64,000 nt of DNA, from assembly GCF_020745735.1 (NCBI RefSeq), contig NW_026869299.1:62001-126000 (forward strand), given 5' to 3'. This stretch comes from Hemiscyllium ocellatum (lineage: Eukaryota). Of the stretch, positions 1 through 64,000 are shown piece after piece. A model generated the notes under the pieces. It was not told the origin of the DNA and ran no database searches. It worked only from the letters and a program-made list of their open reading frames with translations. The number at the start of each line of letters is the position of its first letter. Position 1 is the stretch's first letter. Made by a program: the position numbers and the translations under genes.

Positions 1-2000
1 CATACCTCACAGATTCTTCTGCCGAATTACATTACCTTACATTTATCCAGAATAATTTCCATTTGCAACTTCTCTTCACATACAACCAACCCTTTTATAT
101 CCTCCTTCAATCTAAAGCCATAATGCTCATGACTTACCAACATGACAGTTTTCATTTCATCTGTGAATTCACTGGTTAATCCTCCTAAATTTGAGTCTCA
201 ATCATTGGTATGTAAGAGAAATAACATGGAAATCAACACCAATCCCTACAGAACACCAGGAGACATAGATTTCCAGTCACGCAGACACCCGATGACTATT
301 ATCCCCTGCTCCCATCACTCAGCCAGTTCGAGATCCAATCTGTCAAATTAACTCGGATCCCATTGGCTCTGATTATTGCTATCATCTGGACATCGAGTTA
401 TCTCTCTGAAAACTACTATCAAATTGTTACACATGACTTTCTCTCAATAAAACCATGCTGAAAATTGTTGATTTATCTTCCAAATGAAGACTAATTTCAC
501 TTTTCAATAGTTTCCCTACCACTGAGACTAGCTTGACAGATCTGTGTTTTCATTATTTATCCCTTCCTTTGTCCTGCGTAACAGTGCAACGTCGGCTGAT
601 CTACACCCACTTGGCACAACTGCTGTGGCCAGGCAGTAATTCTAAATTATTGTCAGCGACCCAACTATTTCATCCTTTGCATCGCTCAACCGCTTGGTAT
701 ACTTTTCATCTGCCCTGGAAATATAACCACTTTTCATTCAGCAAGACAACACAGAACATCACGTCATGTGTCCTAATTTCTGAAAGTACATCACAACACC
801 CCTCCATGATTTCTGTCCCCACATTGTCCGTCTTACTAGTGAACACTGACACAACACATTCATTTTGACCACAACCTAATCCTCCGACTCCACTCCAATA
901 ATAACACTTAATGGGCATTACTGTTTCCCGAATCATTCTTTTATTATGAATGAGCCTGTAAGTTTGAAAAATATTTTCCTTTATTTTGACTGCTATTATT
1001 TTCTCATGGTCCCTTTTGCTCTTCTAATTCCTTTTGCCCTGCACGTTCTGTACTCCATACTAATTTCCACTGTTTTGAGATTTCAGTATAGATCAGAAGC
1101 CTCCCTTGTTTCTCTTTATCTCACCCTCCATGCCCTTTGGTGTCCAGAGCCCGCTACATTCTTGGTCCCATTCAGTGGCTTCCTGGGAAATGTCCTCCCT
1201 GTGATTTTCCTATCTCTTTCTTAAATGTGTCACACTGCTCTGACTCAGATTTACCAATAAGTGTCAGCTTCCAGTCCACTCTGGTTAAGTCATTACCTAA
1301 TCTTACTAAAATTGTCCTTCCCCTTTTCAGAACTTTGGGACAATTTCTATTCCTTTGCAGTACAATCTGAAATCCAACTGATTTACAATCACTGTCTGCA
1401 AAGTGCACCACCATTGATGTTTTACCCACTGGGTCGACTTCATTTCCAAAAGTTAAGTCCAGGTTCACCCCTTTCTTGCAAGGTCTGGATTAAAATTCTC
1501 TGTATTAACACATACTTTGTTAAAATATTCTCCTGGGGGCATTTTCAGAATTGTGCTCCCTCTCAACTTTTGACACAATGAGTATCCAAGCCTATGCTGA
1601 GGAAGTTAAAAACCTCTTTTCTCATTCCCCTATTTAATTAACATTTCTCTGAAATTTGCCCATGTATTTGCCCTTGGTCTTTTGGACCTATAGTAAGGTC
1701 TATCGTGCTCTCCCAGTAGTTATGTTTGCTGTATTTTGGTTTTGAAGTACTGTCCATTTGCCTTTGTTCGAGGAGGTATCCATGATTTCATTTCTCTTTA
1801 CAGCCTAAAATACTCTTGTCAGAATTGCGACAGAAGCAACATTCTGTGCCGCAAACCCCCGCCTCCATCCTTTTCCATCTTTCCCTGTCTCGCCTGAAGG
1901 CACTAAATCCTGGAATATTGAATAGCCACTCCTGCCCCGCTCTCAATATGTCTCCGTGATAGCAACCACATCATTTCCTCATTTATGGCGGTAATTCATC
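1..2000 (-). mobile_element. Decayed CR1 (HER1-like) LINE, endonuclease + RT region
   Basis: Minus strand of 421-461 reads QHGFIERKSCVT (CR1 RT QHGF..SC motif). Minus strand of ~1905-1970 reads VAITET..GQEWLFNIPGF with a 1-nt frameshift (APE start). Many stops; ends approximate. Confidence 0.8.
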
Positions 2001-2290
2001 TGCCTTGTTCATCAGACTCTGTCATTAAAACGATTACCATCCAACGTTGCTATCTCCCTTCTGATGTTACCGGCCTATCGTTTCTATGCCTCCTTGACTC
2101 CCTTGCTGTGTCCTATAATTTTAGCCTTTCACATTGTCCTGCTGATCTTTCTGTGTGGATCCCAGCTTCTCCAGCACTCTGCACAATTATGATTCTTGTA
2201 TCCATTAACCACAAGAAACTTTGATATATGAGAACTGATTGTATTTGTTATGAAATTCATCAGATAATTTATGCGATGTGTTTCCTAAAG

Positions 2291-2602
2291 GTACAGGTCC
2301 TCTCCCACCAACTCTTCTCCTAACTGTGAGCTCCAGTGAAGAAATCGCAAGCAGCAAGTTTGCAACCATTGTCTGTTCAATCATCGATTTCCATCCGAAG
2401 TCAATCTCCGTGAGTTGGTTGAAAAATGGCCGACTCTTGGATTCTGGCTTCTTCACGTCTCCCGTGTGTGAGGCGAACGGGAACTTCTCAGTGACGAGTC
2501 GGCTGATGGTCCCTTATGGTGAATGGTACAACAGCGCAGTCTATACCTGCCAGGTCACTCATGAAGACAACATTCAAAGTAAAAACATCACCGCACTCCA
2601 GG
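2291..2602 (+). CDS. IGHM: IgM heavy chain constant exon CH2
   Basis: ORF 2278-2667 encodes an Ig C1-set domain (IVCSII..VSWLKNG..YTCQVTH). Acceptor TTTCCTAAAG ends at 2290 and donor G|GTAAG has GT at 2603-2604; both phase 1. N-glycosylation sequons NFS and NIT. Confidence 0.95.
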
Positions 2603-2939
2603 GTAAGAGACACATACTGAGAGAGCTACAAATCACTCTGAACTCTGATGTGAATCAAACACACTAATTTATCAGGCGTAGTAAACAGCACGGTACAGCT
2701 TCTCGTTTCCCAACATGTCACGTATCTCATTTCAGTTTGAGTGTTACATTAGCATTGCTCATAATTCAACATTTTGGCAAGTCAGAAAAGCATGTTTCCT
2801 CTCTGTTGAAGATAGATATATAGACAGTGAGCTTTGTTAAATAGTTTGTTGCCTGACCATGCTGGGAGAGGCATTCAGAGTGCTGAATCCTTGCCTGGTA
2901 GTGGCTTCAAGGATAAGTTTGGGGGTGGAGGGGGGATAT

Positions 2940-3355
2940 TGGAGAGATATCTAATTGAAACATAAAAAATACTGAGAGACTGAGGTCGAGTGAACGTGGA
3001 ATAGATGTTTTGACTGGTAGGCGAGACTAGGACCCAAGGGCACAGTCTCAGGGTCAAAGGGGCACCGTTTAGAACTGAGATGGGGAGGAATTTCTTCAGC
3101 CAGAGGGTGATGAATCTGTGGAACTTGTTGCTGCAGAGGGCTGTGGAGACCAGGCCATTGTGTATATTCAAGCCAGAGATAGTTCGGCTCTTGTTTAGTG
3201 TGGGGAGAAGACAGTAGAATGGCTTTAGCCCGAAACGTCGATTTTCCTGCTCGTTGGATGCTGCCTGACCTGCTGTGCTTTTCCAGCATCACTCTGATCT
3301 AAACTCTGGATTGGCCGAACAGCCTTATTCTGATCCTCTATCTTATGATGTTGTG
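2940..3355 (+). mobile_element. CR1 3'-end fragment in the CH2-CH3 intron, interrupted by a Penelope terminal fragment at ~3221-3300
   Basis: Typical CR1 3' text (GAGATGGGGAGGAATTTCTTCAGCCAGAGGGTGATGAATCTGTGGAAC) and tail, split by GCCCGAAACGTCGATTTTCCTGCTCG..CCAGCA. Confidence 0.7.
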
Positions 3356-4559
3356 GTCTCAAAATGATGTGGTTAAAATATGCAGTGACCTTACTTGAAA
3401 ATAAATCAGAATGCGTTCAATGCTTCATTCCCTGCTCAGGAATGACCTGTTGGCCTTGGACATTGTACGACATCGATTTTTATCTGGTACTGAGCTCTTT
3501 AACTACATTTATGGGATCAGACCACAGACCAAGTGGGTATCACATTTGATGAACTGGGATAAACGTGGTCTCACTGAGCTTCTTTAAGATGCTCTCTGTA
3601 AGTAGTGGATGAGGCAGGAGAATAAATTCTGGTAAGAATGCTACAATAGGGATGAATGAACGAGGAACTCGAGACAGGCTGATTTAGCCTGGTTTGGGGT
3701 GGTGATGTTTACACAGTGGGTAGTGGATGTCTATAAAATTAGTGTACATTTCCATCACGTTTGTAGATTAATTTAAGATGCTTTTGTTTGTTTTTTTTCT
3801 CCCCTGCTCTATGAAGAAATTTTAAAAATGCAGCTTGGTAAATAAAGTGAAAGTACAGACCAGTCATGAACGAACTGAATGGAGGGAAAGACTTAAGGAG
3901 ATGGGTGTCCTTCTCGATATCCAATGCTGTACTCAGTGCCTTGTTTTCAGATCTACTCCAAACTCAGCCCACGAGGAACAATGACATAAATTAGAGAATG
4001 ACATCACACCAATAACGCAAAGTATTTTTGATCACGTTAAATATAATGAACAGAATTTCCATGGATATTCACTGCTCCTGTAACACTTTAGAACTCTGCA
4101 AAGAGAATAATTATTATTTATTATAATTTGTCCGAAATTTGGGATGTGATTTGGCAGTCAGCGTGACCAGCAACACTTGCACCTAAGGGTTATGAACATG
4201 GAATTGAACTCATTCTATTCAGATTACTCTTGTCACAAATATCAATAGATGGTCTTAAGTGAGAGACAAATTCTGAAAGAAAGGTAATTCCATGGGTTAC
4301 ATAATGGTATCTTCGATGATTTTACTTTTTTCACAGGTGTCACTTGTTACAAAGCCAGTGTTCTTTAGGAATAATGACACAGGGTATGTCATAGGTAATC
4401 ACAAATCAAAATACATCAACAATAGTAAGCATTGTTTCAGCAATGGTTGGAGTTGCCATTTTGAAGGTGGTGTCTTCACCCTGTGAAGAAGTAATCTGAA
4501 GATTGGGTGTTTGTATCATAAAGGGGCATTTTTCATTGACTTTGATTTTTGTTTCATAG

Positions 4560-4868
4560 AAGATACCGAGTGCCACCCTAACACCGTTAAAATCCTCCCA
4601 CCGCCAGTAGAACAAGTCTTACTGGAGGCGACGGTGACGTTAACCTGCGTTGTGTCCAATCTTCCTTCTGGAGTCAACGTGACCTGGAAACAAGAAAAGA
4701 AGCCTCTGAAATCCGAGATTGCTGACCAGCCTGGACAGAATCCCGACAGCGTGATCAGCAAATTAGACATTTCTACTGAAGCCTGGCTGAGTGGCGTTAC
4801 TTTTGAATGTGTGGTGTACCATCAGAATCTACCGACTCCGCTGAGAGACTCCATCCACAAGGAGAAAG
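4560..4868 (+). CDS. IGHM: IgM heavy chain constant exon CH3
   Basis: ORF 4511-4879: LTCVV..VTWKQ..FECVVYH. Acceptor TTTCATAG (AG 4558-4559); donor AAAG|GTGAG (GT 4869-4870); phase 1 at both ends. Confidence 0.95.
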
Positions 4869-5323
4869 GTGAGCGGTGAGATTAAAACACATAGCATCCC
4901 ATGTGGAATCCAGATCCAGTTACATCAATGGCAGGCTTTGATTGGTAATGAACAAACACCGTTGGGAGCATTAATGATGCATCTGAAGGCAGGATAGCTA
5001 AGTAGCTGATTAAGAAAAAGATGGACCAAAGGATATTGTATTCTGATTAAGTCAGATAAGGTGGGAAGAAACCTGGGTTGTGATGTCACCATCAGCAATG
5101 ACAGTTGGACAGAATGCCCTTGTTGTGGGCTGGAAACATGGAGGCAACTTTCACATTAAACTTTACTTTTTTTACTGAACAGAATGTGTACCATACTGCT
5201 CCTTTAGAAAATGAAAGTGAATAAATCCCAAATTAAAAATGGCATATTTTAATATTTAGTGTAATTGTGATATTGGTTCAGGATGTTTTTGGTTGATTTA
5301 TATTTGTCTCAAATATTCTGCAG

Positions 5324-5715
5324 TGATTAATCCGCTGGAGCCATCAGTGTCGGTCCTCCTGCCACCAACAGAAGAAATCTCCGCTCAGAGGTTTCTCTCC
5401 CTCACCTGTTTAGTGAGAGGTTTCTCCCCCCGAGAGATCTTTGTCAAGTGGACAAACAATGACAAGCAGGTGAATCCCAGTAACTACAAGAACACCGAGG
5501 TGATGGCAGAGAGTGACAACACTTCCTTCTTCATCTACAGCCTGTTATCCATTACAGCGGAGGAGTGGGCCAGCGGTGCTTCTTACTCCTGTGTGGTGGG
5601 ACATGAAGCGATTCCATTGAAGATCATCAACAGAACAGTCGATAAATCCAGCGGTAAACCGAGTTTCGTAAACATTTCACTTGCACTGATGGACACTGTT
5701 AATTCATGTCAATAA
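5324..5715 (+). CDS. IGHM: IgM CH4 exon plus secretory tailpiece; internal donor after 5653 for the membrane form
   Basis: Acceptor TTCTGCAG ends at 5323. Domain [18 protein letters not shown]. Tailpiece [20 protein letters not shown] has the NIS sequon and penultimate Cys typical of mu. Internal donor AGCG|GTAAA (GT 5654-5655), phase 1. Confidence 0.96.
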
Positions 5716-5757
5716 AAATCTCAAAGTTGCATTTAATAATTCAACAGAAGTAATAAA
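5711..5757 (+). terminator. Secretory-mu polyadenylation signals
   Basis: AATAAA at 5711-5716 (overlaps the TAA stop) and at 5752-5757, followed by T/GT-rich sequence. Confidence 0.75.
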
Positions 5758-6879
5758 GTTTCTTTTCCCTCCAGTTGTGAGGTAAATACTGAATTAGTTG
5801 TTTCTCACTCTGACTTACACTGCATCGGTGTAGTTAAAGTGGGTTATTAACAGGTCTAGGACAAGTGTCTTGTGCAGTTAATGTTCTCTGCTCAGATACA
5901 CCCTGGGTCAGAGACAGAGTAAAGCTCACTCATTGCAGGATTCCGCCAAGTCCCTTATCCATCCTAAATCCCTCTGTGACAAAATCTGACACTGTCCATT
6001 TTATGTCAAGGGTAGAGCACGAGTTTTGAACTTGGTGTTCTTGATTCCCCCCATTGGACATTCTTACAAAATTCATGTCAGTTTTCAACTGCCACATTGC
6101 ACCAATTGGAAATGTAAATTTAAGACACTTTAAAATTAAATTTGATTGGAACATACCAATCGTAAAGAGTGCAGAACAGTTTGAATGTAACCTTTGTTTC
6201 TGGGGAACTGCCAGGGATCTTGCGCCAGCGCATGAGTTGACAGAATGTATCTTCACTTTCACACCAAAGAGAATCGACAGATAAGTTGTCGTGGAGCAGA
6301 GGGGAGGGGAACGATGAATGGTCTGTCCTCTTGCTCCCTGTGCAGAGTTTTCATGGTCGATGTCCTCTGTAATGTAACCCGTTACTAACAGGAACAGTCA
6401 GCTTCTTGCTTACTGTCCAAAGATTTAACATTTCCATGCAAAATAATACCTTTGAAACATGTTGGACACGCTTGGCTCTGTTAACAAATGATTAACATCG
6501 ATTCCCATAATCCAAAACTGGTGTTTGCATCGTCCCGGCTTGAATTCCATAGTTTTGTCTCAGTTTTCTGGAGCACATGGGATCAATTCTGGTATTCGAA
6601 TACCTGATATCATTTTGTTTCACATACAGAACACAAGTAGACATTTTCTAATAAACATATTCAGAAATGTTATCTCTGGGGCAGTGGGGATTTGAACTCA
6701 CACCTTTTCTCTCAGAGACAGAAATTCTATCACTGCAACAGAAGAGTTGCTCATAAAACGCTTATCTCTCCACGACGATGGGAAATGTTTCCTACAACAC
6801 CAAGGTCAAATCTAATTATGGGCAATCCATTAAAATTAGAACAATAAATTAGAATAATAAAAATTGCAGTCTGGTATAA

Positions 6880-7900
6880 GAACAGATACAGAGAGATGAT
6901 CGCAAATACACACGTAATGACACATATATGGGCTCTCACCTAAAGACACATATTTATGTGCACACTCAAATGTGCATATAGATAAGATGTCACACACGCA
7001 TACTCGCACAGAGCCACACATGCAAGTGGTACTTGAACACCCACCTAAGCTCATACAAAAACTCACATACACCGAAAGAAAATTATTTGCACAAATGAAC
7101 AGGGGTACTCACACATAACCATGAGAAATATAGACACACGGTAACACACAAATGGGCATGGATACATATACATTCATACAGCACAATGCGTACAGACATA
7201 CACGCATGAACACACAGATACAAATTCCGAAAAATGTCCTCCCACATGTCAACTCATACAGGCACGTAAGTGCACAGAGATAAATATTAATATCATTATT
7301 TTCCCATTTTCAGAATCACAAACATATGATGACAGAGGCAGCTTAATTAGTTATTTTTAAACCACATTGATCAGCATGTATACAATGTCACACGTACACA
7401 CAAATTCAGAGTCTCACATGCAGACACACAAGTGCATAGATCAACAAATAGGGGGGCGTTTATTAAATAAGGAGAATGGGCACAAGCATCAGCAAGCATC
7501 CACACACAGTAACACAAACAAGCTTCTCAGGAGATGGTTTGGGAAAGATTGCCACACAAGCAAACATCGTCATATAAATATAAACATCCATCAAAACATA
7601 ACATTGCATGCTAACATTTATTAAGCATCACCATGAAAATAACCTCGTTTAGGTAGGACCTGAAACAGACACATAAGCACACATTTTAGATAGCACTAAT
7701 GAAAAGTGAACACTCACAAAGACATTACAAGATAAGCATAGGCAGCAACAAAATGGCATATTAGCATGATGATGCTTACACAATGTGAACAGACCAAAAT
7801 TTCGGTGCCCAAACACATGAGCACACCAGCGGTAAAGGAACAGGAATATGCTCATTCATGCACAGACTCAAGCATGGGCAAGAGTGAAGTAAATGTGAAG
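6880..7900 (+). repeat. Degenerate CA/AC-rich low-complexity tract in the CH4-TM1 intron
   Basis: Repeated CACACA/CACATA/ACACAC runs over ~1 kb with no exact unit. Confidence 0.7.
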
Positions 7901-8360
7901 CAATGTCCTGACTGTGATGTCACTTATATTCACGATTTGCCAAGCAATTGGTCACCAATACATAAAGGTGAGAATCACATTTGAACTTTTATTCAGTGAT
8001 GGCCACAATTTTCAACTAAAGTGCTGTCACAGCCTATATTTAAAATATAATGATATAATTAAAATAATCATTCGTAATAAGCATTCCTCAAATAATAATA
8101 TCCTTAAATAATAGATTAAAAGAAAAATAATTTAAAACGTTCTGACATGGACAATGAAGAAAGAACATGTGCAGTTCGTATTTGTAATTTCTTGCTGAGA
8201 GTCAATAATGCACTGATGGATACAGATAAGAGTCACACTTGAGAAATACCTGACTGCTTTATGAAGATGTAATGGTCTCTAATTACATGACTTGGATACA
8301 CATAGATCGATCTGGATCAATAAACGATCTAAATGCATTCTCTCGGCTTTATATTCATAG

Positions 8361-8488
8361 ATTCAATAGATCGCACTTGGATTGAAGACTATGAGGATGA
8401 TAACAGCAACATCTGGACAACTGCTTCCACGTTCATCACCTTGTTCTTCCTGAGTATTTTCTACAGCGCTGCCGTCACTCTGGTGAAG
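8361..8488 (+). CDS. IGHM: IgM transmembrane exon TM1
   Basis: Acceptor ATATTCATAG ends at 8360 (phase 1). Encodes (D)SIDRTWIEDYEDDNSNIWTTASTFITLFFLSIFYSAAVTLVK with the conserved antigen-receptor TM T/S/F/Y pattern. Donor AAG|GTGAG (GT 8489-8490), phase 0. Confidence 0.96.
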
Positions 8489-8627
8489 GTGAGAATAATC
8501 ACATCTTTCTCACGCCAAACAGCCCAATATGTTTTGTGAAATCTCTAAGTGTGCCATTGAATAAACATTAAATCTGAAAGTCCCTGATCATAAATATCTG
8601 CGTCATTGCTTTATCTCTCTTTTCCAG

Positions 8628-8636
8628 GTTAAGTGA
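8628..8636 (+). CDS. IGHM: IgM TM2 exon, coding part (VK*; gives KVK cytoplasmic tail)
   Basis: Polypyrimidine tract CTTTATCTCTCTTTTCCAG ending at 8627, then GTT AAG TGA. Confidence 0.93.
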   Translation, partial: VK

Positions 8637-9065
8637 ATGAATTGTGGACCCCTTTGATTTTCCTGATCTGCTTATCAAGGTCTCTGAATTCCCAATCTAC
8701 AATCTGTCCTGTTGCTGACTCTAACAGTGAGATCACTTCAGTTTATCAGTGTGTAACTGAGACAATTATTGATGGATTTTTGTTTTTACTTTGATATCTT
8801 TGAGATGGTTGTGGTTGGAAGAATTTGTAGCTTCCCTGTTGTTTGAAGCCCATTTGTTTTGTTTTTATTTGTTCCTTACTCAGAATGGTTGCCTACCCTT
8901 TCTGATGAGCCTTTGTATTCCCTTTCTTGTGACTGTTACTGATGTACAGAAAATTCCCACCTCACAGCGTATGTGTTCTTGTCTCAATGTGGCACCCAGC
9001 CATTATATTCACTTCTGTTAGCTTTTACATCAACGTTTTGGATAAAAATGCTTTCTGAAATGGTT

Positions 9066-9071
9066 AATAAA
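9066..9071 (+). terminator. Probable membrane-mu poly(A) signal
   Basis: First AATAAA after the TM2 stop, ~430 nt downstream. Confidence 0.55.
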
Positions 9072-10989
9072 TCTCAAATGAATATGCACTAACCTTGAGT
9101 TTGCTTCATTCTTTCTTCAAGGCCAGTCAGTAATCATACATTTTCCCACATCCTACTCCTTTCCCAGCCAAATACTTTCACTTGTTCTGTTTGGTTGTGT
9201 TTCATCCAGTCATTTAGTTTAATGTTGCGCTGCCATGCCGCCCACTAATGTAAATACATCTTTCACACGATATGCCTGATGGAACACTCCAGAGGCAGAA
9301 TGATTAGAGAACATTTCCTCTTATGCACCAAGGATCACGGCCTCGGGTCACGTAATGATACAAATGAGGAGCTTTGCTCCACCAGAAGCCTATAAAAGGC
9401 AGGCAAAGGAGTTTGAAAGTTTACTCTACACCGTCTAAACTACATGTACTCCCAATGTCCGGACAGCCTGGGTTAGTAATGCATAACTCACCACCTAAAA
9501 CACCCAATGAAACATTCATCAGCCAAAAATGTCAACGCTTAGTCAGGTAGTCAGACACCAACACGTGCACAATCCAAGGGCGGATTCTCAGAACTGGAGA
9601 TTTTCTCACACATAAATCTCATGGAGCAGAATTCCTGGGATCTATTTGACACACCACACCTGTCAAATCCCAGGAAATGAGACTAAGATCTATCTGATAC
9701 AGGGATATTACTGAACAGCAACCCTCAAAAATAATAAATCAGAGGTCGATGTTGATCAGGCAAGGCAGAGCTCATGAGTCCCTGAAATATTCAGCCATTG
9801 GGATCTATATGACGCAAGACGGAATTGAGAACCAATCATAGCAACTGTTCACAGAGTCTGGAAACTATCAGCAGAGGAGAACATTCTCAATTTCTCAGAG
9901 TTGGTGAGGTGTATCATCCCGGGAATAGTGTTGTGAATCAGTCACGCACCCAATCTCATAACTTCGCATTTTTTCAAAAATGTGGCATCTGAAACTAGAT
10001 GCAATATTCCAGGTGAGACAAGAGACTGTTTGATTTCAGTGTAACATAATTGCTTTGTGTTTGTTCTCTGCGGTGTTATTGATGAAGTAGGGTTTATTTG
10101 CTCTTCTGTCCACGTGTCATGGTCCATTCCCTGATTTGTGCACATACACACGGAGGATCCTCTGCTCCTTCACCCCCTTTGGGTTTACCCCCTTACTATT
10201 GTATGTTCCCTGAATTCATCACAAAACAAAGAACCACATCACCCCTCCCTGAGACGGAGATCTATCTGACACACCGATATTAATGAATAACAATCCTCAA
10301 AAATGATCAATCACAGGTTGATTTCGATCAGAGAAGGCAGAGATCAGAAGTTCTGGAAACCCTGCTGCTTTCCATGTCCTTTCCCACAACCCCTCTGTCA
10401 AACTTGATGCTCTATGCTGTTCTTCCAATATCCTAACATTTTACCTTAAATTGCTATTAATATTTTTCTGTAATTTTGCATTAGAGACCAAAGCACAGGT
10501 TGGAACAACAAGGACCCAAACACTGAACTCTGAGATCGTACACAATAAGGTAACCTACATTCTGAAACAGCAAACACCCGTTAACAAATGGTTGACAAGT
10601 ACAAAACAGCGGGTGAGATTAACTTGAACTCATCAAAATAAATGGAAAGTACTCTGGAGGTACAGCGGTGTAGGCAAAACCTGGGAATGGAGTTCGTTTT
10701 TTAAAATTCTTGTTTATATCCAGAATTTTCCTTCCACACAATGTAACCTTTTATTTCCCATCACCCAAGTTCCCCATAGTATCTTTATTTTCAGCTACTA
10801 ACTATCACCAGTAAATTGAATAATTTATGTTCAAAGCCCCTCCCACCATCAAAGGTACGGCAGAAGTAGGAAGAGCTAGAAGGAGATTGGAGTCAATTTT
10901 TCTTGTGGTGAAACTACTGCTGTTCTACCACAAGGTATTTCTGAGGGATGGTCCAGTGAAGCTATGTGGATGGAACTCAGAAATAAGAA

Positions 10990-11763
10990 GGGCATGATTA
11001 CTTTGATGCAATTGTAATAGTCCCCCCAGTAGTCAGAGTGAAATTGAGTAACAAATATGTGGAGAGATCTTATTTATACGTAAGAATAATAGGATTGTAA
11101 TAATCACAAATTTTAACCTTCCAAACATAAAGTGGGACAGCCATGGTTTTAAGAGCTTGGATGGTGAGGAATTTAGTAAGTGCTAAAGTCAATTTTCTTC
11201 ATTAATATACAGATGTAACTATCACAGAAGGAGCAAGCCTGACCTACTCTTGTGATAAAAGGCAGGGCAAGTGACTGAATGGTTAGTAGGGGAGCTTTTT
11301 GGGGCCGGGGTCATAATTCGATTAGTTTAAAATATCTATGGAAAGGATTGGCATTATATATAAGTTAAAGTTCTTAATTGAACTAGGGCAAATTTTGATG
11401 GTATGAGACAAAATATTTCAAGAGTTGATTGGAGCTCAAGGGACGGCCGGCAAGAGTGAAGCTTTCAGAAGTGAGATAACGAGAGTTCGGAGGCGTGATG
11501 TTCCTGTTAGTGTGAAGGTAATGCTGGTAAGAAGAGGGAACACTGGAGGAATAAAGATATTGAGGCTCTAGTTCAGAGTAAGAATGAATCATATATTAGA
11601 TATAGATAAATGAGATCAAGTGAATCTCAAAGAGTAAAAGAGGTGCAGGGACATTCTAAAGGGGGAAATGAGGAGGGCAAGAAAGGAAAATGAGATAGCC
11701 TTGGGAGATAATGTTAAAGATAATCCAAAGAGTTTCGACTAGTACACTAAGAGCAAAGGGGTA
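10990..11763 (+). mobile_element. Decayed CR1 LINE fragment (endonuclease/linker)
   Basis: AATAATAGGATTGTAATAATCACAAATTTTAACCTTCCAAACATAAAGTGG (NNRIVII.NFNLPNIKW, decayed GDFN motif) and GATAATGTTAAAGATAATCCAAAG (DNVKDNPK). Confidence 0.65.
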
Positions 11764-12200
11764 GATCATAGAGTCATACAGATGTACAACTTGGAAACAG
11801 ATCTTTCAATCACACTTGCCCATGTTATCCTAAACTAATCTAGTCCCATTTGGCAGTACTTGGTCCATATCCCTCTAAACCCTTCCTATTCTTATCCACA
11901 CTCAGATGCCTTTTAAATGTTGAAATTGCACCAGCCTCCACCGCTTCCTCTGGCAGTTCATTCCATACACACCATCCTCAGCATGAAAAAGTTACTCCTT
12001 ATGTACTTTCAACTTTTTCCCCTCTCACTCTAAACCTATACTCACGGTTTAGATGAGACTCCACCCACCTCAGGGAAAAGACCTTGTCTATTCACCATAT
12101 CCATGTCTCTGATGATTTTATAAACCTTTATAAAGTCACCCCTCAGCCTCCAACCCTCCAGAGAAATCAACCCCAGCCTATTCAGCCTCTCCCTATATAA
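11764..12200 (-). mobile_element. CR1/HER1-like 3' end
   Basis: Starts with reversed tail ATCATAGAGTCATACAGATGTAC followed by reversed CR1 3' sequence. Confidence 0.7.
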
Positions 12201-12639
12201 CTCTACATGGCTGTGAATATGTATAAGCCTAGAGGATTGGCTTCATAAATCATGTTGCATTTAATATAAATGTTGTTTTTTTTATTATCATTTAGTTTAA
12301 AATGGAGGATTGGTGCCTTTTCAATTTTAGATCAGTAGCACAGAAAGACCTGGGGAAATAAACTGCAACAAAAAAATGGACAAAAAGTTATTGCACTACC
12401 GATCATCTCACCATATCATTCGTGTAAAAAATAATTCCCTGTTTTGACTGTGAAGTTAATAGAGTCTATTAATTAGTCCTGTGTTTGTAATAATTTTCTG
12501 CTATCTGTCATTCTACATTTAGTTGTTATAGTTAATGTGTGGATTACTGCACCTCTCTAAAAATTCAAAACAAAATAAAGTAAAACTGCAAATTAAATGT
12601 TGCGTCTAATTATGACAAAAAAATTAACAATTCAATGAC

Positions 12640-13460
12640 ACCAATTGGAAAGGAATGTTGAAATGTAGCCAATTCTGAGGACTACAAGAAGTTGCAAGAG
12701 ATCATTAATTAATTTACAGTATGTTCAAATAATTAGCAAATGAAGATCCACACAGATAAACGTAAGGTGTTACATCTTGGTAGGAATAATGTGCAGGTCA
12801 CTTAGACAAAGATGCACGTCTAAGTGAGGGAGACAAACAAAGGGATTTCAGACAATTACATCATTCACTATCAATTTCACCACAGGTTCCAAAGACCATA
12901 AAAATGCAAACAAAGCTCTAAGTTTTATCTCTAAAGGGATAGATTTGAAAGTAGGGTCACTATAAAAATTTGGTTGACTATAATTCAGAGTATTGCCTGC
13001 AGTTCGAGTTGACATATTATAGAATGTATGAGAGAGAGTGAAGAGATGATTTATGAGAATGCTACACAAGTTTCTGGCTGTGCATATCAAGGAAGAATTG
13101 TTGTGCTGTTCACTTCTCTCTTGAAAAGAAGGATGACAGTTCTAAAATTAAGAAAGGTTTTGAAAAGAGAAGGTACAGAGAAAACATTTCACTGTGGGAT
13201 AGAATATAACTCGAGGCTGTCAAAATAAGACGGTACCTCAAGAAGTCCAAAAGGGAATTCAGAAGAAATGATGAGAATGGGAATATGTGACCAGACGGAA
13301 TAGTTGAAATCAATAGTTTAGATGTATTTCAAGGAAACTAGGGGAGCACTTGGAAGGGATGGGAATAGAGAATTACAACGGGTGATTTAGATGAGGAAAG
13401 ATGTGAAACACCTTGAGTAGAACATACACACTGGCATAAACTGATTGTGCCAAATGGTCT
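12640..13460 (+). mobile_element. Decayed CR1 RT C-terminal/3' fragment
   Basis: GATGACACC-like motif, GAGGACTACAAGAAGTTGCAA (EDYKKLQ), CAAATGAAG (QMK) and CR1-like tail. Confidence 0.6.
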
Positions 13461-14530
13461 GTTTTTCCTCTGTAATCCTATGTAGAAAATCACCATTGTA
13501 TGAAACAAAAAGTGCATTAAGAACATTTAGAAGAATTATAAAGTTTCTCACAAAAGAGTCTCAAGTATCCAGCACTGAATGTAAATGATTTTATCACATG
13601 GCCCCACTTCACTATTTGCTAGATCGACTGAAAAAGCAGTAATCACAGTACTCTTACTAGGAGTAGGAGTAACCCATTGTCCATGCACCAATTGGGGGAT
13701 CTCAATGACTTATTAATGGCCTCAGTAGGAGCTGCCAACCTGATCCTGGGAATGTTGTGAACACTCTAGCCCTCATGGCTTTTTTCACTCACTTACTCTG
13801 ATTTCCAGTTCCCGTAATGATCACCACCATGGACAGGGGACTGTTCCAGTATGCAGATAGGATACCCTGTTGTGAGCCATAAGGTACTCCATTAGGAGGG
13901 ACATCCTCCAGGTGTGTCACTAGGATGCAGGGGGAAGTCTCCCCCACAATGGAGGACCTCACTGCTAATAAACTGCCAGCATTGGCAGGAATAGACTCTG
14001 CATTGGCCACCTGAGTGGTCACCCTTTCCCGAATTTGGGATCAATAAAATACTACGGAGGTGGAATCTCCTTCCTTCCCTTATCATCTTCCACCCTATTA
14101 TCCACCTAATGACCTTGCAGCCTGTCCCTAGAGGGCTGATAGAACCCAGTCCCATTCCAATATTCAAGAACATGAAGAGCTGGCAACCTGGTCAAAATTG
14201 ATAAAGCTTAAAACAAACAGTCTTGGCCTGACCATCAAATTCTAAAGTGTAACTTGAGATGAGTTCAATAAAAATGGCAGAATTACAGAAACAACCACTT
14301 CCATCTCTCAGAAACAAATTTCTATGAATGGGAACGGGTGGTCTGCTATTTGGAATGGAGCAGTGCATTTGAAAAGTGAATGAGGAGCAGCAATGTTTTG
14401 TGTTGGACGTGTGCACAGTCTGAAGCTGTTTGCTGATTTGGTTGTGCTAAAGGTTTGGCAGATACATTCCAATGAGAATCAATTAAATCTGCCAAAGTGG
14501 ATATTAATACTCACATTTGAGATGCTTTAA

Positions 14531-15295
14531 CATAGAACATAGAAAAATACAGCACAGAACAGGCCCTTTGGCCCACAACAGTGTGCCGAGGTCTAATGCT
14601 AATGTAAAATATAATAACAACCCACACACCTCTCAACTCACTGCTAAACATTTGCATGTCCAGCAGTCACTTAAATGTCCCTAATGACTCTGCTTCCACC
14701 ACCACTGCTGGTAAAGCATTCCATGCATTCACAACACTCTGCATAAAGAACCTACCTCTAACGTCTCCTCTATACCTTTCTCCTAATATCTTAAAACTAT
14801 GACCCCCTCGTACCAGTCAATCCTGCCCTGGGGAAAATTCTCTAGCTTTTGATTTTATCTATTCCTCTCATTATTTTGTATACCTCAATCAGGTCTCCTC
14901 TCTTCCTCCTTCTCTCCACAGAGAAAAGTCTGAGCTTATTTAACCTTTCTTCATAAGGCAAGCCCTCCAGTTCAGGCAGCATCCTGGTAAACCTTCTTTG
15001 CATCCTCTCCAAAGCCTCTATCTATTTCTTATAGCAGGGCGACCAGAACTGGACACAATATTCCAGGTGTGGTCTCACCAGGGACTTGTAGAGCTGCAGC
15101 AAAACCTCGCTGCTCTCAAACTCAATTCCCTTGTAAATGAAAGTCTAAACACCATCTGCTTTCTTAACAACCCTATCCACTTGGGTGGCAACTTTGAGAG
15201 ATCTATGTACTTGCATACCCAGATCCCTCTGTTCCTCTACACTGCCAAGAATCCTGCCTTTAACCCTATATTCAGCATTCGAGTTTGACCTTCCA
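14531..15295 (-). mobile_element. CR1/HER1-like 3' portion
   Basis: Reversed (CTATGTT)n tail AACATAGAACATAGAA. ORF 15145-15399(-) contains EYRVKGRILGSVEEQRDLGMQVHRSLKVATQVDRVVKKA, typical CR1 RT C-terminus. Confidence 0.85.
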
Positions 15296-18200
15296 AACTG
15301 GAAAAGGATGCACCGAACGCCAAACAGGAGAAGGTTGTTGGCATGTATCAGAAGAGTTAGGACCAATGACATGAAACTGGCTTTTAAGCAAGCTTTCAAA
15401 GTGAGAATGAGTACCAGAGGGCATGTAAGGAAGTTTATCAGTAAAGTACAGCTAATTCAGGGGACTTGACCAGACTCATGGACAAAAGCAATCAGAGAAC
15501 CAGAGAACAGAGTGTGTATATAAAAGGTGCAAGAGACAGCGTGGATCAAGGCCTTGAAGAATTTAGAGATAGACATAAGTTTAAACTCAATACATTATCA
15601 TCTAATGTGCCAGTTAAGATCTCAGTCCTTTCTCTATGAGCACAAGTTTAAGTTTACCAGTCTTGTCCAGGCCAGCATTAAATGGGGTTTTTATTTGCAC
15701 TGTGCACATCTCCTGATTTCACACGATATCTCAGTTTTGTAAATGCAATAGAATGCATTATCCACTGTTTCAGCAATTCATTAAATAGAAGTTAACAGAA
15801 ATAAACAACTTTCCAAAGCTGTCTTTCAACAGCCAGACTGATACAATATTCAAAGAGGATCTGCATGTACAAAGTGGGCTTGTCAGGGGGTTAAATCATT
15901 TCAAATTCGAAAACTAGATTCCATTTTAATGATATCAGCTGGATGTTGGATACTCCATTAACAAAAGGTTCCCATATTCAAACGGTTGTTTGCAAATATA
16001 GAAATTGGATATTGCTATAAAATAGTACATGCTCTTTTTTTTGTCTTGCATACATCAGGATAGCTGCAAGGATTTTGATATTAAGGGAAACAACATTTTA
16101 CACTGAACAAGAAAAGAGTTCTGATGCTTTGGAAAGTGCACAATGATTGATCGAGATGTCCCCAATGGAAATGGACTGGTCAGATGGTGACGGACAATTA
16201 ACAGCTAAACATTGTTAAGTTTGCAATTGGCAGGTTGCCTGAGTGGTCAAGGTATTGCCCTGCCAAATGAGTCCGAGAATGGCCATCACCAATTCAGCCA
16301 AATCACAACAAGCATTGGCTGTTAACTGCCAATCATCACCTGGACCATTCTCCATGCCTTTACCAATCAGCACTCATTACCCAGACAGATTAAATGCTTT
16401 CGCCATTCCCATTGGTATTCTTGAGAGTGTCCTGATAAGTACAATACTAAAGACTTAAATAAAAAAAACTTTATTTTCATCAATACTCAAATGTCCATGT
16501 TGTCCCAACTGGCAGAGGTGAAACTTCACTATAATGTATCAGGCCTACAATGAACTGGTAAAGTTCTGCACTGGTCTCAGAGGGAAACCAGCAACAATGT
16601 CCTTGTGGAGACATTACTTTACCTTTGATCCGATACAGCAACAATTTCAAAGCCATGGAGGAACAGAAATAAATAGAAACAAACCACATGCACATACACA
16701 CAGCACACTATTATGTCAAGTAATAGAGAGAAATGCTGCACCAGCAGGAAAATTAATTGTTATTCTGAATAGTGAATATGGCACCAAAAGCACCCTTGTG
16801 ATAATGACATTGGTTTGCAGCAGTTGAAGAGTTGCTCATTCTGTCCTGGGCCCCGCTCAGTTCCTACACCAGTATGTGACCATAGATTCAGATTGTTTTT
16901 AAAGGCAGCTATCAATATGCAGTTGCACAGTGGCGGGAGTACGGCTATCCTATGGACAGCACTAAAGAGATCTCACACACATTGGCTCTTTAATAACGAA
17001 ATGGGGCAAACCTCAGAGATAGGGAAATGTAAATAAATGAACCATTAACAAGATTTCATTCAATTCGATAGTAACTGATACCTGATCACCAAATTCAGCT
17101 GCCACTTGAAAGGATGCAAGAAGCCCCAAAAGGAGATACTCCAAATTTCACTTGATTCTGTGTCGCATTATCGCAAGAGAGCTTTGTAGTTGCCTTCTAG
17201 CAGACATTATTTTTATCCATAAACCACATCTGCTTGACAGAGAAGCATTGGTTCCGATCACAGATCAGAACTGAATAGTGCAGAACCACATCATAACTCA
17301 TCTCGAGAAGCTGTGTCAATGGGTGCTTGGGTTTGCAGTGCCTCTGTGTTCTGAGCTTCGGCCCCAATCTCTCTCTGTTCCCTAGTTTTTCTGATAAGTT
17401 GCAGTTCCAGTCAGTTTGTATTTCATCATTGTCCCAGATTACAGAGGTTTCAGTATCAGTGAGTTCACCAATATAGCGCGTTGGGTAAATCAGCAGTGGC
17501 CTCACTGAAAAGGCTTTTAAATCCTGAGGCTCATAGAACAGCATATAGTTATCCCTATTAATTGACCTAATAACAATTAACAACATTATATTTGATCTGC
17601 TTTATTTCCCATTACTGACTGCAATTAAGTTACTTCATGGGATACAGAAACTCACCAATGTGAGTAAAATCCTCTTAAACTTTGGGCAAAATCCAGGCTA
17701 TTGACTTAAGAGAATAAACTCCATACAATAATGCAACAAAGAAACGCAAATTAAAGTCAAATGATGCACAGGTTTGATGAAGAGCAAAACCCCCTCTACC
17801 CCAGCAGGAAGGCAAGTAGAAAAGTTGTGCATTTATATAACATCTTAATGCAATCTCAGAGTATCCTAAACATCTCTTTCCAGATCTCTGAAACAAGTGC
17901 AGAACCCCTGGGGTCACTGTCAACTACAGGCTATCAAACCCAGGGAATCATAGATGGAAATGTCAGCATGTGCACATGCAACAGTTTAAAATGTGTGTTT
18001 AATACCTCCGCTCGAGTAACTAGCAAAATTGTTTTGCGGTATGAATAATAAATGAGAACAGGTCACTTGGCCCTTCGAGCCTGCTCCACTATTCAATAAG
18101 ATCCTGGCTGACCCGATTTTAACAAGCTTATAAAACTTTCAGCTGACAATATCTCACTTTAGCTTCTCTTATTCTATCATTTTAGTATATTCCACTACAT

Positions 18201-18654
18201 ATCTATACTAATCCGGAGAATAATTCTCCTGCTGTTAATCACTGATCCACACTGTACTGCTCTCCTCATGCACTGTTCTTTTCGTCAGCCTATTCTTTAG
18301 ACAAGATAAAAGACAAGAACAGACTCCACTGTTTGCTGGTACTTGACACAATGAGAACGATTGAAATATTTCAATACACTCCTTTGGTGGAAAATATAAT
18401 TTGCTTTGATACTTTAAAACTGGTTCCATTTATTTTATATTTGCATTGAATGGTATATTAGTTTGATCCAGATGTTAGTACAAAGTGAAATATTACAGCA
18501 CTGAGCTTTATCTCATTCTCATTTGATGGAAGTTGGGAAGGAGTGTTTTCTTACAGCAGAGAGTGAAACATGAACAACCAAGTTGAGTAACAATCCATGC
18601 AGGTTCTGACAACGTCAATTTTCAATCAGAGATGTTCTATACAACAACTGAAGT

Positions 18655-18985
18655 ACTTTTGATCATGTAGTCACATGTCAGAAATGTGATATCTAATTTG
18701 TGTACCATGAGAAAAGCAGGAAGGAGATGATGACCAGATCATCTGCTCATCGGGATTGAGCGATAAGTATTGGCCGGGACACCAGGTATAATCTCCTCAC
18801 TTTAATTCAAAATAAGGGTCCCTTTAGAGGGCAGAGTGGCTTTGGTTTAATGCCTCATATACATCTGGTGCGTAGGATTATCTCAGGACTGCACTGTTGT
18901 GGCAGCATCAATTAGTCTATTCTAAACCCGACGGTAGGTCTTGAACTCTTCAACTCAAAGATCAGCACACTACTCAGTGACACCT
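18655..18985 (-). mobile_element. Deu-domain SINE (SacSINE1/AmnSINE1-like), old
   Basis: GATGACCAGATCATCTG, GGGATTGAGCGATAAGTATTGGCCGGGACACCAGG and GAGGGCAGAGTGGCTTTGGTTTAATGCCTCAT match the reversed Deu core as I recall it; reversed tRNA-like head (CTTGAACTC) near 18940. Confidence 0.6.
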
Positions 18986-19609
18986 GAGCAACACCCAATA
19001 CTCTGACAGGCGGCTTATTATTTACATCCCCAGGAATTAATGAAACAATTAAGGGAAATTGCATTGATTCTGTATGAGATGCAAAACAGGCCTCTTATGG
19101 TAGAATGATCGTCTCCCTACCCCGAGATCAGTAGGCTTAAGTTCCTAGATTAGACTTAGTAGGTTTAAGTTCCTGTCCTACCTATTCCAGAGGCATGTCA
19201 TACATTGCTGAACATTTTAATGTTAAAAAGGAAAGCTTCTTCAACCAATGGGCTGTTGTCATTTGGAAAGTGCTAATTAGGAATCAGCAGTTTGAGTCAC
19301 CTTTGCTGATTCCCTGTGTGTTATACGGGAGTCAGTAATTTCTATTAGTGTCCACCGTTACAGCTACAAAAAGTCCTCTAAAATCTCTCCTCAATGGGTC
19401 ATTCTTCCCTTTTGAATATGGGCAGTGAGCACTCAGCCCTCTCTCTTCCTTAGCAACAAATGGCTGCCATGCTTCCAGCCTGCTGTCAGCAAGAGGTTAA
19501 CTTGCACTGTCAAAGTGTGGCAATACTGAGAATAACCCTCCCCATATTGACCCAGGCTAAGATCACAAGATGCAGCACAAGTCAGTGTTTATATCCAGAA
19601 TTAGATAAC

Positions 19610-19920
19610 CAGGAAGGATGTTCTCCACGGCTGGGGAGTCCAGAACCAGGGTCACGGTCTACAGATACTGGCTCGGGCATTTTGGACTAAGATGAGGAAA
19701 CCTTTCTTCACCCTGACAGTGGTGACTCTTTAGAATTCACAGTCATAGAAATTGATTGAGTCCAAAACATAACAGTTTTTTTTCTGGCTAAAGAGATCAA
19801 AGCTTGTCGAAAGAATGATGGAACAGGATATTGAGTTGGATAATCAGCCATTGTCATTTTGAACAGCAGCGCATGCTTAAGGGGCTGAATGGCTTACTGC
19901 TCCACCTATTTCTGTGACCA
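19610..19920 (+). mobile_element. CR1 3'-end fragment
   Basis: GGATGTTCTCCACGGCTGGGGAGTCCAGAACCAGGGTCAC..GGGGCTGAATGGCTTACTGCTCC tail. Confidence 0.7.
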
Positions 19921-19929
19921 TTCTGTGGC

Positions 19930-20310
19930 TGAAAGAGATGTGTTTTGTTCAAAAGCTATTTTGATAGCAAAACAAAAGAGAATGTGTTACTGTTTACAAC
20001 ACAGAGTGACGAAACAATTTCAGATGATTGTGAATTGGACATTCCTCAAATTAAATTGAACAATGAGGAAGTTCTGGAAAATTGGGATAAACTGCTGAGT
20101 TACCTTCCAGATGAAAATCGAAATGACCTGAAAGAGTTACTATAATCACATGGGGAGATATGTGGGAATAACCTGGGAACTACTAATCTCACTGCACATA
20201 ATATTGATTGAGGAAATGCTGTTCCAATCAAGCAACATCCTATGGACTTAACCTTTGAAGGGTGGCACAGGTTCAGAAAGAGACTGAACACATGTTGAAG
20301 CATAACATGT
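19930..20310 (+). mobile_element. Gypsy LTR-retrotransposon pol fragment (pre-RT linker)
   Basis: EVLENWDKLLSYLPDENRNDLKELL..NAVPIKQHP resembles the Gypsy PIKQHPYR motif preceding RT. Confidence 0.6.
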
Positions 20311-21619
20311 TCATACATTGGATCAAACTTACTTTTCGACTGTCACTTTCTTTCCTCGTGAACTTAAATTGTCAACTTCCTCAGATTGCAGATTGAAGAT
20401 ATCATTAGGATTCTGAACATTATAAATAAGACAGTGGCATGCAAAAGAAGGAAATTATGACAAATAGTTATAAACATGCTTTACTCTCATGTCTAGTATT
20501 TATGCAGCACGCTTCAGGAAGGGATTTGAGAAGGTGCACAAAAGGTACACAAAAATGGTACCAGAGATGAGCAACTGGAGAACTATGTGGATAGTTTGAG
20601 AACAGAAGATGAAGAATTCATTTTAAAAGTGTTCAAAATCATGAGGGATTTGGATAGAGTAGCGTAAAAGGGTAGGAGAATGCATTTGGATTGGAGGGTT
20701 GGTGTGGATTTGTTGGGCCAAGTGGCCTGTTTCCATACTGTGTGGATTATATTTTAAAAAGGCTTGAGAAGAAAAGGATCACTGGATTTAACTTGATCAG
20801 CAAAAAAAAAAACAACGGTTACAAGGAAAACTGTTCTTAAAAACAGCATTGCTCGGAGACTGGAATGTTCTGCCTGATAGTTTAGTGGTGGAGGCAGCTT
20901 CAACTGAGGTCTTCAAAAGGAATCTACAATTTTCATGAAGAGAGGTTTTGCAGTATCACATAGTAAAAGGACTTGGGAGTGAACATAGGCAAGTTTCTCT
21001 TTGAGAGCTGATCAAATCATTGCCTCCGAGTTGTTACCATTGATCGTTGTATAACATTGCATAAACTACCAGCTCACCAGTTATTTCCTAATGGTTTGTC
21101 ATATTCTGATATAATGACTAACTTAGTCATGCATGCAACTAAGCTTACTTTGCAATTACTTCACTTTATCCAGGAGAATCTGCATTCCCATTTTCCTCAC
21201 TGTTTGCACTGACAATGTTTCCAGAACTGCAATTCATCAAAGAGCACAAATTAACTCATTTAACATCAGTAAACTTATTCAGAATTAAGTCCAAAGCAAT
21301 TTAACAAAAAAGAAATCACAGACTTGAGATTCAATATTCCAAGCGTGGTCGACTAGTTTTCCTAAGTTAGTCAATGACTGTAATTTTAATAAATCGCATT
21401 ATTTTGCCATAGTGATAATAAAAGAACAGAGATATCCATGCAAAGTCAGAATCAGGTGGAACAGACCTTTAGCTGATTATTGTTCTGTTCAGAAATAGAG
21501 ATTATAGACAGGAAAGGTCCTTTCAGTGTAAGTCTAATGAGTTGCTGCAGTTCATTCCGTAGAGTGTAAGTGCTAGGTAGCCCAACATCGTAGCTCAGTG
21601 ATGGTGAAGGGAGTGGAAA

Positions 21620-22050
21620 TTAGGTACGTTAGTTCTTTTGCCAGTCAATCAAACTGCTCTCTCTTTGATCATATTGAGCTTCTTGACTATTGTTGCAATT
21701 AAACAAATCACCAGGTGAGCAGTGAGGATTCCAATGCTCCCGATTTTAGCCTTGCAATGGTGAAGTTAATGAGGGGGTAATGACAAAGCAGTATACCTTG
21801 TATCCCAGTCTTGTAATCTTGCTCATGTAACTAGTTATTGCTGCCTTCACCACCCATCCCCCTGGAGTGTATTGACAATGCTGTCCTATGATCTAAAAAA
21901 TGCTGCTGGGATTACATTTGTTTTCAAGATGCATCATGAACCATCTTGGTCATGTTGGTATGGGGTTCTTTTGACTTCCACAGGATGTCTACAGTACACC
22001 ACAATGAGGGAATGCAGGAGTTGGGGTGTGGAAGAGACAGCACAGAGCGA
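21620..22050 (-). mobile_element. Highly decayed L2/CR1-group LINE fragment (same family as 30781-31590)
   Basis: GTCAATCAAACTGCTCTCTCTTTGATCATATTGAGCTTCTTGACTATTGTTG resembles 31095-31160. Confidence 0.4.
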
Positions 22051-23739
22051 AAAAAAGAGAAAACCATTTCTTCAGTATGTCACAGTACGTCATCCTTGTT
22101 TAAAGCCATTTCTGGGCTATGCAATACCTTTATACTGAAAGACAGGCAAAATTCAACGGACCATTGAAAAACTTTGGATGTTTTATGCTGATTTAAGATT
22201 GGTCTCTCAAAATAAGCCAAGCATTTCTGAACCAGTCAAGCAGTTGTTTTCTGTAATTGTTCTCATCTGTGTTTGTGTTCACCACGCTGCCGTGGGATGC
22301 CTTCGTGAGGCAATCCTGACATAATCTTACAACAACTGCCAGCACTTCCCTTTCTCATTATTGGATCCCTAATATAGCAGATTTAATCTGATATTAGACC
22401 AAACTTACTTGCCAATTTGTTTCCTTTAGTTTCTGACAAACTTAGATTTCCACTTAATTCACAGTGTGAGGTGTCAACATTTTCACAGCCGCAACTGGTC
22501 ATAAAGTACCAGTTAAATCATTTTAAATATGTGCATGATCACAAAGTTAATATTTGGCACTTCTTATCAACATTGAGAGTTTTGGCTGTGAGGGCAGGAG
22601 CTGGTGGGTGGGGAGTAAATAGGTCAAATAAAGACTTGTCTGCACTGGGACAGAGGGAAAACATCGCAAATGCAAGGATTCAAGTTTAACTTCCTTATCT
22701 CGGAACAAGAAATTCAAGGTCTTTATACACGATTGCTAATTTAACCCTTACAAGCACAATTTGTAACTCAATGTTTGATTCAGAATCCGAACATAGTAAT
22801 TTCTCATTATTCAAATTTACTGAAGGTTCATGTCATATTAGTCAGTATTGGCTGTTTTGTTGAAAAGAGAATTTTATTCCTTTTCCTTTCCTGCTCCTTC
22901 ATCCATTTGCAGTTTACTGAAAGATCTGACCATAATAAACCCAGGAATAATTACAGGTCTCTGACCCAGAGCAGTGTAATCACTTCAGTATTTAGACTTC
23001 TGTTAATTGATGACATCAGTGAAACGGTGTGGATGTGATGCTGCCTGTATTGAATTTGCCATGAAAACACTTTATAAGCTTGATTCAAACAAATACCTAT
23101 TACTAGGGAATGTGCCTGACTCCGTGGATACACATGACCTCTGGCCAACTTAAATTATAAAAAGTGCAAAGCATTCAATAGCGACATTGTATGGGAGATA
23201 GACCAAGGCGAGGAGACCAGGAGCCGGTTCTAATCCATAGCCATATTTCTTCAAATATGTAGGCATATTTCATCAAATGTCACCAGACTCTAGAGACCCA
23301 TGGCAATGATTTTGGAGGGAGTGAAGAATGGGGGGGTGGGCGGGAAGAAGCTTGAATGTTCCCAACCCTTGTGCTTGAGCTTGTGATAAGAATAAGCAAA
23401 AAATAGTATAAAGAGAATATGTGAAACTTGTTCAGGGCCCTTATAATACCCCTGTAGAGGTTACAATAAAGCTTTGTCTATGGTCTTGCTAGCATTTGAG
23501 TCGAGTCAATTTAACTTCTATGACACCAGCTACTTGGCCCCTGCTGAGATATATCATAGGCCAGTGTCCAATAGGAATAATCTACTTCCAATAGGTTCCT
23601 AATGCCAGGCACAGACTTCTGTAGATGTTCTACTTGCATCCACTTTCGACTAATGTGCCTGAGGTCACAGCAATGGAAAATGTGAGTGATGTTGTGGGAA
23701 AGGGGAACATGATATAGGTGAATTATAGCTCAAGGTCCT

Positions 23740-24250
23740 AAACCATAAGAAATAGGAATAGGAACAGACCATTTGGCTCATTAAGCCTGCTCCATCGTCC
23801 ATTAGGATCATTGCTGATACGACATTCCACACTATTTACTTTTCTGTATTTTCCTATTACCTCAATTCTCCTACTGCTCAAGAATTTATCTCAGCTTTAA
23901 ATATAGACAGGGACGTTACTCCCACAGCTCTATGTAATGAGGAGTTCCAAAGACTCTCAAACCTAGGAACAAATTCCTCTGCATCTCAGTCTTAAATTGT
24001 CAACCATTTATTATGAGACCATTCCCTCTGGTCCTCGACTCTCCCGTGAGGGATAATATCCTCTCAGCATTTACCCTGTCAAGTCCCTTAAGAACACTAT
24101 ATGTTGCAATGAGATCATATCGCATTCTTCTAAATTCTCAGCCTGTTTAGCCTTTTCCTCTTGATCAGGGATCACCCACATCAATGTTCTGGAACTGCCT
24201 CCAATGAAATAATAGCTTTCCTTAAATATTGGGTCCAAAACTACTCACAT
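23740..24250 (-). mobile_element. CR1 3'-end fragment
   Basis: Reversed tail CCATAAGAAATAGGAATAGGAACAGACCATTTGGC and CR1 3' body. Confidence 0.7.
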
Positions 24251-24361
24251 GCAACTGTGAAGATGCTAAAAGAGGGAGAGATGTGCACTTAGTCAAGGAT
24301 GGTGGCAGAAAGGACATTTGAGGACTCAACTACTGAGGTAGCAACAGTAAAGGAGAAGACA

Positions 24362-26850
24362 CTCTGTTGGGAGTTTTCTCTAGGCCTCCGAATAGTTCCA
24401 TGATGTAGAGGAAAGGATACCAAAGATAATTCTGGATAGCAGCAAGAGTAACAAGATTATTGTTACGGGGGATTTTAACTTTCCAAATATTGACTGGAAA
24501 TACAATAGCTCGAGTACTTTAGATGGGGCAGTTTTTGTCCAATGTATACAGGATGGTTTCCTGACACAGTATGTAGACAAGCCAACAAGGGGTGAGACCA
24601 CATTGGATTTGGTACTGGGTAAGGAACCCAGCCAGGTATTAGATTTGGAGGTAGGTGAGCACTTTGGTGACAGTGACCACAATTCGAGTTATGTTTACTT
24701 TAGTGATGGAAAGGGATAGGTATATGCGGCAGTGTAAGAGTTATTGCTGGAGGACAGGCAATTATGATGCGACTAGGCAAGATTTAGGATGCATAGGATA
24801 GGGAAGGAAACTGCAGGGGTTGGGCACAGTTGAAATGTGAAGCTTTTTCAAGGAACAGCTACTGTGTGTCCTTGATAAGCATGTGCCTGTCAGGCAGGGA
24901 GGAAATTGTCGAGCGATAGAGCTATAGTTTTCTAAAAAGGTTGAATCTCTTGTCAAGAAGAAGAAAAAGGCTTCTATTAGGATGAGACACTTTAGGGCAC
25001 TTTAGATTTACAAGTCAGCCAGAAAAGACCTAAAGAGAAGGCTAAGAACCACCAGTGTCCTCTAAAGCGTTCTCTGGGTATATCAGGAATAAAAGAATGA
25101 CTGGAGAAAGATTAAGGCCAATCAAGAACCGGAGTTGGAAGTTGTGGGTGGAGTTTGAAGAGGTAGGGGAATTGCTAAATGAATATCTTTCATCATTATT
25201 CACACTGGAAAAAGACAATATTGTCGAGGAGAATACTGAGAAACAGGCTACTAGATGGAATTCAGTTCACAAAGAGGAGGTGTGAGCAATTTTGGAAAGT
25301 GTGAAAATAGATAAGTCACCTCAGTCGAATGGGATTTATTCCAGGATTCTCTGGGAAGGCAGAGAGGAGATTGCAGAGCCTTTGGATTTGATCTTTGTGT
25401 TGTCATAGTCTACAGGAATAGTACCAGAAGACTGGAGGACAACTCCCTCTTGTTCAAGAAGGGGAATAGAGTCAACCCCGGTAATTATAGATCAGTGAGC
25501 CTTACTTCAGTTGTGGATAAACTGTCAGAAAAAGTCAGAAGAGAAAGGATTCATAATTACCTAGAGAGGAATAAGTTGATTAGGGGTAGTCAACACGGTT
25601 TTGTGAAGGGGAGGTTGTGCCTCACAAATCTTCTTGAGTGCTTTAGGATGGTGACCAAACAGGTGGATCAGGGTAAGGTGGTTGATGTGGTTTTCAGTAA
25701 GGCGTTTGATACGGATCCTCATGGTATGCTATTGCAGAAAATAGCGAGGCACAGAATCGAGGGAAATTTAATGGTTTGTATCAGAAATTGGCTAGCTGAA
25801 AGACTGAAAATTGACTAGCTGAAAGGTGTTGGTTGATGGGAAAGGTTCATCCTGGAGTTCAATTACCAGTGGTGTAACGCAAGGATCTGTTTTGCCGCCA
25901 CTGCTGTTTGTCACTTTTATAAATGACCTAGATGAAGGTGTAGAAGGATAGGTTAGTAAATTTATGGATGACACTAAGGTCAATGGGGTTGTGGACAGTG
26001 CCAAAGGATGTTGCAGGTTACAGAGGGACATACGTAAGCTGCAGAGCTGGGCTGAGGTGGCATATTGAGCTTAATGCAAAAACGTGAGGTGATTCACTTT
26101 GGAAGGAACAACAGGAAAACAGAGTACTGGGCTAATGGTAAGATTCTTGGTAGTGTAGCTGAGCAGATAGATCTCGGTGTCCATGTACATGGATCCCTGA
26201 AAGTTGGAACCCAGGTTGATAGGGTTGTTAAGTTGGCACTCGTTGTGTTAGCTTTAATTGGTAGAGGGATGGAGTTTCAGAGTCATGAGGTTGTGCTGCA
26301 GCGGTACAAAACTCTAGTGCGGCTGCACTTCGAGTATTACTTACAGTTCTGGTCACCGCATTATAGGAAGGATGTGGAAATTTTGGAAAGGATGCAGAGA
26401 AACTTTGCGAGGATGTTGCTTGTTATGGAGGGAAGGTCTTAAGAGGAAAGGCTGAAGTACTTGAGCTGTTTTCATTAGAGAGAAGGTTGAGAGGTGACTT
26501 AATTGAGACATACAAGATAATCAGAGGGTTAGATAGAGTGTACAGTGAGAGTTTTTCTTCTCAGATAGTGATGGCTGGCACAAGGGGAAATAGCTTTAAA
26601 TTGGGGGTGATAGATATAGGACAGATGTCTGAGATAGTCTCTTTACTCAGAGAGGAGTAGGGGCGTAGAACACACTGCTTGCAATAGGAGTAGACTTGCC
26701 AACCTTTAGGGCATTAGAATGGGCATTGGATAACCGTTTGGATGAAAATGGAATAGTGCAGGATAGATGGACTTCAGATTAGTTCCACAGGTCAGTGCAA
26801 CATCAAGGGCCGAAGGGCCTGTACTGCACCATAATGTTCTATGTTCAATC
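24362..26850 (+). mobile_element. 5'-truncated CR1 (HER1-like) LINE with APE and RT, inactivated
   Basis: GDFNFPNIDWK at ~24465. ORF 25450-25818 has FKKGNRVNPGNYRSVSLTSVV..QHGFVKGRLCLTNLL. ORF 26065-26442 has the RT C-terminus. Ends in ATGTTCTATGTTC tail. Frameshifts and stops. Confidence 0.92.
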
Positions 26851-27005
26851 TAAAGATGTGGAGACATCACTTATTTGCATTCTGAGAGTGGACTTCACAA
26901 TCAGCATGGATGTGGAGAGCATCGTGGAAGACCACCCCAGGTGACCAGCAGGAGGAAGTGCAACCAACTGGAGGAGCTGAGACATTTCTCATTTAGTGGA
27001 ATGTA

Positions 27006-27220
27006 CAGTGTCACACCAAATAAACAAACAAAACATTGGACTTGGATTCTGCCAAAAAACGGAAGCAAAATCCACTCTTGTGTGCAAATACTAATAGGTA
27101 GATATATTTGAGAAACTGCCTCATTTATGTAACTATTAGTATTGTATATATAAGAGAAGTCTTTGGGTATTTGGACAGGTCAAAGTCCAATGTTTTGTTT
27201 GCTTATTTGATATGCAACTG
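27006..27220. mobile_element. Tc1/mariner-pogo-type MITE (215 bp)
   Basis: Imperfect TIRs beginning CAGT and ending ACTG (35/41 match, core AAATAA(A/G)CAAACAAAACATTGGACTT); TA at 27004-27005 and 27221-27222. Confidence 0.75.
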
Positions 27221-27429
27221 TATAGAACTGAACCGCACTTGTGCCAATGTATTTATAAAGACATAATGAGATTTCTTATGAATAAATTTATTTTTGAAAT
27301 TAAAAAAACTATTTTGGGAGTGGACTTTGCAGAGCATCGTGGACCAACCTGGTGTTAAGGAATGGTCAGCCCCCTTCCTCCTCTAACTAAAAAACAAAAG
27401 AGCAAGGTTCAGAAGAGAGGAGAGAGAGA

Positions 27430-28195
27430 GAGAACATCAGGAGAGTATTGATGGGACCGCATCAAGCCATCAACAATTGCAGACTGTTGGTACAATAGCT
27501 TGTGTATTGGGAGCTGTGCCAGTGAAGTGGACACCCGCTCAGAACAAAGCATAACCACTGAAATCACTGAAAACTGCAGACACCTGGGTTTAGGAGACTT
27601 TGCAGAGACAGAGATTGATGCTTGGGTGAACTCTGACAATGAAATTGAAACAGAGACATTCTCCGATGATCAAATAGTCAACGTAGTCACAGAGGAACAG
27701 CAGGACTGTATGAATGGTGTGGATAGTAAGGAAATTCTCATACCGGCACCACCTCCAGTTAATGAAGCTATTGACAGTTTGCGACTTTTCATGGAGTGGT
27801 ACGAAACACAAGATGAAGTTGATGCTGTTAAATTGATGCATCTTCGTCACATGTTATTGTTTGGAAACAAAAAAGAGACAGCACTTCCTCAAACAACAGC
27901 GGTTGGATAATTTCTTCGGAAATAATAAATAACCTCCACCTCATTGATTTATTTTAATTGTACAAGTACATAAAAAGTGATCTGGGTTGTAAAATGTCAT
28001 GAATTTTTAAGCAATATGCAGTGTTTGTGAAGATTTTAGCGATCAAATGAAATAAACACACTGTTAGCATGCTTTTTAATGCAATTATGGGCAATGCAGC
28101 TTCAATTGTTTAACGTCAAATCAATTTACCGAATGACCAATTACCTGAATGAAAACCTGCTCGCCCAAGGACTTTGGATAATCGAGGTTCCACTG
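27430..28195 (+). mobile_element. Tigger/pogo DNA transposon 3' remnant
   Basis: ORF 27500-27910 resembles the acidic Tigger transposase C-terminus (EIDAWVNSD..FSDDQIV..EAIDSL). Right TIR GGATAATCGAGGTTCCACTG at 28176-28195 followed by TA. No left TIR seen. Confidence 0.7.
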
Positions 28196-28734
28196 TAGAG
28201 GGATATGGATCCTGTGAGGACAGTTTTAGTATAGAAGGATGAAATGAGTTGGCGCAGACTTGGAGAGCTGAAGGGCCTTGTGGCCAGGCAGGCCACTCAA
28301 AATGGTGGACTGATGAGAAATGGACAATAAGTGAGGCATGCTGGGAAATTGAGACAAGCTTTAACCAAAAGTGCAGAGACCAGGCAGACTGCAGCTACAG
28401 ACAGACAGTATACAATTGACTCAGCAGCTGTAGACAATACAATATACACTTGAATTTCAATTGAGTTGAATTTACCTGAATACCATCCCCAGGAGAACTG
28501 GAAAAATTAAGCTGTTTACCATGCACAGGGGTGCCTTAGCCCTTACTTAGAGATGGCTTCCTGATCAATGTATTGGTGGATGCTGAAGTCTTTATACCCT
28601 TTTGGGAGAATCCTCAAAGTGGAAGGATCATTGCAAGACCATCCTCAGGAGCAGTAACCTGAGACCAACCACGTGAAGACACGCCTGAAACCAGCAGGAG
28701 AAGATGACTAGATGATCATCATCCTGTAGATTAT

Positions 28735-29520
28735 AGAACATAGAACATAGAACAGTACAGCGCAGAACAGGCTTTTCGGCCCTCGATGTTGCGCCGACCT
28801 GTGAACTATTCTCAGCTTGTTCCACTACCCCAAAATCATCCATGTGCTGATCGAAGGATTGTTTAAATCCCTAATGTGGCTGAGTTGACTACATTAGCAG
28901 GTAGGGCATTCTACACCCTGTTAGGACGGTTCTACCGTCCCCGTGTTCGTTTCGGAGGAATGAGACACCGTGTCAGATTTTAAGAAACAGACTGCTTTAT
29001 TCGAGAGAGAATCGAGTTACAGCAAGGTATCAGGCTTGCTGGAGAGGGCGTTCTGACCCTTTGTTCTAAGTTGTTTATTCTTATACCCCCCTTATTCCTG
29101 CACCGTTCCCTTATTTGGTAATGGTCGGTTCTATAGTTTGTCATTGGCCCCAGTCTCTTATCAGTGTTCGAACATGCCTTATTCGGCTATCAGTTAGCTC
29201 AACTTGCTATGTACCAGATGGCCCCCTTTGTTCTGTTTTTTCAAGTTTTACTGCTCTTTCAGTACTTTTCCACTGGTTCAGTTATCTCCCTCAGACCTCG
29301 TGTCTGTTTCCACCTCTGGGGCCCCCTGGCCACATCAGCCTGAGAGCTATTTCTATCTAACCTTTTAGTGTTACATCCATCTTACATTTGCCCGAGTGTT
29401 AATCCTACCTCACAACCCTTACCACTCTCTGCGTAAAGAACCTGCCTCTGACATTTGTTTTAAATCTATCACCCTCAATTTGTAGTTATGCCCCCTTGTA
29501 CACGCTGACGTCATCATCCT
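28735..29520 (-). mobile_element. CR1/HER1-like 3' end interrupted by a solo LTR
   Basis: Reversed tail ATAGAACATAGAACATAGAACAGTACAGC; the CR1 text GGGCATTCTACACCC|TTACCACTCTCTG resumes at 29419. Confidence 0.8.
28919..29414 (-). mobile_element. Solo LTR (496 bp) with 4-bp TSD
   Basis: TG...CA ends; ACCC at 28915-28918 and 29415-29418. On the minus strand a TATAA box (29081-29085) precedes AATAAA (28996-29001). CpG-rich. Confidence 0.85.
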
Positions 29521-29764
29521 AAGGTTATTAGAGTTAAGCTAAAGCTCAAGACAGTTCATTAGATTTATAGTGTAAATTGTTAGTTTGCATTTTGTTAATA
29601 TCGTATTAATTGTGTTAAATGAATAAATATTAGAGTTTATTACTATGAAGAGTTTCTTTCCCAGACATGAGTTAAAGCACACTGTGCAGCAGGCACAACA
29701 GCAGAATTCAAGGAGAGAAAAGAGTTGGCATTCAAGTCTTGTAAGTCTCCTTCAGACACTTCTG

Positions 29765-30150
29765 AAGAAGGAATATAGGATCAGGATTGGCCATTCAGCC
29801 CCACAAGCTATTCTGCCTTGCAGTTATGTTATGGCCTATCTACACCTAAGTGCCAAAGCTGCCTTTGGTCAACATCCCTTCATAACAAAAAGTTACCTAT
29901 CACAGATTGAAAATCAACTAATCTAACATTCACTGCCATTTGAGAAAAAAGCTCTAAATATCTCCCACCTTGTATGTAGAAGTGCTTTTGAACATCTCTC
30001 CTGAGTGGTCAGGCCCTAATTCTCAGACTATGTACCCTAATTCTAGAATCCCCAATCAGTAGAAATAGCTTATCTTAATTTACTGTGTCTCTTCCTGGTA
30101 ATATCACAAAGACCTTAATCAGATCATCCTTTAACCTTCTAAATTCTCAA
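29765..30150 (-). mobile_element. CR1 3'-end fragment
   Basis: Reversed tail GAAGGAATATAGGATCAGGATTGGCCATTCAGCCCC and CR1 3' body. Confidence 0.6.
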
Positions 30151-30199
30151 GAAAATTCTCAAGTAATAATCCGCTCAATGAAGCCCAGTTTGGGTTTCA

Positions 30200-31715
30200 C
30201 TAGGGCCACATAGGTCCCTGACCTCATTACAACCTTGGTTCAAACATGGAGGTGAAGCCAAAGTGATAGCCCTTGACATCAAGACCATGTTCAATTGTGT
30301 GTGGCATCAAGGAGCTGTAGGAAAACTGGAATACGAGGGGTGGGTGGCAAATTCTCTGCTGGGTAAAGTCATACCAGGCACACAGGATACACTGCAACAA
30401 CATGAACTGCACAAATTCACCAAAGATCCTTAGTCTGCACTTATAATCGAGGGAACATCATTAATGGTGCAGCTGAAGATGGTTGGGCTTCAGACACTAC
30501 ACTGAGGAACTCCTGAAGACACGTCCTGGAGCTGAGGTGACTGGCCTCCAACAATCACAATCAAATTCATATGGCCTAACATGATTCATCATGTAAAACC
30601 ACTTCCATCCAGAATGACAAGGGCAGCAGATTCATGGGAACACCAACACCAGCAAGTTCCCCTCCAAACGACTCGCCATCCAGGATTGGAAAAATATTAC
30701 TATTTGTTCAGTCACTGGATCAAAACCCTGGAATTTCTTCCCTAAGTGCATTGTGGATTCACCAACAGCTTATGGACCTTTTATTCATTTGTAGTATGTG
30801 GGCATCACTGGCTGGCCAGCATTTTATGCCTGTCCCTAGTTGTCGTTGAGGAGGTGGTGGTGAGTTGCCTTCTTAAACCGCTGCAGTTCACCTGTTGTAG
30901 GTTGACTTACACTGACATGAGGAAGGGAATTCCATGATTTTAACCCAATGACAATGAAGAAAAGGCAATGTATTTCCAAGTCAGACTGTTAAGTGGACGT
31001 TAAGAAGGGAACTTGAAGGTGATGGTGCTGCTCTTCTTGTTGACAGTACACACTACTGCTATTGAGCATAAGTGGCAGAGGGAGTGGATGTAAAGCCAAT
31101 GAAGCAGGCTGTTCTGTCCTGGATGGTGTCAAGCTTTTTCAGCATTGTGTGAGCTGCACTCATCCAGGCAAGTTGCCCTCCAACCGACTCTGGACTTGTG
31201 CCATATTGATAATGATCAGGCTTTAGGAGTCACAACCTGAGTTACTTGCCACACTATTCCTAATCTCTGATCTGCTCCTTTAGCCACTGTGTTTATGTGA
31301 CAAGTCCAGTTGAGTTCCTGGTCAATGGTAACGCCGAGGATGTTGATAGTTGGGAATTTGGTGATGATAATACAATTGAATACAAGGGGATGATGGTCAG
31401 ATTGTCTTTATTGGTAATGGTTATAGCCCTGCATTTGTTTAGTGTAAATATTACTTGTCACTTGTCAGCCTGATTCTGGAAATTGTCCAGATCTTGTTGC
31501 ATTTGAACGTGGACTATTCAGTACCTGAGGAGTCACCAATTCCATACACTCTACAATCATCAGTGAACATCCCCACTTCTGACCTTATGATGGATGAACC
31601 AGCAACATCAACTGCAGCAATTCAAGAAGGCATACTACCACCGTCTTCACAAAGGCATCTCGGGTGGGATAATAAGTGCTCACCAGTCGACAAAGCTCAC
31701 ATCCCATGAGTGAAT
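30200..31715 (+). mobile_element. L2/CR1-group LINE 3' part with an antiparallel copy of the same family nested at ~30781-31590
   Basis: ALDIKTMFNCVWHQG (RT LDI..AFD.VWH motif) at ~30270. The + copy breaks at ~30778 and resumes at ~31608 (ACTGCAGCAATTCAAGAAGG..CCCATGAGTGAATAAA). The insert begins with the reverse complement of that same tail. Confidence 0.65.
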
Positions 31716-31719
31716 AAAC

Positions 31720-33830
31720 TACAAGTCTCATTCTTGTAAACATATTTTGTACTCACTACAAGCCAATGTATCCTTCCTAAGACCTGATGCCCAAATCTGT
31801 TCTCAGTACTCCAGGTAAGGTCCAAACAGTTTTGAATACTCAACAGCGTAACTTCTGCATCCTTGTACTGTCTTCCTCTCGTTATAAAAGCTGGCATTTG
31901 TTTGATTATAATTTTTTTCTGCATCTATTCATGGCATTTTAAAGATCTATTCACCTAAAACCAAAGTCTCTTTGGACTTCCACTATACTTAACTTCATAC
32001 CATCTTGAAAAACATCATGATCTATCCTCCTTCAGTCCAAAATTGATACCTCACACTCACACTGAACTCTCTCTATCACAGTTTTGCCCATCCACCTAGT
32101 CTATGAATATCCCCTTGTAATTTTATGCCATCATGTACACCAGTGTTTCTCAACGGGGGTGGAAGTGCCTCCTGAGGGGCGTTTGCCTTCCTTCGGTCGG
32201 CGTTGAAGTCAAAGGGGACGGCAAGGGGTCACTAAACGACTTTGTAGAGAGCTTACCAATCACTTGGAAGACTGCCATGTCCTTGAAGGACATTGCTGTG
32301 TGCAGATGGACAGTCGCATAACACGAGTCTGTTATTTTCCCTGCACCCATGGAGGAGTGCGCTCTGACTGGTTCCTGAGCTATTAGTGATAGTCTTTTCC
32401 GTGAATAGCAAACCATTTGAACTCGTTCGCAGTTGGCACTGATTCTACTGTTGAGATCAATATCACCTAACTCGTGTCGCTTCCAAGATGGCATTCTGCT
32501 CGGGTGGCAGAATGAATGCACATTACAGCTAATTAGCCAATCAAATATTGCCACTTGTCTGAGCGTCTTAAAATAATTGTGATAAGGTAATACCCATGAT
32601 TCCATTAGGGTATTCGAGCGACAGTGTAAAAATGGCCTCATTGAGTAAGAAAATGTGGAGTATAGCATGCAGTATAGTATGGACTATTTGTGATATGGAT
32701 TTATTCAATCTCTATCTAATAAGCAATTACCACTGTGCTTGCTCTGTCTGTGAACAAAGTTTTTCCAACGAGGCCATGAAGCCTTCCTATTTTATTAAAC
32801 ATTTGGAAAAGAAACAGTGACAAAAAGGACGAAGATTTGGCATATTTTCAAGCATTAAGAATAAATTCAATCAATCAGCAACCAACGATTTCCATTGCTT
32901 TTTCAAAGATAGGAGCCACAAATGTGGATGGCCTTGTGGCATCATACAACATAGCGAAGCTAATTGCAAAATGTGGTAAACCTCATTCCGTGGGTGAATT
33001 GTTGGTGCTTCCAACTATTGCCAAAATATTATCAACTGTGCTACATCAGGAACTATCAATGACTATCAAGCATATTCTTCTTGCACCTTCCGTGAGAAGG
33101 TGCATCGATGAAATGGCCTCAAATCTTGAGGATAAATTATGTTCCCTCTTGATATCGAAAGAAACTGATTGATGAAAGTACTATATGTGAATTCAAGCTT
33201 TACTTTTGGGAGGCATTGCATGATTTCAAGGATAAGAAGGGGGCTTTGAATAGGGAAAGGTTGAGAGACACTGATGTACATGTCTATAATGCCATCTAAT
33301 ATGCATTGAAGCTGTCACCTAGATAGGAGACAAAAATGTCTGCAAATCAACTTCCCAGCTCAGCGATCATACCCACAACCATGGCAACAGGCACCTGAGC
33401 TACACATCTTTACACAAACCTTGAATACCTAACATTGTGTCATCAGCAAATTTGGATATATGGCCATTGTGTCATTGTCCGATTAATCAATAAATAATGT
33501 GAATAACTGAAGCCAAACACAGATCCCAACAGGACACCACCGGTCACATCCTGCCAAATCTGAGTTCCTATCCATTATCCATCCATGTCAGTAACTTGCC
33601 TTCAATTTCATAGGTTTCTGACTAAGACTATTATGTGGGATTCATCAAATGCCTCCTGGTAGTCCATGTAAGCACTGCCTCTGTTGACATTGCCATGTCC
33701 GACCTCAGTCATCTCGTCAAACAATTCAGAAGTTTGTCAGGCATGACCTACGTGTCATGACGCTCATTGATTAACTTAAAAATGTACAAGATATTCAGTG
33801 ACCCCATCCCTGATGATAAACTCCAACACT
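31720..33830 (-). mobile_element. Decayed CR1 RT fragment interrupted by the hAT element
   Basis: Reversed CR1 RT text (CATCAGCAAATTT = reversed KFADD; CACAGATCCCAACAGGACACC = reversed GVPQGSV-like) on both sides of 32141-33273. Confidence 0.6.
32141..33273 (+). mobile_element. Internally deleted Buster/Charlie-type hAT transposon with both TIRs and 8-bp TSD
   Basis: TIRs CAGTGTTTCTCAACG and GGTTGAGAGACACTG (13/15). TSD ATGTACAC (32133-32140) and ATGTACAT (33274-33281), fitting nnnTAnnn. Transposase remnants CSVCEQSFSNEAMKPS..HL and ASYNIAKLIAKCGKPHSVGE..RRCIDEMA, then DEST. Confidence 0.88.
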
Positions 33831-33914
33831 TAGACTAACTGCTCAGTGTGTCCCTGGTTTTCCTCGGAGTGGTGTTATTTTCCGATCGAGAATACTCTGC
33901 AATGATTATAATGA

Positions 33915-34211
33915 GGGAATTTCCTTTAACACACTCGGATGGTAACGAGCAAATCCCGGGGATCTCCACTCTTTAAATCCATTACCTCCCTTATTACCAG
34001 AATTCTCCTGATAACTGACCGACTTAATCCTAAACCCAGCGCCACTCAACAACCGCTGCCACTGCCGGCTCTCGGCAAGGAACAGCAGGCGGGGGAAGGC
34101 ATTTACTGCGCATGTTCCCTCCCAGGCCACCAACTACTGCGCATGCTCTGGCCAAGAGCGGGAAGGTTAAACGGTTCAACGGAAAGTTCTGGAACGTGGT
34201 GAGTGACGTCA
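33915..34211 (+). promoter_or_regulatory. CpG-rich promoter-like island with putative first-exon donor
   Basis: 16 CpG in 34020-34242. GGGAATTTCC 33915-33924, GGGGATCTCC 33958-33967, ACTGCGCATG 34105-34114 and 34136-34145, GCGGGAAG 34158-34165, GTGAGT 34199-34204, TGACGTCA 34204-34211. Confidence 0.55.
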
Positions 34212-34759
34212 TCAGGGCTGGGTGTGGTCGCGAGGGAAACGTGTCTGCTCCAGTCAGTGAGATGTCAGGGTGAGCTCCTGAGGAGGGGGCAAGGGGGAGG
34301 CTGGTTTCCACTCCAACCAGCACAATATTGTGTAGTCGGTGGGGTGTGAGGGAGAGAAGGTCAGGGTCAGTGTGGGCTCTGAGGAAGATGTTGAGTTGGG
34401 TTCAGATCAGATGAGGGTTGTGGAGGAGTCTGGATGGGGTGGGGGGTGTGAGTTGGAATGGGGGAGTGGGATGGGAATGTTGCTCTGGAGCCCAGAGAAA
34501 AAGTGGATTTCGCGATTACCAAACAGTTGGAGTATGTTTTTCAACTCGGAACTTTTTGTTGTGTAATTATTAAGCTTGAGTAAGTTAGAATCCTCTGAAA
34601 GTTAAAGTTTCCAGTTGCACAGAGATTACCCTGACAGAATTTTCAATTTTTCAGGAAATTCCCTTGGCTTCAGCCACATCTCCAAAAATTCCATAGACCC
34701 CACAGTGCAATTACAATTTATACTGCTTCAGTGACTAGCGAGAGACTTTAAAACAAACC

Positions 34760-36165
34760 CTGTAGATGTTGGAATCTGAAGTAGACAAACAGGAGACTGG
34801 AAGAACACAGCAAACCAGGCAGCTTCGGGAGGTGGAGGAGTCAATGTTTCAGGTATAACCCTTCTTCAGGACCTGGGTGGGGGTAAGGGGTGCTACAGAT
34901 AGAGAGGGAGGTAGTTGGGGTCCTAGCTCCCATCCTTGCGGTGTCTTCACCATTCCTCCAGACCTTCCCCTCACTAGGGAGGAATGTGTTATCCTCAGTA
35001 AAGGCCTCACCTTTATCCCTCTACGGTCCCAGTTTAATGAGTTTGGCACAAGCTGCAATCTTGACTGTTTCTTCCTCTGCCTCTGTATTGACTTTTTTTT
35101 TAACCAAGACACCTGCACATCCACGGGGGACCCCCTTGTCCCGCCTTCAACACACCACATCCATGGACACCCCATGCTGGCCTGTTACCTGTGCTTGACC
35201 TCTTCATTTCAAACTGCTACCATGACATTGACTGCCTCAACTTGTCCAACCACCTCACTCACTCCAACCTCTTTCCCTCTCAACATGCAGTCCTCCACTC
35301 CAACCCCAACCTCACCATCAAACGTGCGGGTGGGAGGGTGGTGGGGTTCGTGGTAGTCGTGTGGTGCACTGACCTCTACACTACTGAAGCCAGGCACCAA
35401 CTTGCAGACTCCGCCTCCGACCGCCCCCTTGCTCACGACCTCACTTTCCATCACCAAGCCATTATCCCCCGGACCATCCACAATCTCATCATCTCTGGGG
35501 ATCACGCATCCACAGACTCTAACCTCATTGTCCATGAACCCTGCACTGCCTGATTCCACCTCCTTCCTAAGACACTCAAACCTGACTGCCCTGGTCGACC
35601 CATTGTCTCAACCTGCGCTTGTCCCACTGAACTAATGGACCTCAAAATGGACCCCACCACCAGAAATATATTTCCCGCCCCAGCCCTATCAGCTTTCCAA
35701 AAAGACCATTCCTTCTGTGACTCCCTCGTCAGGTCCACGTCCCCTACCAGCCTACACCCCACTACTGGCACTGTTTCTTGCCACCACAGGAAGTGCAAAA
35801 CCTATGGCCGCACCACTCCCCTCACCTCCATCCAAGGCCCCGAGGGATTCTTCCACATCTGTCAAAAATTTAACTATACCTCTACCAGCAACGTCTACTG
35901 CATCCGTTGCACCCGATGTGGTCTCCTCTACATCAGGGAGACAGGATGTTTTCTTGCGGATCGTTTCAGAGAACATCTCTGGGACACCTGCATGCACCAA
36001 CCTCATCATCCCGTGGCTGTACACTTCAACTCCCTCTCCCACTCCATCAAGGGCATGCAGGTCCTGGGCCTTCTCCACTGCCAAACCATTACCAGCCGAA
36101 ACCTGGTGGAGAAACGCCTCATATTCTGCCTTGGGACCCTGCAACCATATGGGATAAATGTGAAA
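34760..36165 (+). mobile_element. Penelope-like element with RT core deleted; GIY-YIG endonuclease region still open
   Basis: Terminal repeat with decayed minus-strand hammerhead (34838-34872). LSKGLTFIP N-terminal motif; PGRPIVS..CPTEL joined directly to LKMDPTTRNIF. ORF 35635-36234 has VYCIRCTRCGLLYIRETG..RFREH. Confidence 0.85.
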
Positions 36166-36184
36166 GGGGATTTGGGGCATGGGT

Positions 36185-38600
36185 GGGCAGGTTATTTGAA
36201 ATTGGAGAACTGTGTTGAGTTCTCTAGGCTGTAGGCTGCCCAGGTGGAAGATGCGGTGTACCTCCTGATTCACTGTGACAATGGAAGTCGAGAATTAACG
36301 TGTAAGGGAGGGAGTGGGAGGCATAATTGAAATGGATGGTGAGTAGGAGCCAGGCTGACCCTTATTTTACTTTGTTTGGTCTCACCAATGTAGAGAGTAC
36401 CACATCGGGAGCACTGGATGCAGTAAACTAGATTGAACAGAAGTTCACCTGCAAGGACTGTTTGGGGCCCTGGATGGAGGTGAGGGAAAAGCTGGCAAGT
36501 GTTGCATCTTTTACAGTTCTGGGGTGGATATATTAGATGGGTTTGGTGGGAGTGTGATGTGACCCAATGATTGGTGATGGGAACTGTCCTAGTGGAAAGA
36601 AAGAGGAGTATGGAGAAGAACACTTTCTGGGTAATGAGGTTTATTTGGAGTTGGTGGAGGATGATATTTTGGATGTGGAGACTGATGGGGTGGAAATTGA
36701 GGACCAGGGGAACCATTTCTTTGTTTGGATGGAATGAGCTTTAGAGCAGTCAAGTGGGGAATGAAGGAAATGCAGTGGAAGGCTGTCTGGATGAACGAGG
36801 AGGAAAGAAATCATTGTTTGAAATAAGAGAGCATCTTGGATGCTTGGGAGTGGAACATCATGTCAGAGCAAATATGATGGAGATGGAGGAATTGGAATAA
36901 TGGGGATGGAATTTTTACAGGAGGCGGTTCGGTCTAGGTAATTACAGGAGTCTGTGGATTTATTGTAAATGCTAGTCAGTAAATGTACTGGAGATGGAAG
37001 CAGAGAGGACAAAAAAGGAGAGGGAGCTGTCTGAGATAGACAAAGTGAATTTGAGGGCAGGGTGGAAGTTGACGATAAAGCCCAGTTCAGCCTGGGTGCA
37101 GGATGCAACACTGCAATCATTAATGTAATGGCAGAAGAGTTGGGGAACAGTACTGGTGTATGTACTGAAGAGGGACGCTTCGAGACGCCTGACAAAGAGG
37201 CAGGCATAGCTAGGACCCATGCAAGTACCTGTGGTGCCCCGTGGATTTGAGGAAAGTGGGAAAAGTTGATTGAAAAGTTATTGAGAGTGAGGCGGAAGAA
37301 GGTATTGATGGTGGTGGGGGTACTGATTGGGTCTGTTGGAGAGGAAATAAGCTGAGGACCTCCAGGCTGACCTTGTCAGATATGGATTTGTAAAAGGACT
37401 ATCTGTCCATAGTGAAGATGAAGTGCTGGATGCGAGGGAACAGGAAGTTTCCAAAGAGGTAGAGGGAGTGGTTTATGTCTCGGCTATAGGTGGGAAATGC
37501 CTGCACCAAGGAGGACAGAATGGAGTTTGGTGAGATTGGAGCATGGAGACGATGGGCTGGCTGTGGTAGATGGGCTTGTGGATCTTGGAACAGGTAGAAC
37601 CAGGCAGTGTGGTGCTGGGGCACTGAGGGTGAAGGGGAGATTACTGGAGATGATGAAGTCATGGGCAGCACGGGTGCTAATGGCCTGATGAGCAATGGTG
37701 CAGTTGTGATCAAAAGGGAGGTAGGATGTGGTGTTAGAGAGGTAATGTTCAGTCTCTGCTACTTTGAGGCCTGTCTTCCAAACAGGTTTGACGGTGAAAC
37801 TGGGATTGGTGCAGAGAGAGTGGAGCCCTGCATATTCAGATGGGTTGAGGTTGGAATGGTGAAAGCAGTGGAAAATCAAAGCAGTTGAGGGTAGCGTTGG
37901 CAGTCAGCAATAGAGACCGGGAGTTGTTTGTGCTATAGGAAGGTTGGAGGTGGGAGAAGGGGTCATCGAAGGTGGTTGGGAGTCTCTTCCAATGAAGACA
38001 GGTTGGCAGCAGAAATAGATCTCCATGTTGCAGTGGACATGGAACTTATGGGGGAGGGGGTGCACAGTGAATATGTGACAAGGTGCAGATGCTGTTTTGA
38101 GAGGGGATCTTGAGCCTTGAAGAAGGCAGAAAGGGCAATAATGTCTGGGTAAGGGTTGAATGTGGTCTGATGGGGAGGTGGTGTACTTATGGGAGTCAAA
38201 GCTGTGGGTTGGAAGATTAAATTTGTGGAGAGGAATGAGTTAGAAAAGAGGGAGGAGAAGTGGAGGGGAAGGGTTTGTTGTGGGGATGGACACGTGAGGA
38301 AGGAGAGCTGGTGTGTTGGCCGGTTGCAGATGGCCAGTAGGACACAGGAGTCACCTTGGGGATTGGAATCCGTGGGTTGATTGGACAATAGGCAGAGTCG
38401 GGAGTGGGAGTTGCCAGGATGGTGAGGCAGGTCCCAGTCCTTCCTTCGGTGGAATCCGGTTGGTGTTGGTGGATACATCTGAAGCGGGACTTGCAGGAAC
38501 TCGCATTCAAGCTCTTTCTCTGTTCCGGACGACTCCTCTAGTGCTGACCTGGATTGCATCAATGAAAAGACTGGGACCTACCTCAACTTTCCTGCAACTT
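36185..38600 (-). mobile_element. Decayed Penelope-like element
   Basis: Minus ORFs contain LVYCIQCSRCGTLYIGETK (GIY-YIG) and MGPSYACLFV..FCHYINDC (PLE RT). Confidence 0.85.
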
Positions 38601-38639
38601 CCGTTCCTACTCCAGACGCCACCCACTTTTCAACTGACA

Positions 38640-40640
38640 GGGTAACTTCTGGGTGCTACTAACCATCTGCAATGAGCCAGCACACCAGCTCTCCATCACT
38701 ACCTGTCCACTCCCACAATACACACTACCTCTCCCCTCTACTTCATCCCCTCCCTTCCTGCACCCCTACCTAAATTCAGTCTCCCAGCCCACCCCTCTCC
38801 CACTCTTCCTCCCAAAACTACTACTTCCCAACCCCACTACACCACATCCATTAAACTCTAATGCATCACATGCTATTACCCCAACCCAGCCTCCTGGAGA
38901 CCCCACCCCTGAGCATTTCTGCATATTCACTGTTTCTCTCCCCTGCCACCCTCTACTGAGGCCGAATGGTCTGTTCTTAGTAAAGGACTCCCAGTTGTGC
39001 CCCTCTGCCCCCACTTCATCTGATTCAGTGTCTACCATGGAGTGGAACCTTTCTGCCACTTTTGTGCCTCCTTTGACAGATTCCCAACCACCTTTCGATG
39101 ACGCTTTCTCTTCCTCTTCCATGCCCCCCCCAGCCTCTTACCCATCCTATACCTTTTTATTGCTGACTGCCAATGTGACCCTCGACCACCTGAATTTCTC
39201 CACTCGCCCTCACTCACTCCACCCTTCGCCTCTGCACTTGCAGCACTCCACACTCTCCATGCCAATCCCCATTTCACCATTTAACTCGCTGACAAACGCA
39301 GGGCATTGGTCGTTTGGAGGGAGGAGCTCTGTATCGCAGAGACCGAAGACTAGCTCTCTGTCACCACATTCTAGCTCCTTCTTGATCACCACTCCATCAC
39401 GGCCCATTCAGGTTACTGTCACCCACCCTGTCTGTGACTGCATCACTTCCAATGGTCTCCCCTCCACTGCCTCCATCCTCATAGTCTCCCAGCCCCCCAA
39501 TGCCCGGTGTAGTCGCTCCCCAAGATCCACAGGCCCCATTACCCCGGACAACCTATTGCTTCCACATGCACTTGCCCCACCGAACTCATGTTTTCCTACT
39601 TGATTCCACTCTCTCCTTGGTCCAGGCGCCTTGTACCTACATCTGCAACACACGCCACTCACTCCACCTCTTTCGAAACTTCCAGTTACCTGGTCCCCAG
39701 CACTTCATCTTCACGATGGATGCACAGCCCTTATAGACATCCATATTCCACAAGGATGACTGACAGGCTCCAGTTTTTTTCTACACCAACAGAACTCTCC
39801 CCGCCACCACCCACCCTCCCCCCCCGCCCCCAACCCTCCTCCACAACCACGTACTCCACCTTACTGAATAATCCTTACCCTCAAAACTTTTCCTTCAACC
39901 TTTCCTGGTTTTGCCAAATCCAGGGGATGGCCTTGGGCCCTAGTTATGCCTGCCTCTTTGTCAGGTGTGTGGAACAGTTCCAACAGTTTCCCAACTCCTT
40001 TGCTGCTGCATCGATGACTGCATCAGCGCTGTATCCTGCATCTAGGCTTGAACTGGAGCAGTTCATAGACTTCATCAAAACTTTCCACCCTGCCCTCAAA
40101 TTCCCTTGATCTATCTCAGACACTTTACTCCCCTTTCTTGACCTCTATTTCCATATTCAGTGACAGTTTGCATACCAACATTTACTATAAACCCACACTC
40201 CCATAGCTACCTAGACTACACCTGCTCCCATCCTGTGTCCTGCAAAATCTCCATCCTGTTTTCCCAATTCCTGAGTCTCCATTGCATCTGCTTTTACAAT
40301 ATCCTGCTCCACTCCCAAGCATCCCAGATGCCTCCCATTTCAAACAACACTTTTTCCCCCGCACTGTCATCCAGGCAGCCATCCATTGCACCACCTCCAT
40401 TCCCGCTCCACTTCTCTAAACCCCGTCCCATCTATCCATAGTAAAGACATGGTCCAGCTTGTCCTCACCTCCTACCCCATCAGCCTCTGTATTCAATGAA
40501 CCATCCTCAAACACTTCCAACTCCGTTAGACCCCACCACCCAGAATATTTTCTCCTCTCCATCATTCTCTGCTTCAGTCAATTTTGCCAATCATTGTTTT
40601 GTGGCACAGTCCACTACAGGGTCAACAAGGCCAGGTTACA
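38640..40640 (+). mobile_element. Decayed Penelope-like element, head-to-head with the previous copy
   Basis: QIQGMALGPSYACLFV at ~39915-39965; YLDYTCSHP..FSQFL at ~40200-40275. 38641-38733 is an inverted homolog of 38270-38358. Confidence 0.82.
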
Positions 40641-40696
40641 CTCATCAAAAGATAACGTGAGCATGACCAAAGGTGCCAGGGTTCCCACATTTTTTT

Positions 40697-41017
40697 TTAG
40701 ATTAGATTAGATTAGACTTACAGTGTGGAAACAGGCCCTTCGGCCCAACAAGTCCACACCGACCCGCCGAAGCGCAACCCACCCATACCCCTACATTTTA
40801 CCCCTACCTAACACTATGGGCAATTTAGCATGGCCAATTCACCTAACTTGCACATTTTTGGACTGTGGGAGGAAACCGGAGCACACGGAGGAAACCCACG
40901 CAGACACGGGGAGAACGTGCAAACTCCACACAGTCAGTCGCCTGAGTCGGGAAATGAACCCAGGTCTCAGGCACTGTGAGGCAGCAGTGCTAACCACTGT
41001 GCCACCGTGCCGCCCAC
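40697..41017 (-). mobile_element. HE1 SINE (tRNA-derived, V-domain), young
   Basis: Reversed (TCTAA)n tail TTAGATTAGATTAGATTAG; reversed 5' GTGGGCGGCACGGTGGCACAGTGGTTAGCACTGCTGCCTCACAG; CpGs retained. Confidence 0.9.
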
Positions 41018-41385
41018 TTGTCCATGAACTTGGATAATTTCTGTGTCTGGTAAATTATTACAGAAGGTTCATATGCAACTGGCATCCATCCTGGCGCCAT
41101 TACATCAATGCCTGAAAGAGCCTTGGAAATGGTCTCATAGACTGTAGCTTTTGATGAAGTAAAAAAACAACTATCGTCCCCTGTGTTGGCATAACATGCT
41201 TCCAAGAAAGATTGGGAATTGATGTGAAATCTCTTCTGATATGGCATCAAGTGATATGAGCTCATAGTCCACAGGTAAGGATTGCCCAGTAGCTGGGACT
41301 TTGGCTGGTGCAGAGTGTACATTAGCCCAAATAGGAAAAAGAGGATTGGTGGTCCTAATTTCCATTAATAACCTTCATGGGTCGC

Positions 41386-41607
41386 AAAGTGTGGTGCTGG
41401 AAAAGCACGGCCAAACAGGCAGCAGCAGAGGAGCAGGAGAATCAATGTTGAGCATAAGCTCTTCATCAGGAATGCAACATTCCTGATGAAGAGCTTATGC
41501 TCAACAACAATTTTTATGCTCCTCGGATGCTGTCTGGCTGGCTGTGCTTTTTCAGCACCACACTTTTTTACTTTGATTTCCAGCAACTGCAGTCCTCACT
41601 TTCTCCC
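41386..41607. mobile_element. Penelope-derived inverted-repeat mini-element with two hammerhead-like arms
   Basis: AAAGTGTGGTGCTGGAAAAGCAC..GTGCTTTTTCAGCACCACACTTT, with a perfect 29-bp inverted repeat at 41446-41474 and 41478-41506. Confidence 0.8.
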
Positions 41608-41808
41608 AGTTGATTTTAACCTTCACGGGTGACAATTTGTGATAATAACAAAATAGTGCCGGCAGTAGCTTTGTGATGCACACAGCAGTGTGCTCTAATG
41701 TTAACTGCTTGTGCTTACAAATTAGAACACCATGTCAGGAGGCTGAATAGCAAATGTGATGCATTGAGCCTCTTTTGAAAGGCATTTGGTATGTAAGGAC
41801 AGCTGTAT

Positions 41809-42082
41809 CAGCATGGTCACAGGACAGTTAGCACTGCTATCTCACAGCACCAGGGATCTGGGTTCGATTCCAGCCTCAGGTGGCTGTCTTTGTGGAGTTT
41901 GTATATTCTCCCTGTGTCTGCATGAGTTTCCTCCCATAGTCCAAAGATGTGCAGGTGTAGGTTGGGTGCATTAGTCAGGGATAAATGTAAGATAGGGGAA
42001 TGGGTCTGAGTGGGTTAATCTTCAAAGGGTCAGTGTGGGCTTGATCGGCCGAAGGGCCTGTTTCCACACTGTACAATCTTTA
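41809..42082 (+). mobile_element. HE1 SINE (older), inserted into a Gypsy integrase remnant
   Basis: TTAGCACTGCTATCTCACAGCACCAGGGATCTGGGTTCGATTCC head and GCCGAAGGGCCTGTTTCCACACTGTA tail. It splits ATGTAAGGACAGCTGTATC|..GTTGTCC, which is contiguous at ~50030. Confidence 0.85.
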
Positions 42083-43966
42083 GGAATGCTAATTCTGTAA
42101 TGTTGTCCAATAATCTGGTGGAACGAGCAGTTGAATGTTGAAGGCAGACTTAAAGAAACAGCCTACACCTTCACTCGATATCATGCTATCACAGTTTCTG
42201 TTTGATTTATAGATCCAGCCCTCATGCAACGAATTATATACCTCTATCAGAGTTGTGACTGTGGAAAAGATTCCACACCAGGTTAACTTTGATCTTCCAG
42301 GACATTGAGAAAGGTGAAATGACTTCAGGAGCACCAAGGCCCACTGCAATGCTCTTCTACATGAGAGGGGCTGTTTATTTCATGGGACAAACTTTGGTGT
42401 TGAAACCGTGGGAATGGCCCTGCATGGGTAAGAGACATGGTAGCATTGAGGACAATGTTTGGGTTGAAGAGGTGGTCCTGAACAAGCATTTGGAATACAT
42501 GATAGCTGTGTCCTCTCCAAATGGCCAAGAGCAAACTGTACCCAGTCATTCCGAATACCTGGCAAGGCTGTCAAAACCTGTTAATTCTCCCCATCCTCCC
42601 AGTGTCGAAGAAACCACTGAGGGAGAGATGGACACAGCAGCTGTCACAACATTGCTGGCAGACGATGAAGAATGTCTGCTCAGATGCTCCAAGGGCAAGA
42701 GGCAGTCACAGTCTGGTATGCGCCAGCACTATCCAAGCCAGAGTTTGAGGAACCAGACCTGGTGGGAAGACATCCCAGGAGATGCCACAGGAAGAAGAAT
42801 GGGCATAAATCCTAGGACTTCGAGATGGAGGAAAGTAATTATTGGAGCGAGGTCAGCCAGCTGAACATCATTGAACAGAATTTCCCAAGTTGGGGCTATG
42901 AATCTGGTCCAATCAGGGAGTCCTGACTGCTCATTCAAGCAGCTGACTCTGTGAATACTAGGTCATTATCATCTACTGTCCACATATGAGTTTTGGTCTG
43001 CATACTGCTAAGCAATACCCAAGCCTTGGACGAAATTGACAAGACCGTCTGGAAAGAGTAGAATATCCTAGGGGAGCTCCCAGATGCCACAACCATGAAT
43101 ATTTTCAAAGAAATGGAACATGTCTGACTGTGGTAACTATTGGGGAATATCCCTTACGTCAATCACTGCCAAAATCCTTCTCAACTGTCTCCTCCCTGTG
43201 GTTCCTCTGCTCCCATGTCAGCATCTGAGCTTTGATCTTTCCTTGGGTTAGTGAATTATTACGGAAAATGACCTAGCCTCCATTTTGGCAGCTTAGGTAT
43301 GCTATTCAGAAAGGGATAGCCTTACAAATAGTGACGTTGCCAAGAAGTAGCCTTTTGGCAAGTGAAAACACAGATTTCATTGTTTAAAGTCTTGGCAAAG
43401 AATAATCCCCTTGTGAGATGTGTTGCTGGCTCATCGATGGCTCAACAGGGAGGACTGTCCGATTAGTGTCCGTTTCCCAGACTTCAGCTGATGCCAAATG
43501 AAGATGCATCGCATAGAGAAACAAAGTTTGGCAGGAATCTTTGTGTGAGAAAGTTCAGTCAATGCCTTTCTATGCATACATTTGAAACAGTAATGGACCC
43601 AAACCCTTGTTAAGATGAGCTGAAGAGGACAGGGCCATCCCACTTCTAGGTTCTGGTCAAATTCAGCTGTTATTAAGTGCATACAATTACAAGTTGGAAC
43701 ACCAAGCAGGCGGTCAAGTGGTTAATGCCTGAAGTCAACTCCCAGTGATGGATACACTAGAAAAGTCTGTTCTGGTTTTAAACTTTCTGCACACCCTTCC
43801 AGTCATCTCTGACAATCTCCGATTAGAACAAGGTCCCGTACTGGTGAGAAAAAAGAAACAACTGCAGTGTTAGAAATTAAAAAATCGTCATAAGCAGGAT
43901 TGAATCGTTTGTGGACCTGGTGAGATCAGATGGCCACTGAAAACTGCATACTAATATGGGGAACAA

Positions 43967-44058
43967 GGCTGAAAAATGTGTTGCTGGAAAAGCGCAGCAG
44001 GTCAGACAGCATCAAAGGAGCAGGGGAATTGGCGTTTCAGGCATAAGCCCGTCTTCAG
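43967..44058 (-). mobile_element. Penelope terminal fragment with hammerhead motif (cleavage triplet mutated)
   Basis: Minus strand reads CTGAAGA-C-GGGC TTAT GCCT-GAAAC-GCC. Confidence 0.7.
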
Positions 44059-45492
44059 CTCCAGCAGGGTCGTCCTGTGATTTCCAAAATTAGGATGTTG
44101 ATAAGAATTTATGTTTGGCCAGGATTAGATGCTGTGATAGCCATGTTGGTGGGGCAGTCTCCTGAGTGCCAATAGGGACAAGAATTGACTGGCCAGATAT
44201 AACCTGGATTCAGTTATATTTTGACTATGCCATTGCATCGCCTCGCTTCTCTGCACATCGCATCGCGTCACATTACGTCACATATCGCATCGCCCCTCCC
44301 CTCCCCTCGGCTGAGTACCCCAGGATCCCAGTGTGGCTTTCGGCCAGAGAGTTATCCATTGAACATGATTTTCACTGCAGTATATGGCCTTCTCGAATCT
44401 TTAAAAAGGCCTTTAACATCATCAATCGGGAAGAATTTCTGGAGCGTTCTTCGTTGCTTTAGTTGCACCATGATGTTTGTCACCATCCTTCACCTGCTCC
44501 ACATCAAAATGACAAACAGCTTCAACACCTACCCATTCGCCCTCTGAACCGGTGTCGAGCAGGGTATGTCATCACCGCAACACTTCTGAGTCTACCTCGC
44601 TGCACAACTTCACTTCCGACAAGCTGCCCATGTTTGATCCAAGGGGGCTTTAGTTGTGGTTCTGAACCATTGCTGTACCAGATGCTCTTAGTGGGGATCA
44701 GTGTGAGTGATGTCTTATTTTTAGTTGAAATATGCAGGTGTACTTTCTCTGAATTTTAAACCGTTATTCTTCATTTCCCAGGAGTTTTCAATTTGCGACA
44801 GAGCAGAGATTTATTTAATTGAAAAGAACGTTTAATTGTTTAGTTTTTTATTTGGTTGAAAAGAACAAATGCTGGCGAACTCAGCAGGTCAGAGAACATC
44901 CACGAGAGAGGGTAGCTAGTATTTCAAGACCAAATGAGTCCTCATCAGAGCTGTTCATGTGTTGTCTAATTTGCTTGAGTATATTTTTATTTTGGCCCCC
45001 TGTAGCCCCTGCCCACAAGTTGTTGGTGGGGCAGGGAAAGCCAGTTTTTGCCTGTTAAACAAAAAAGGCACTATTGCTCTGGGGAAAGCTAGAAAGAAGT
45101 AAACACAGTGAAAGCAGTTTAATTTCTGTTTTGAATGAGGACACCATTTTTCCTGGTGATGTGTCTGATTCAGGAATGTCTGACGCAAGCAGTATCAGGG
45201 CATGTCGGTTTTATTTTTTCATTTACATCTTTGTTTTTAAAAGAGTGGGGGATTGTTTTGCAGACTGGAGGCCTGTGACAAATGCAGGGATTGGTGCTGG
45301 GTGTAATGCCATTTTTCATTTTGGTAATGGATTGGAATGTGAATATGAATGTGAATGTTCAACTGCATCAGGAAATTCAATGCCGGCTACAAAACTCATC
45401 TTTGCGCGTGAGGCAGTTTACTACATTGGACAAAATGTGCTGTTTAAACCATTGGAATGGCATGCATGGGGAAGGGGCATGGTCGAAGTAAA

Positions 45493-45705
45493 AGGAGAAG
45501 GTGAGGACTGCAGATGCTGGAGATCAGAGCTGAAAAAGCGCAGCAGGTCAGGCAGCATCCAAGGAGCAGGAGAATTGACGTTTCGGACATAATCCTTCTT
45601 CAGGAATGAGTGATGAAGAAGGGCTTATGCCCGAAGCATCGATTCTCCTGCTTCTTGGATGCTGCCTGACCTGCTGCGCTTTTCCAGCAACACATTTTTC
45701 AGCTC
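45493..45705. mobile_element. Penelope-derived inverted pair of terminal fragments; one hammerhead core intact
   Basis: Minus strand of 45575-45606 reads TTC-CTGAAGA-A-GGAT TAT GTCC-GAAAC-GTC. The opposite arm is decayed (GAAGC). Confidence 0.78.
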
Positions 45706-46011
45706 ATGGTCGAAGTTAAGGGCAGGTCCCATGATGTTGGAGAGGCGGTCCTGAAGAAATGTGAGGATCACACGATAGCTGTAACCCGCAAGTGGCCAAG
45801 AGCACGGCATAACCAGCTCCTCAGAACATGTGGCAAGGATGTTCTCGCCTGTGGGTTCTCCTCATCCTGCCAGTGTAGAAGATTTGAGGGCAAATGTGGC
45901 AGCCTTGATGCCATTACCAACTGCAGAAGAAGACAAATTTCTGCTGAGATGCAAATGGTGGTTGACAGTCCATCACGTGGCGACAGTAACCAAGCTAGAG
46001 TCTGAGGAAAA

Positions 46012-46125
46012 AATGAGGTCTGCAGATGCTGGAGATCAGAGCTGAAAATGTGTTGCTGGAAAAGCGCAGCATCCAAGGAACAGGAAATTCGACGTTTCGG
46101 GCATAAGCCCTTCATCATTCCTGAT
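46012..46125 (-). mobile_element. Penelope terminal fragment (collapsed inverted pair)
   Basis: TTCGACGTTTCGGGCATAAGCCCTTCATCA joined to TTCCTGAT. Confidence 0.7.
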
Positions 46126-47689
46126 TGGCAGATATGTCAGGTGTCCTGCTCCAAAAGTCATCTCTATGAAAGCCAGGTCAGTGTTTTGTACTGTGCATGT
46201 GGAAATTCTTGAACTGCATCCAGCGGCATATTACACTCAGGGAGTTCAGTTATCGCCTAGCCTTGATGAAAAGGCAGACCTCCAGCTCAAGAACAAGGCT
46301 GCAGATGCAAGTGGTATTCCCCCTGAAGCATTGAAGTGTGGAGGCACTGAGCTCCCACTGTAACTGTAACTGTATGTCCTTGTGTACCCTATCTAAAAGG
46401 AGGAGAGCATCCCGGGGGGCTCCCAGATGCCAAAGTTATTAGCTTTGTCAACAAAGTGAACATGCCAAACTGTGGTAACTGCAAGGTAAAATCCCTGATG
46501 TCGACCATTGGAAAACTCATCACCAAGGTCCTTTTCAAGTGGCTCCTCCCTGCGTTTGAGGAACTCCTTCCAGAGTCTCAGTGTGGCTTTGGCCCCAGAA
46601 AGTTACAATGGACATGTTTTTCACTGCTGTCTTGGACCCTCATGGAGCTTACAAAGTCCTTTGACACAATTAATTGAGAAGCATTTGTGAAGTGTTCTTC
46701 TCCAATTTAGTTGCAGTCTTTGGCCTGATCCACAACAAAGTGTAAATCATTATAATGGCAAACAGGGTCACCACCTGCCCATTTCCCCTCTGAACCAGTG
46801 TCGAACAGGGCCAAGTCATCACCTGAACACTGTTCTGAAACTATTGCTGCAGGATCTCAATGCCGACAAGCTGACAACTTTTGCCCCAATAAGACTTTAA
46901 TTATAGTCCTACATTGTCGCTGTCCCAGAAGCTCTTGATGGGGATCAGTGTGAGGTGTAAGTTATGTACAGCTGTACTTCCTCTCGATTTTATGCATCAT
47001 TGTTCCTTTCCATGGAGTGTTCAATCATGACAGTGCAGAGAGGATTCATTTATTCAGTTATTCAGGCAGCATCCATGAGAGAGAGCAAGCTAAGACTTTG
47101 AGTCGAGCTGACTCCTCGCCAGAGCTGTTCATTTATCATTTGTTTTCTTATATTTGCTTGAGTTTATTTTTATTTTGGACCCCTTTTGGCCACTGCCTAA
47201 AACTGGTTGTTGCAGACATTGTCAACGGTGAGCCAATTTTTGTGTGTGTGTTTGTTTTTGCCATTCCATAGAGTCATAGTATCTTCATTTTTCGTTGACA
47301 CACTGATAGTTGCTTTAATTCTTGTTTTGAAGTAAAAAAAAATCACCAGTTTCATCCAAATGTTTGTTTGGAAATTCTATTTTTTTTTGGTAGTTCTTGG
47401 TGAATGATAATGTGTTGAGCGAGGTTTAATTTTGTTGACCCCACTCCAACATTGGGCCCCATCTAGTCTTGAAAGAGTAGAGTGTTTCACCTGGTGCTGT
47501 GCCTGTCTTGGGATTTTCTGATGAAGGAAATATCAGGTGTTCTTGGTTTCTTTCCTTTTACATCTTTGGTTTTATCAGAGTGGAGGATTGTTGATCAAAC
47601 TGGAGACCTGTGATGAATAAAGGGATTGGTGCTGGGTCCATTGCCATTTGTTATTTATGTAAATGGAGTAGCATTGAGAATATAGGAAA

Positions 47690-47885
47690 CATGGATGCAC
47701 GTATGAAACAAGCTGCCAGAGGATGTGGTGGAGGCTGGTACAACTGCAATATTTAAAAGGCATCTGGATGGAAATACGAATAGGAAGAGTTTTGATGGAT
47801 ATGAGCCAAGTGCTGGCAAGTGGGACTGGATACATTTAGAATATGTGGTTGGCATATTGAGTTGGGCTGAAGAGCCTGTTTCCAT
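47690..47885 (+). mobile_element. CR1 3'-end insertion specific to one array unit
   Basis: GCTGCCAGAGGATGTGGTGGAGGCTGGTACAACTGCAATATTTAAAAGGCATCTGGATGG..GCTGAAGAGCCTGTTTCCATG; absent from the equivalent site in other units. Confidence 0.7.
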
Positions 47886-48329
47886 GTTATACATCTCTAA
47901 CTCCATGTTGAGTGATTTTGCAGATGTCACCAAGTTTGCCGTATAGTAGACAGTGAAGCAGGTGATCAAAGATTCCAAATGTATCCTGATCAAGTGGGCC
48001 AATGGGCCAAGGAGTGGCAGATGGAGTTTAGTTTTGATAAATGTGAGATGTTCCATTTTGCTTAGATGGACAGGGCAAGACTTTCACAATTAATGGTAAG
48101 GCATCTGGAGAATTGCCGAAGAGCAACCTAAGGTTTGGTAGAACCTCTATAATGCGGAAGCCGGCCATTTGGCCTGTTGAGTCCACATGACCAGTACCAC
48201 TTGGTGTGCGTGCAAATGTAGAGGCAGCATTCATGAGGCTGGAGAGTGAAGCAATAATAAAACCGCTATATTTACTGTATCCACTGTAATGGTCGTCGCC
48301 TTTGTGGAGATTTTGATGAAACAGTGATC

Positions 48330-50300
48330 TGTATTTTGCAGCCAGATAAATAACCGATCCATCACATTGAGGACTTAAACGCAAAACATTAAAGGCTTTG
48401 TACTTCATGAAGCTGGATATGAGCCATGTGAAACTGCCATTGGGATTTGATGAAGATCCCCATAAATATGCTACAATTACCAATATCCGATACTGTTTTT
48501 TGTGTTGGGATATCATCAACTCGTGAAATTGTCCAGTGAACAATGGAGAACATTTCACAAGGTGTACCCCAGGATACGGTCGTTATGAATGATGTACGAA
48601 TAACCGGGAAGAGGATTTTGAGAGATTGTGCACAGCAATTAAATGGTTCTTCAGGGCCTTAGAAGGAAAAATGTGCATTCCAAGGCAGCCCAAGTGACTT
48701 CCTTGAGCTATAGCATCATCAAGACCAGGTTAAACACATTGGAAAATTAAGTGAGGTCAATCAAGGGTGCTCTGGTACCCCGCAGAGCTTTGATCTTACC
48801 TTGGTTGGTTAAATATTATAGATGCTTCTGTAACGTCCTGTCTTCCATCTTGGCAGCTTGGATTTGCTATTCAGAAATGATCAGCATTGCAAATGATCTC
48901 ATCACCCAGAAGTAACCTTTAGGGAAGTGAAAAAGCAGGTATTGTAGATGGTGTTGGCACACAATAGTCCCCAGTGAGCTGTAGTGCTGTCATGTGATGC
49001 CTCCCAATACACTTTGAGGTGACTGCTGGCCCACTGATGCCTTGGCAGACATGGTATATGTTTCTCAAACTTTGGCTCATGTCAAATGAAGACATGTCCA
49101 GATAGCGAAGGAAGGTTTGGTGATAATCCTTTGTGTGAGAAAATTCCACCAATACCTTTTAGGACATCAATTTGAAATATCGATGGACCACAAACCGTTG
49201 CCAGGGAGACCTGATGGTGTCAGGGCCATCACACCTCAAGCTTCAGGTCAAATTCAGTGGGCTGTCATGCTGAGTGCATAGCCCACACAGGTTTCTGAGG
49301 GTTTATCATGTGATAAATGCAGTTGTGTGAAGCCTCCTCCCTCTGGTGGGTACACCATGGTGGGTGCCAGCAGTGAAAGAGTCTGTTCTGTTTTTAAACA
49401 TTGCGGGCATGCTTCCCATCATCTCTGACCATATCAGACTGTGGGTACAAAAAGACCCCTTCCTGGTGAATCACAAACAGCTGGTGGTGTTGGAAATGAA
49501 AGGGGCATCACAACCAGAATTGAATCCTTTCTGGACTTGGTGAGACTAGATGTCCATTGAGGAAGACATAGTAATACGGGGAGCAAGTGTGTTTGCCCCA
49601 AGCAAAGGTCACTGTCAGATACTGGCTGAACTCCACCAGGGTCTTCCTGTGATTTCCAAAATGAAGGTGTTGACAAGATGTTTTGTTTGGTGGCCGGGAT
49701 CAGATGCCGATGCAGCCATGTTTGTGGGTCAATGGCTAGGGTACCAACAAAGACAAAGATTGCCACCAGCAGCTGCACCACATCCATAGAACTGGACGGA
49801 TAACACCTGGTGCAAGTGCTTTCACGGTGGTTATCCATTTAATCATTGTGTACACACAATGTGATTAGATGTTCATGAAGTGCATTTGTCAAATGTGGGG
49901 ATTACAACTAAAACGTTGTGAGAGTATTATTCAATACACAGAAACTGGACATGCTGGTCACAGCTAGCAGGCCATCATTTAGCAGGAGGGAGTCTTGTGT
50001 CTTTCCTAAAGGGGAATAATATTCAGCATGTAAGGACAGCTGTATCTGTTGTCTGATAGTCTGGGGGAAAGAGCAGTCCAAACATTGAAAGAAAGTTTAA
50101 AGATACAGCCTGCAACTTTAGTCAATACACAAGTGTCCCAATTTGTGATTGATTATAGAACCAGCACTCACACAAATACAGGAACAGAAGCATTGGTATT
50201 GCAGAGAAGACTCCACTCCAGATTAAATCTGATGTTCTTCCACCTTGTGGAGTGTGTGAAAAGGTGTCATGAACACCAATGCTGGCTGTAAGACATTTCT
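48330..50300 (+). pseudogene. Decayed Gypsy pol (RT-RNaseH-integrase) within an array unit
   Basis: Remnants of KYATI, CDAS, GVRKFHQYL (TGTGTGAGAAAATTCCACCAATACC), KMKVLTRCFVWWPG and GERAVQTLKE. Many frameshifts. Confidence 0.8.
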
Positions 50301-51703
50301 ATACGAGAGAGACAGTTTAGTCCAGGAGACAAAATTTGCTGTTAAAACAATTGGAATTGCCATGCATGCGTAAGAGGCATGGTCGAATGATGTACACTTC
50401 TCAAGGCAGAGAGGTGATCCTGATTCAGTATTTGTGTCAACTGATAGCTATAACATCAAAAGTGGGGCAGGAAGAAAACATACCCAGCCACTCGGAACAT
50501 CCAACAGGCTGCCAGAAACTGTGGGTTCTCCCTGTCCTCCCAGTGTCCAAGAAACCTCTGAGGGCAAGATGGACATGGCAGACATTACCACCAGAAGAAA
50601 AAGATGAATTCCTGCTGAGATGCTCAATGGGTAAGAGGTAGGCCGTAGTCCAGTACATGCCAGCAGTATCTGCGCCAGACTCCGTGGAACCAAATCTGGT
50701 GTAAGCATGCCCCAGGAGAGGCAACAGCAAACAGAATGGGCCTTTTTCTCAGGACTGTGATGGGGAGAAAGGTAGTGATTGAAATGAGGTCAGAGAGGTG
50801 GACCTCACTGGATATGATTTCCCCGATTGGGGCAGTTGACCTGGTCCAATCAGGCAGTCCAGGCAGACTGATGTGTTAGCAGTTCTGCTCACTCGAGTTT
50901 CCAGCTCTGTAAAGTCTCGCTGAAGTATTACGCAGTGTGCATGTGTACATTGTTGATTTGCTTCGCCCAGCATATTACACGCAAGGAGCTCAGCTTTACC
51001 ATATCTTGGATGGAACAGAGATGGCCATCCACCCGATGAAGAAGACGACAGCTGCAAATGGCTCTTCCCGTGAGGCATTGATGTGTGAGGTATTGAGCTC
51101 CCAGTGCAGTTGAATTCCCTTGCCTGAATGATCTGGAAGGAGGAGGGCACCCCAGGAGAGCTGCCAGATGACAAAGTCATTAGTGCTTTCAAAAATGGCG
51201 ACATATCAGACTGTTGTAACCACAGGGGAACATTCCAGATGTTGACCACTGGAAACTCATCACCAACTGTCTCTTCCCTGTGGCTGAGGAACTCCTCCCA
51301 GAGTCTCAGCGTCAGTCAACCATAGTTAAGCACAATGGACATGGTTTTCACTGCTGTATATGTCCCTTTTGAACCTTATAAAGGCCTTTGACATCATCAG
51401 TTGGGATGCATTTGTAGAACATTCTTTTCCGCTTAGTTGTAGCTTAAAGTTTGTAACCATCCTTTGACACTTCCACAAATGTATGCAAGTAGTCGTAATG
51501 ACAAACGGCTTCAACACATACCCAGTCGAGCAGGGCTGTGTTATCAACTCAACACTGTTCTGAATCGACTCCTCTGCAGCATGTCATTGCCGACAATCTG
51601 CCCAGTTTTGAGCCCAGGTGGCTTTTATTGTCGTCCTGTATTTTTGCTGTCCCAGAAGCTCTTGTTGGACTTCAGTATGAGGGTTTAGATACTTTTCTTT
51701 GAA

Positions 51704-52019
51704 GTGGGTGGCACAGTGGCACAGTGGTTAGCAATGCTGCCTCACAGCGCCAGAGACCTGGGTTCCATTCCTGCCTCAGGCAACTGTCTGTGTGGAGTTT
51801 GCACATTCTCCCTGTGTCTGCATGGGTTTCCTCTGTGTGCTCCAGATTCCTCCCACAGACCAATAATTTGCAGGTTAGGTGAATTGGCCATTCTAAATTG
51901 CCAGTCGTATTTGTTGAGGGGGTAAATGTTGAGGAATGGTTATGGGTGGGTTGCTCTTTGGAGGGTCGGTGTGGGCTTGTTGGGGCGAAGGGCCTGTTTC
52001 CACACTGTAAGTAATCTAG
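51704..52019 (+). mobile_element. HE1 SINE inserted in segment X of one array unit
   Basis: GTGGGTGGCACAGTGGCACAGTGGTTAGCAATGCTGCCTCACAGCGCC head; GAAGGGCCTGTTTCCACACTGTAAGTAATCTA tail. Confidence 0.9.
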
Positions 52020-52509
52020 TCTGTGAGCAGTTGTATGACCTCTGGGTTTTAACAAGTATTGTTCCTTTCCCAGGAGTGTTCAATAGCAACAAAGCAGAGA
52101 GCATTTTTTTATTTCGTTGAAAAGAGCAAATGCTGGAGATCACAGTGGGTCAGACAGCATCCATGAGAGAGAGCAAGCTAAGTTTTAGTGTCGAGATGTC
52201 TCCTCATCAGAGCTGTTCATTTATTGTTTGCTTTCTGTGAGGTTAGTTTTATATTGGCCCCTTGTGACCCCTGCCCACGAGTGCTTGGTGGGGACTGAGG
52301 CCAGGGAGAGCCAGTTTTTGATTATTTATTTCCTTCTGACTTTGCCCAGAGGGAATAGTATTTTTTTTGTTTTAGAAATTGGAAGCAGGTTTAGTTTCTG
52401 TTTTTAAGAGCAGAGTGTATGCCGCAGTGTGGTGCCTGATCTGGGAATGTCTGTTGCAGGCAGTGGAGGTTGTTTTTCAGGCTAGAGGCCTGTGGTGAAT
52501 ACACGAATG

Positions 52510-52856
52510 GATGCTGGATCTGAAGTAATCAGAGGATTCAGGGTACAGAGTGAGAGCCTTTTTCAACGGATGGTGATGGTTCGCATGAGGGGACACAGCT
52601 TTAAGTCGGAGTGATTGATACAGGACAGTTGTCAGAGGTAGTTTCTTTACTCAGAGAGTTGTACGGGTGTGGAATGCCCTGCCTGCAACTGTTGGAGACT
52701 CACCAAATGTATGGGAATTTAAATGGTCATTGGATAAACTATGGATGAAAATGAAATTGTGCAGGATAGATGGGCTTCAGATTGGTTCCACAAGTCATCA
52801 CATCATCGAGGGTTGAAGGACCTGTGCTGCGATCTAATGGTCTCTGTTCTATGTCC
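52510..52856 (+). mobile_element. CR1/HER1 3'-end insertion specific to one array unit
   Basis: GAGGGGACACAGCTTTAAG..TTTACTCAGAGAGT..TGTGTTCTATG tail; closely resembles 26540-26845. Confidence 0.75.
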
Positions 52857-55800
52857 TGAACAAACGTGCAGATAACACGATAGCTGCAAATTCTCAAGTG
52901 GCCAGTCTCAAAACATACTCAGCCCCTCAGAACATCCAGCACAGCTGTCCGAACCTGTGGGTTCTCCCAGTCTCCCCAGCCTGTAAGAAACCTCTGAGGG
53001 CAAGATGGATGCGGCAGATGTCTCAGCCTTGACACCTTTTACCTCCCAGCAGAAGAAGATAAATCTTTTCTGAGATGCAAGAAGTTGGCCACAGTACAGC
53101 ACTGGCACCATTGGTCAAGCCAGAGTCCGAGGAAGTGGACCGAGTGGGAAAGTAACTTAGGAAAGTGACAGGAAAGAGAATGGGCCCATGTCCCAGGGCT
53201 TAGAGGAGGATGGAGGTAATAATTGGAATGTAGTCACCCAGTGAATGTCATGAAGTATAATTCCCCTGGTTGGGGCTCTTCAGGGAGCCCTGACTGGCAG
53301 GCGTGTCAGGGGTTCTGCTCACTTGAGGAGACATCTTTGTGAAGGCTAGGTTAGTGTCATGTCCTGTCCACGTGTAAATTGTTGACGTGCATCCTGCAGC
53401 ATGTTGCATGCAAGGACCTCAGCAGTAACCAAGCCTTAGATGAGACAAAGAAGACTGTTCTCCATCTTAAGAATGAGACTGCGGGTGCAAGTGGTACTCC
53501 CCCTGCATGCAGAGATATTGAGCTCCCAGTGTAGCTGCATGCCCTTGTCTGCTTAACTGGAAGGAGGAGAAAATCCCAGGAGTGTTCCCAGATGCCACAG
53601 TCGTGAGTATTATCAAAAAACGGAACACGTCAGACTGTGGTAACTCCAGGGGAATATTCTCAATGTTGAGCATTGGAAAACTCAGCATCAAGGTCCTGTT
53701 TAACTCTCTCATCCTAGTGCCTGAGGAATTCCTCCTGGCGACTGAGTATGGCTTTCTGTCACAGAGGAGCACCAGGGACATGATTTTCACTGCTGCATAT
53801 CGCGTTCTTCGACCTTACAAAGGCGTTTGACACCATCAATCAGGAAGCATTTTTGAAGTGTTCTTCACCACTTTAGTTACAGCATGAAATTTGTCACCAC
53901 CTTTCTCCTGGTCCACAATGACATCTATGTCATCATTATGACATGGCTTCAACACCTGCCTTTTGCCTCTTTGAACTGGTGGTGAGCAGGGCTGTGTCAT
54001 CACCACAACACTCCTGAACCTAAGTTGCTGCAGGACCACTCCACCGACAAGCTACCCATATTTACTCCAAGGGGGCTTTTGTTTTAGTCCTGCACTGTTG
54101 TTGTCCCAAAAACACTTGATGGGGTTCAGTGTGAGTGATAAATTATTTTCAGTTGAAATGAGCAGGTGTACTTCCTCTGGATTGCAAACCACTGTTGTTC
54201 TTTTCCCAGGAGTGTTCAAATAGCGACATAACAGAGAGGGTTTATTCTTTGAAAAAACCAAGTGCTGGAAATTACTGCAGGTCAGACAGTATCCATGAGA
54301 GAGAGCAAGCTAGGATATAGAGTCTAGATGACTCCTCAGCAGAGCTGTTCATTTATTGTTTGTTTTCTTTGATTGACTTGAGTTTCTTTTTATGAGGCTA
54401 CAGGTGCAATAGGGATTCCCCCTGAGGCATTGAGGTGGATGGGCTCTGAGCTCCCAATGCAGCTGCATGCCCTTTTCTGCATTATCTGGAAGGAGGAGAA
54501 CATCCCTGAAGAGCTCCCAGATACCACAGTTGTGAGTGTTTTCACAACAGAACGTGTGAGACTGTGCTAACTACAGCAAAATCTCCCTGATGTTGACCTT
54601 TGGAAAACAAATCACCAAGGTCCTTGTCAACTCTCTCCTGCCTGTGCCTTAGGAACCCATCTCGGAATTTCTGTGTTCTTCAGCCCCAGACGGGAACAAA
54701 GGACATGATTTTTACTGTTATATACGACGCTCTTAGAACTTTCAAAGTCCTTTGACCCCATCAAACAGGAAGCATATGTGGAGCGTTCTTCTCTGCTTTA
54801 GTTGCATCATGAAACTTGTCACCATCCCTCACCTGGTCCAGAACGATGTGTGAGTCATTTTAAAGATAAATGGTTTCAACACTGACCCATTCTGCCTCTG
54901 AACCAGTGTCGAGTAGGGCGATGTCATCACCACAAAACAGCTCTGAATCTACTTCACTGCAGGACCTCACCTCAGATAAGCTGCCCACTTTCAGACCAAG
55001 GGGGCTTGTATTGAAGTCCTGCAATGTCGCTAACCAGAAACCCTTGATGGTAGTCAGTGTGAGCAGTACATTGTTTTTAGTTGAAATGAGCAGGTGTCCT
55101 TCCTCTGGATTTTTAACAATTCCCAGATACCCTCCTTAGGAATGTTCATTATCGACAGAGCGGAGAGAGGTGATTTTTAACATAATTTTTGTTGAAATGA
55201 AAAAATGCTGGAGATTACAGCCAGTTAGAGAAAATCTATGAGAGAGTGCAAGCTAAGATTTTGTGTTAACGGCATTTGAACTGTACATTTGTTGTTTGTT
55301 TTATTTGACAATCTTGACTTTATTTTATTTTGGCACTGTGAGACCCATGCCCAGGAGTGGTTGGTGGACACAGAGAGAGCCAAGTTTTAATTGTTTATTT
55401 CCTTCTGTTTTTCCCTCAAGGAAAAGTGTGCTTTTTGTTTTATAAAGTGAAAGCAGCTTGTGTTTCTGTTTTGAAAGTGTAGAGTACTATGCCTATTTGG
55501 ATGAGTGTGTTGCACAACTTGGTGTTGGTTATCAGACTGGAGGCTTGTGATGAATATATGAATTGGTGATGTGTCCAATGCCGTTTGTCATTTATGTAAA
55601 GGATTTGGTTGAGAAAATAGGGCGCATGGTTTGTAAGGAGTGTTAGGCAGAGTATAATATTGATACATGCAAAATGGTGCATTTTGGTATGAGGAACAAG
55701 CCAAGACCACATTTGGAACGGCCTGTAGAGTGTTGTCGAACAGAGAGCCCGAGGGTTGACAAAACCTCTACAGTGCGGAAGTAGGCCATTTGGCACAACA

Positions 55801-55939
55801 GACCCACACTATCAGTCTCATTTCCCTTACGTGCAAAAGTAGAGGCACAAATCAAGAGCCTGGAAAGCTAACGATGATCAAAGCACTGCAGTGTGCCCTA
55901 TGTGCAGCACTGTTCGAATCCATTGTGTCATTTTGCCTA

Positions 55940-57800
55940 CGTGGAGATTTTAAAGATTTGATGAGGGAATTTTTGAAGCCAGGTATATAACTGATGCATC
56001 ACATTGAGGACTTGTCTGGAAAACCGCAGATGCCTTGTCCTTTACAAAGCTGGATATGTGTCATACGAATGTAGCATTATGCTTCAATGAGGATTCCCAT
56101 AAATATGCTACAGTTAATACCCATAAAGGGTGTAACCACTGTATTTGACTGCATTTGTTTTGGGATATCATCAGCCAATGAATCGTTCCAGTGAATGGCC
56201 GAGAACTGTTTACAAGGTCTACCCACGGTCCCTATTTCTATGAAGATTTGCTAATCACAGGGAAGATCAATAAAAATCATTTAATGTTTGTCCAAGATCT
56301 TAGGAAGAAAGAAAATGTGTTCCAAGGCACCCCAAGTGACGTAATTGAGCTACTGCATGGACAAGTGGATAAGACAGATTTAAAGATAAGGGCAACCAAG
56401 GGTTCATCGGCTCCTATGTCTGCATTGGAGCTTCAGTCTTTCCTTGGGTTGGTGAATTATTACGGAGAAAATTGTGTAATCACCTGGCCTCCATTTTGGC
56501 AGCTGTGATTTGCTATTGAGAAGGGCCTGCTTTACAAATACTCACATCGCCAAGAAGAACCCTTATGGGAATTGAAAAAGCAGCTATCATCATTTAATGC
56601 CTTGGCAGAGAATGGTCTCCAGTCAGATGTGGCACTGACGTACAAAGCATCACCATCTGGTATCCAGTTACTGCTAGCTCACCGACAGAAGGGATTGCCT
56701 TGTCGTACTTGCTTCCCAGCGTTTGGCTGATGCCGAATGAAAATGCATCCAGATGGAGACAGAATGTTTGGCAGTAACCTTTTGTCTGAGAAAGTTCAGC
56801 CAATAGGTTCCTGCAAATATCTTTGATGAAGGAATGCATCACAAAGCCCTGCTCGAGTGACCTGAAGAAGGCAGGGCTATCCCACTTCCAGCTTGAGGTT
56901 AAGTTCAGAAGTGAGCTCTTATTCTGAGTGCATGGATTTACAACTGGGAACACCATATCTGCAGTCAACTGGTTAATGCCTGAACTCACCATGGCGCGTG
57001 CCACCAAAGGAAGAGTTCATTTTAGTTTTAAACATTCTGCATCCCTTCTGCTCATCTCTGACAATATCACACTGTAGATCCAAGAATTTCCTGTCCTGGC
57101 GAAACAAGAACCACTGGTGGTGTTCGAAACTGATGACGAACATCATAACCAGGATGGAATTCTTTCTGGAGCTGGCAAGAGCAGATGACTGTTAAAGATG
57201 GCACACTTATGTGGGGAGCAAACATGTTTGCTCCAGACAGAGGTCATTGTCAGATACCAGCTAAACTCCACCAGACTACACCTATGATTTCCAAAATGAA
57301 GATGTTGGTGAGAGGTTATGTCTGATAGCCAGAATTGGATGCCGATGCAGCCATGTTGGTGGGACAGTATCCACAATGCCAAGAAGGACAGAAATTTTCA
57401 CCAGCAGTGCCTCATTTTCATGGCACTGACCAGGTAGAACCTTAGTTCAGTGACACATCGAATGTGCCGGTCCATTATGTGGGATCTGTACTTTAACGAT
57501 GTCGGTCACAGATAAAGGGTATTCATTTGCCAGCAGGTAGTTTAGTGTATTGCCTAAAATCGAATGGCATTTGCATGTAGTGACAACTGCATGCGTTTTC
57601 TGATTGTATGGTGGAAAGTACAGTCCAAACATTGAGGGCAAAGTTAAGTAAACAGCCGACAACTTCACTGGATGTCAAACTGTCCCACTTTCTCTCTGAT
57701 TATAGAAACACCGCTCACACAACTGCAGTGACAACGCCACCAGAATTGCTAATGTGAAGAAGCCTCCAAGTTAAATCGGATCTTCTCGGATGTTGTGGGG
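55940..57800 (+). pseudogene. Decayed Gypsy pol within an array unit
   Basis: GDFK at ~55942, LELQSFLGLVNYYG in ORF 56191-56508, RNaseH and integrase remnants. Confidence 0.82.
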
Positions 57801-59829
57801 AGAGTGACACGGCATCAGGAAGGCCAATGCCAGTCACAAAACCCCTCTTTGTGGGAGGCAGTTTATTTCATGGCACAAAATGCGCTGTTGAATCGGTGGG
57901 AATGGCCCTGAATGTGTTCAAAGTGAAGTCTGGTCACAAGATGTACAATGCTTATGTCACACTAGTAGTCCTGAACACTTTTGAGGATCACACGATTGCT
58001 GCAACCTCAAGACGTGGTCAGGAGCACAACATACCCAGCCCCTCACAACATTCAGCAAGGCCGTCCGAACCTGTGGGTTCTCCCCCTCCTCCACTCAGTG
58101 TGGAAGAATCGTCTGAGAGTGAGATGGACATGGCAGATGTTGCAGCATTGACACCATTACCATCTGTAGAAGAAGATACATTTCTTCTGAGATGCAAGAA
58201 GTGGGTCACAGTCCAGCCCAAGGCGGCGGAATGCAGCCCCGAGTCCGAAGAAGTGGATCTCGTGGGAAAATGACTCATGATATGTTGCAAGAAAGAGAAT
58301 GGGCCTTTGTCCCAGGAATTAGATGGGGACGGAAGTAATGACTGGGGCACAGTCAATGAGTGAACCTCCTTGAATATATATTTCCAGGTTGAGGCTGTTC
58401 ACCTGGTCTAATCAGGGAGACCTGACTGGCAGATGTGTCGGCGATCTGCTCACTTGAGGAGCTGTGTCGATGAAGGCGAGGTCAGTGCCATGTACTTTGC
58501 CCATGGCGAATTTTGGAGTGCATGCCATAACATGTTACATGCATGGAGTTCAGCAATATCTAAACCTTGGATCAAATAGAGAAAGTGGTCCTCCAGCTCG
58601 AGAACAGGGCTGCAGTTGCAAATGGTAGTCCCCCTCCAGCCTAGAACTGCGGAGGCACCGAGCTTCCAGTGCAACTGAATATCCTTGTCTGCCTTCTCTG
58701 GAAGGAGGAGAGCATCCCAGGAGAGCTCACAGATGCCAACGTCAGGAGTATTTTCAAATAATGGAGCATGTCAGACTGTGGTACGTTCAGGGCAATGTCC
58801 CTGATGTTGACCACTGGACAATTCATCACCAAGGTACTTTTCAACTGTCTCTTCCTTATGGCTGATGAACTCCCTCTGCAGTTTCAGTGTGACTTTCGGC
58901 CTCAGACGGGCACATTAAGCATGACTGCGTAGGGCCTTCTTCAACCTTACAAAGGCCTTTGACACCATCAATCAGAAAGCACTTGTACAGCATTCCTCTC
59001 CACTTTCGATGCAGCATGAAGTTTGTAACCATATGTCACCTGATCCACAACAACGTGCAAATCATCGTAATAACAAGCGGCCTCAACACCCGTCCATTCC
59101 CCCTTTAACTTGGCGTCGAGCATTGCTGTGTCTTCACCACAAAACTGCTCTGAATCTACCTCACAACATCCATGAGAGAGAGCAAGCTAAGATTTTGAAT
59201 CTTGATGACTTCTCATCAGAGCTGTTTATTTATTGTTTGTTTTCTATGATATGTTTGAGTTTGTTTTTATGTTACCCCCTGTAGACCCTGCCCATGAGTG
59301 GTGGGAACAGAGTCCAGCAGAGCCAGGTTTTGATTATGTCTTTTTCTACAGAGTAATAGTGTCTTTTTTGTTCAACTAGTCGCTTTAGGTTCTTTTTGAA
59401 AGAGCAGAGCATATGTCATGGCCTTGTGCCTGTTCTGGGAGTCTCTGATGCAGGCAGTGATAGTTGTTTATCAGATTGGAAGCCTGTGATGAATACAGGA
59501 ATCAATGCTGGGTCGAATGCCGTTTGTCATTTATGTAAAGGATTTTTGTGAGGATTGGCAGGTGGAGTTTAATTTTGTTAAATGCAAATTGTTGCATATT
59601 GGTAAGTGTTGCAGTGCAAGACCTACCCAGGTAGTGGCAGGGCCTGTGGATTGTTGTTGAACCGACAGTCCCAGGGGTTGACAGAACTTCTACAGTGCGG
59701 AGGCAGGCCATTTGACACAATAGGTCCACACCACCAGTGCCATTCGCCTTGTGTGCAAAAGTAGAGTCATGTGCCTGGAGCGCTGAGGGATCATCAATCC
59801 ACCGTAGTTTGCCATAGGAGAGTACTGTT

Positions 59830-61620
59830 GATACCCATTATTGGTCGAGTGCATTTGTGGCAATTTGAAAGAAATGTTGAGCCAGTTTTTGAAGCCAGAT
59901 AAATAACCAGTAAATTGCGTTGAGGAGTTTTACGCAAATGTGCACGGGACTTGTTTGTCACGACGCTGGAAATGAGCTGTGTGAATGTGCCATTGTGATT
60001 CAGTGATGATTCCCATAAACATGCACCAATTAATACCCATGAGGGATGGAAACAATTTCCTTGACTGCCTGTCTTTTAGGGTGTCATCAGCCGGTGAACA
60101 GTTCCAGGGAATGAGGGAGAACATTTTACAAGGTCTACTGCAGGTCGATATTTATCTGAATGATGTGCTAGATACAGTGATGATCAATAAAAATGTGTTT
60201 AATGTTTCTCCAAATCCTTAGAAAGGTAAAAAAAAGCAGGTGGGGTCCAAGGCATCCCAACTGAACTCATTGAGCGTCAGCATCAACAACAGTGGGCTAT
60301 GCACATCCAACAATAACATGAGGTTATCCAAGGGTTCCTCAGTTCCCACATCTGTATCAGTGCTTTAGACTTTCCTTGGCTTGGTGAATTATTACGGAAA
60401 ATTCTGTAATGAGCTCGCATTCATACTGGCAGCTTAGATTTGCTATTCCGAAAGAGCCAACTTTGCAAGTAGCCGAGTCACCAAGAAGTAGCCTTTCAGG
60501 AATTGAAAAAGCAGCTATTGGCATTTAAAATTTTTGCACAGACTACTCCCCAGTGAGATGTGGTGCTGACATGTGAAGTCTCCCCACACAGTATCCAGTT
60601 ACTGCTGGCTCACCGACAGTCAGCAGAGAGAACTGCCCAGTAGTATATGCTGACCAGGCTTTGGCTGATGCCAAATGAAAATTCATCCAGAGTGAGAAGG
60701 AAAGGTTGGTGATAATCTTTTGTGTGAGAAAATACATCCAACCAATATATTCATTTACGTACGTTTGATGTAGCAATGCACCACAAACCTCTACTAAGGC
60801 TACCCGATGAAGACAGGACCATCCCACTTTTTGCTTCATGTTCGAATTCAGACGTGAGCTTTTATTCTGAGTGCATGGGATTACAAGTTGGAACAGCATA
60901 CGTGCAATCAAGTGGTTAATGCCTGCAGCCAACTCCCTACGGTGGGTACACCATGGTGAGTTCGACCAAAGGAAGAATCCGTTCTGATTTTAAAATTCCT
61001 GTACACCCATCTAGTCATCTCTGACAATATCACACTGCGGATACAACTGATGTGTTCAAAACTGCATATTAATGTGGGGAACAAGTGTGTTTGTCACAAG
61101 CAATGGTCACTGTTGGATACCAGGTCAACTCCATCAGGGTCATCCTGTGATTTCCAAAATGAAGATGTTGACGAGAAGTTATGTCTTGTGACCAGAATTG
61201 GATGCCGACACAGCCATTTTTGTGAGTCATTACCCACAGTGCTAACAAGGACAGAAATTGTCACCAGCAGAGCACTATATTCATTGGAATAGCCAGGTAT
61301 TACCTTGGATTAGTTACACATTGAGTGTGCCTGTCCATTTGCGGGATGTATACTTGTAATGATGTTGGTCACAGATAAAGGGCATTCATTTGCCAGCAGG
61401 GAGTTTTGAGTATTTCCGAAAGTCGATTGGGATTTGGCATGTAATGACAGCTGCATCTGTTGTCCGATAGTCTGGTGGAAATAACAGTCCAAACATTGGA
61501 GGAAAAGTTAAGAAAACAGCTGACAACTTCACAGGATCCCATAACATGTTAAATAGCATCTTCGCAGATCTTGTGGGGAGTGGAAAACAACATCTAGAAT
61601 GCAAATGCCGTTCACAAAAA
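59830..61620 (+). pseudogene. Decayed Gypsy pol within an array unit
   Basis: LSFRVSSAGEQFQGMRENILQGLLQVDIYLNDVL (RT YLDD region); TTCCTTGGCTTGGTGAATTATTACGG (FLGLVNYYG). Confidence 0.82.
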
Positions 61621-64000
61621 ATGCTCTTTGTGCGAGAGAGAATTTAAGTCATGGGACAAAATCTGCTGTTGAAACCATGGGAATAGCCCTGCATGGGTAA
61701 GAGGCATGGTCGGGGTGAGGACAGATCCCATGATGTAGAATACTTGGGTCTGACAGTCAGTACTGAACAAATGTGAGGATCACATGATTGCCAGGAGCAA
61801 TACACAGCCAATGCTTCAGAACATCCAACAAGGCTGTCTGAACGTGTGTGTTCTCCTGGTCCACCGAGTGTGGAAGAAATCTCTGAGGGTGAGATGGAGA
61901 CTGCAGGTGTGCAGCATTCTCGCCGTTACCATGTGTGGAAGAAGGTAAACATTTTCTGAGATGCAAGAGGTGGACAGCAGACCAGCACATGCCGACATTA
62001 GCCAAGCCAGAGTCGGAGTTAGTGGACTGAGTCGGTAATTGCCTCAGGAAATGTTGCAGGAAAAAGAAAGGGCCTACAGCTCAAGACTTAGGGCAGAATG
62101 ACAGACATGATTGGTACAGAGTCAGCCAGGGAATCGCATTAACATAATATCCTACATTTCGCTGTTAATCTGATCCAAGCAGAGTGTCCTTACTGTTAGG
62201 TGTGTCATAGCTTTTGTTACACTTGAGGAGCTGTCTCTAAGAAGGCTTAGGTCAGTGTAAAATACTGTGCACGTGTAAAATGTTGAACTGTATCCCACAG
62301 CATATTGCATGCAAGGAGCTCAGCAATCCTCAGTCTTTGATGGAACAGGGAAAGCTGTCCTCCAACTTAAGAATGAGTCTGCAGGTACAATTGGTATTCT
62401 CCCTGAGGCATTGAAGTGGATAAGCACTGAGCTCCCAATGCAGCTTGCATGCTCTTGTCTACCTTATCTGGAAGGAGGAGAGCGTCCCTGGAGAGCTCAC
62501 TGATGCCACAGTTGAGAGTGTTTTCAAAAAAAGAGAACGTGTCAGACTGTGCTAATTACAGCAAAATCTCCCTGATGTCGACCATTGGAAAGTGTATCGC
62601 CAAGGTCCTTGTCAACTGTCTCCTGCATGTGCCCCAGGAACCCATCCCGATATTTCGGTGTGTATTTCAGTCCCAGGCAGGTAAAAAGGACATGAAGTTT
62701 ACTGTTCTATACGGCGCACTTCGTCCTTACAAAGGCCTTTGACACCATCAAATAGGAAGCGTATGTGGAGCGTTCTTCTCAGCTTCAGTTGCATCATGAA
62801 ATTTGTCACCCTTCCTCACTTGATCCAGAACAATGTGTGACCCATCTTAATGACAAATAGCTTCAACACTGAACCATTCTGCCTCTGAACCGGTGTTGAG
62901 CGGGGCTATGTCATCACCATGAAACCGCTCTGAATCTACCTCACTGCAGAACCTCACCACAGATAAGCTGTCCACTGTTAGGCCAAGAGGGCTCGTTTTG
63001 AAGTCCTGCAATGTTGCTGTCCCAGTAACTCTTGATGGGGGTGAGTGTGAGTGATAGGTTGTTTTTCGTTGCAATGAGGAGGTGTTCTTCCTGTGTATTT
63101 TTATCCATTCCCAGATTGCTTTCTCAGGAGTGTTCAATAACGACAGAGCAGATGTGATTTAAAGAAGATTTTTCCTTGAAATGCACAAATGCTGGAAATC
63201 ACAGTGTGTCAGATATAATCCATGAGAGAGAGCAAGCTAAGATTTTGTGTCCAGATGACCCCGCATCCGAGGTGTTCATTGGTTGTTTGTTTTATTTGAC
63301 TAACTTGACTTTATTTTTATTTTGACGCCGTATGACCCATGCCCATGAGTGGTTGGTGGGCACAGGGAGAGCGAAATTTTGATTGTTTATTTTCTGCTGT
63401 CTTTCCCTTGAGGAACAGTGTCTTTCTTTGTTTTACAAAGTGAAGGCAGCTTTTGTTTCTGTTTTGGAAGAGCAGAGTGTATGTCCTGGTACTCTGCCTT
63501 TTGGGACAGAGTTTGTTGCACACAGGGGTGTTGGTTTTCACACTGGACACTTGTGATGAATATAGGAATCGGTGATGTATCCAGTGCCATTTGTCATTGA
63601 TGTAAAGGATTTGGATGAGATTGTAGGCTGCATGGTTTGTGAGGAGTGGTCAGTGGAGTATAATTTTAATACTGTAAAATGTTGCATTTTGGTAAGAGGA
63701 ACAAGGCAAGACCACCTTTGGAATGGTCCGTGGAGTGTTGTCGATCATAGAGTCCTAGGGGCTGACAGAACCTCTACACTGCAGAAGTAGGCCATTGGCA
63801 CAGCAGGCCCACACTATCAGTCCTATTTCCCTTACGTGCAAAAGTCGAGGCACAAATCAAGAGCCTGGAAAGCTAAACGATCATCAAACCACTACAGTGT
63901 GCCCTATGTGCAGCGCTATTCTAATCCATTATGTGTCAATTTGCCTATGTGGAGATTTCAAAGAATCGATGGGCGAATTTTTGAAGCCAGGAATATAACC

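Follow-up and report, generated by a model that had tools for sequence, protein, structure and literature searches.

A decayed four-transposon tandem array in a shark genome, found mostly beside the youngest IgM loci and likely carried along by segmental duplication

An IgM locus and a chimeric tandem array downstream of it

The stretch of Hemiscyllium ocellatum DNA analysed here (64,000 nucleotides, hereafter the window) contains the constant exons of an IgM locus; the V, J and CH1 of that locus are found upstream, outside the window. Its distal part is occupied by an array of units made of pieces from four retroelement families (Table 1). An earlier note on this DNA had placed the array next to the IgM cluster, a wording that has to be loosened, because the array starts ~32.5 kb past the TM exon. 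Self-BLAST of the window returns dozens of same-strand off-diagonal matches between 41 and 64 kb, and none of three shuffled versions of the window gave off-diagonal self-matches. The unit of ~4 kb runs in the order CR1-like scrap, Gypsy RT-RNaseH-integrase-LTR start, RTE-like RT, segment X, Penelope-type hammerhead end, segment Y. The recurrent ordered cassette described before is thus borne out, and the spacings of the seven Penelope-end anchors (2173, 5088, 2132, 941, 3936 and 4050 bp) lie within 2 bp of the earlier values. The order of the modules was right, but the RTE-like RT is longer than had been drawn (~570 bp) and X measures only ~235 bp. The expected continuation past 64 kb is also real: the array runs from 41.0k to window-equivalent 69,789, where a 170-bp satellite begins.

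Table 1. Positions of the IgM exons, the array and the modules of its unit within the window
Feature	Position	Strand	Remarks
IgM constant exons	2254..8500	+	CH2 ~2.3k, CH3 ~4.6k, CH4/secretory 5332-5715, TM ~8.4k
Proximal flank A	28298..41019	.	part of it accompanies array copies, both young (C126, C131) and older (C7, C54, C116)
Chimeric retro-fossil tandem array	41020..64000	+	extends to window-equivalent 69,789 (C1913:131,789)
Rearranged partial units, proximal end	41020..47950	+	with younger SINE-like and Penelope-type insertions
First higher-order repeat copy	47951..64000	+	period 19,766 bp; next copy from ~67,716
CR1-like RT scrap, reference unit	55532..55755	+	homologous dispersed repeats present in 8 background sequences
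70-bp linker	55757..55825	+	in the background sample, only in arrays
Gypsy RT (5'-truncated) and RNase H	55833..57000	+	stops and frameshifts; Pfam RT_RNaseH; DNA homology to dispersed LTR-bounded copies
Gypsy integrase region (presumed), zinc finger and core	57001..57860	+	broken; homology to dispersed copies
Gypsy 3' region	57861..58560	+	purine-rich tract; first ~175 bp of LTR (~58,331-58,505)
RTE-like non-LTR RT fragment	58610..59164	+	shared ~42-nt internal deletion; X deleted in this unit
RTE-like RT fragment, next unit	62376..62948	+	
Segment X	62949..63184	.	no consistent open frame; array-specific probe
Penelope-type end	63185..63275	-	decayed minimal hammerhead; anchors 44906, 47079, 52167, 54299, 55240, 59176, 63226
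Segment Y	63276..63535	.	T-rich; array-specific in the background sample

In BLAST, old units share 64-74% identity; the two fullest agree in 73% of their aligned columns, and one pair reaches 82% at a period of 7981. These values correct the 70-80% that had been estimated by eye. The view of the array as old and not homogenised holds for these units, but it overlooked a young layer: within C1913 a 19.8-kb higher-order repeat (47951-50013 against 67716-69791) is 88% identical. Many loci elsewhere carry higher-order repeats of 20-26 kb that are 91-97% identical, which means that re-amplification of the array continues. There are ~3-4 such copies at C126:491-583 kb, ~2 at C131 and ~1.1 at C1913.

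The Gypsy RT and RNase H part matches Pfam RT_RNaseH with E 1e-3 in the reference unit and E 3e-8 in the 49-kb unit. The integrase region gave no Pfam match, and we take it to be of Gypsy origin from familiar motifs, besides its homology to dispersed copies. In several dispersed loci the Gypsy 3'/LTR module occurs twice, the LTR pairs being 74-81% alike. The RTE-like RT matches endonuclease-RT LINE proteins (best phmmer E 4e-17); the clade names RTE and CR1, including that of the scrap in the reference unit, are our assumption from familiar motifs. Protein searches with two short fragments returned no matches, the top PF17917 loci showed no DNA match to the Gypsy module of the array, and Rfam placed no hammerhead at E<=1 within 34-64 kb. 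A match to Rfam MIR6024 came from two opposed repeats that form a hairpin, and it fell far short of the gathering score. The idea that segment X is an exon or intron of the host, its splice sites conserved, was rejected, since 13 representatives have no consistent frame and no conservation peak.

Single origin and decay of the unit

That the chimera formed once and was then duplicated, as the earlier note proposed, is confirmed by the monophyly of the Gypsy pieces, by a shared deletion and by recurring unit types. In a tree with 9 dispersed copies, all array Gypsy pieces (30/30) fall into one clade with a support of 100. The ~42-nt RTE deletion is common to 13/13 representatives, and the unit types recur across C1913, C126, C54, C116 and C7. 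The unit tree is nested, not star-like. Longer array branches in the Gypsy-piece tree can reflect older insertion.

The unit bears the marks of neutral decay. Identity per 50 bp is flat across the unit (0.67-0.80) with no conserved peak, and the reading frames are riddled with stops, none being intact. The motif CTGAnGA..GAAA is kept in 6 of the 72 array hammerhead ends, and in none of them (0/72) together with stem II and GAAAC. Most ends have the same non-canonical letters after the hammerhead core, which suggests damage before amplification.

Between C1913 and C131 the array diverges by 0.044 per site, against 0.024 for the flank, and has three times the indels. Accelerated or AID-driven mutation of the array was discarded as an explanation: next to the flank it has diverged about as much as the flank itself (0.029 vs 0.024), and the WRC share in the array/flank comparison (0.32 vs 0.31) gives no AID-type bias.

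Distribution of the arrays and explanations for their spread

Two complete exact-probe lists locate 49 arrays, spread over 24 contigs of which several are 33-143 Mb scaffolds; the probes come mostly from young arrays and favour these, and some small contigs may be haplotype duplicates (one flank pair is 99.7% alike) that inflate the count. The idea of a local array would have been in difficulty had junction probes hit dispersed single copies. Such copies were not found genome-wide; there are two short partial copies (C7:38.89 Mb and C113:10.78 Mb). No look-alike stretch was present among the other genomes compared. Of the composite satellite suggested before, the tandem array of single origin stands; it is multi-locus and re-amplified rather than one local old satellite.

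IgM CH4 lies on the same strand at most 120 kb upstream of 23 of the 49 arrays, and an IgM constant exon lies within 250 kb of 39 and within 1 Mb of 45 of them, the genome-wide chance of such placements being ~0.13%, 1.1% and at most 4.4%, respectively. Conversely, an array was found within 250 kb of 41/47 near-identical young IgM loci vs 0/36 older ones, in probe lists that favour young arrays and among loci that are not independent. The absence at older loci rests on exact-probe lists, and a Fisher P for this comparison is not a valid test, since the loci descend from few events. Within 120 kb, 27/47 young loci have an array; 20/47 have none up to 120 kb downstream, some of these lying near contig ends.

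Older array copies are 80-87% alike and have the same upstream flank A, and the 40-90 kb examined upstream of them (C54, C116, C7) contain no Ig exons; therefore the array moved without IgM at least sometimes. The array(s) of the young locus on C42 have no IgM within 70 kb upstream, and the young IgM copy at C126:649k is without an array. At least three spacer arrangements (~23, 35-42 and 64-82 kb) separate array and IgM. Inside the array there are several rearrangement junctions, namely four proximal starts and at least five distal ends. Among the 15 distal ends examined, 7 share one downstream flank (93-98%) and 4 another (96-99.7%); a further 3 have flanks of their own, and the remaining one was not reached. 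A reading of the array as the outer edge of the duplicon is overturned by these distal flanks common to several loci. Three loci leave shared flank outside the array, at window positions 15.2k (C126:649k), 17.7k (C28) and 23.3k (C17). The flank combinations observed are A+1, A+2 and B+1. Because the fourth was not seen, C131 does not qualify as a proven flank-swap recombinant and is explained by two breaks in an A+class-1 ancestor.

As far as sequence comparison goes, we favour, with reasonable though not firm confidence, a dead four-transposon array at ~50-60 places, mostly beside the youngest IgM loci, that is likely a functionless passenger of segmental duplications and probably offers a homology pad for unequal exchange. 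Nested insertions and deletions may have fused the CR1-like, Gypsy, RTE-like and Penelope-type pieces in the single founding event. The unit was then copied in tandem, giving the about five old unit types that are seen, and a multi-unit array with part of flank A reached the other scaffolds where the 80-87% copies now lie. The block of ~20-26 kb was re-amplified later and copied with the young IgM family, at 91-98% identity. Unequal crossover or conversion between arrays could account for copy-number changes and mosaic identity, and the setting of most of these changes may have been duplication-rich regions close to the ends of scaffolds and to a major satellite. Against the passenger view, the array-IgM link is tighter than a plain passenger needs, arrays follow IgM through different spacer arrangements, and several rearrangement junctions are located inside the array. 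Of the link to Ig-cluster duplication that had been suggested earlier, co-duplication with young IgM loci is upheld; a causal role is not. The array lies inside larger duplications with common distal flanks, and breaks of the IgM flank occur outside it as well.

Such a causal role is the substance of the next best explanation, to which we give only a modest chance. Here a non-coding fossil array would have moved between chromosomes alone and captured one IgM minilocus, and as a repeat core (array and flank A) it would have seeded duplication, with inter-chromosomal array exchange driving the spread into ~50 young IgM clusters. The young-versus-older contrast, the Ig-free copies on C54, C116, C7 and C42 and the many junctions inside the array speak for it. 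However, the probe bias and the few founding events weaken that contrast, 20 young loci show no array up to 120 kb downstream, shared flank is left outside the array at three loci, and the observed flank combinations need no crossover.

The idea of a small-RNA source, raised in the earlier note, is rather unlikely, judged from sequence features. Here the array would be transcribed as a multi-transposon locus of piRNA type, or act in silencing, and would have spread because it represses Gypsy, RTE and CR1 or insulates IgM clusters. Its protein-coding fragments all have the same orientation, and a minus-strand transcript would therefore be antisense to Gypsy, RTE and CR1; dozens of copies have been kept. 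One-way orientation is, however, expected from tandem copying of a single unit, no peak is conserved, and a mean identity of 65% between array and dispersed Gypsy fragments is likely too low for guide pairing. Very improbable is an origin of the tandem by a rolling circle of the Penelope/retrozyme type, in which the hammerhead of each unit would have set free a 4-kb RNA and reverse transcription would have turned this RNA into a multimer. Each full unit has one hammerhead remnant, and the accessible part of a study (10.64898/2026.07.22.740005) describes non-LTR retrozymes as tandem-forming derivatives of Penelope pLTRs; but the consensus lengths given there are 51-972 bp against a ~4-kb unit, the hammerhead was apparently damaged before amplification, and the unit tree is nested. 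An assembly artefact, in the array itself or in its copy number, is barely credible. Many arrays do lie on small contigs, and C1913 begins with a 13-kb, 99.7% identical duplicate adjoining a 100-N gap, but divergence is ~30% between units and 2-20% between loci, the loci differ in their independent insertions, and public contigs support the sequence. These contigs come from 4 runs of a single study, of a kind not recorded, and one run may be the source sample; at >=97% they fill 29-30 of the 30 bins into which 52.9-64 kb was divided, with no single piece spanning the stretch.

Shark species have from one to about 100 IgM clusters (PMC12227049), and nurse shark IgM loci are at least 120 kb apart with largely unmapped linkage (PMC2435157), as far as the accessible parts of these papers state. 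For the question of how entire IgM miniloci are multiplied and scattered in sharks, the array provides a marker that is neutral and layered. Since it accompanies the youngest IgM family, duplications can be ordered and repeat-mediated exchange tested directly as their driver.

Comparison with known systems

A four-family chimera with higher-order structure was not found as a repeat in a literature search largely confined to papers outside subscription, and its shark-specific part returned no papers. Macrosatellites such as D4Z4 consist of near-identical kilobase-scale units that carry a gene. The shark array resembles D4Z4 in that its tandem unit is also of kilobase scale, lies near the ends of chromosome scaffolds and has copies on several chromosomes. 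Unlike in a classical macrosatellite, its monomers are ~30% diverged (64-74% identity), and homogeneity is confined to the 20-26 kb level, with 88-97% only between higher-order blocks.

Penelope minimal hammerheads and non-LTR retrozymes are known (PMC4209133; 10.64898/2026.07.22.740005). The shark array shares with retrozymes a minimal-hammerhead-type end once per tandem unit. Retrozyme monomers are under ~1 kb with an intact hammerhead each, whereas the ribozyme is dead in 72/72 shark ends tested and the ~4-kb unit is four times longer than the longest consensus in the part of the retrozyme report available to us.

Primate core duplicons (NPIP/Morpheus), according to the portion of the account consulted (PMC6920530), are common to all blocks, carry the expanding gene and stay mostly on one chromosome. 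Like them, the shark array recurs in mosaic duplications with different flanks (four proximal starts, five distal end types). It differs in being absent behind some young IgM copies (27/47 within 120 kb; C126:649k without) and in its spread over 24 contigs. Core duplicons have an expressed, often selected gene; the shark array is apparently non-coding, with no intact frame or conserved peak.

In young mouse KRAB-ZFP clusters, ERV copies were multiplied by segmental duplication, and non-allelic recombination has been proposed as the driving mechanism (PMC12575710, accessible text). There, as in the shark, retroelement sequence gains copies by duplication alongside a young gene family. The mouse clusters contain separate recent ERV insertions, whereas here one ancient four-family tandem chimera with higher-order repeats lies beside IgM miniloci on many scaffolds.

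The shark array consists of head-to-tail units with homology to retroelements, of single origin and amplified as DNA rather than by new insertions, as is typical of retrotransposon-derived tandem repeats. Such repeats reportedly feature in a Lathyrus study as well. The maize repeats CRM1TR and CRM4TR are likewise tandem arrays born from retrotransposon sequence and were shaped by deletion and conversion (PMC3648361). In what is accessible of that paper they trace back to a single parent family (LTR/UTR) and have not left their loci, whereas the 4-kb shark unit combines four families with two unassigned segments and has spread with a gene family.

Cassette structure and parts of the array

The window corresponds to G000:C1913:62,001-126,000, where G000 is the shark genome and C numbers denote its contigs and scaffolds. 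In a self-BLAST of the window the region from 41 to 64 kb is packed with same-strand repeats of 64-72% identity, a single pair reaching 82%, and none of three shuffled windows gave off-diagonal matches. Modules taken from real window stretches and mapped back onto the window bear out the recurring cassette claimed by the earlier note. The unit runs in the order CR1-like scrap, 70-bp link, Gypsy RT, RNase H, integrase, 3' region, purine tract with LTR start, RTE-like RT, X, Penelope-type end and Y (X and Y being two further segments); below 48 kb the units are partial and rearranged. The anchor spacings given there were reproduced, seven Penelope-end anchors agreeing to within 2 bp, and the proposed continuation past 64 kb holds: the array ends at window-equivalent 69,789 (window coordinates extended beyond the edges), and distal to it a 170-bp satellite reaches the contig end. 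Between 52.9 and 64 kb, 29-30 of 30 bins are covered at >=97% by short contig pieces (four runs, one study).

For RNase H of the Gypsy part there is Pfam support at a best E of 3e-8, with an RT_RNaseH-type match in 5 of the 30 plus-strand frames scanned, and the neighbouring integrase region is one we take to be such from its motifs. The RT fragment distal to the LTR resembles endonuclease-RT LINE proteins (411 matches at E<=0.001, best 4e-17) and is presumably RTE, as the scrap at the unit start is presumably CR1. Searching with a 35-mer taken from the integrase part gave 139 matches; among 20 loci fetched, two were additional arrays and 18 were dispersed copies, 64-80% like the array Gypsy part. 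LTR pairs of several dispersed copies are only 74-81% alike and thus the Gypsy family itself is old; the array LTR piece tracks the dispersed LTRs over ~175 bp. X, Y and the link are confined to arrays among 53 background sequences. On the minus strand the Penelope-type end has the minimal-hammerhead shape described in PMC4209133. Sister ends within the window retain CTGAnGA..GAAAC; across 72 array ends the core is kept in six, core, stem II and GAAAC together in none, and an Rfam scan of 34-64 kb found no hammerhead.

Coordinates of features in and around the array, on its contig and elsewhere (w, window or window-equivalent)
Feature	Position	Remark
IgM V	w -12.1k	
IgM J	w -11.3k	
IgM CH1	w -1.1k	
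IgM CH2-CH4	w 2.3-5.7k	
IgM TM	w 8.4k	
V to J interval	w -11,790 to -11,250	V with 23-spacer signal only ~400 bp from J
13-kb duplicate	C1913:1-13,084 vs 42,772-55,854	99.7%; holds V and J; stops at 100-N gap; likely an assembly duplicate
Flank A (proximal flank)	w 28298..41019	
Penelope fossils of flank A	w 34,859-40,570	several, lying in either direction; two form a 1.4-kb inverted pair (65% identity); presumed Penelope from a GIY-YIG-like motif
Hairpins	w 45,493-45,705; 41,386-41,606	short Penelope-type ends paired in opposite orientation; one has a below-threshold Rfam miRNA-precursor match
GCATC-type repeat tract	w 44,230-44,310	short; two rearranged partial units meet here
Array/satellite junction	w 69,795-69,859	truncated Penelope-type end exactly there
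170-bp satellite	C1913:131,877-159,574	GC-rich; copies ~87% alike; CpG o/e 0.86; broken up by 43-bp sub-arrays
Older arrays	C54:77.53 Mb; C116:10.84 Mb; C116:11.36 Mb; C7:117.15 Mb	~80-87% alike
Short partial copies	C7:38.89 Mb; C113:10.78 Mb	
Short-period repeat	C7:117,193,000-117,202,000	upstream of C7 array; long open (CPSLEQLNDCLLFL)n frames; probably a minisatellite
Tandem Ig-like constant exons	C62:0.8-3.6 Mb; C74:2.5-2.7 Mb; C59:48.6-49.8 Mb	33-44% identical to CH4 of IgM; isotypes other than IgM are probable; the complete lists show no X-probe match on these contigs

In the IgM gene of C1913 a D-like sequence, YYSGYWGIDYWGQG, stands in frame 5' of J, and from its sequence the locus appears to carry a DDJ joined in the germline, V being unjoined. 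A search with a 100-mer of the satellite gave 412 exact matches, among them sites at the starts of C188, C189 and C193, on C181 (37.3 Mb), at C28:477k and on numerous small contigs; the repeat is a candidate major centromeric or subtelomeric satellite.

Origin and genomic distribution

That the chimera formed once agrees with the Gypsy tree, in which the array pieces form one clade with support 100 (30 array and 9 dispersed pieces, each spanning 80% or more of the query). A ~42-nt RT deletion is common to 13 of 13 representatives picked from 29 aligned copies, and per-50-bp identity is flat (0.67-0.80). About five old unit types, mutually 69-74% alike, are found again on C1913, C126, C54, C116 and C7, and therefore the multi-unit array predates its copying. 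Atop them lies a younger layer, a higher-order repeat with a period of 19.8 kb on C1913, 22-23 kb on C131 and ~26 kb on C126, where 3-4 copies are 91-97% alike. The older arrays of C54, C116 and C7 come with parts of flank A. No Ig exons were found in the 120 kb (C54), 90 and 10 kb (C116:10.84 and 11.36) and 80 kb (C7) fetched around them; the nearest IgM exon to the C54 and C116 arrays is 0.4-0.95 Mb away.

A single unit as query finds at least 40 loci at 83-95%. Two exact X probes gave 254 matches (100 of them listed) and 59 (all listed), against 0 for either control. IgM positions come from 88 CH4 loci drawn from 150 rows, after removal of rows at ~50% identity or below and of second fragments of one locus. 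The two complete exact probe lists place 49 arrays on 24 contigs, some small ones of which may be haplotype duplicates; 23 have a same-strand CH4 no more than 120 kb upstream, 39 are within 250 kb and 45 within 1 Mb of an IgM locus, and two sit on contigs without IgM. Pooling the probe lists yields at least 59 arrays (26, 41 and 52 at these distances, five on IgM-free contigs). On C17, C19, C54, C55 and C125, all large scaffolds, arrays lie <=3 Mb from an end; those of C5, C7, C113 and C116 are not within 3 Mb of one.

Relation to young IgM loci

With young defined as >=96% protein identity, there are 47 young and 36 older loci, five broken young-like ones being kept separate; these loci are not independent of one another. 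An array lies within 120 kb of 27 and within 250 kb of 41 young loci, and within 250 kb of none and within 1 Mb of two older ones, the probes favouring young arrays. Both X probes miss the old array of C54, which lies 618 kb away from one of the older IgM loci.

The sequence comparisons point, with fair but not high confidence, to a neutral fossil array that rides, and would probably reshuffle, the duplications behind the young IgM family. Seven of 15 distal ends share one end and flank and four another (three are unique, and one end was not reached), which places the array, as a rule, inside larger duplications. C1913, C126 and C131 share one proximal start, type A; C17, C28 and C42 start differently, and no Ig exons occur in the 70 kb upstream of the C42 array. 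Since distal ends and proximal starts vary, many junctions must lie inside the array. These numerous internal junctions would suit an array that itself multiplied young IgM as a repeat core, but the IgM flank also breaks outside the array (window 15.2k, 17.7k and 23.3k) and the observed flank combinations require no crossover. Such a driving role is the less likely reading.

C1913 and C131 differ by 0.044 substitutions per site in the array vs 0.024 in the flank, and by 5.7 vs 1.8 indels per kb. The flank-proximal part of the array, at 0.029, shows no excess of substitutions over the flank, and the differences carry no AID-type bias. Such a pattern would fit exchange among paralogous blocks.

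Comparison with known systems

By the features tested, the array is not a classical macrosatellite, nor a core duplicon (PMC6920530) or a retrozyme (10.64898/2026.07.22.740005). It behaves like the retrotransposon-derived tandem repeats of PMC3648361, and like the gain of retroelements by duplication in young mouse KRAB-ZFP clusters (PMC12575710).
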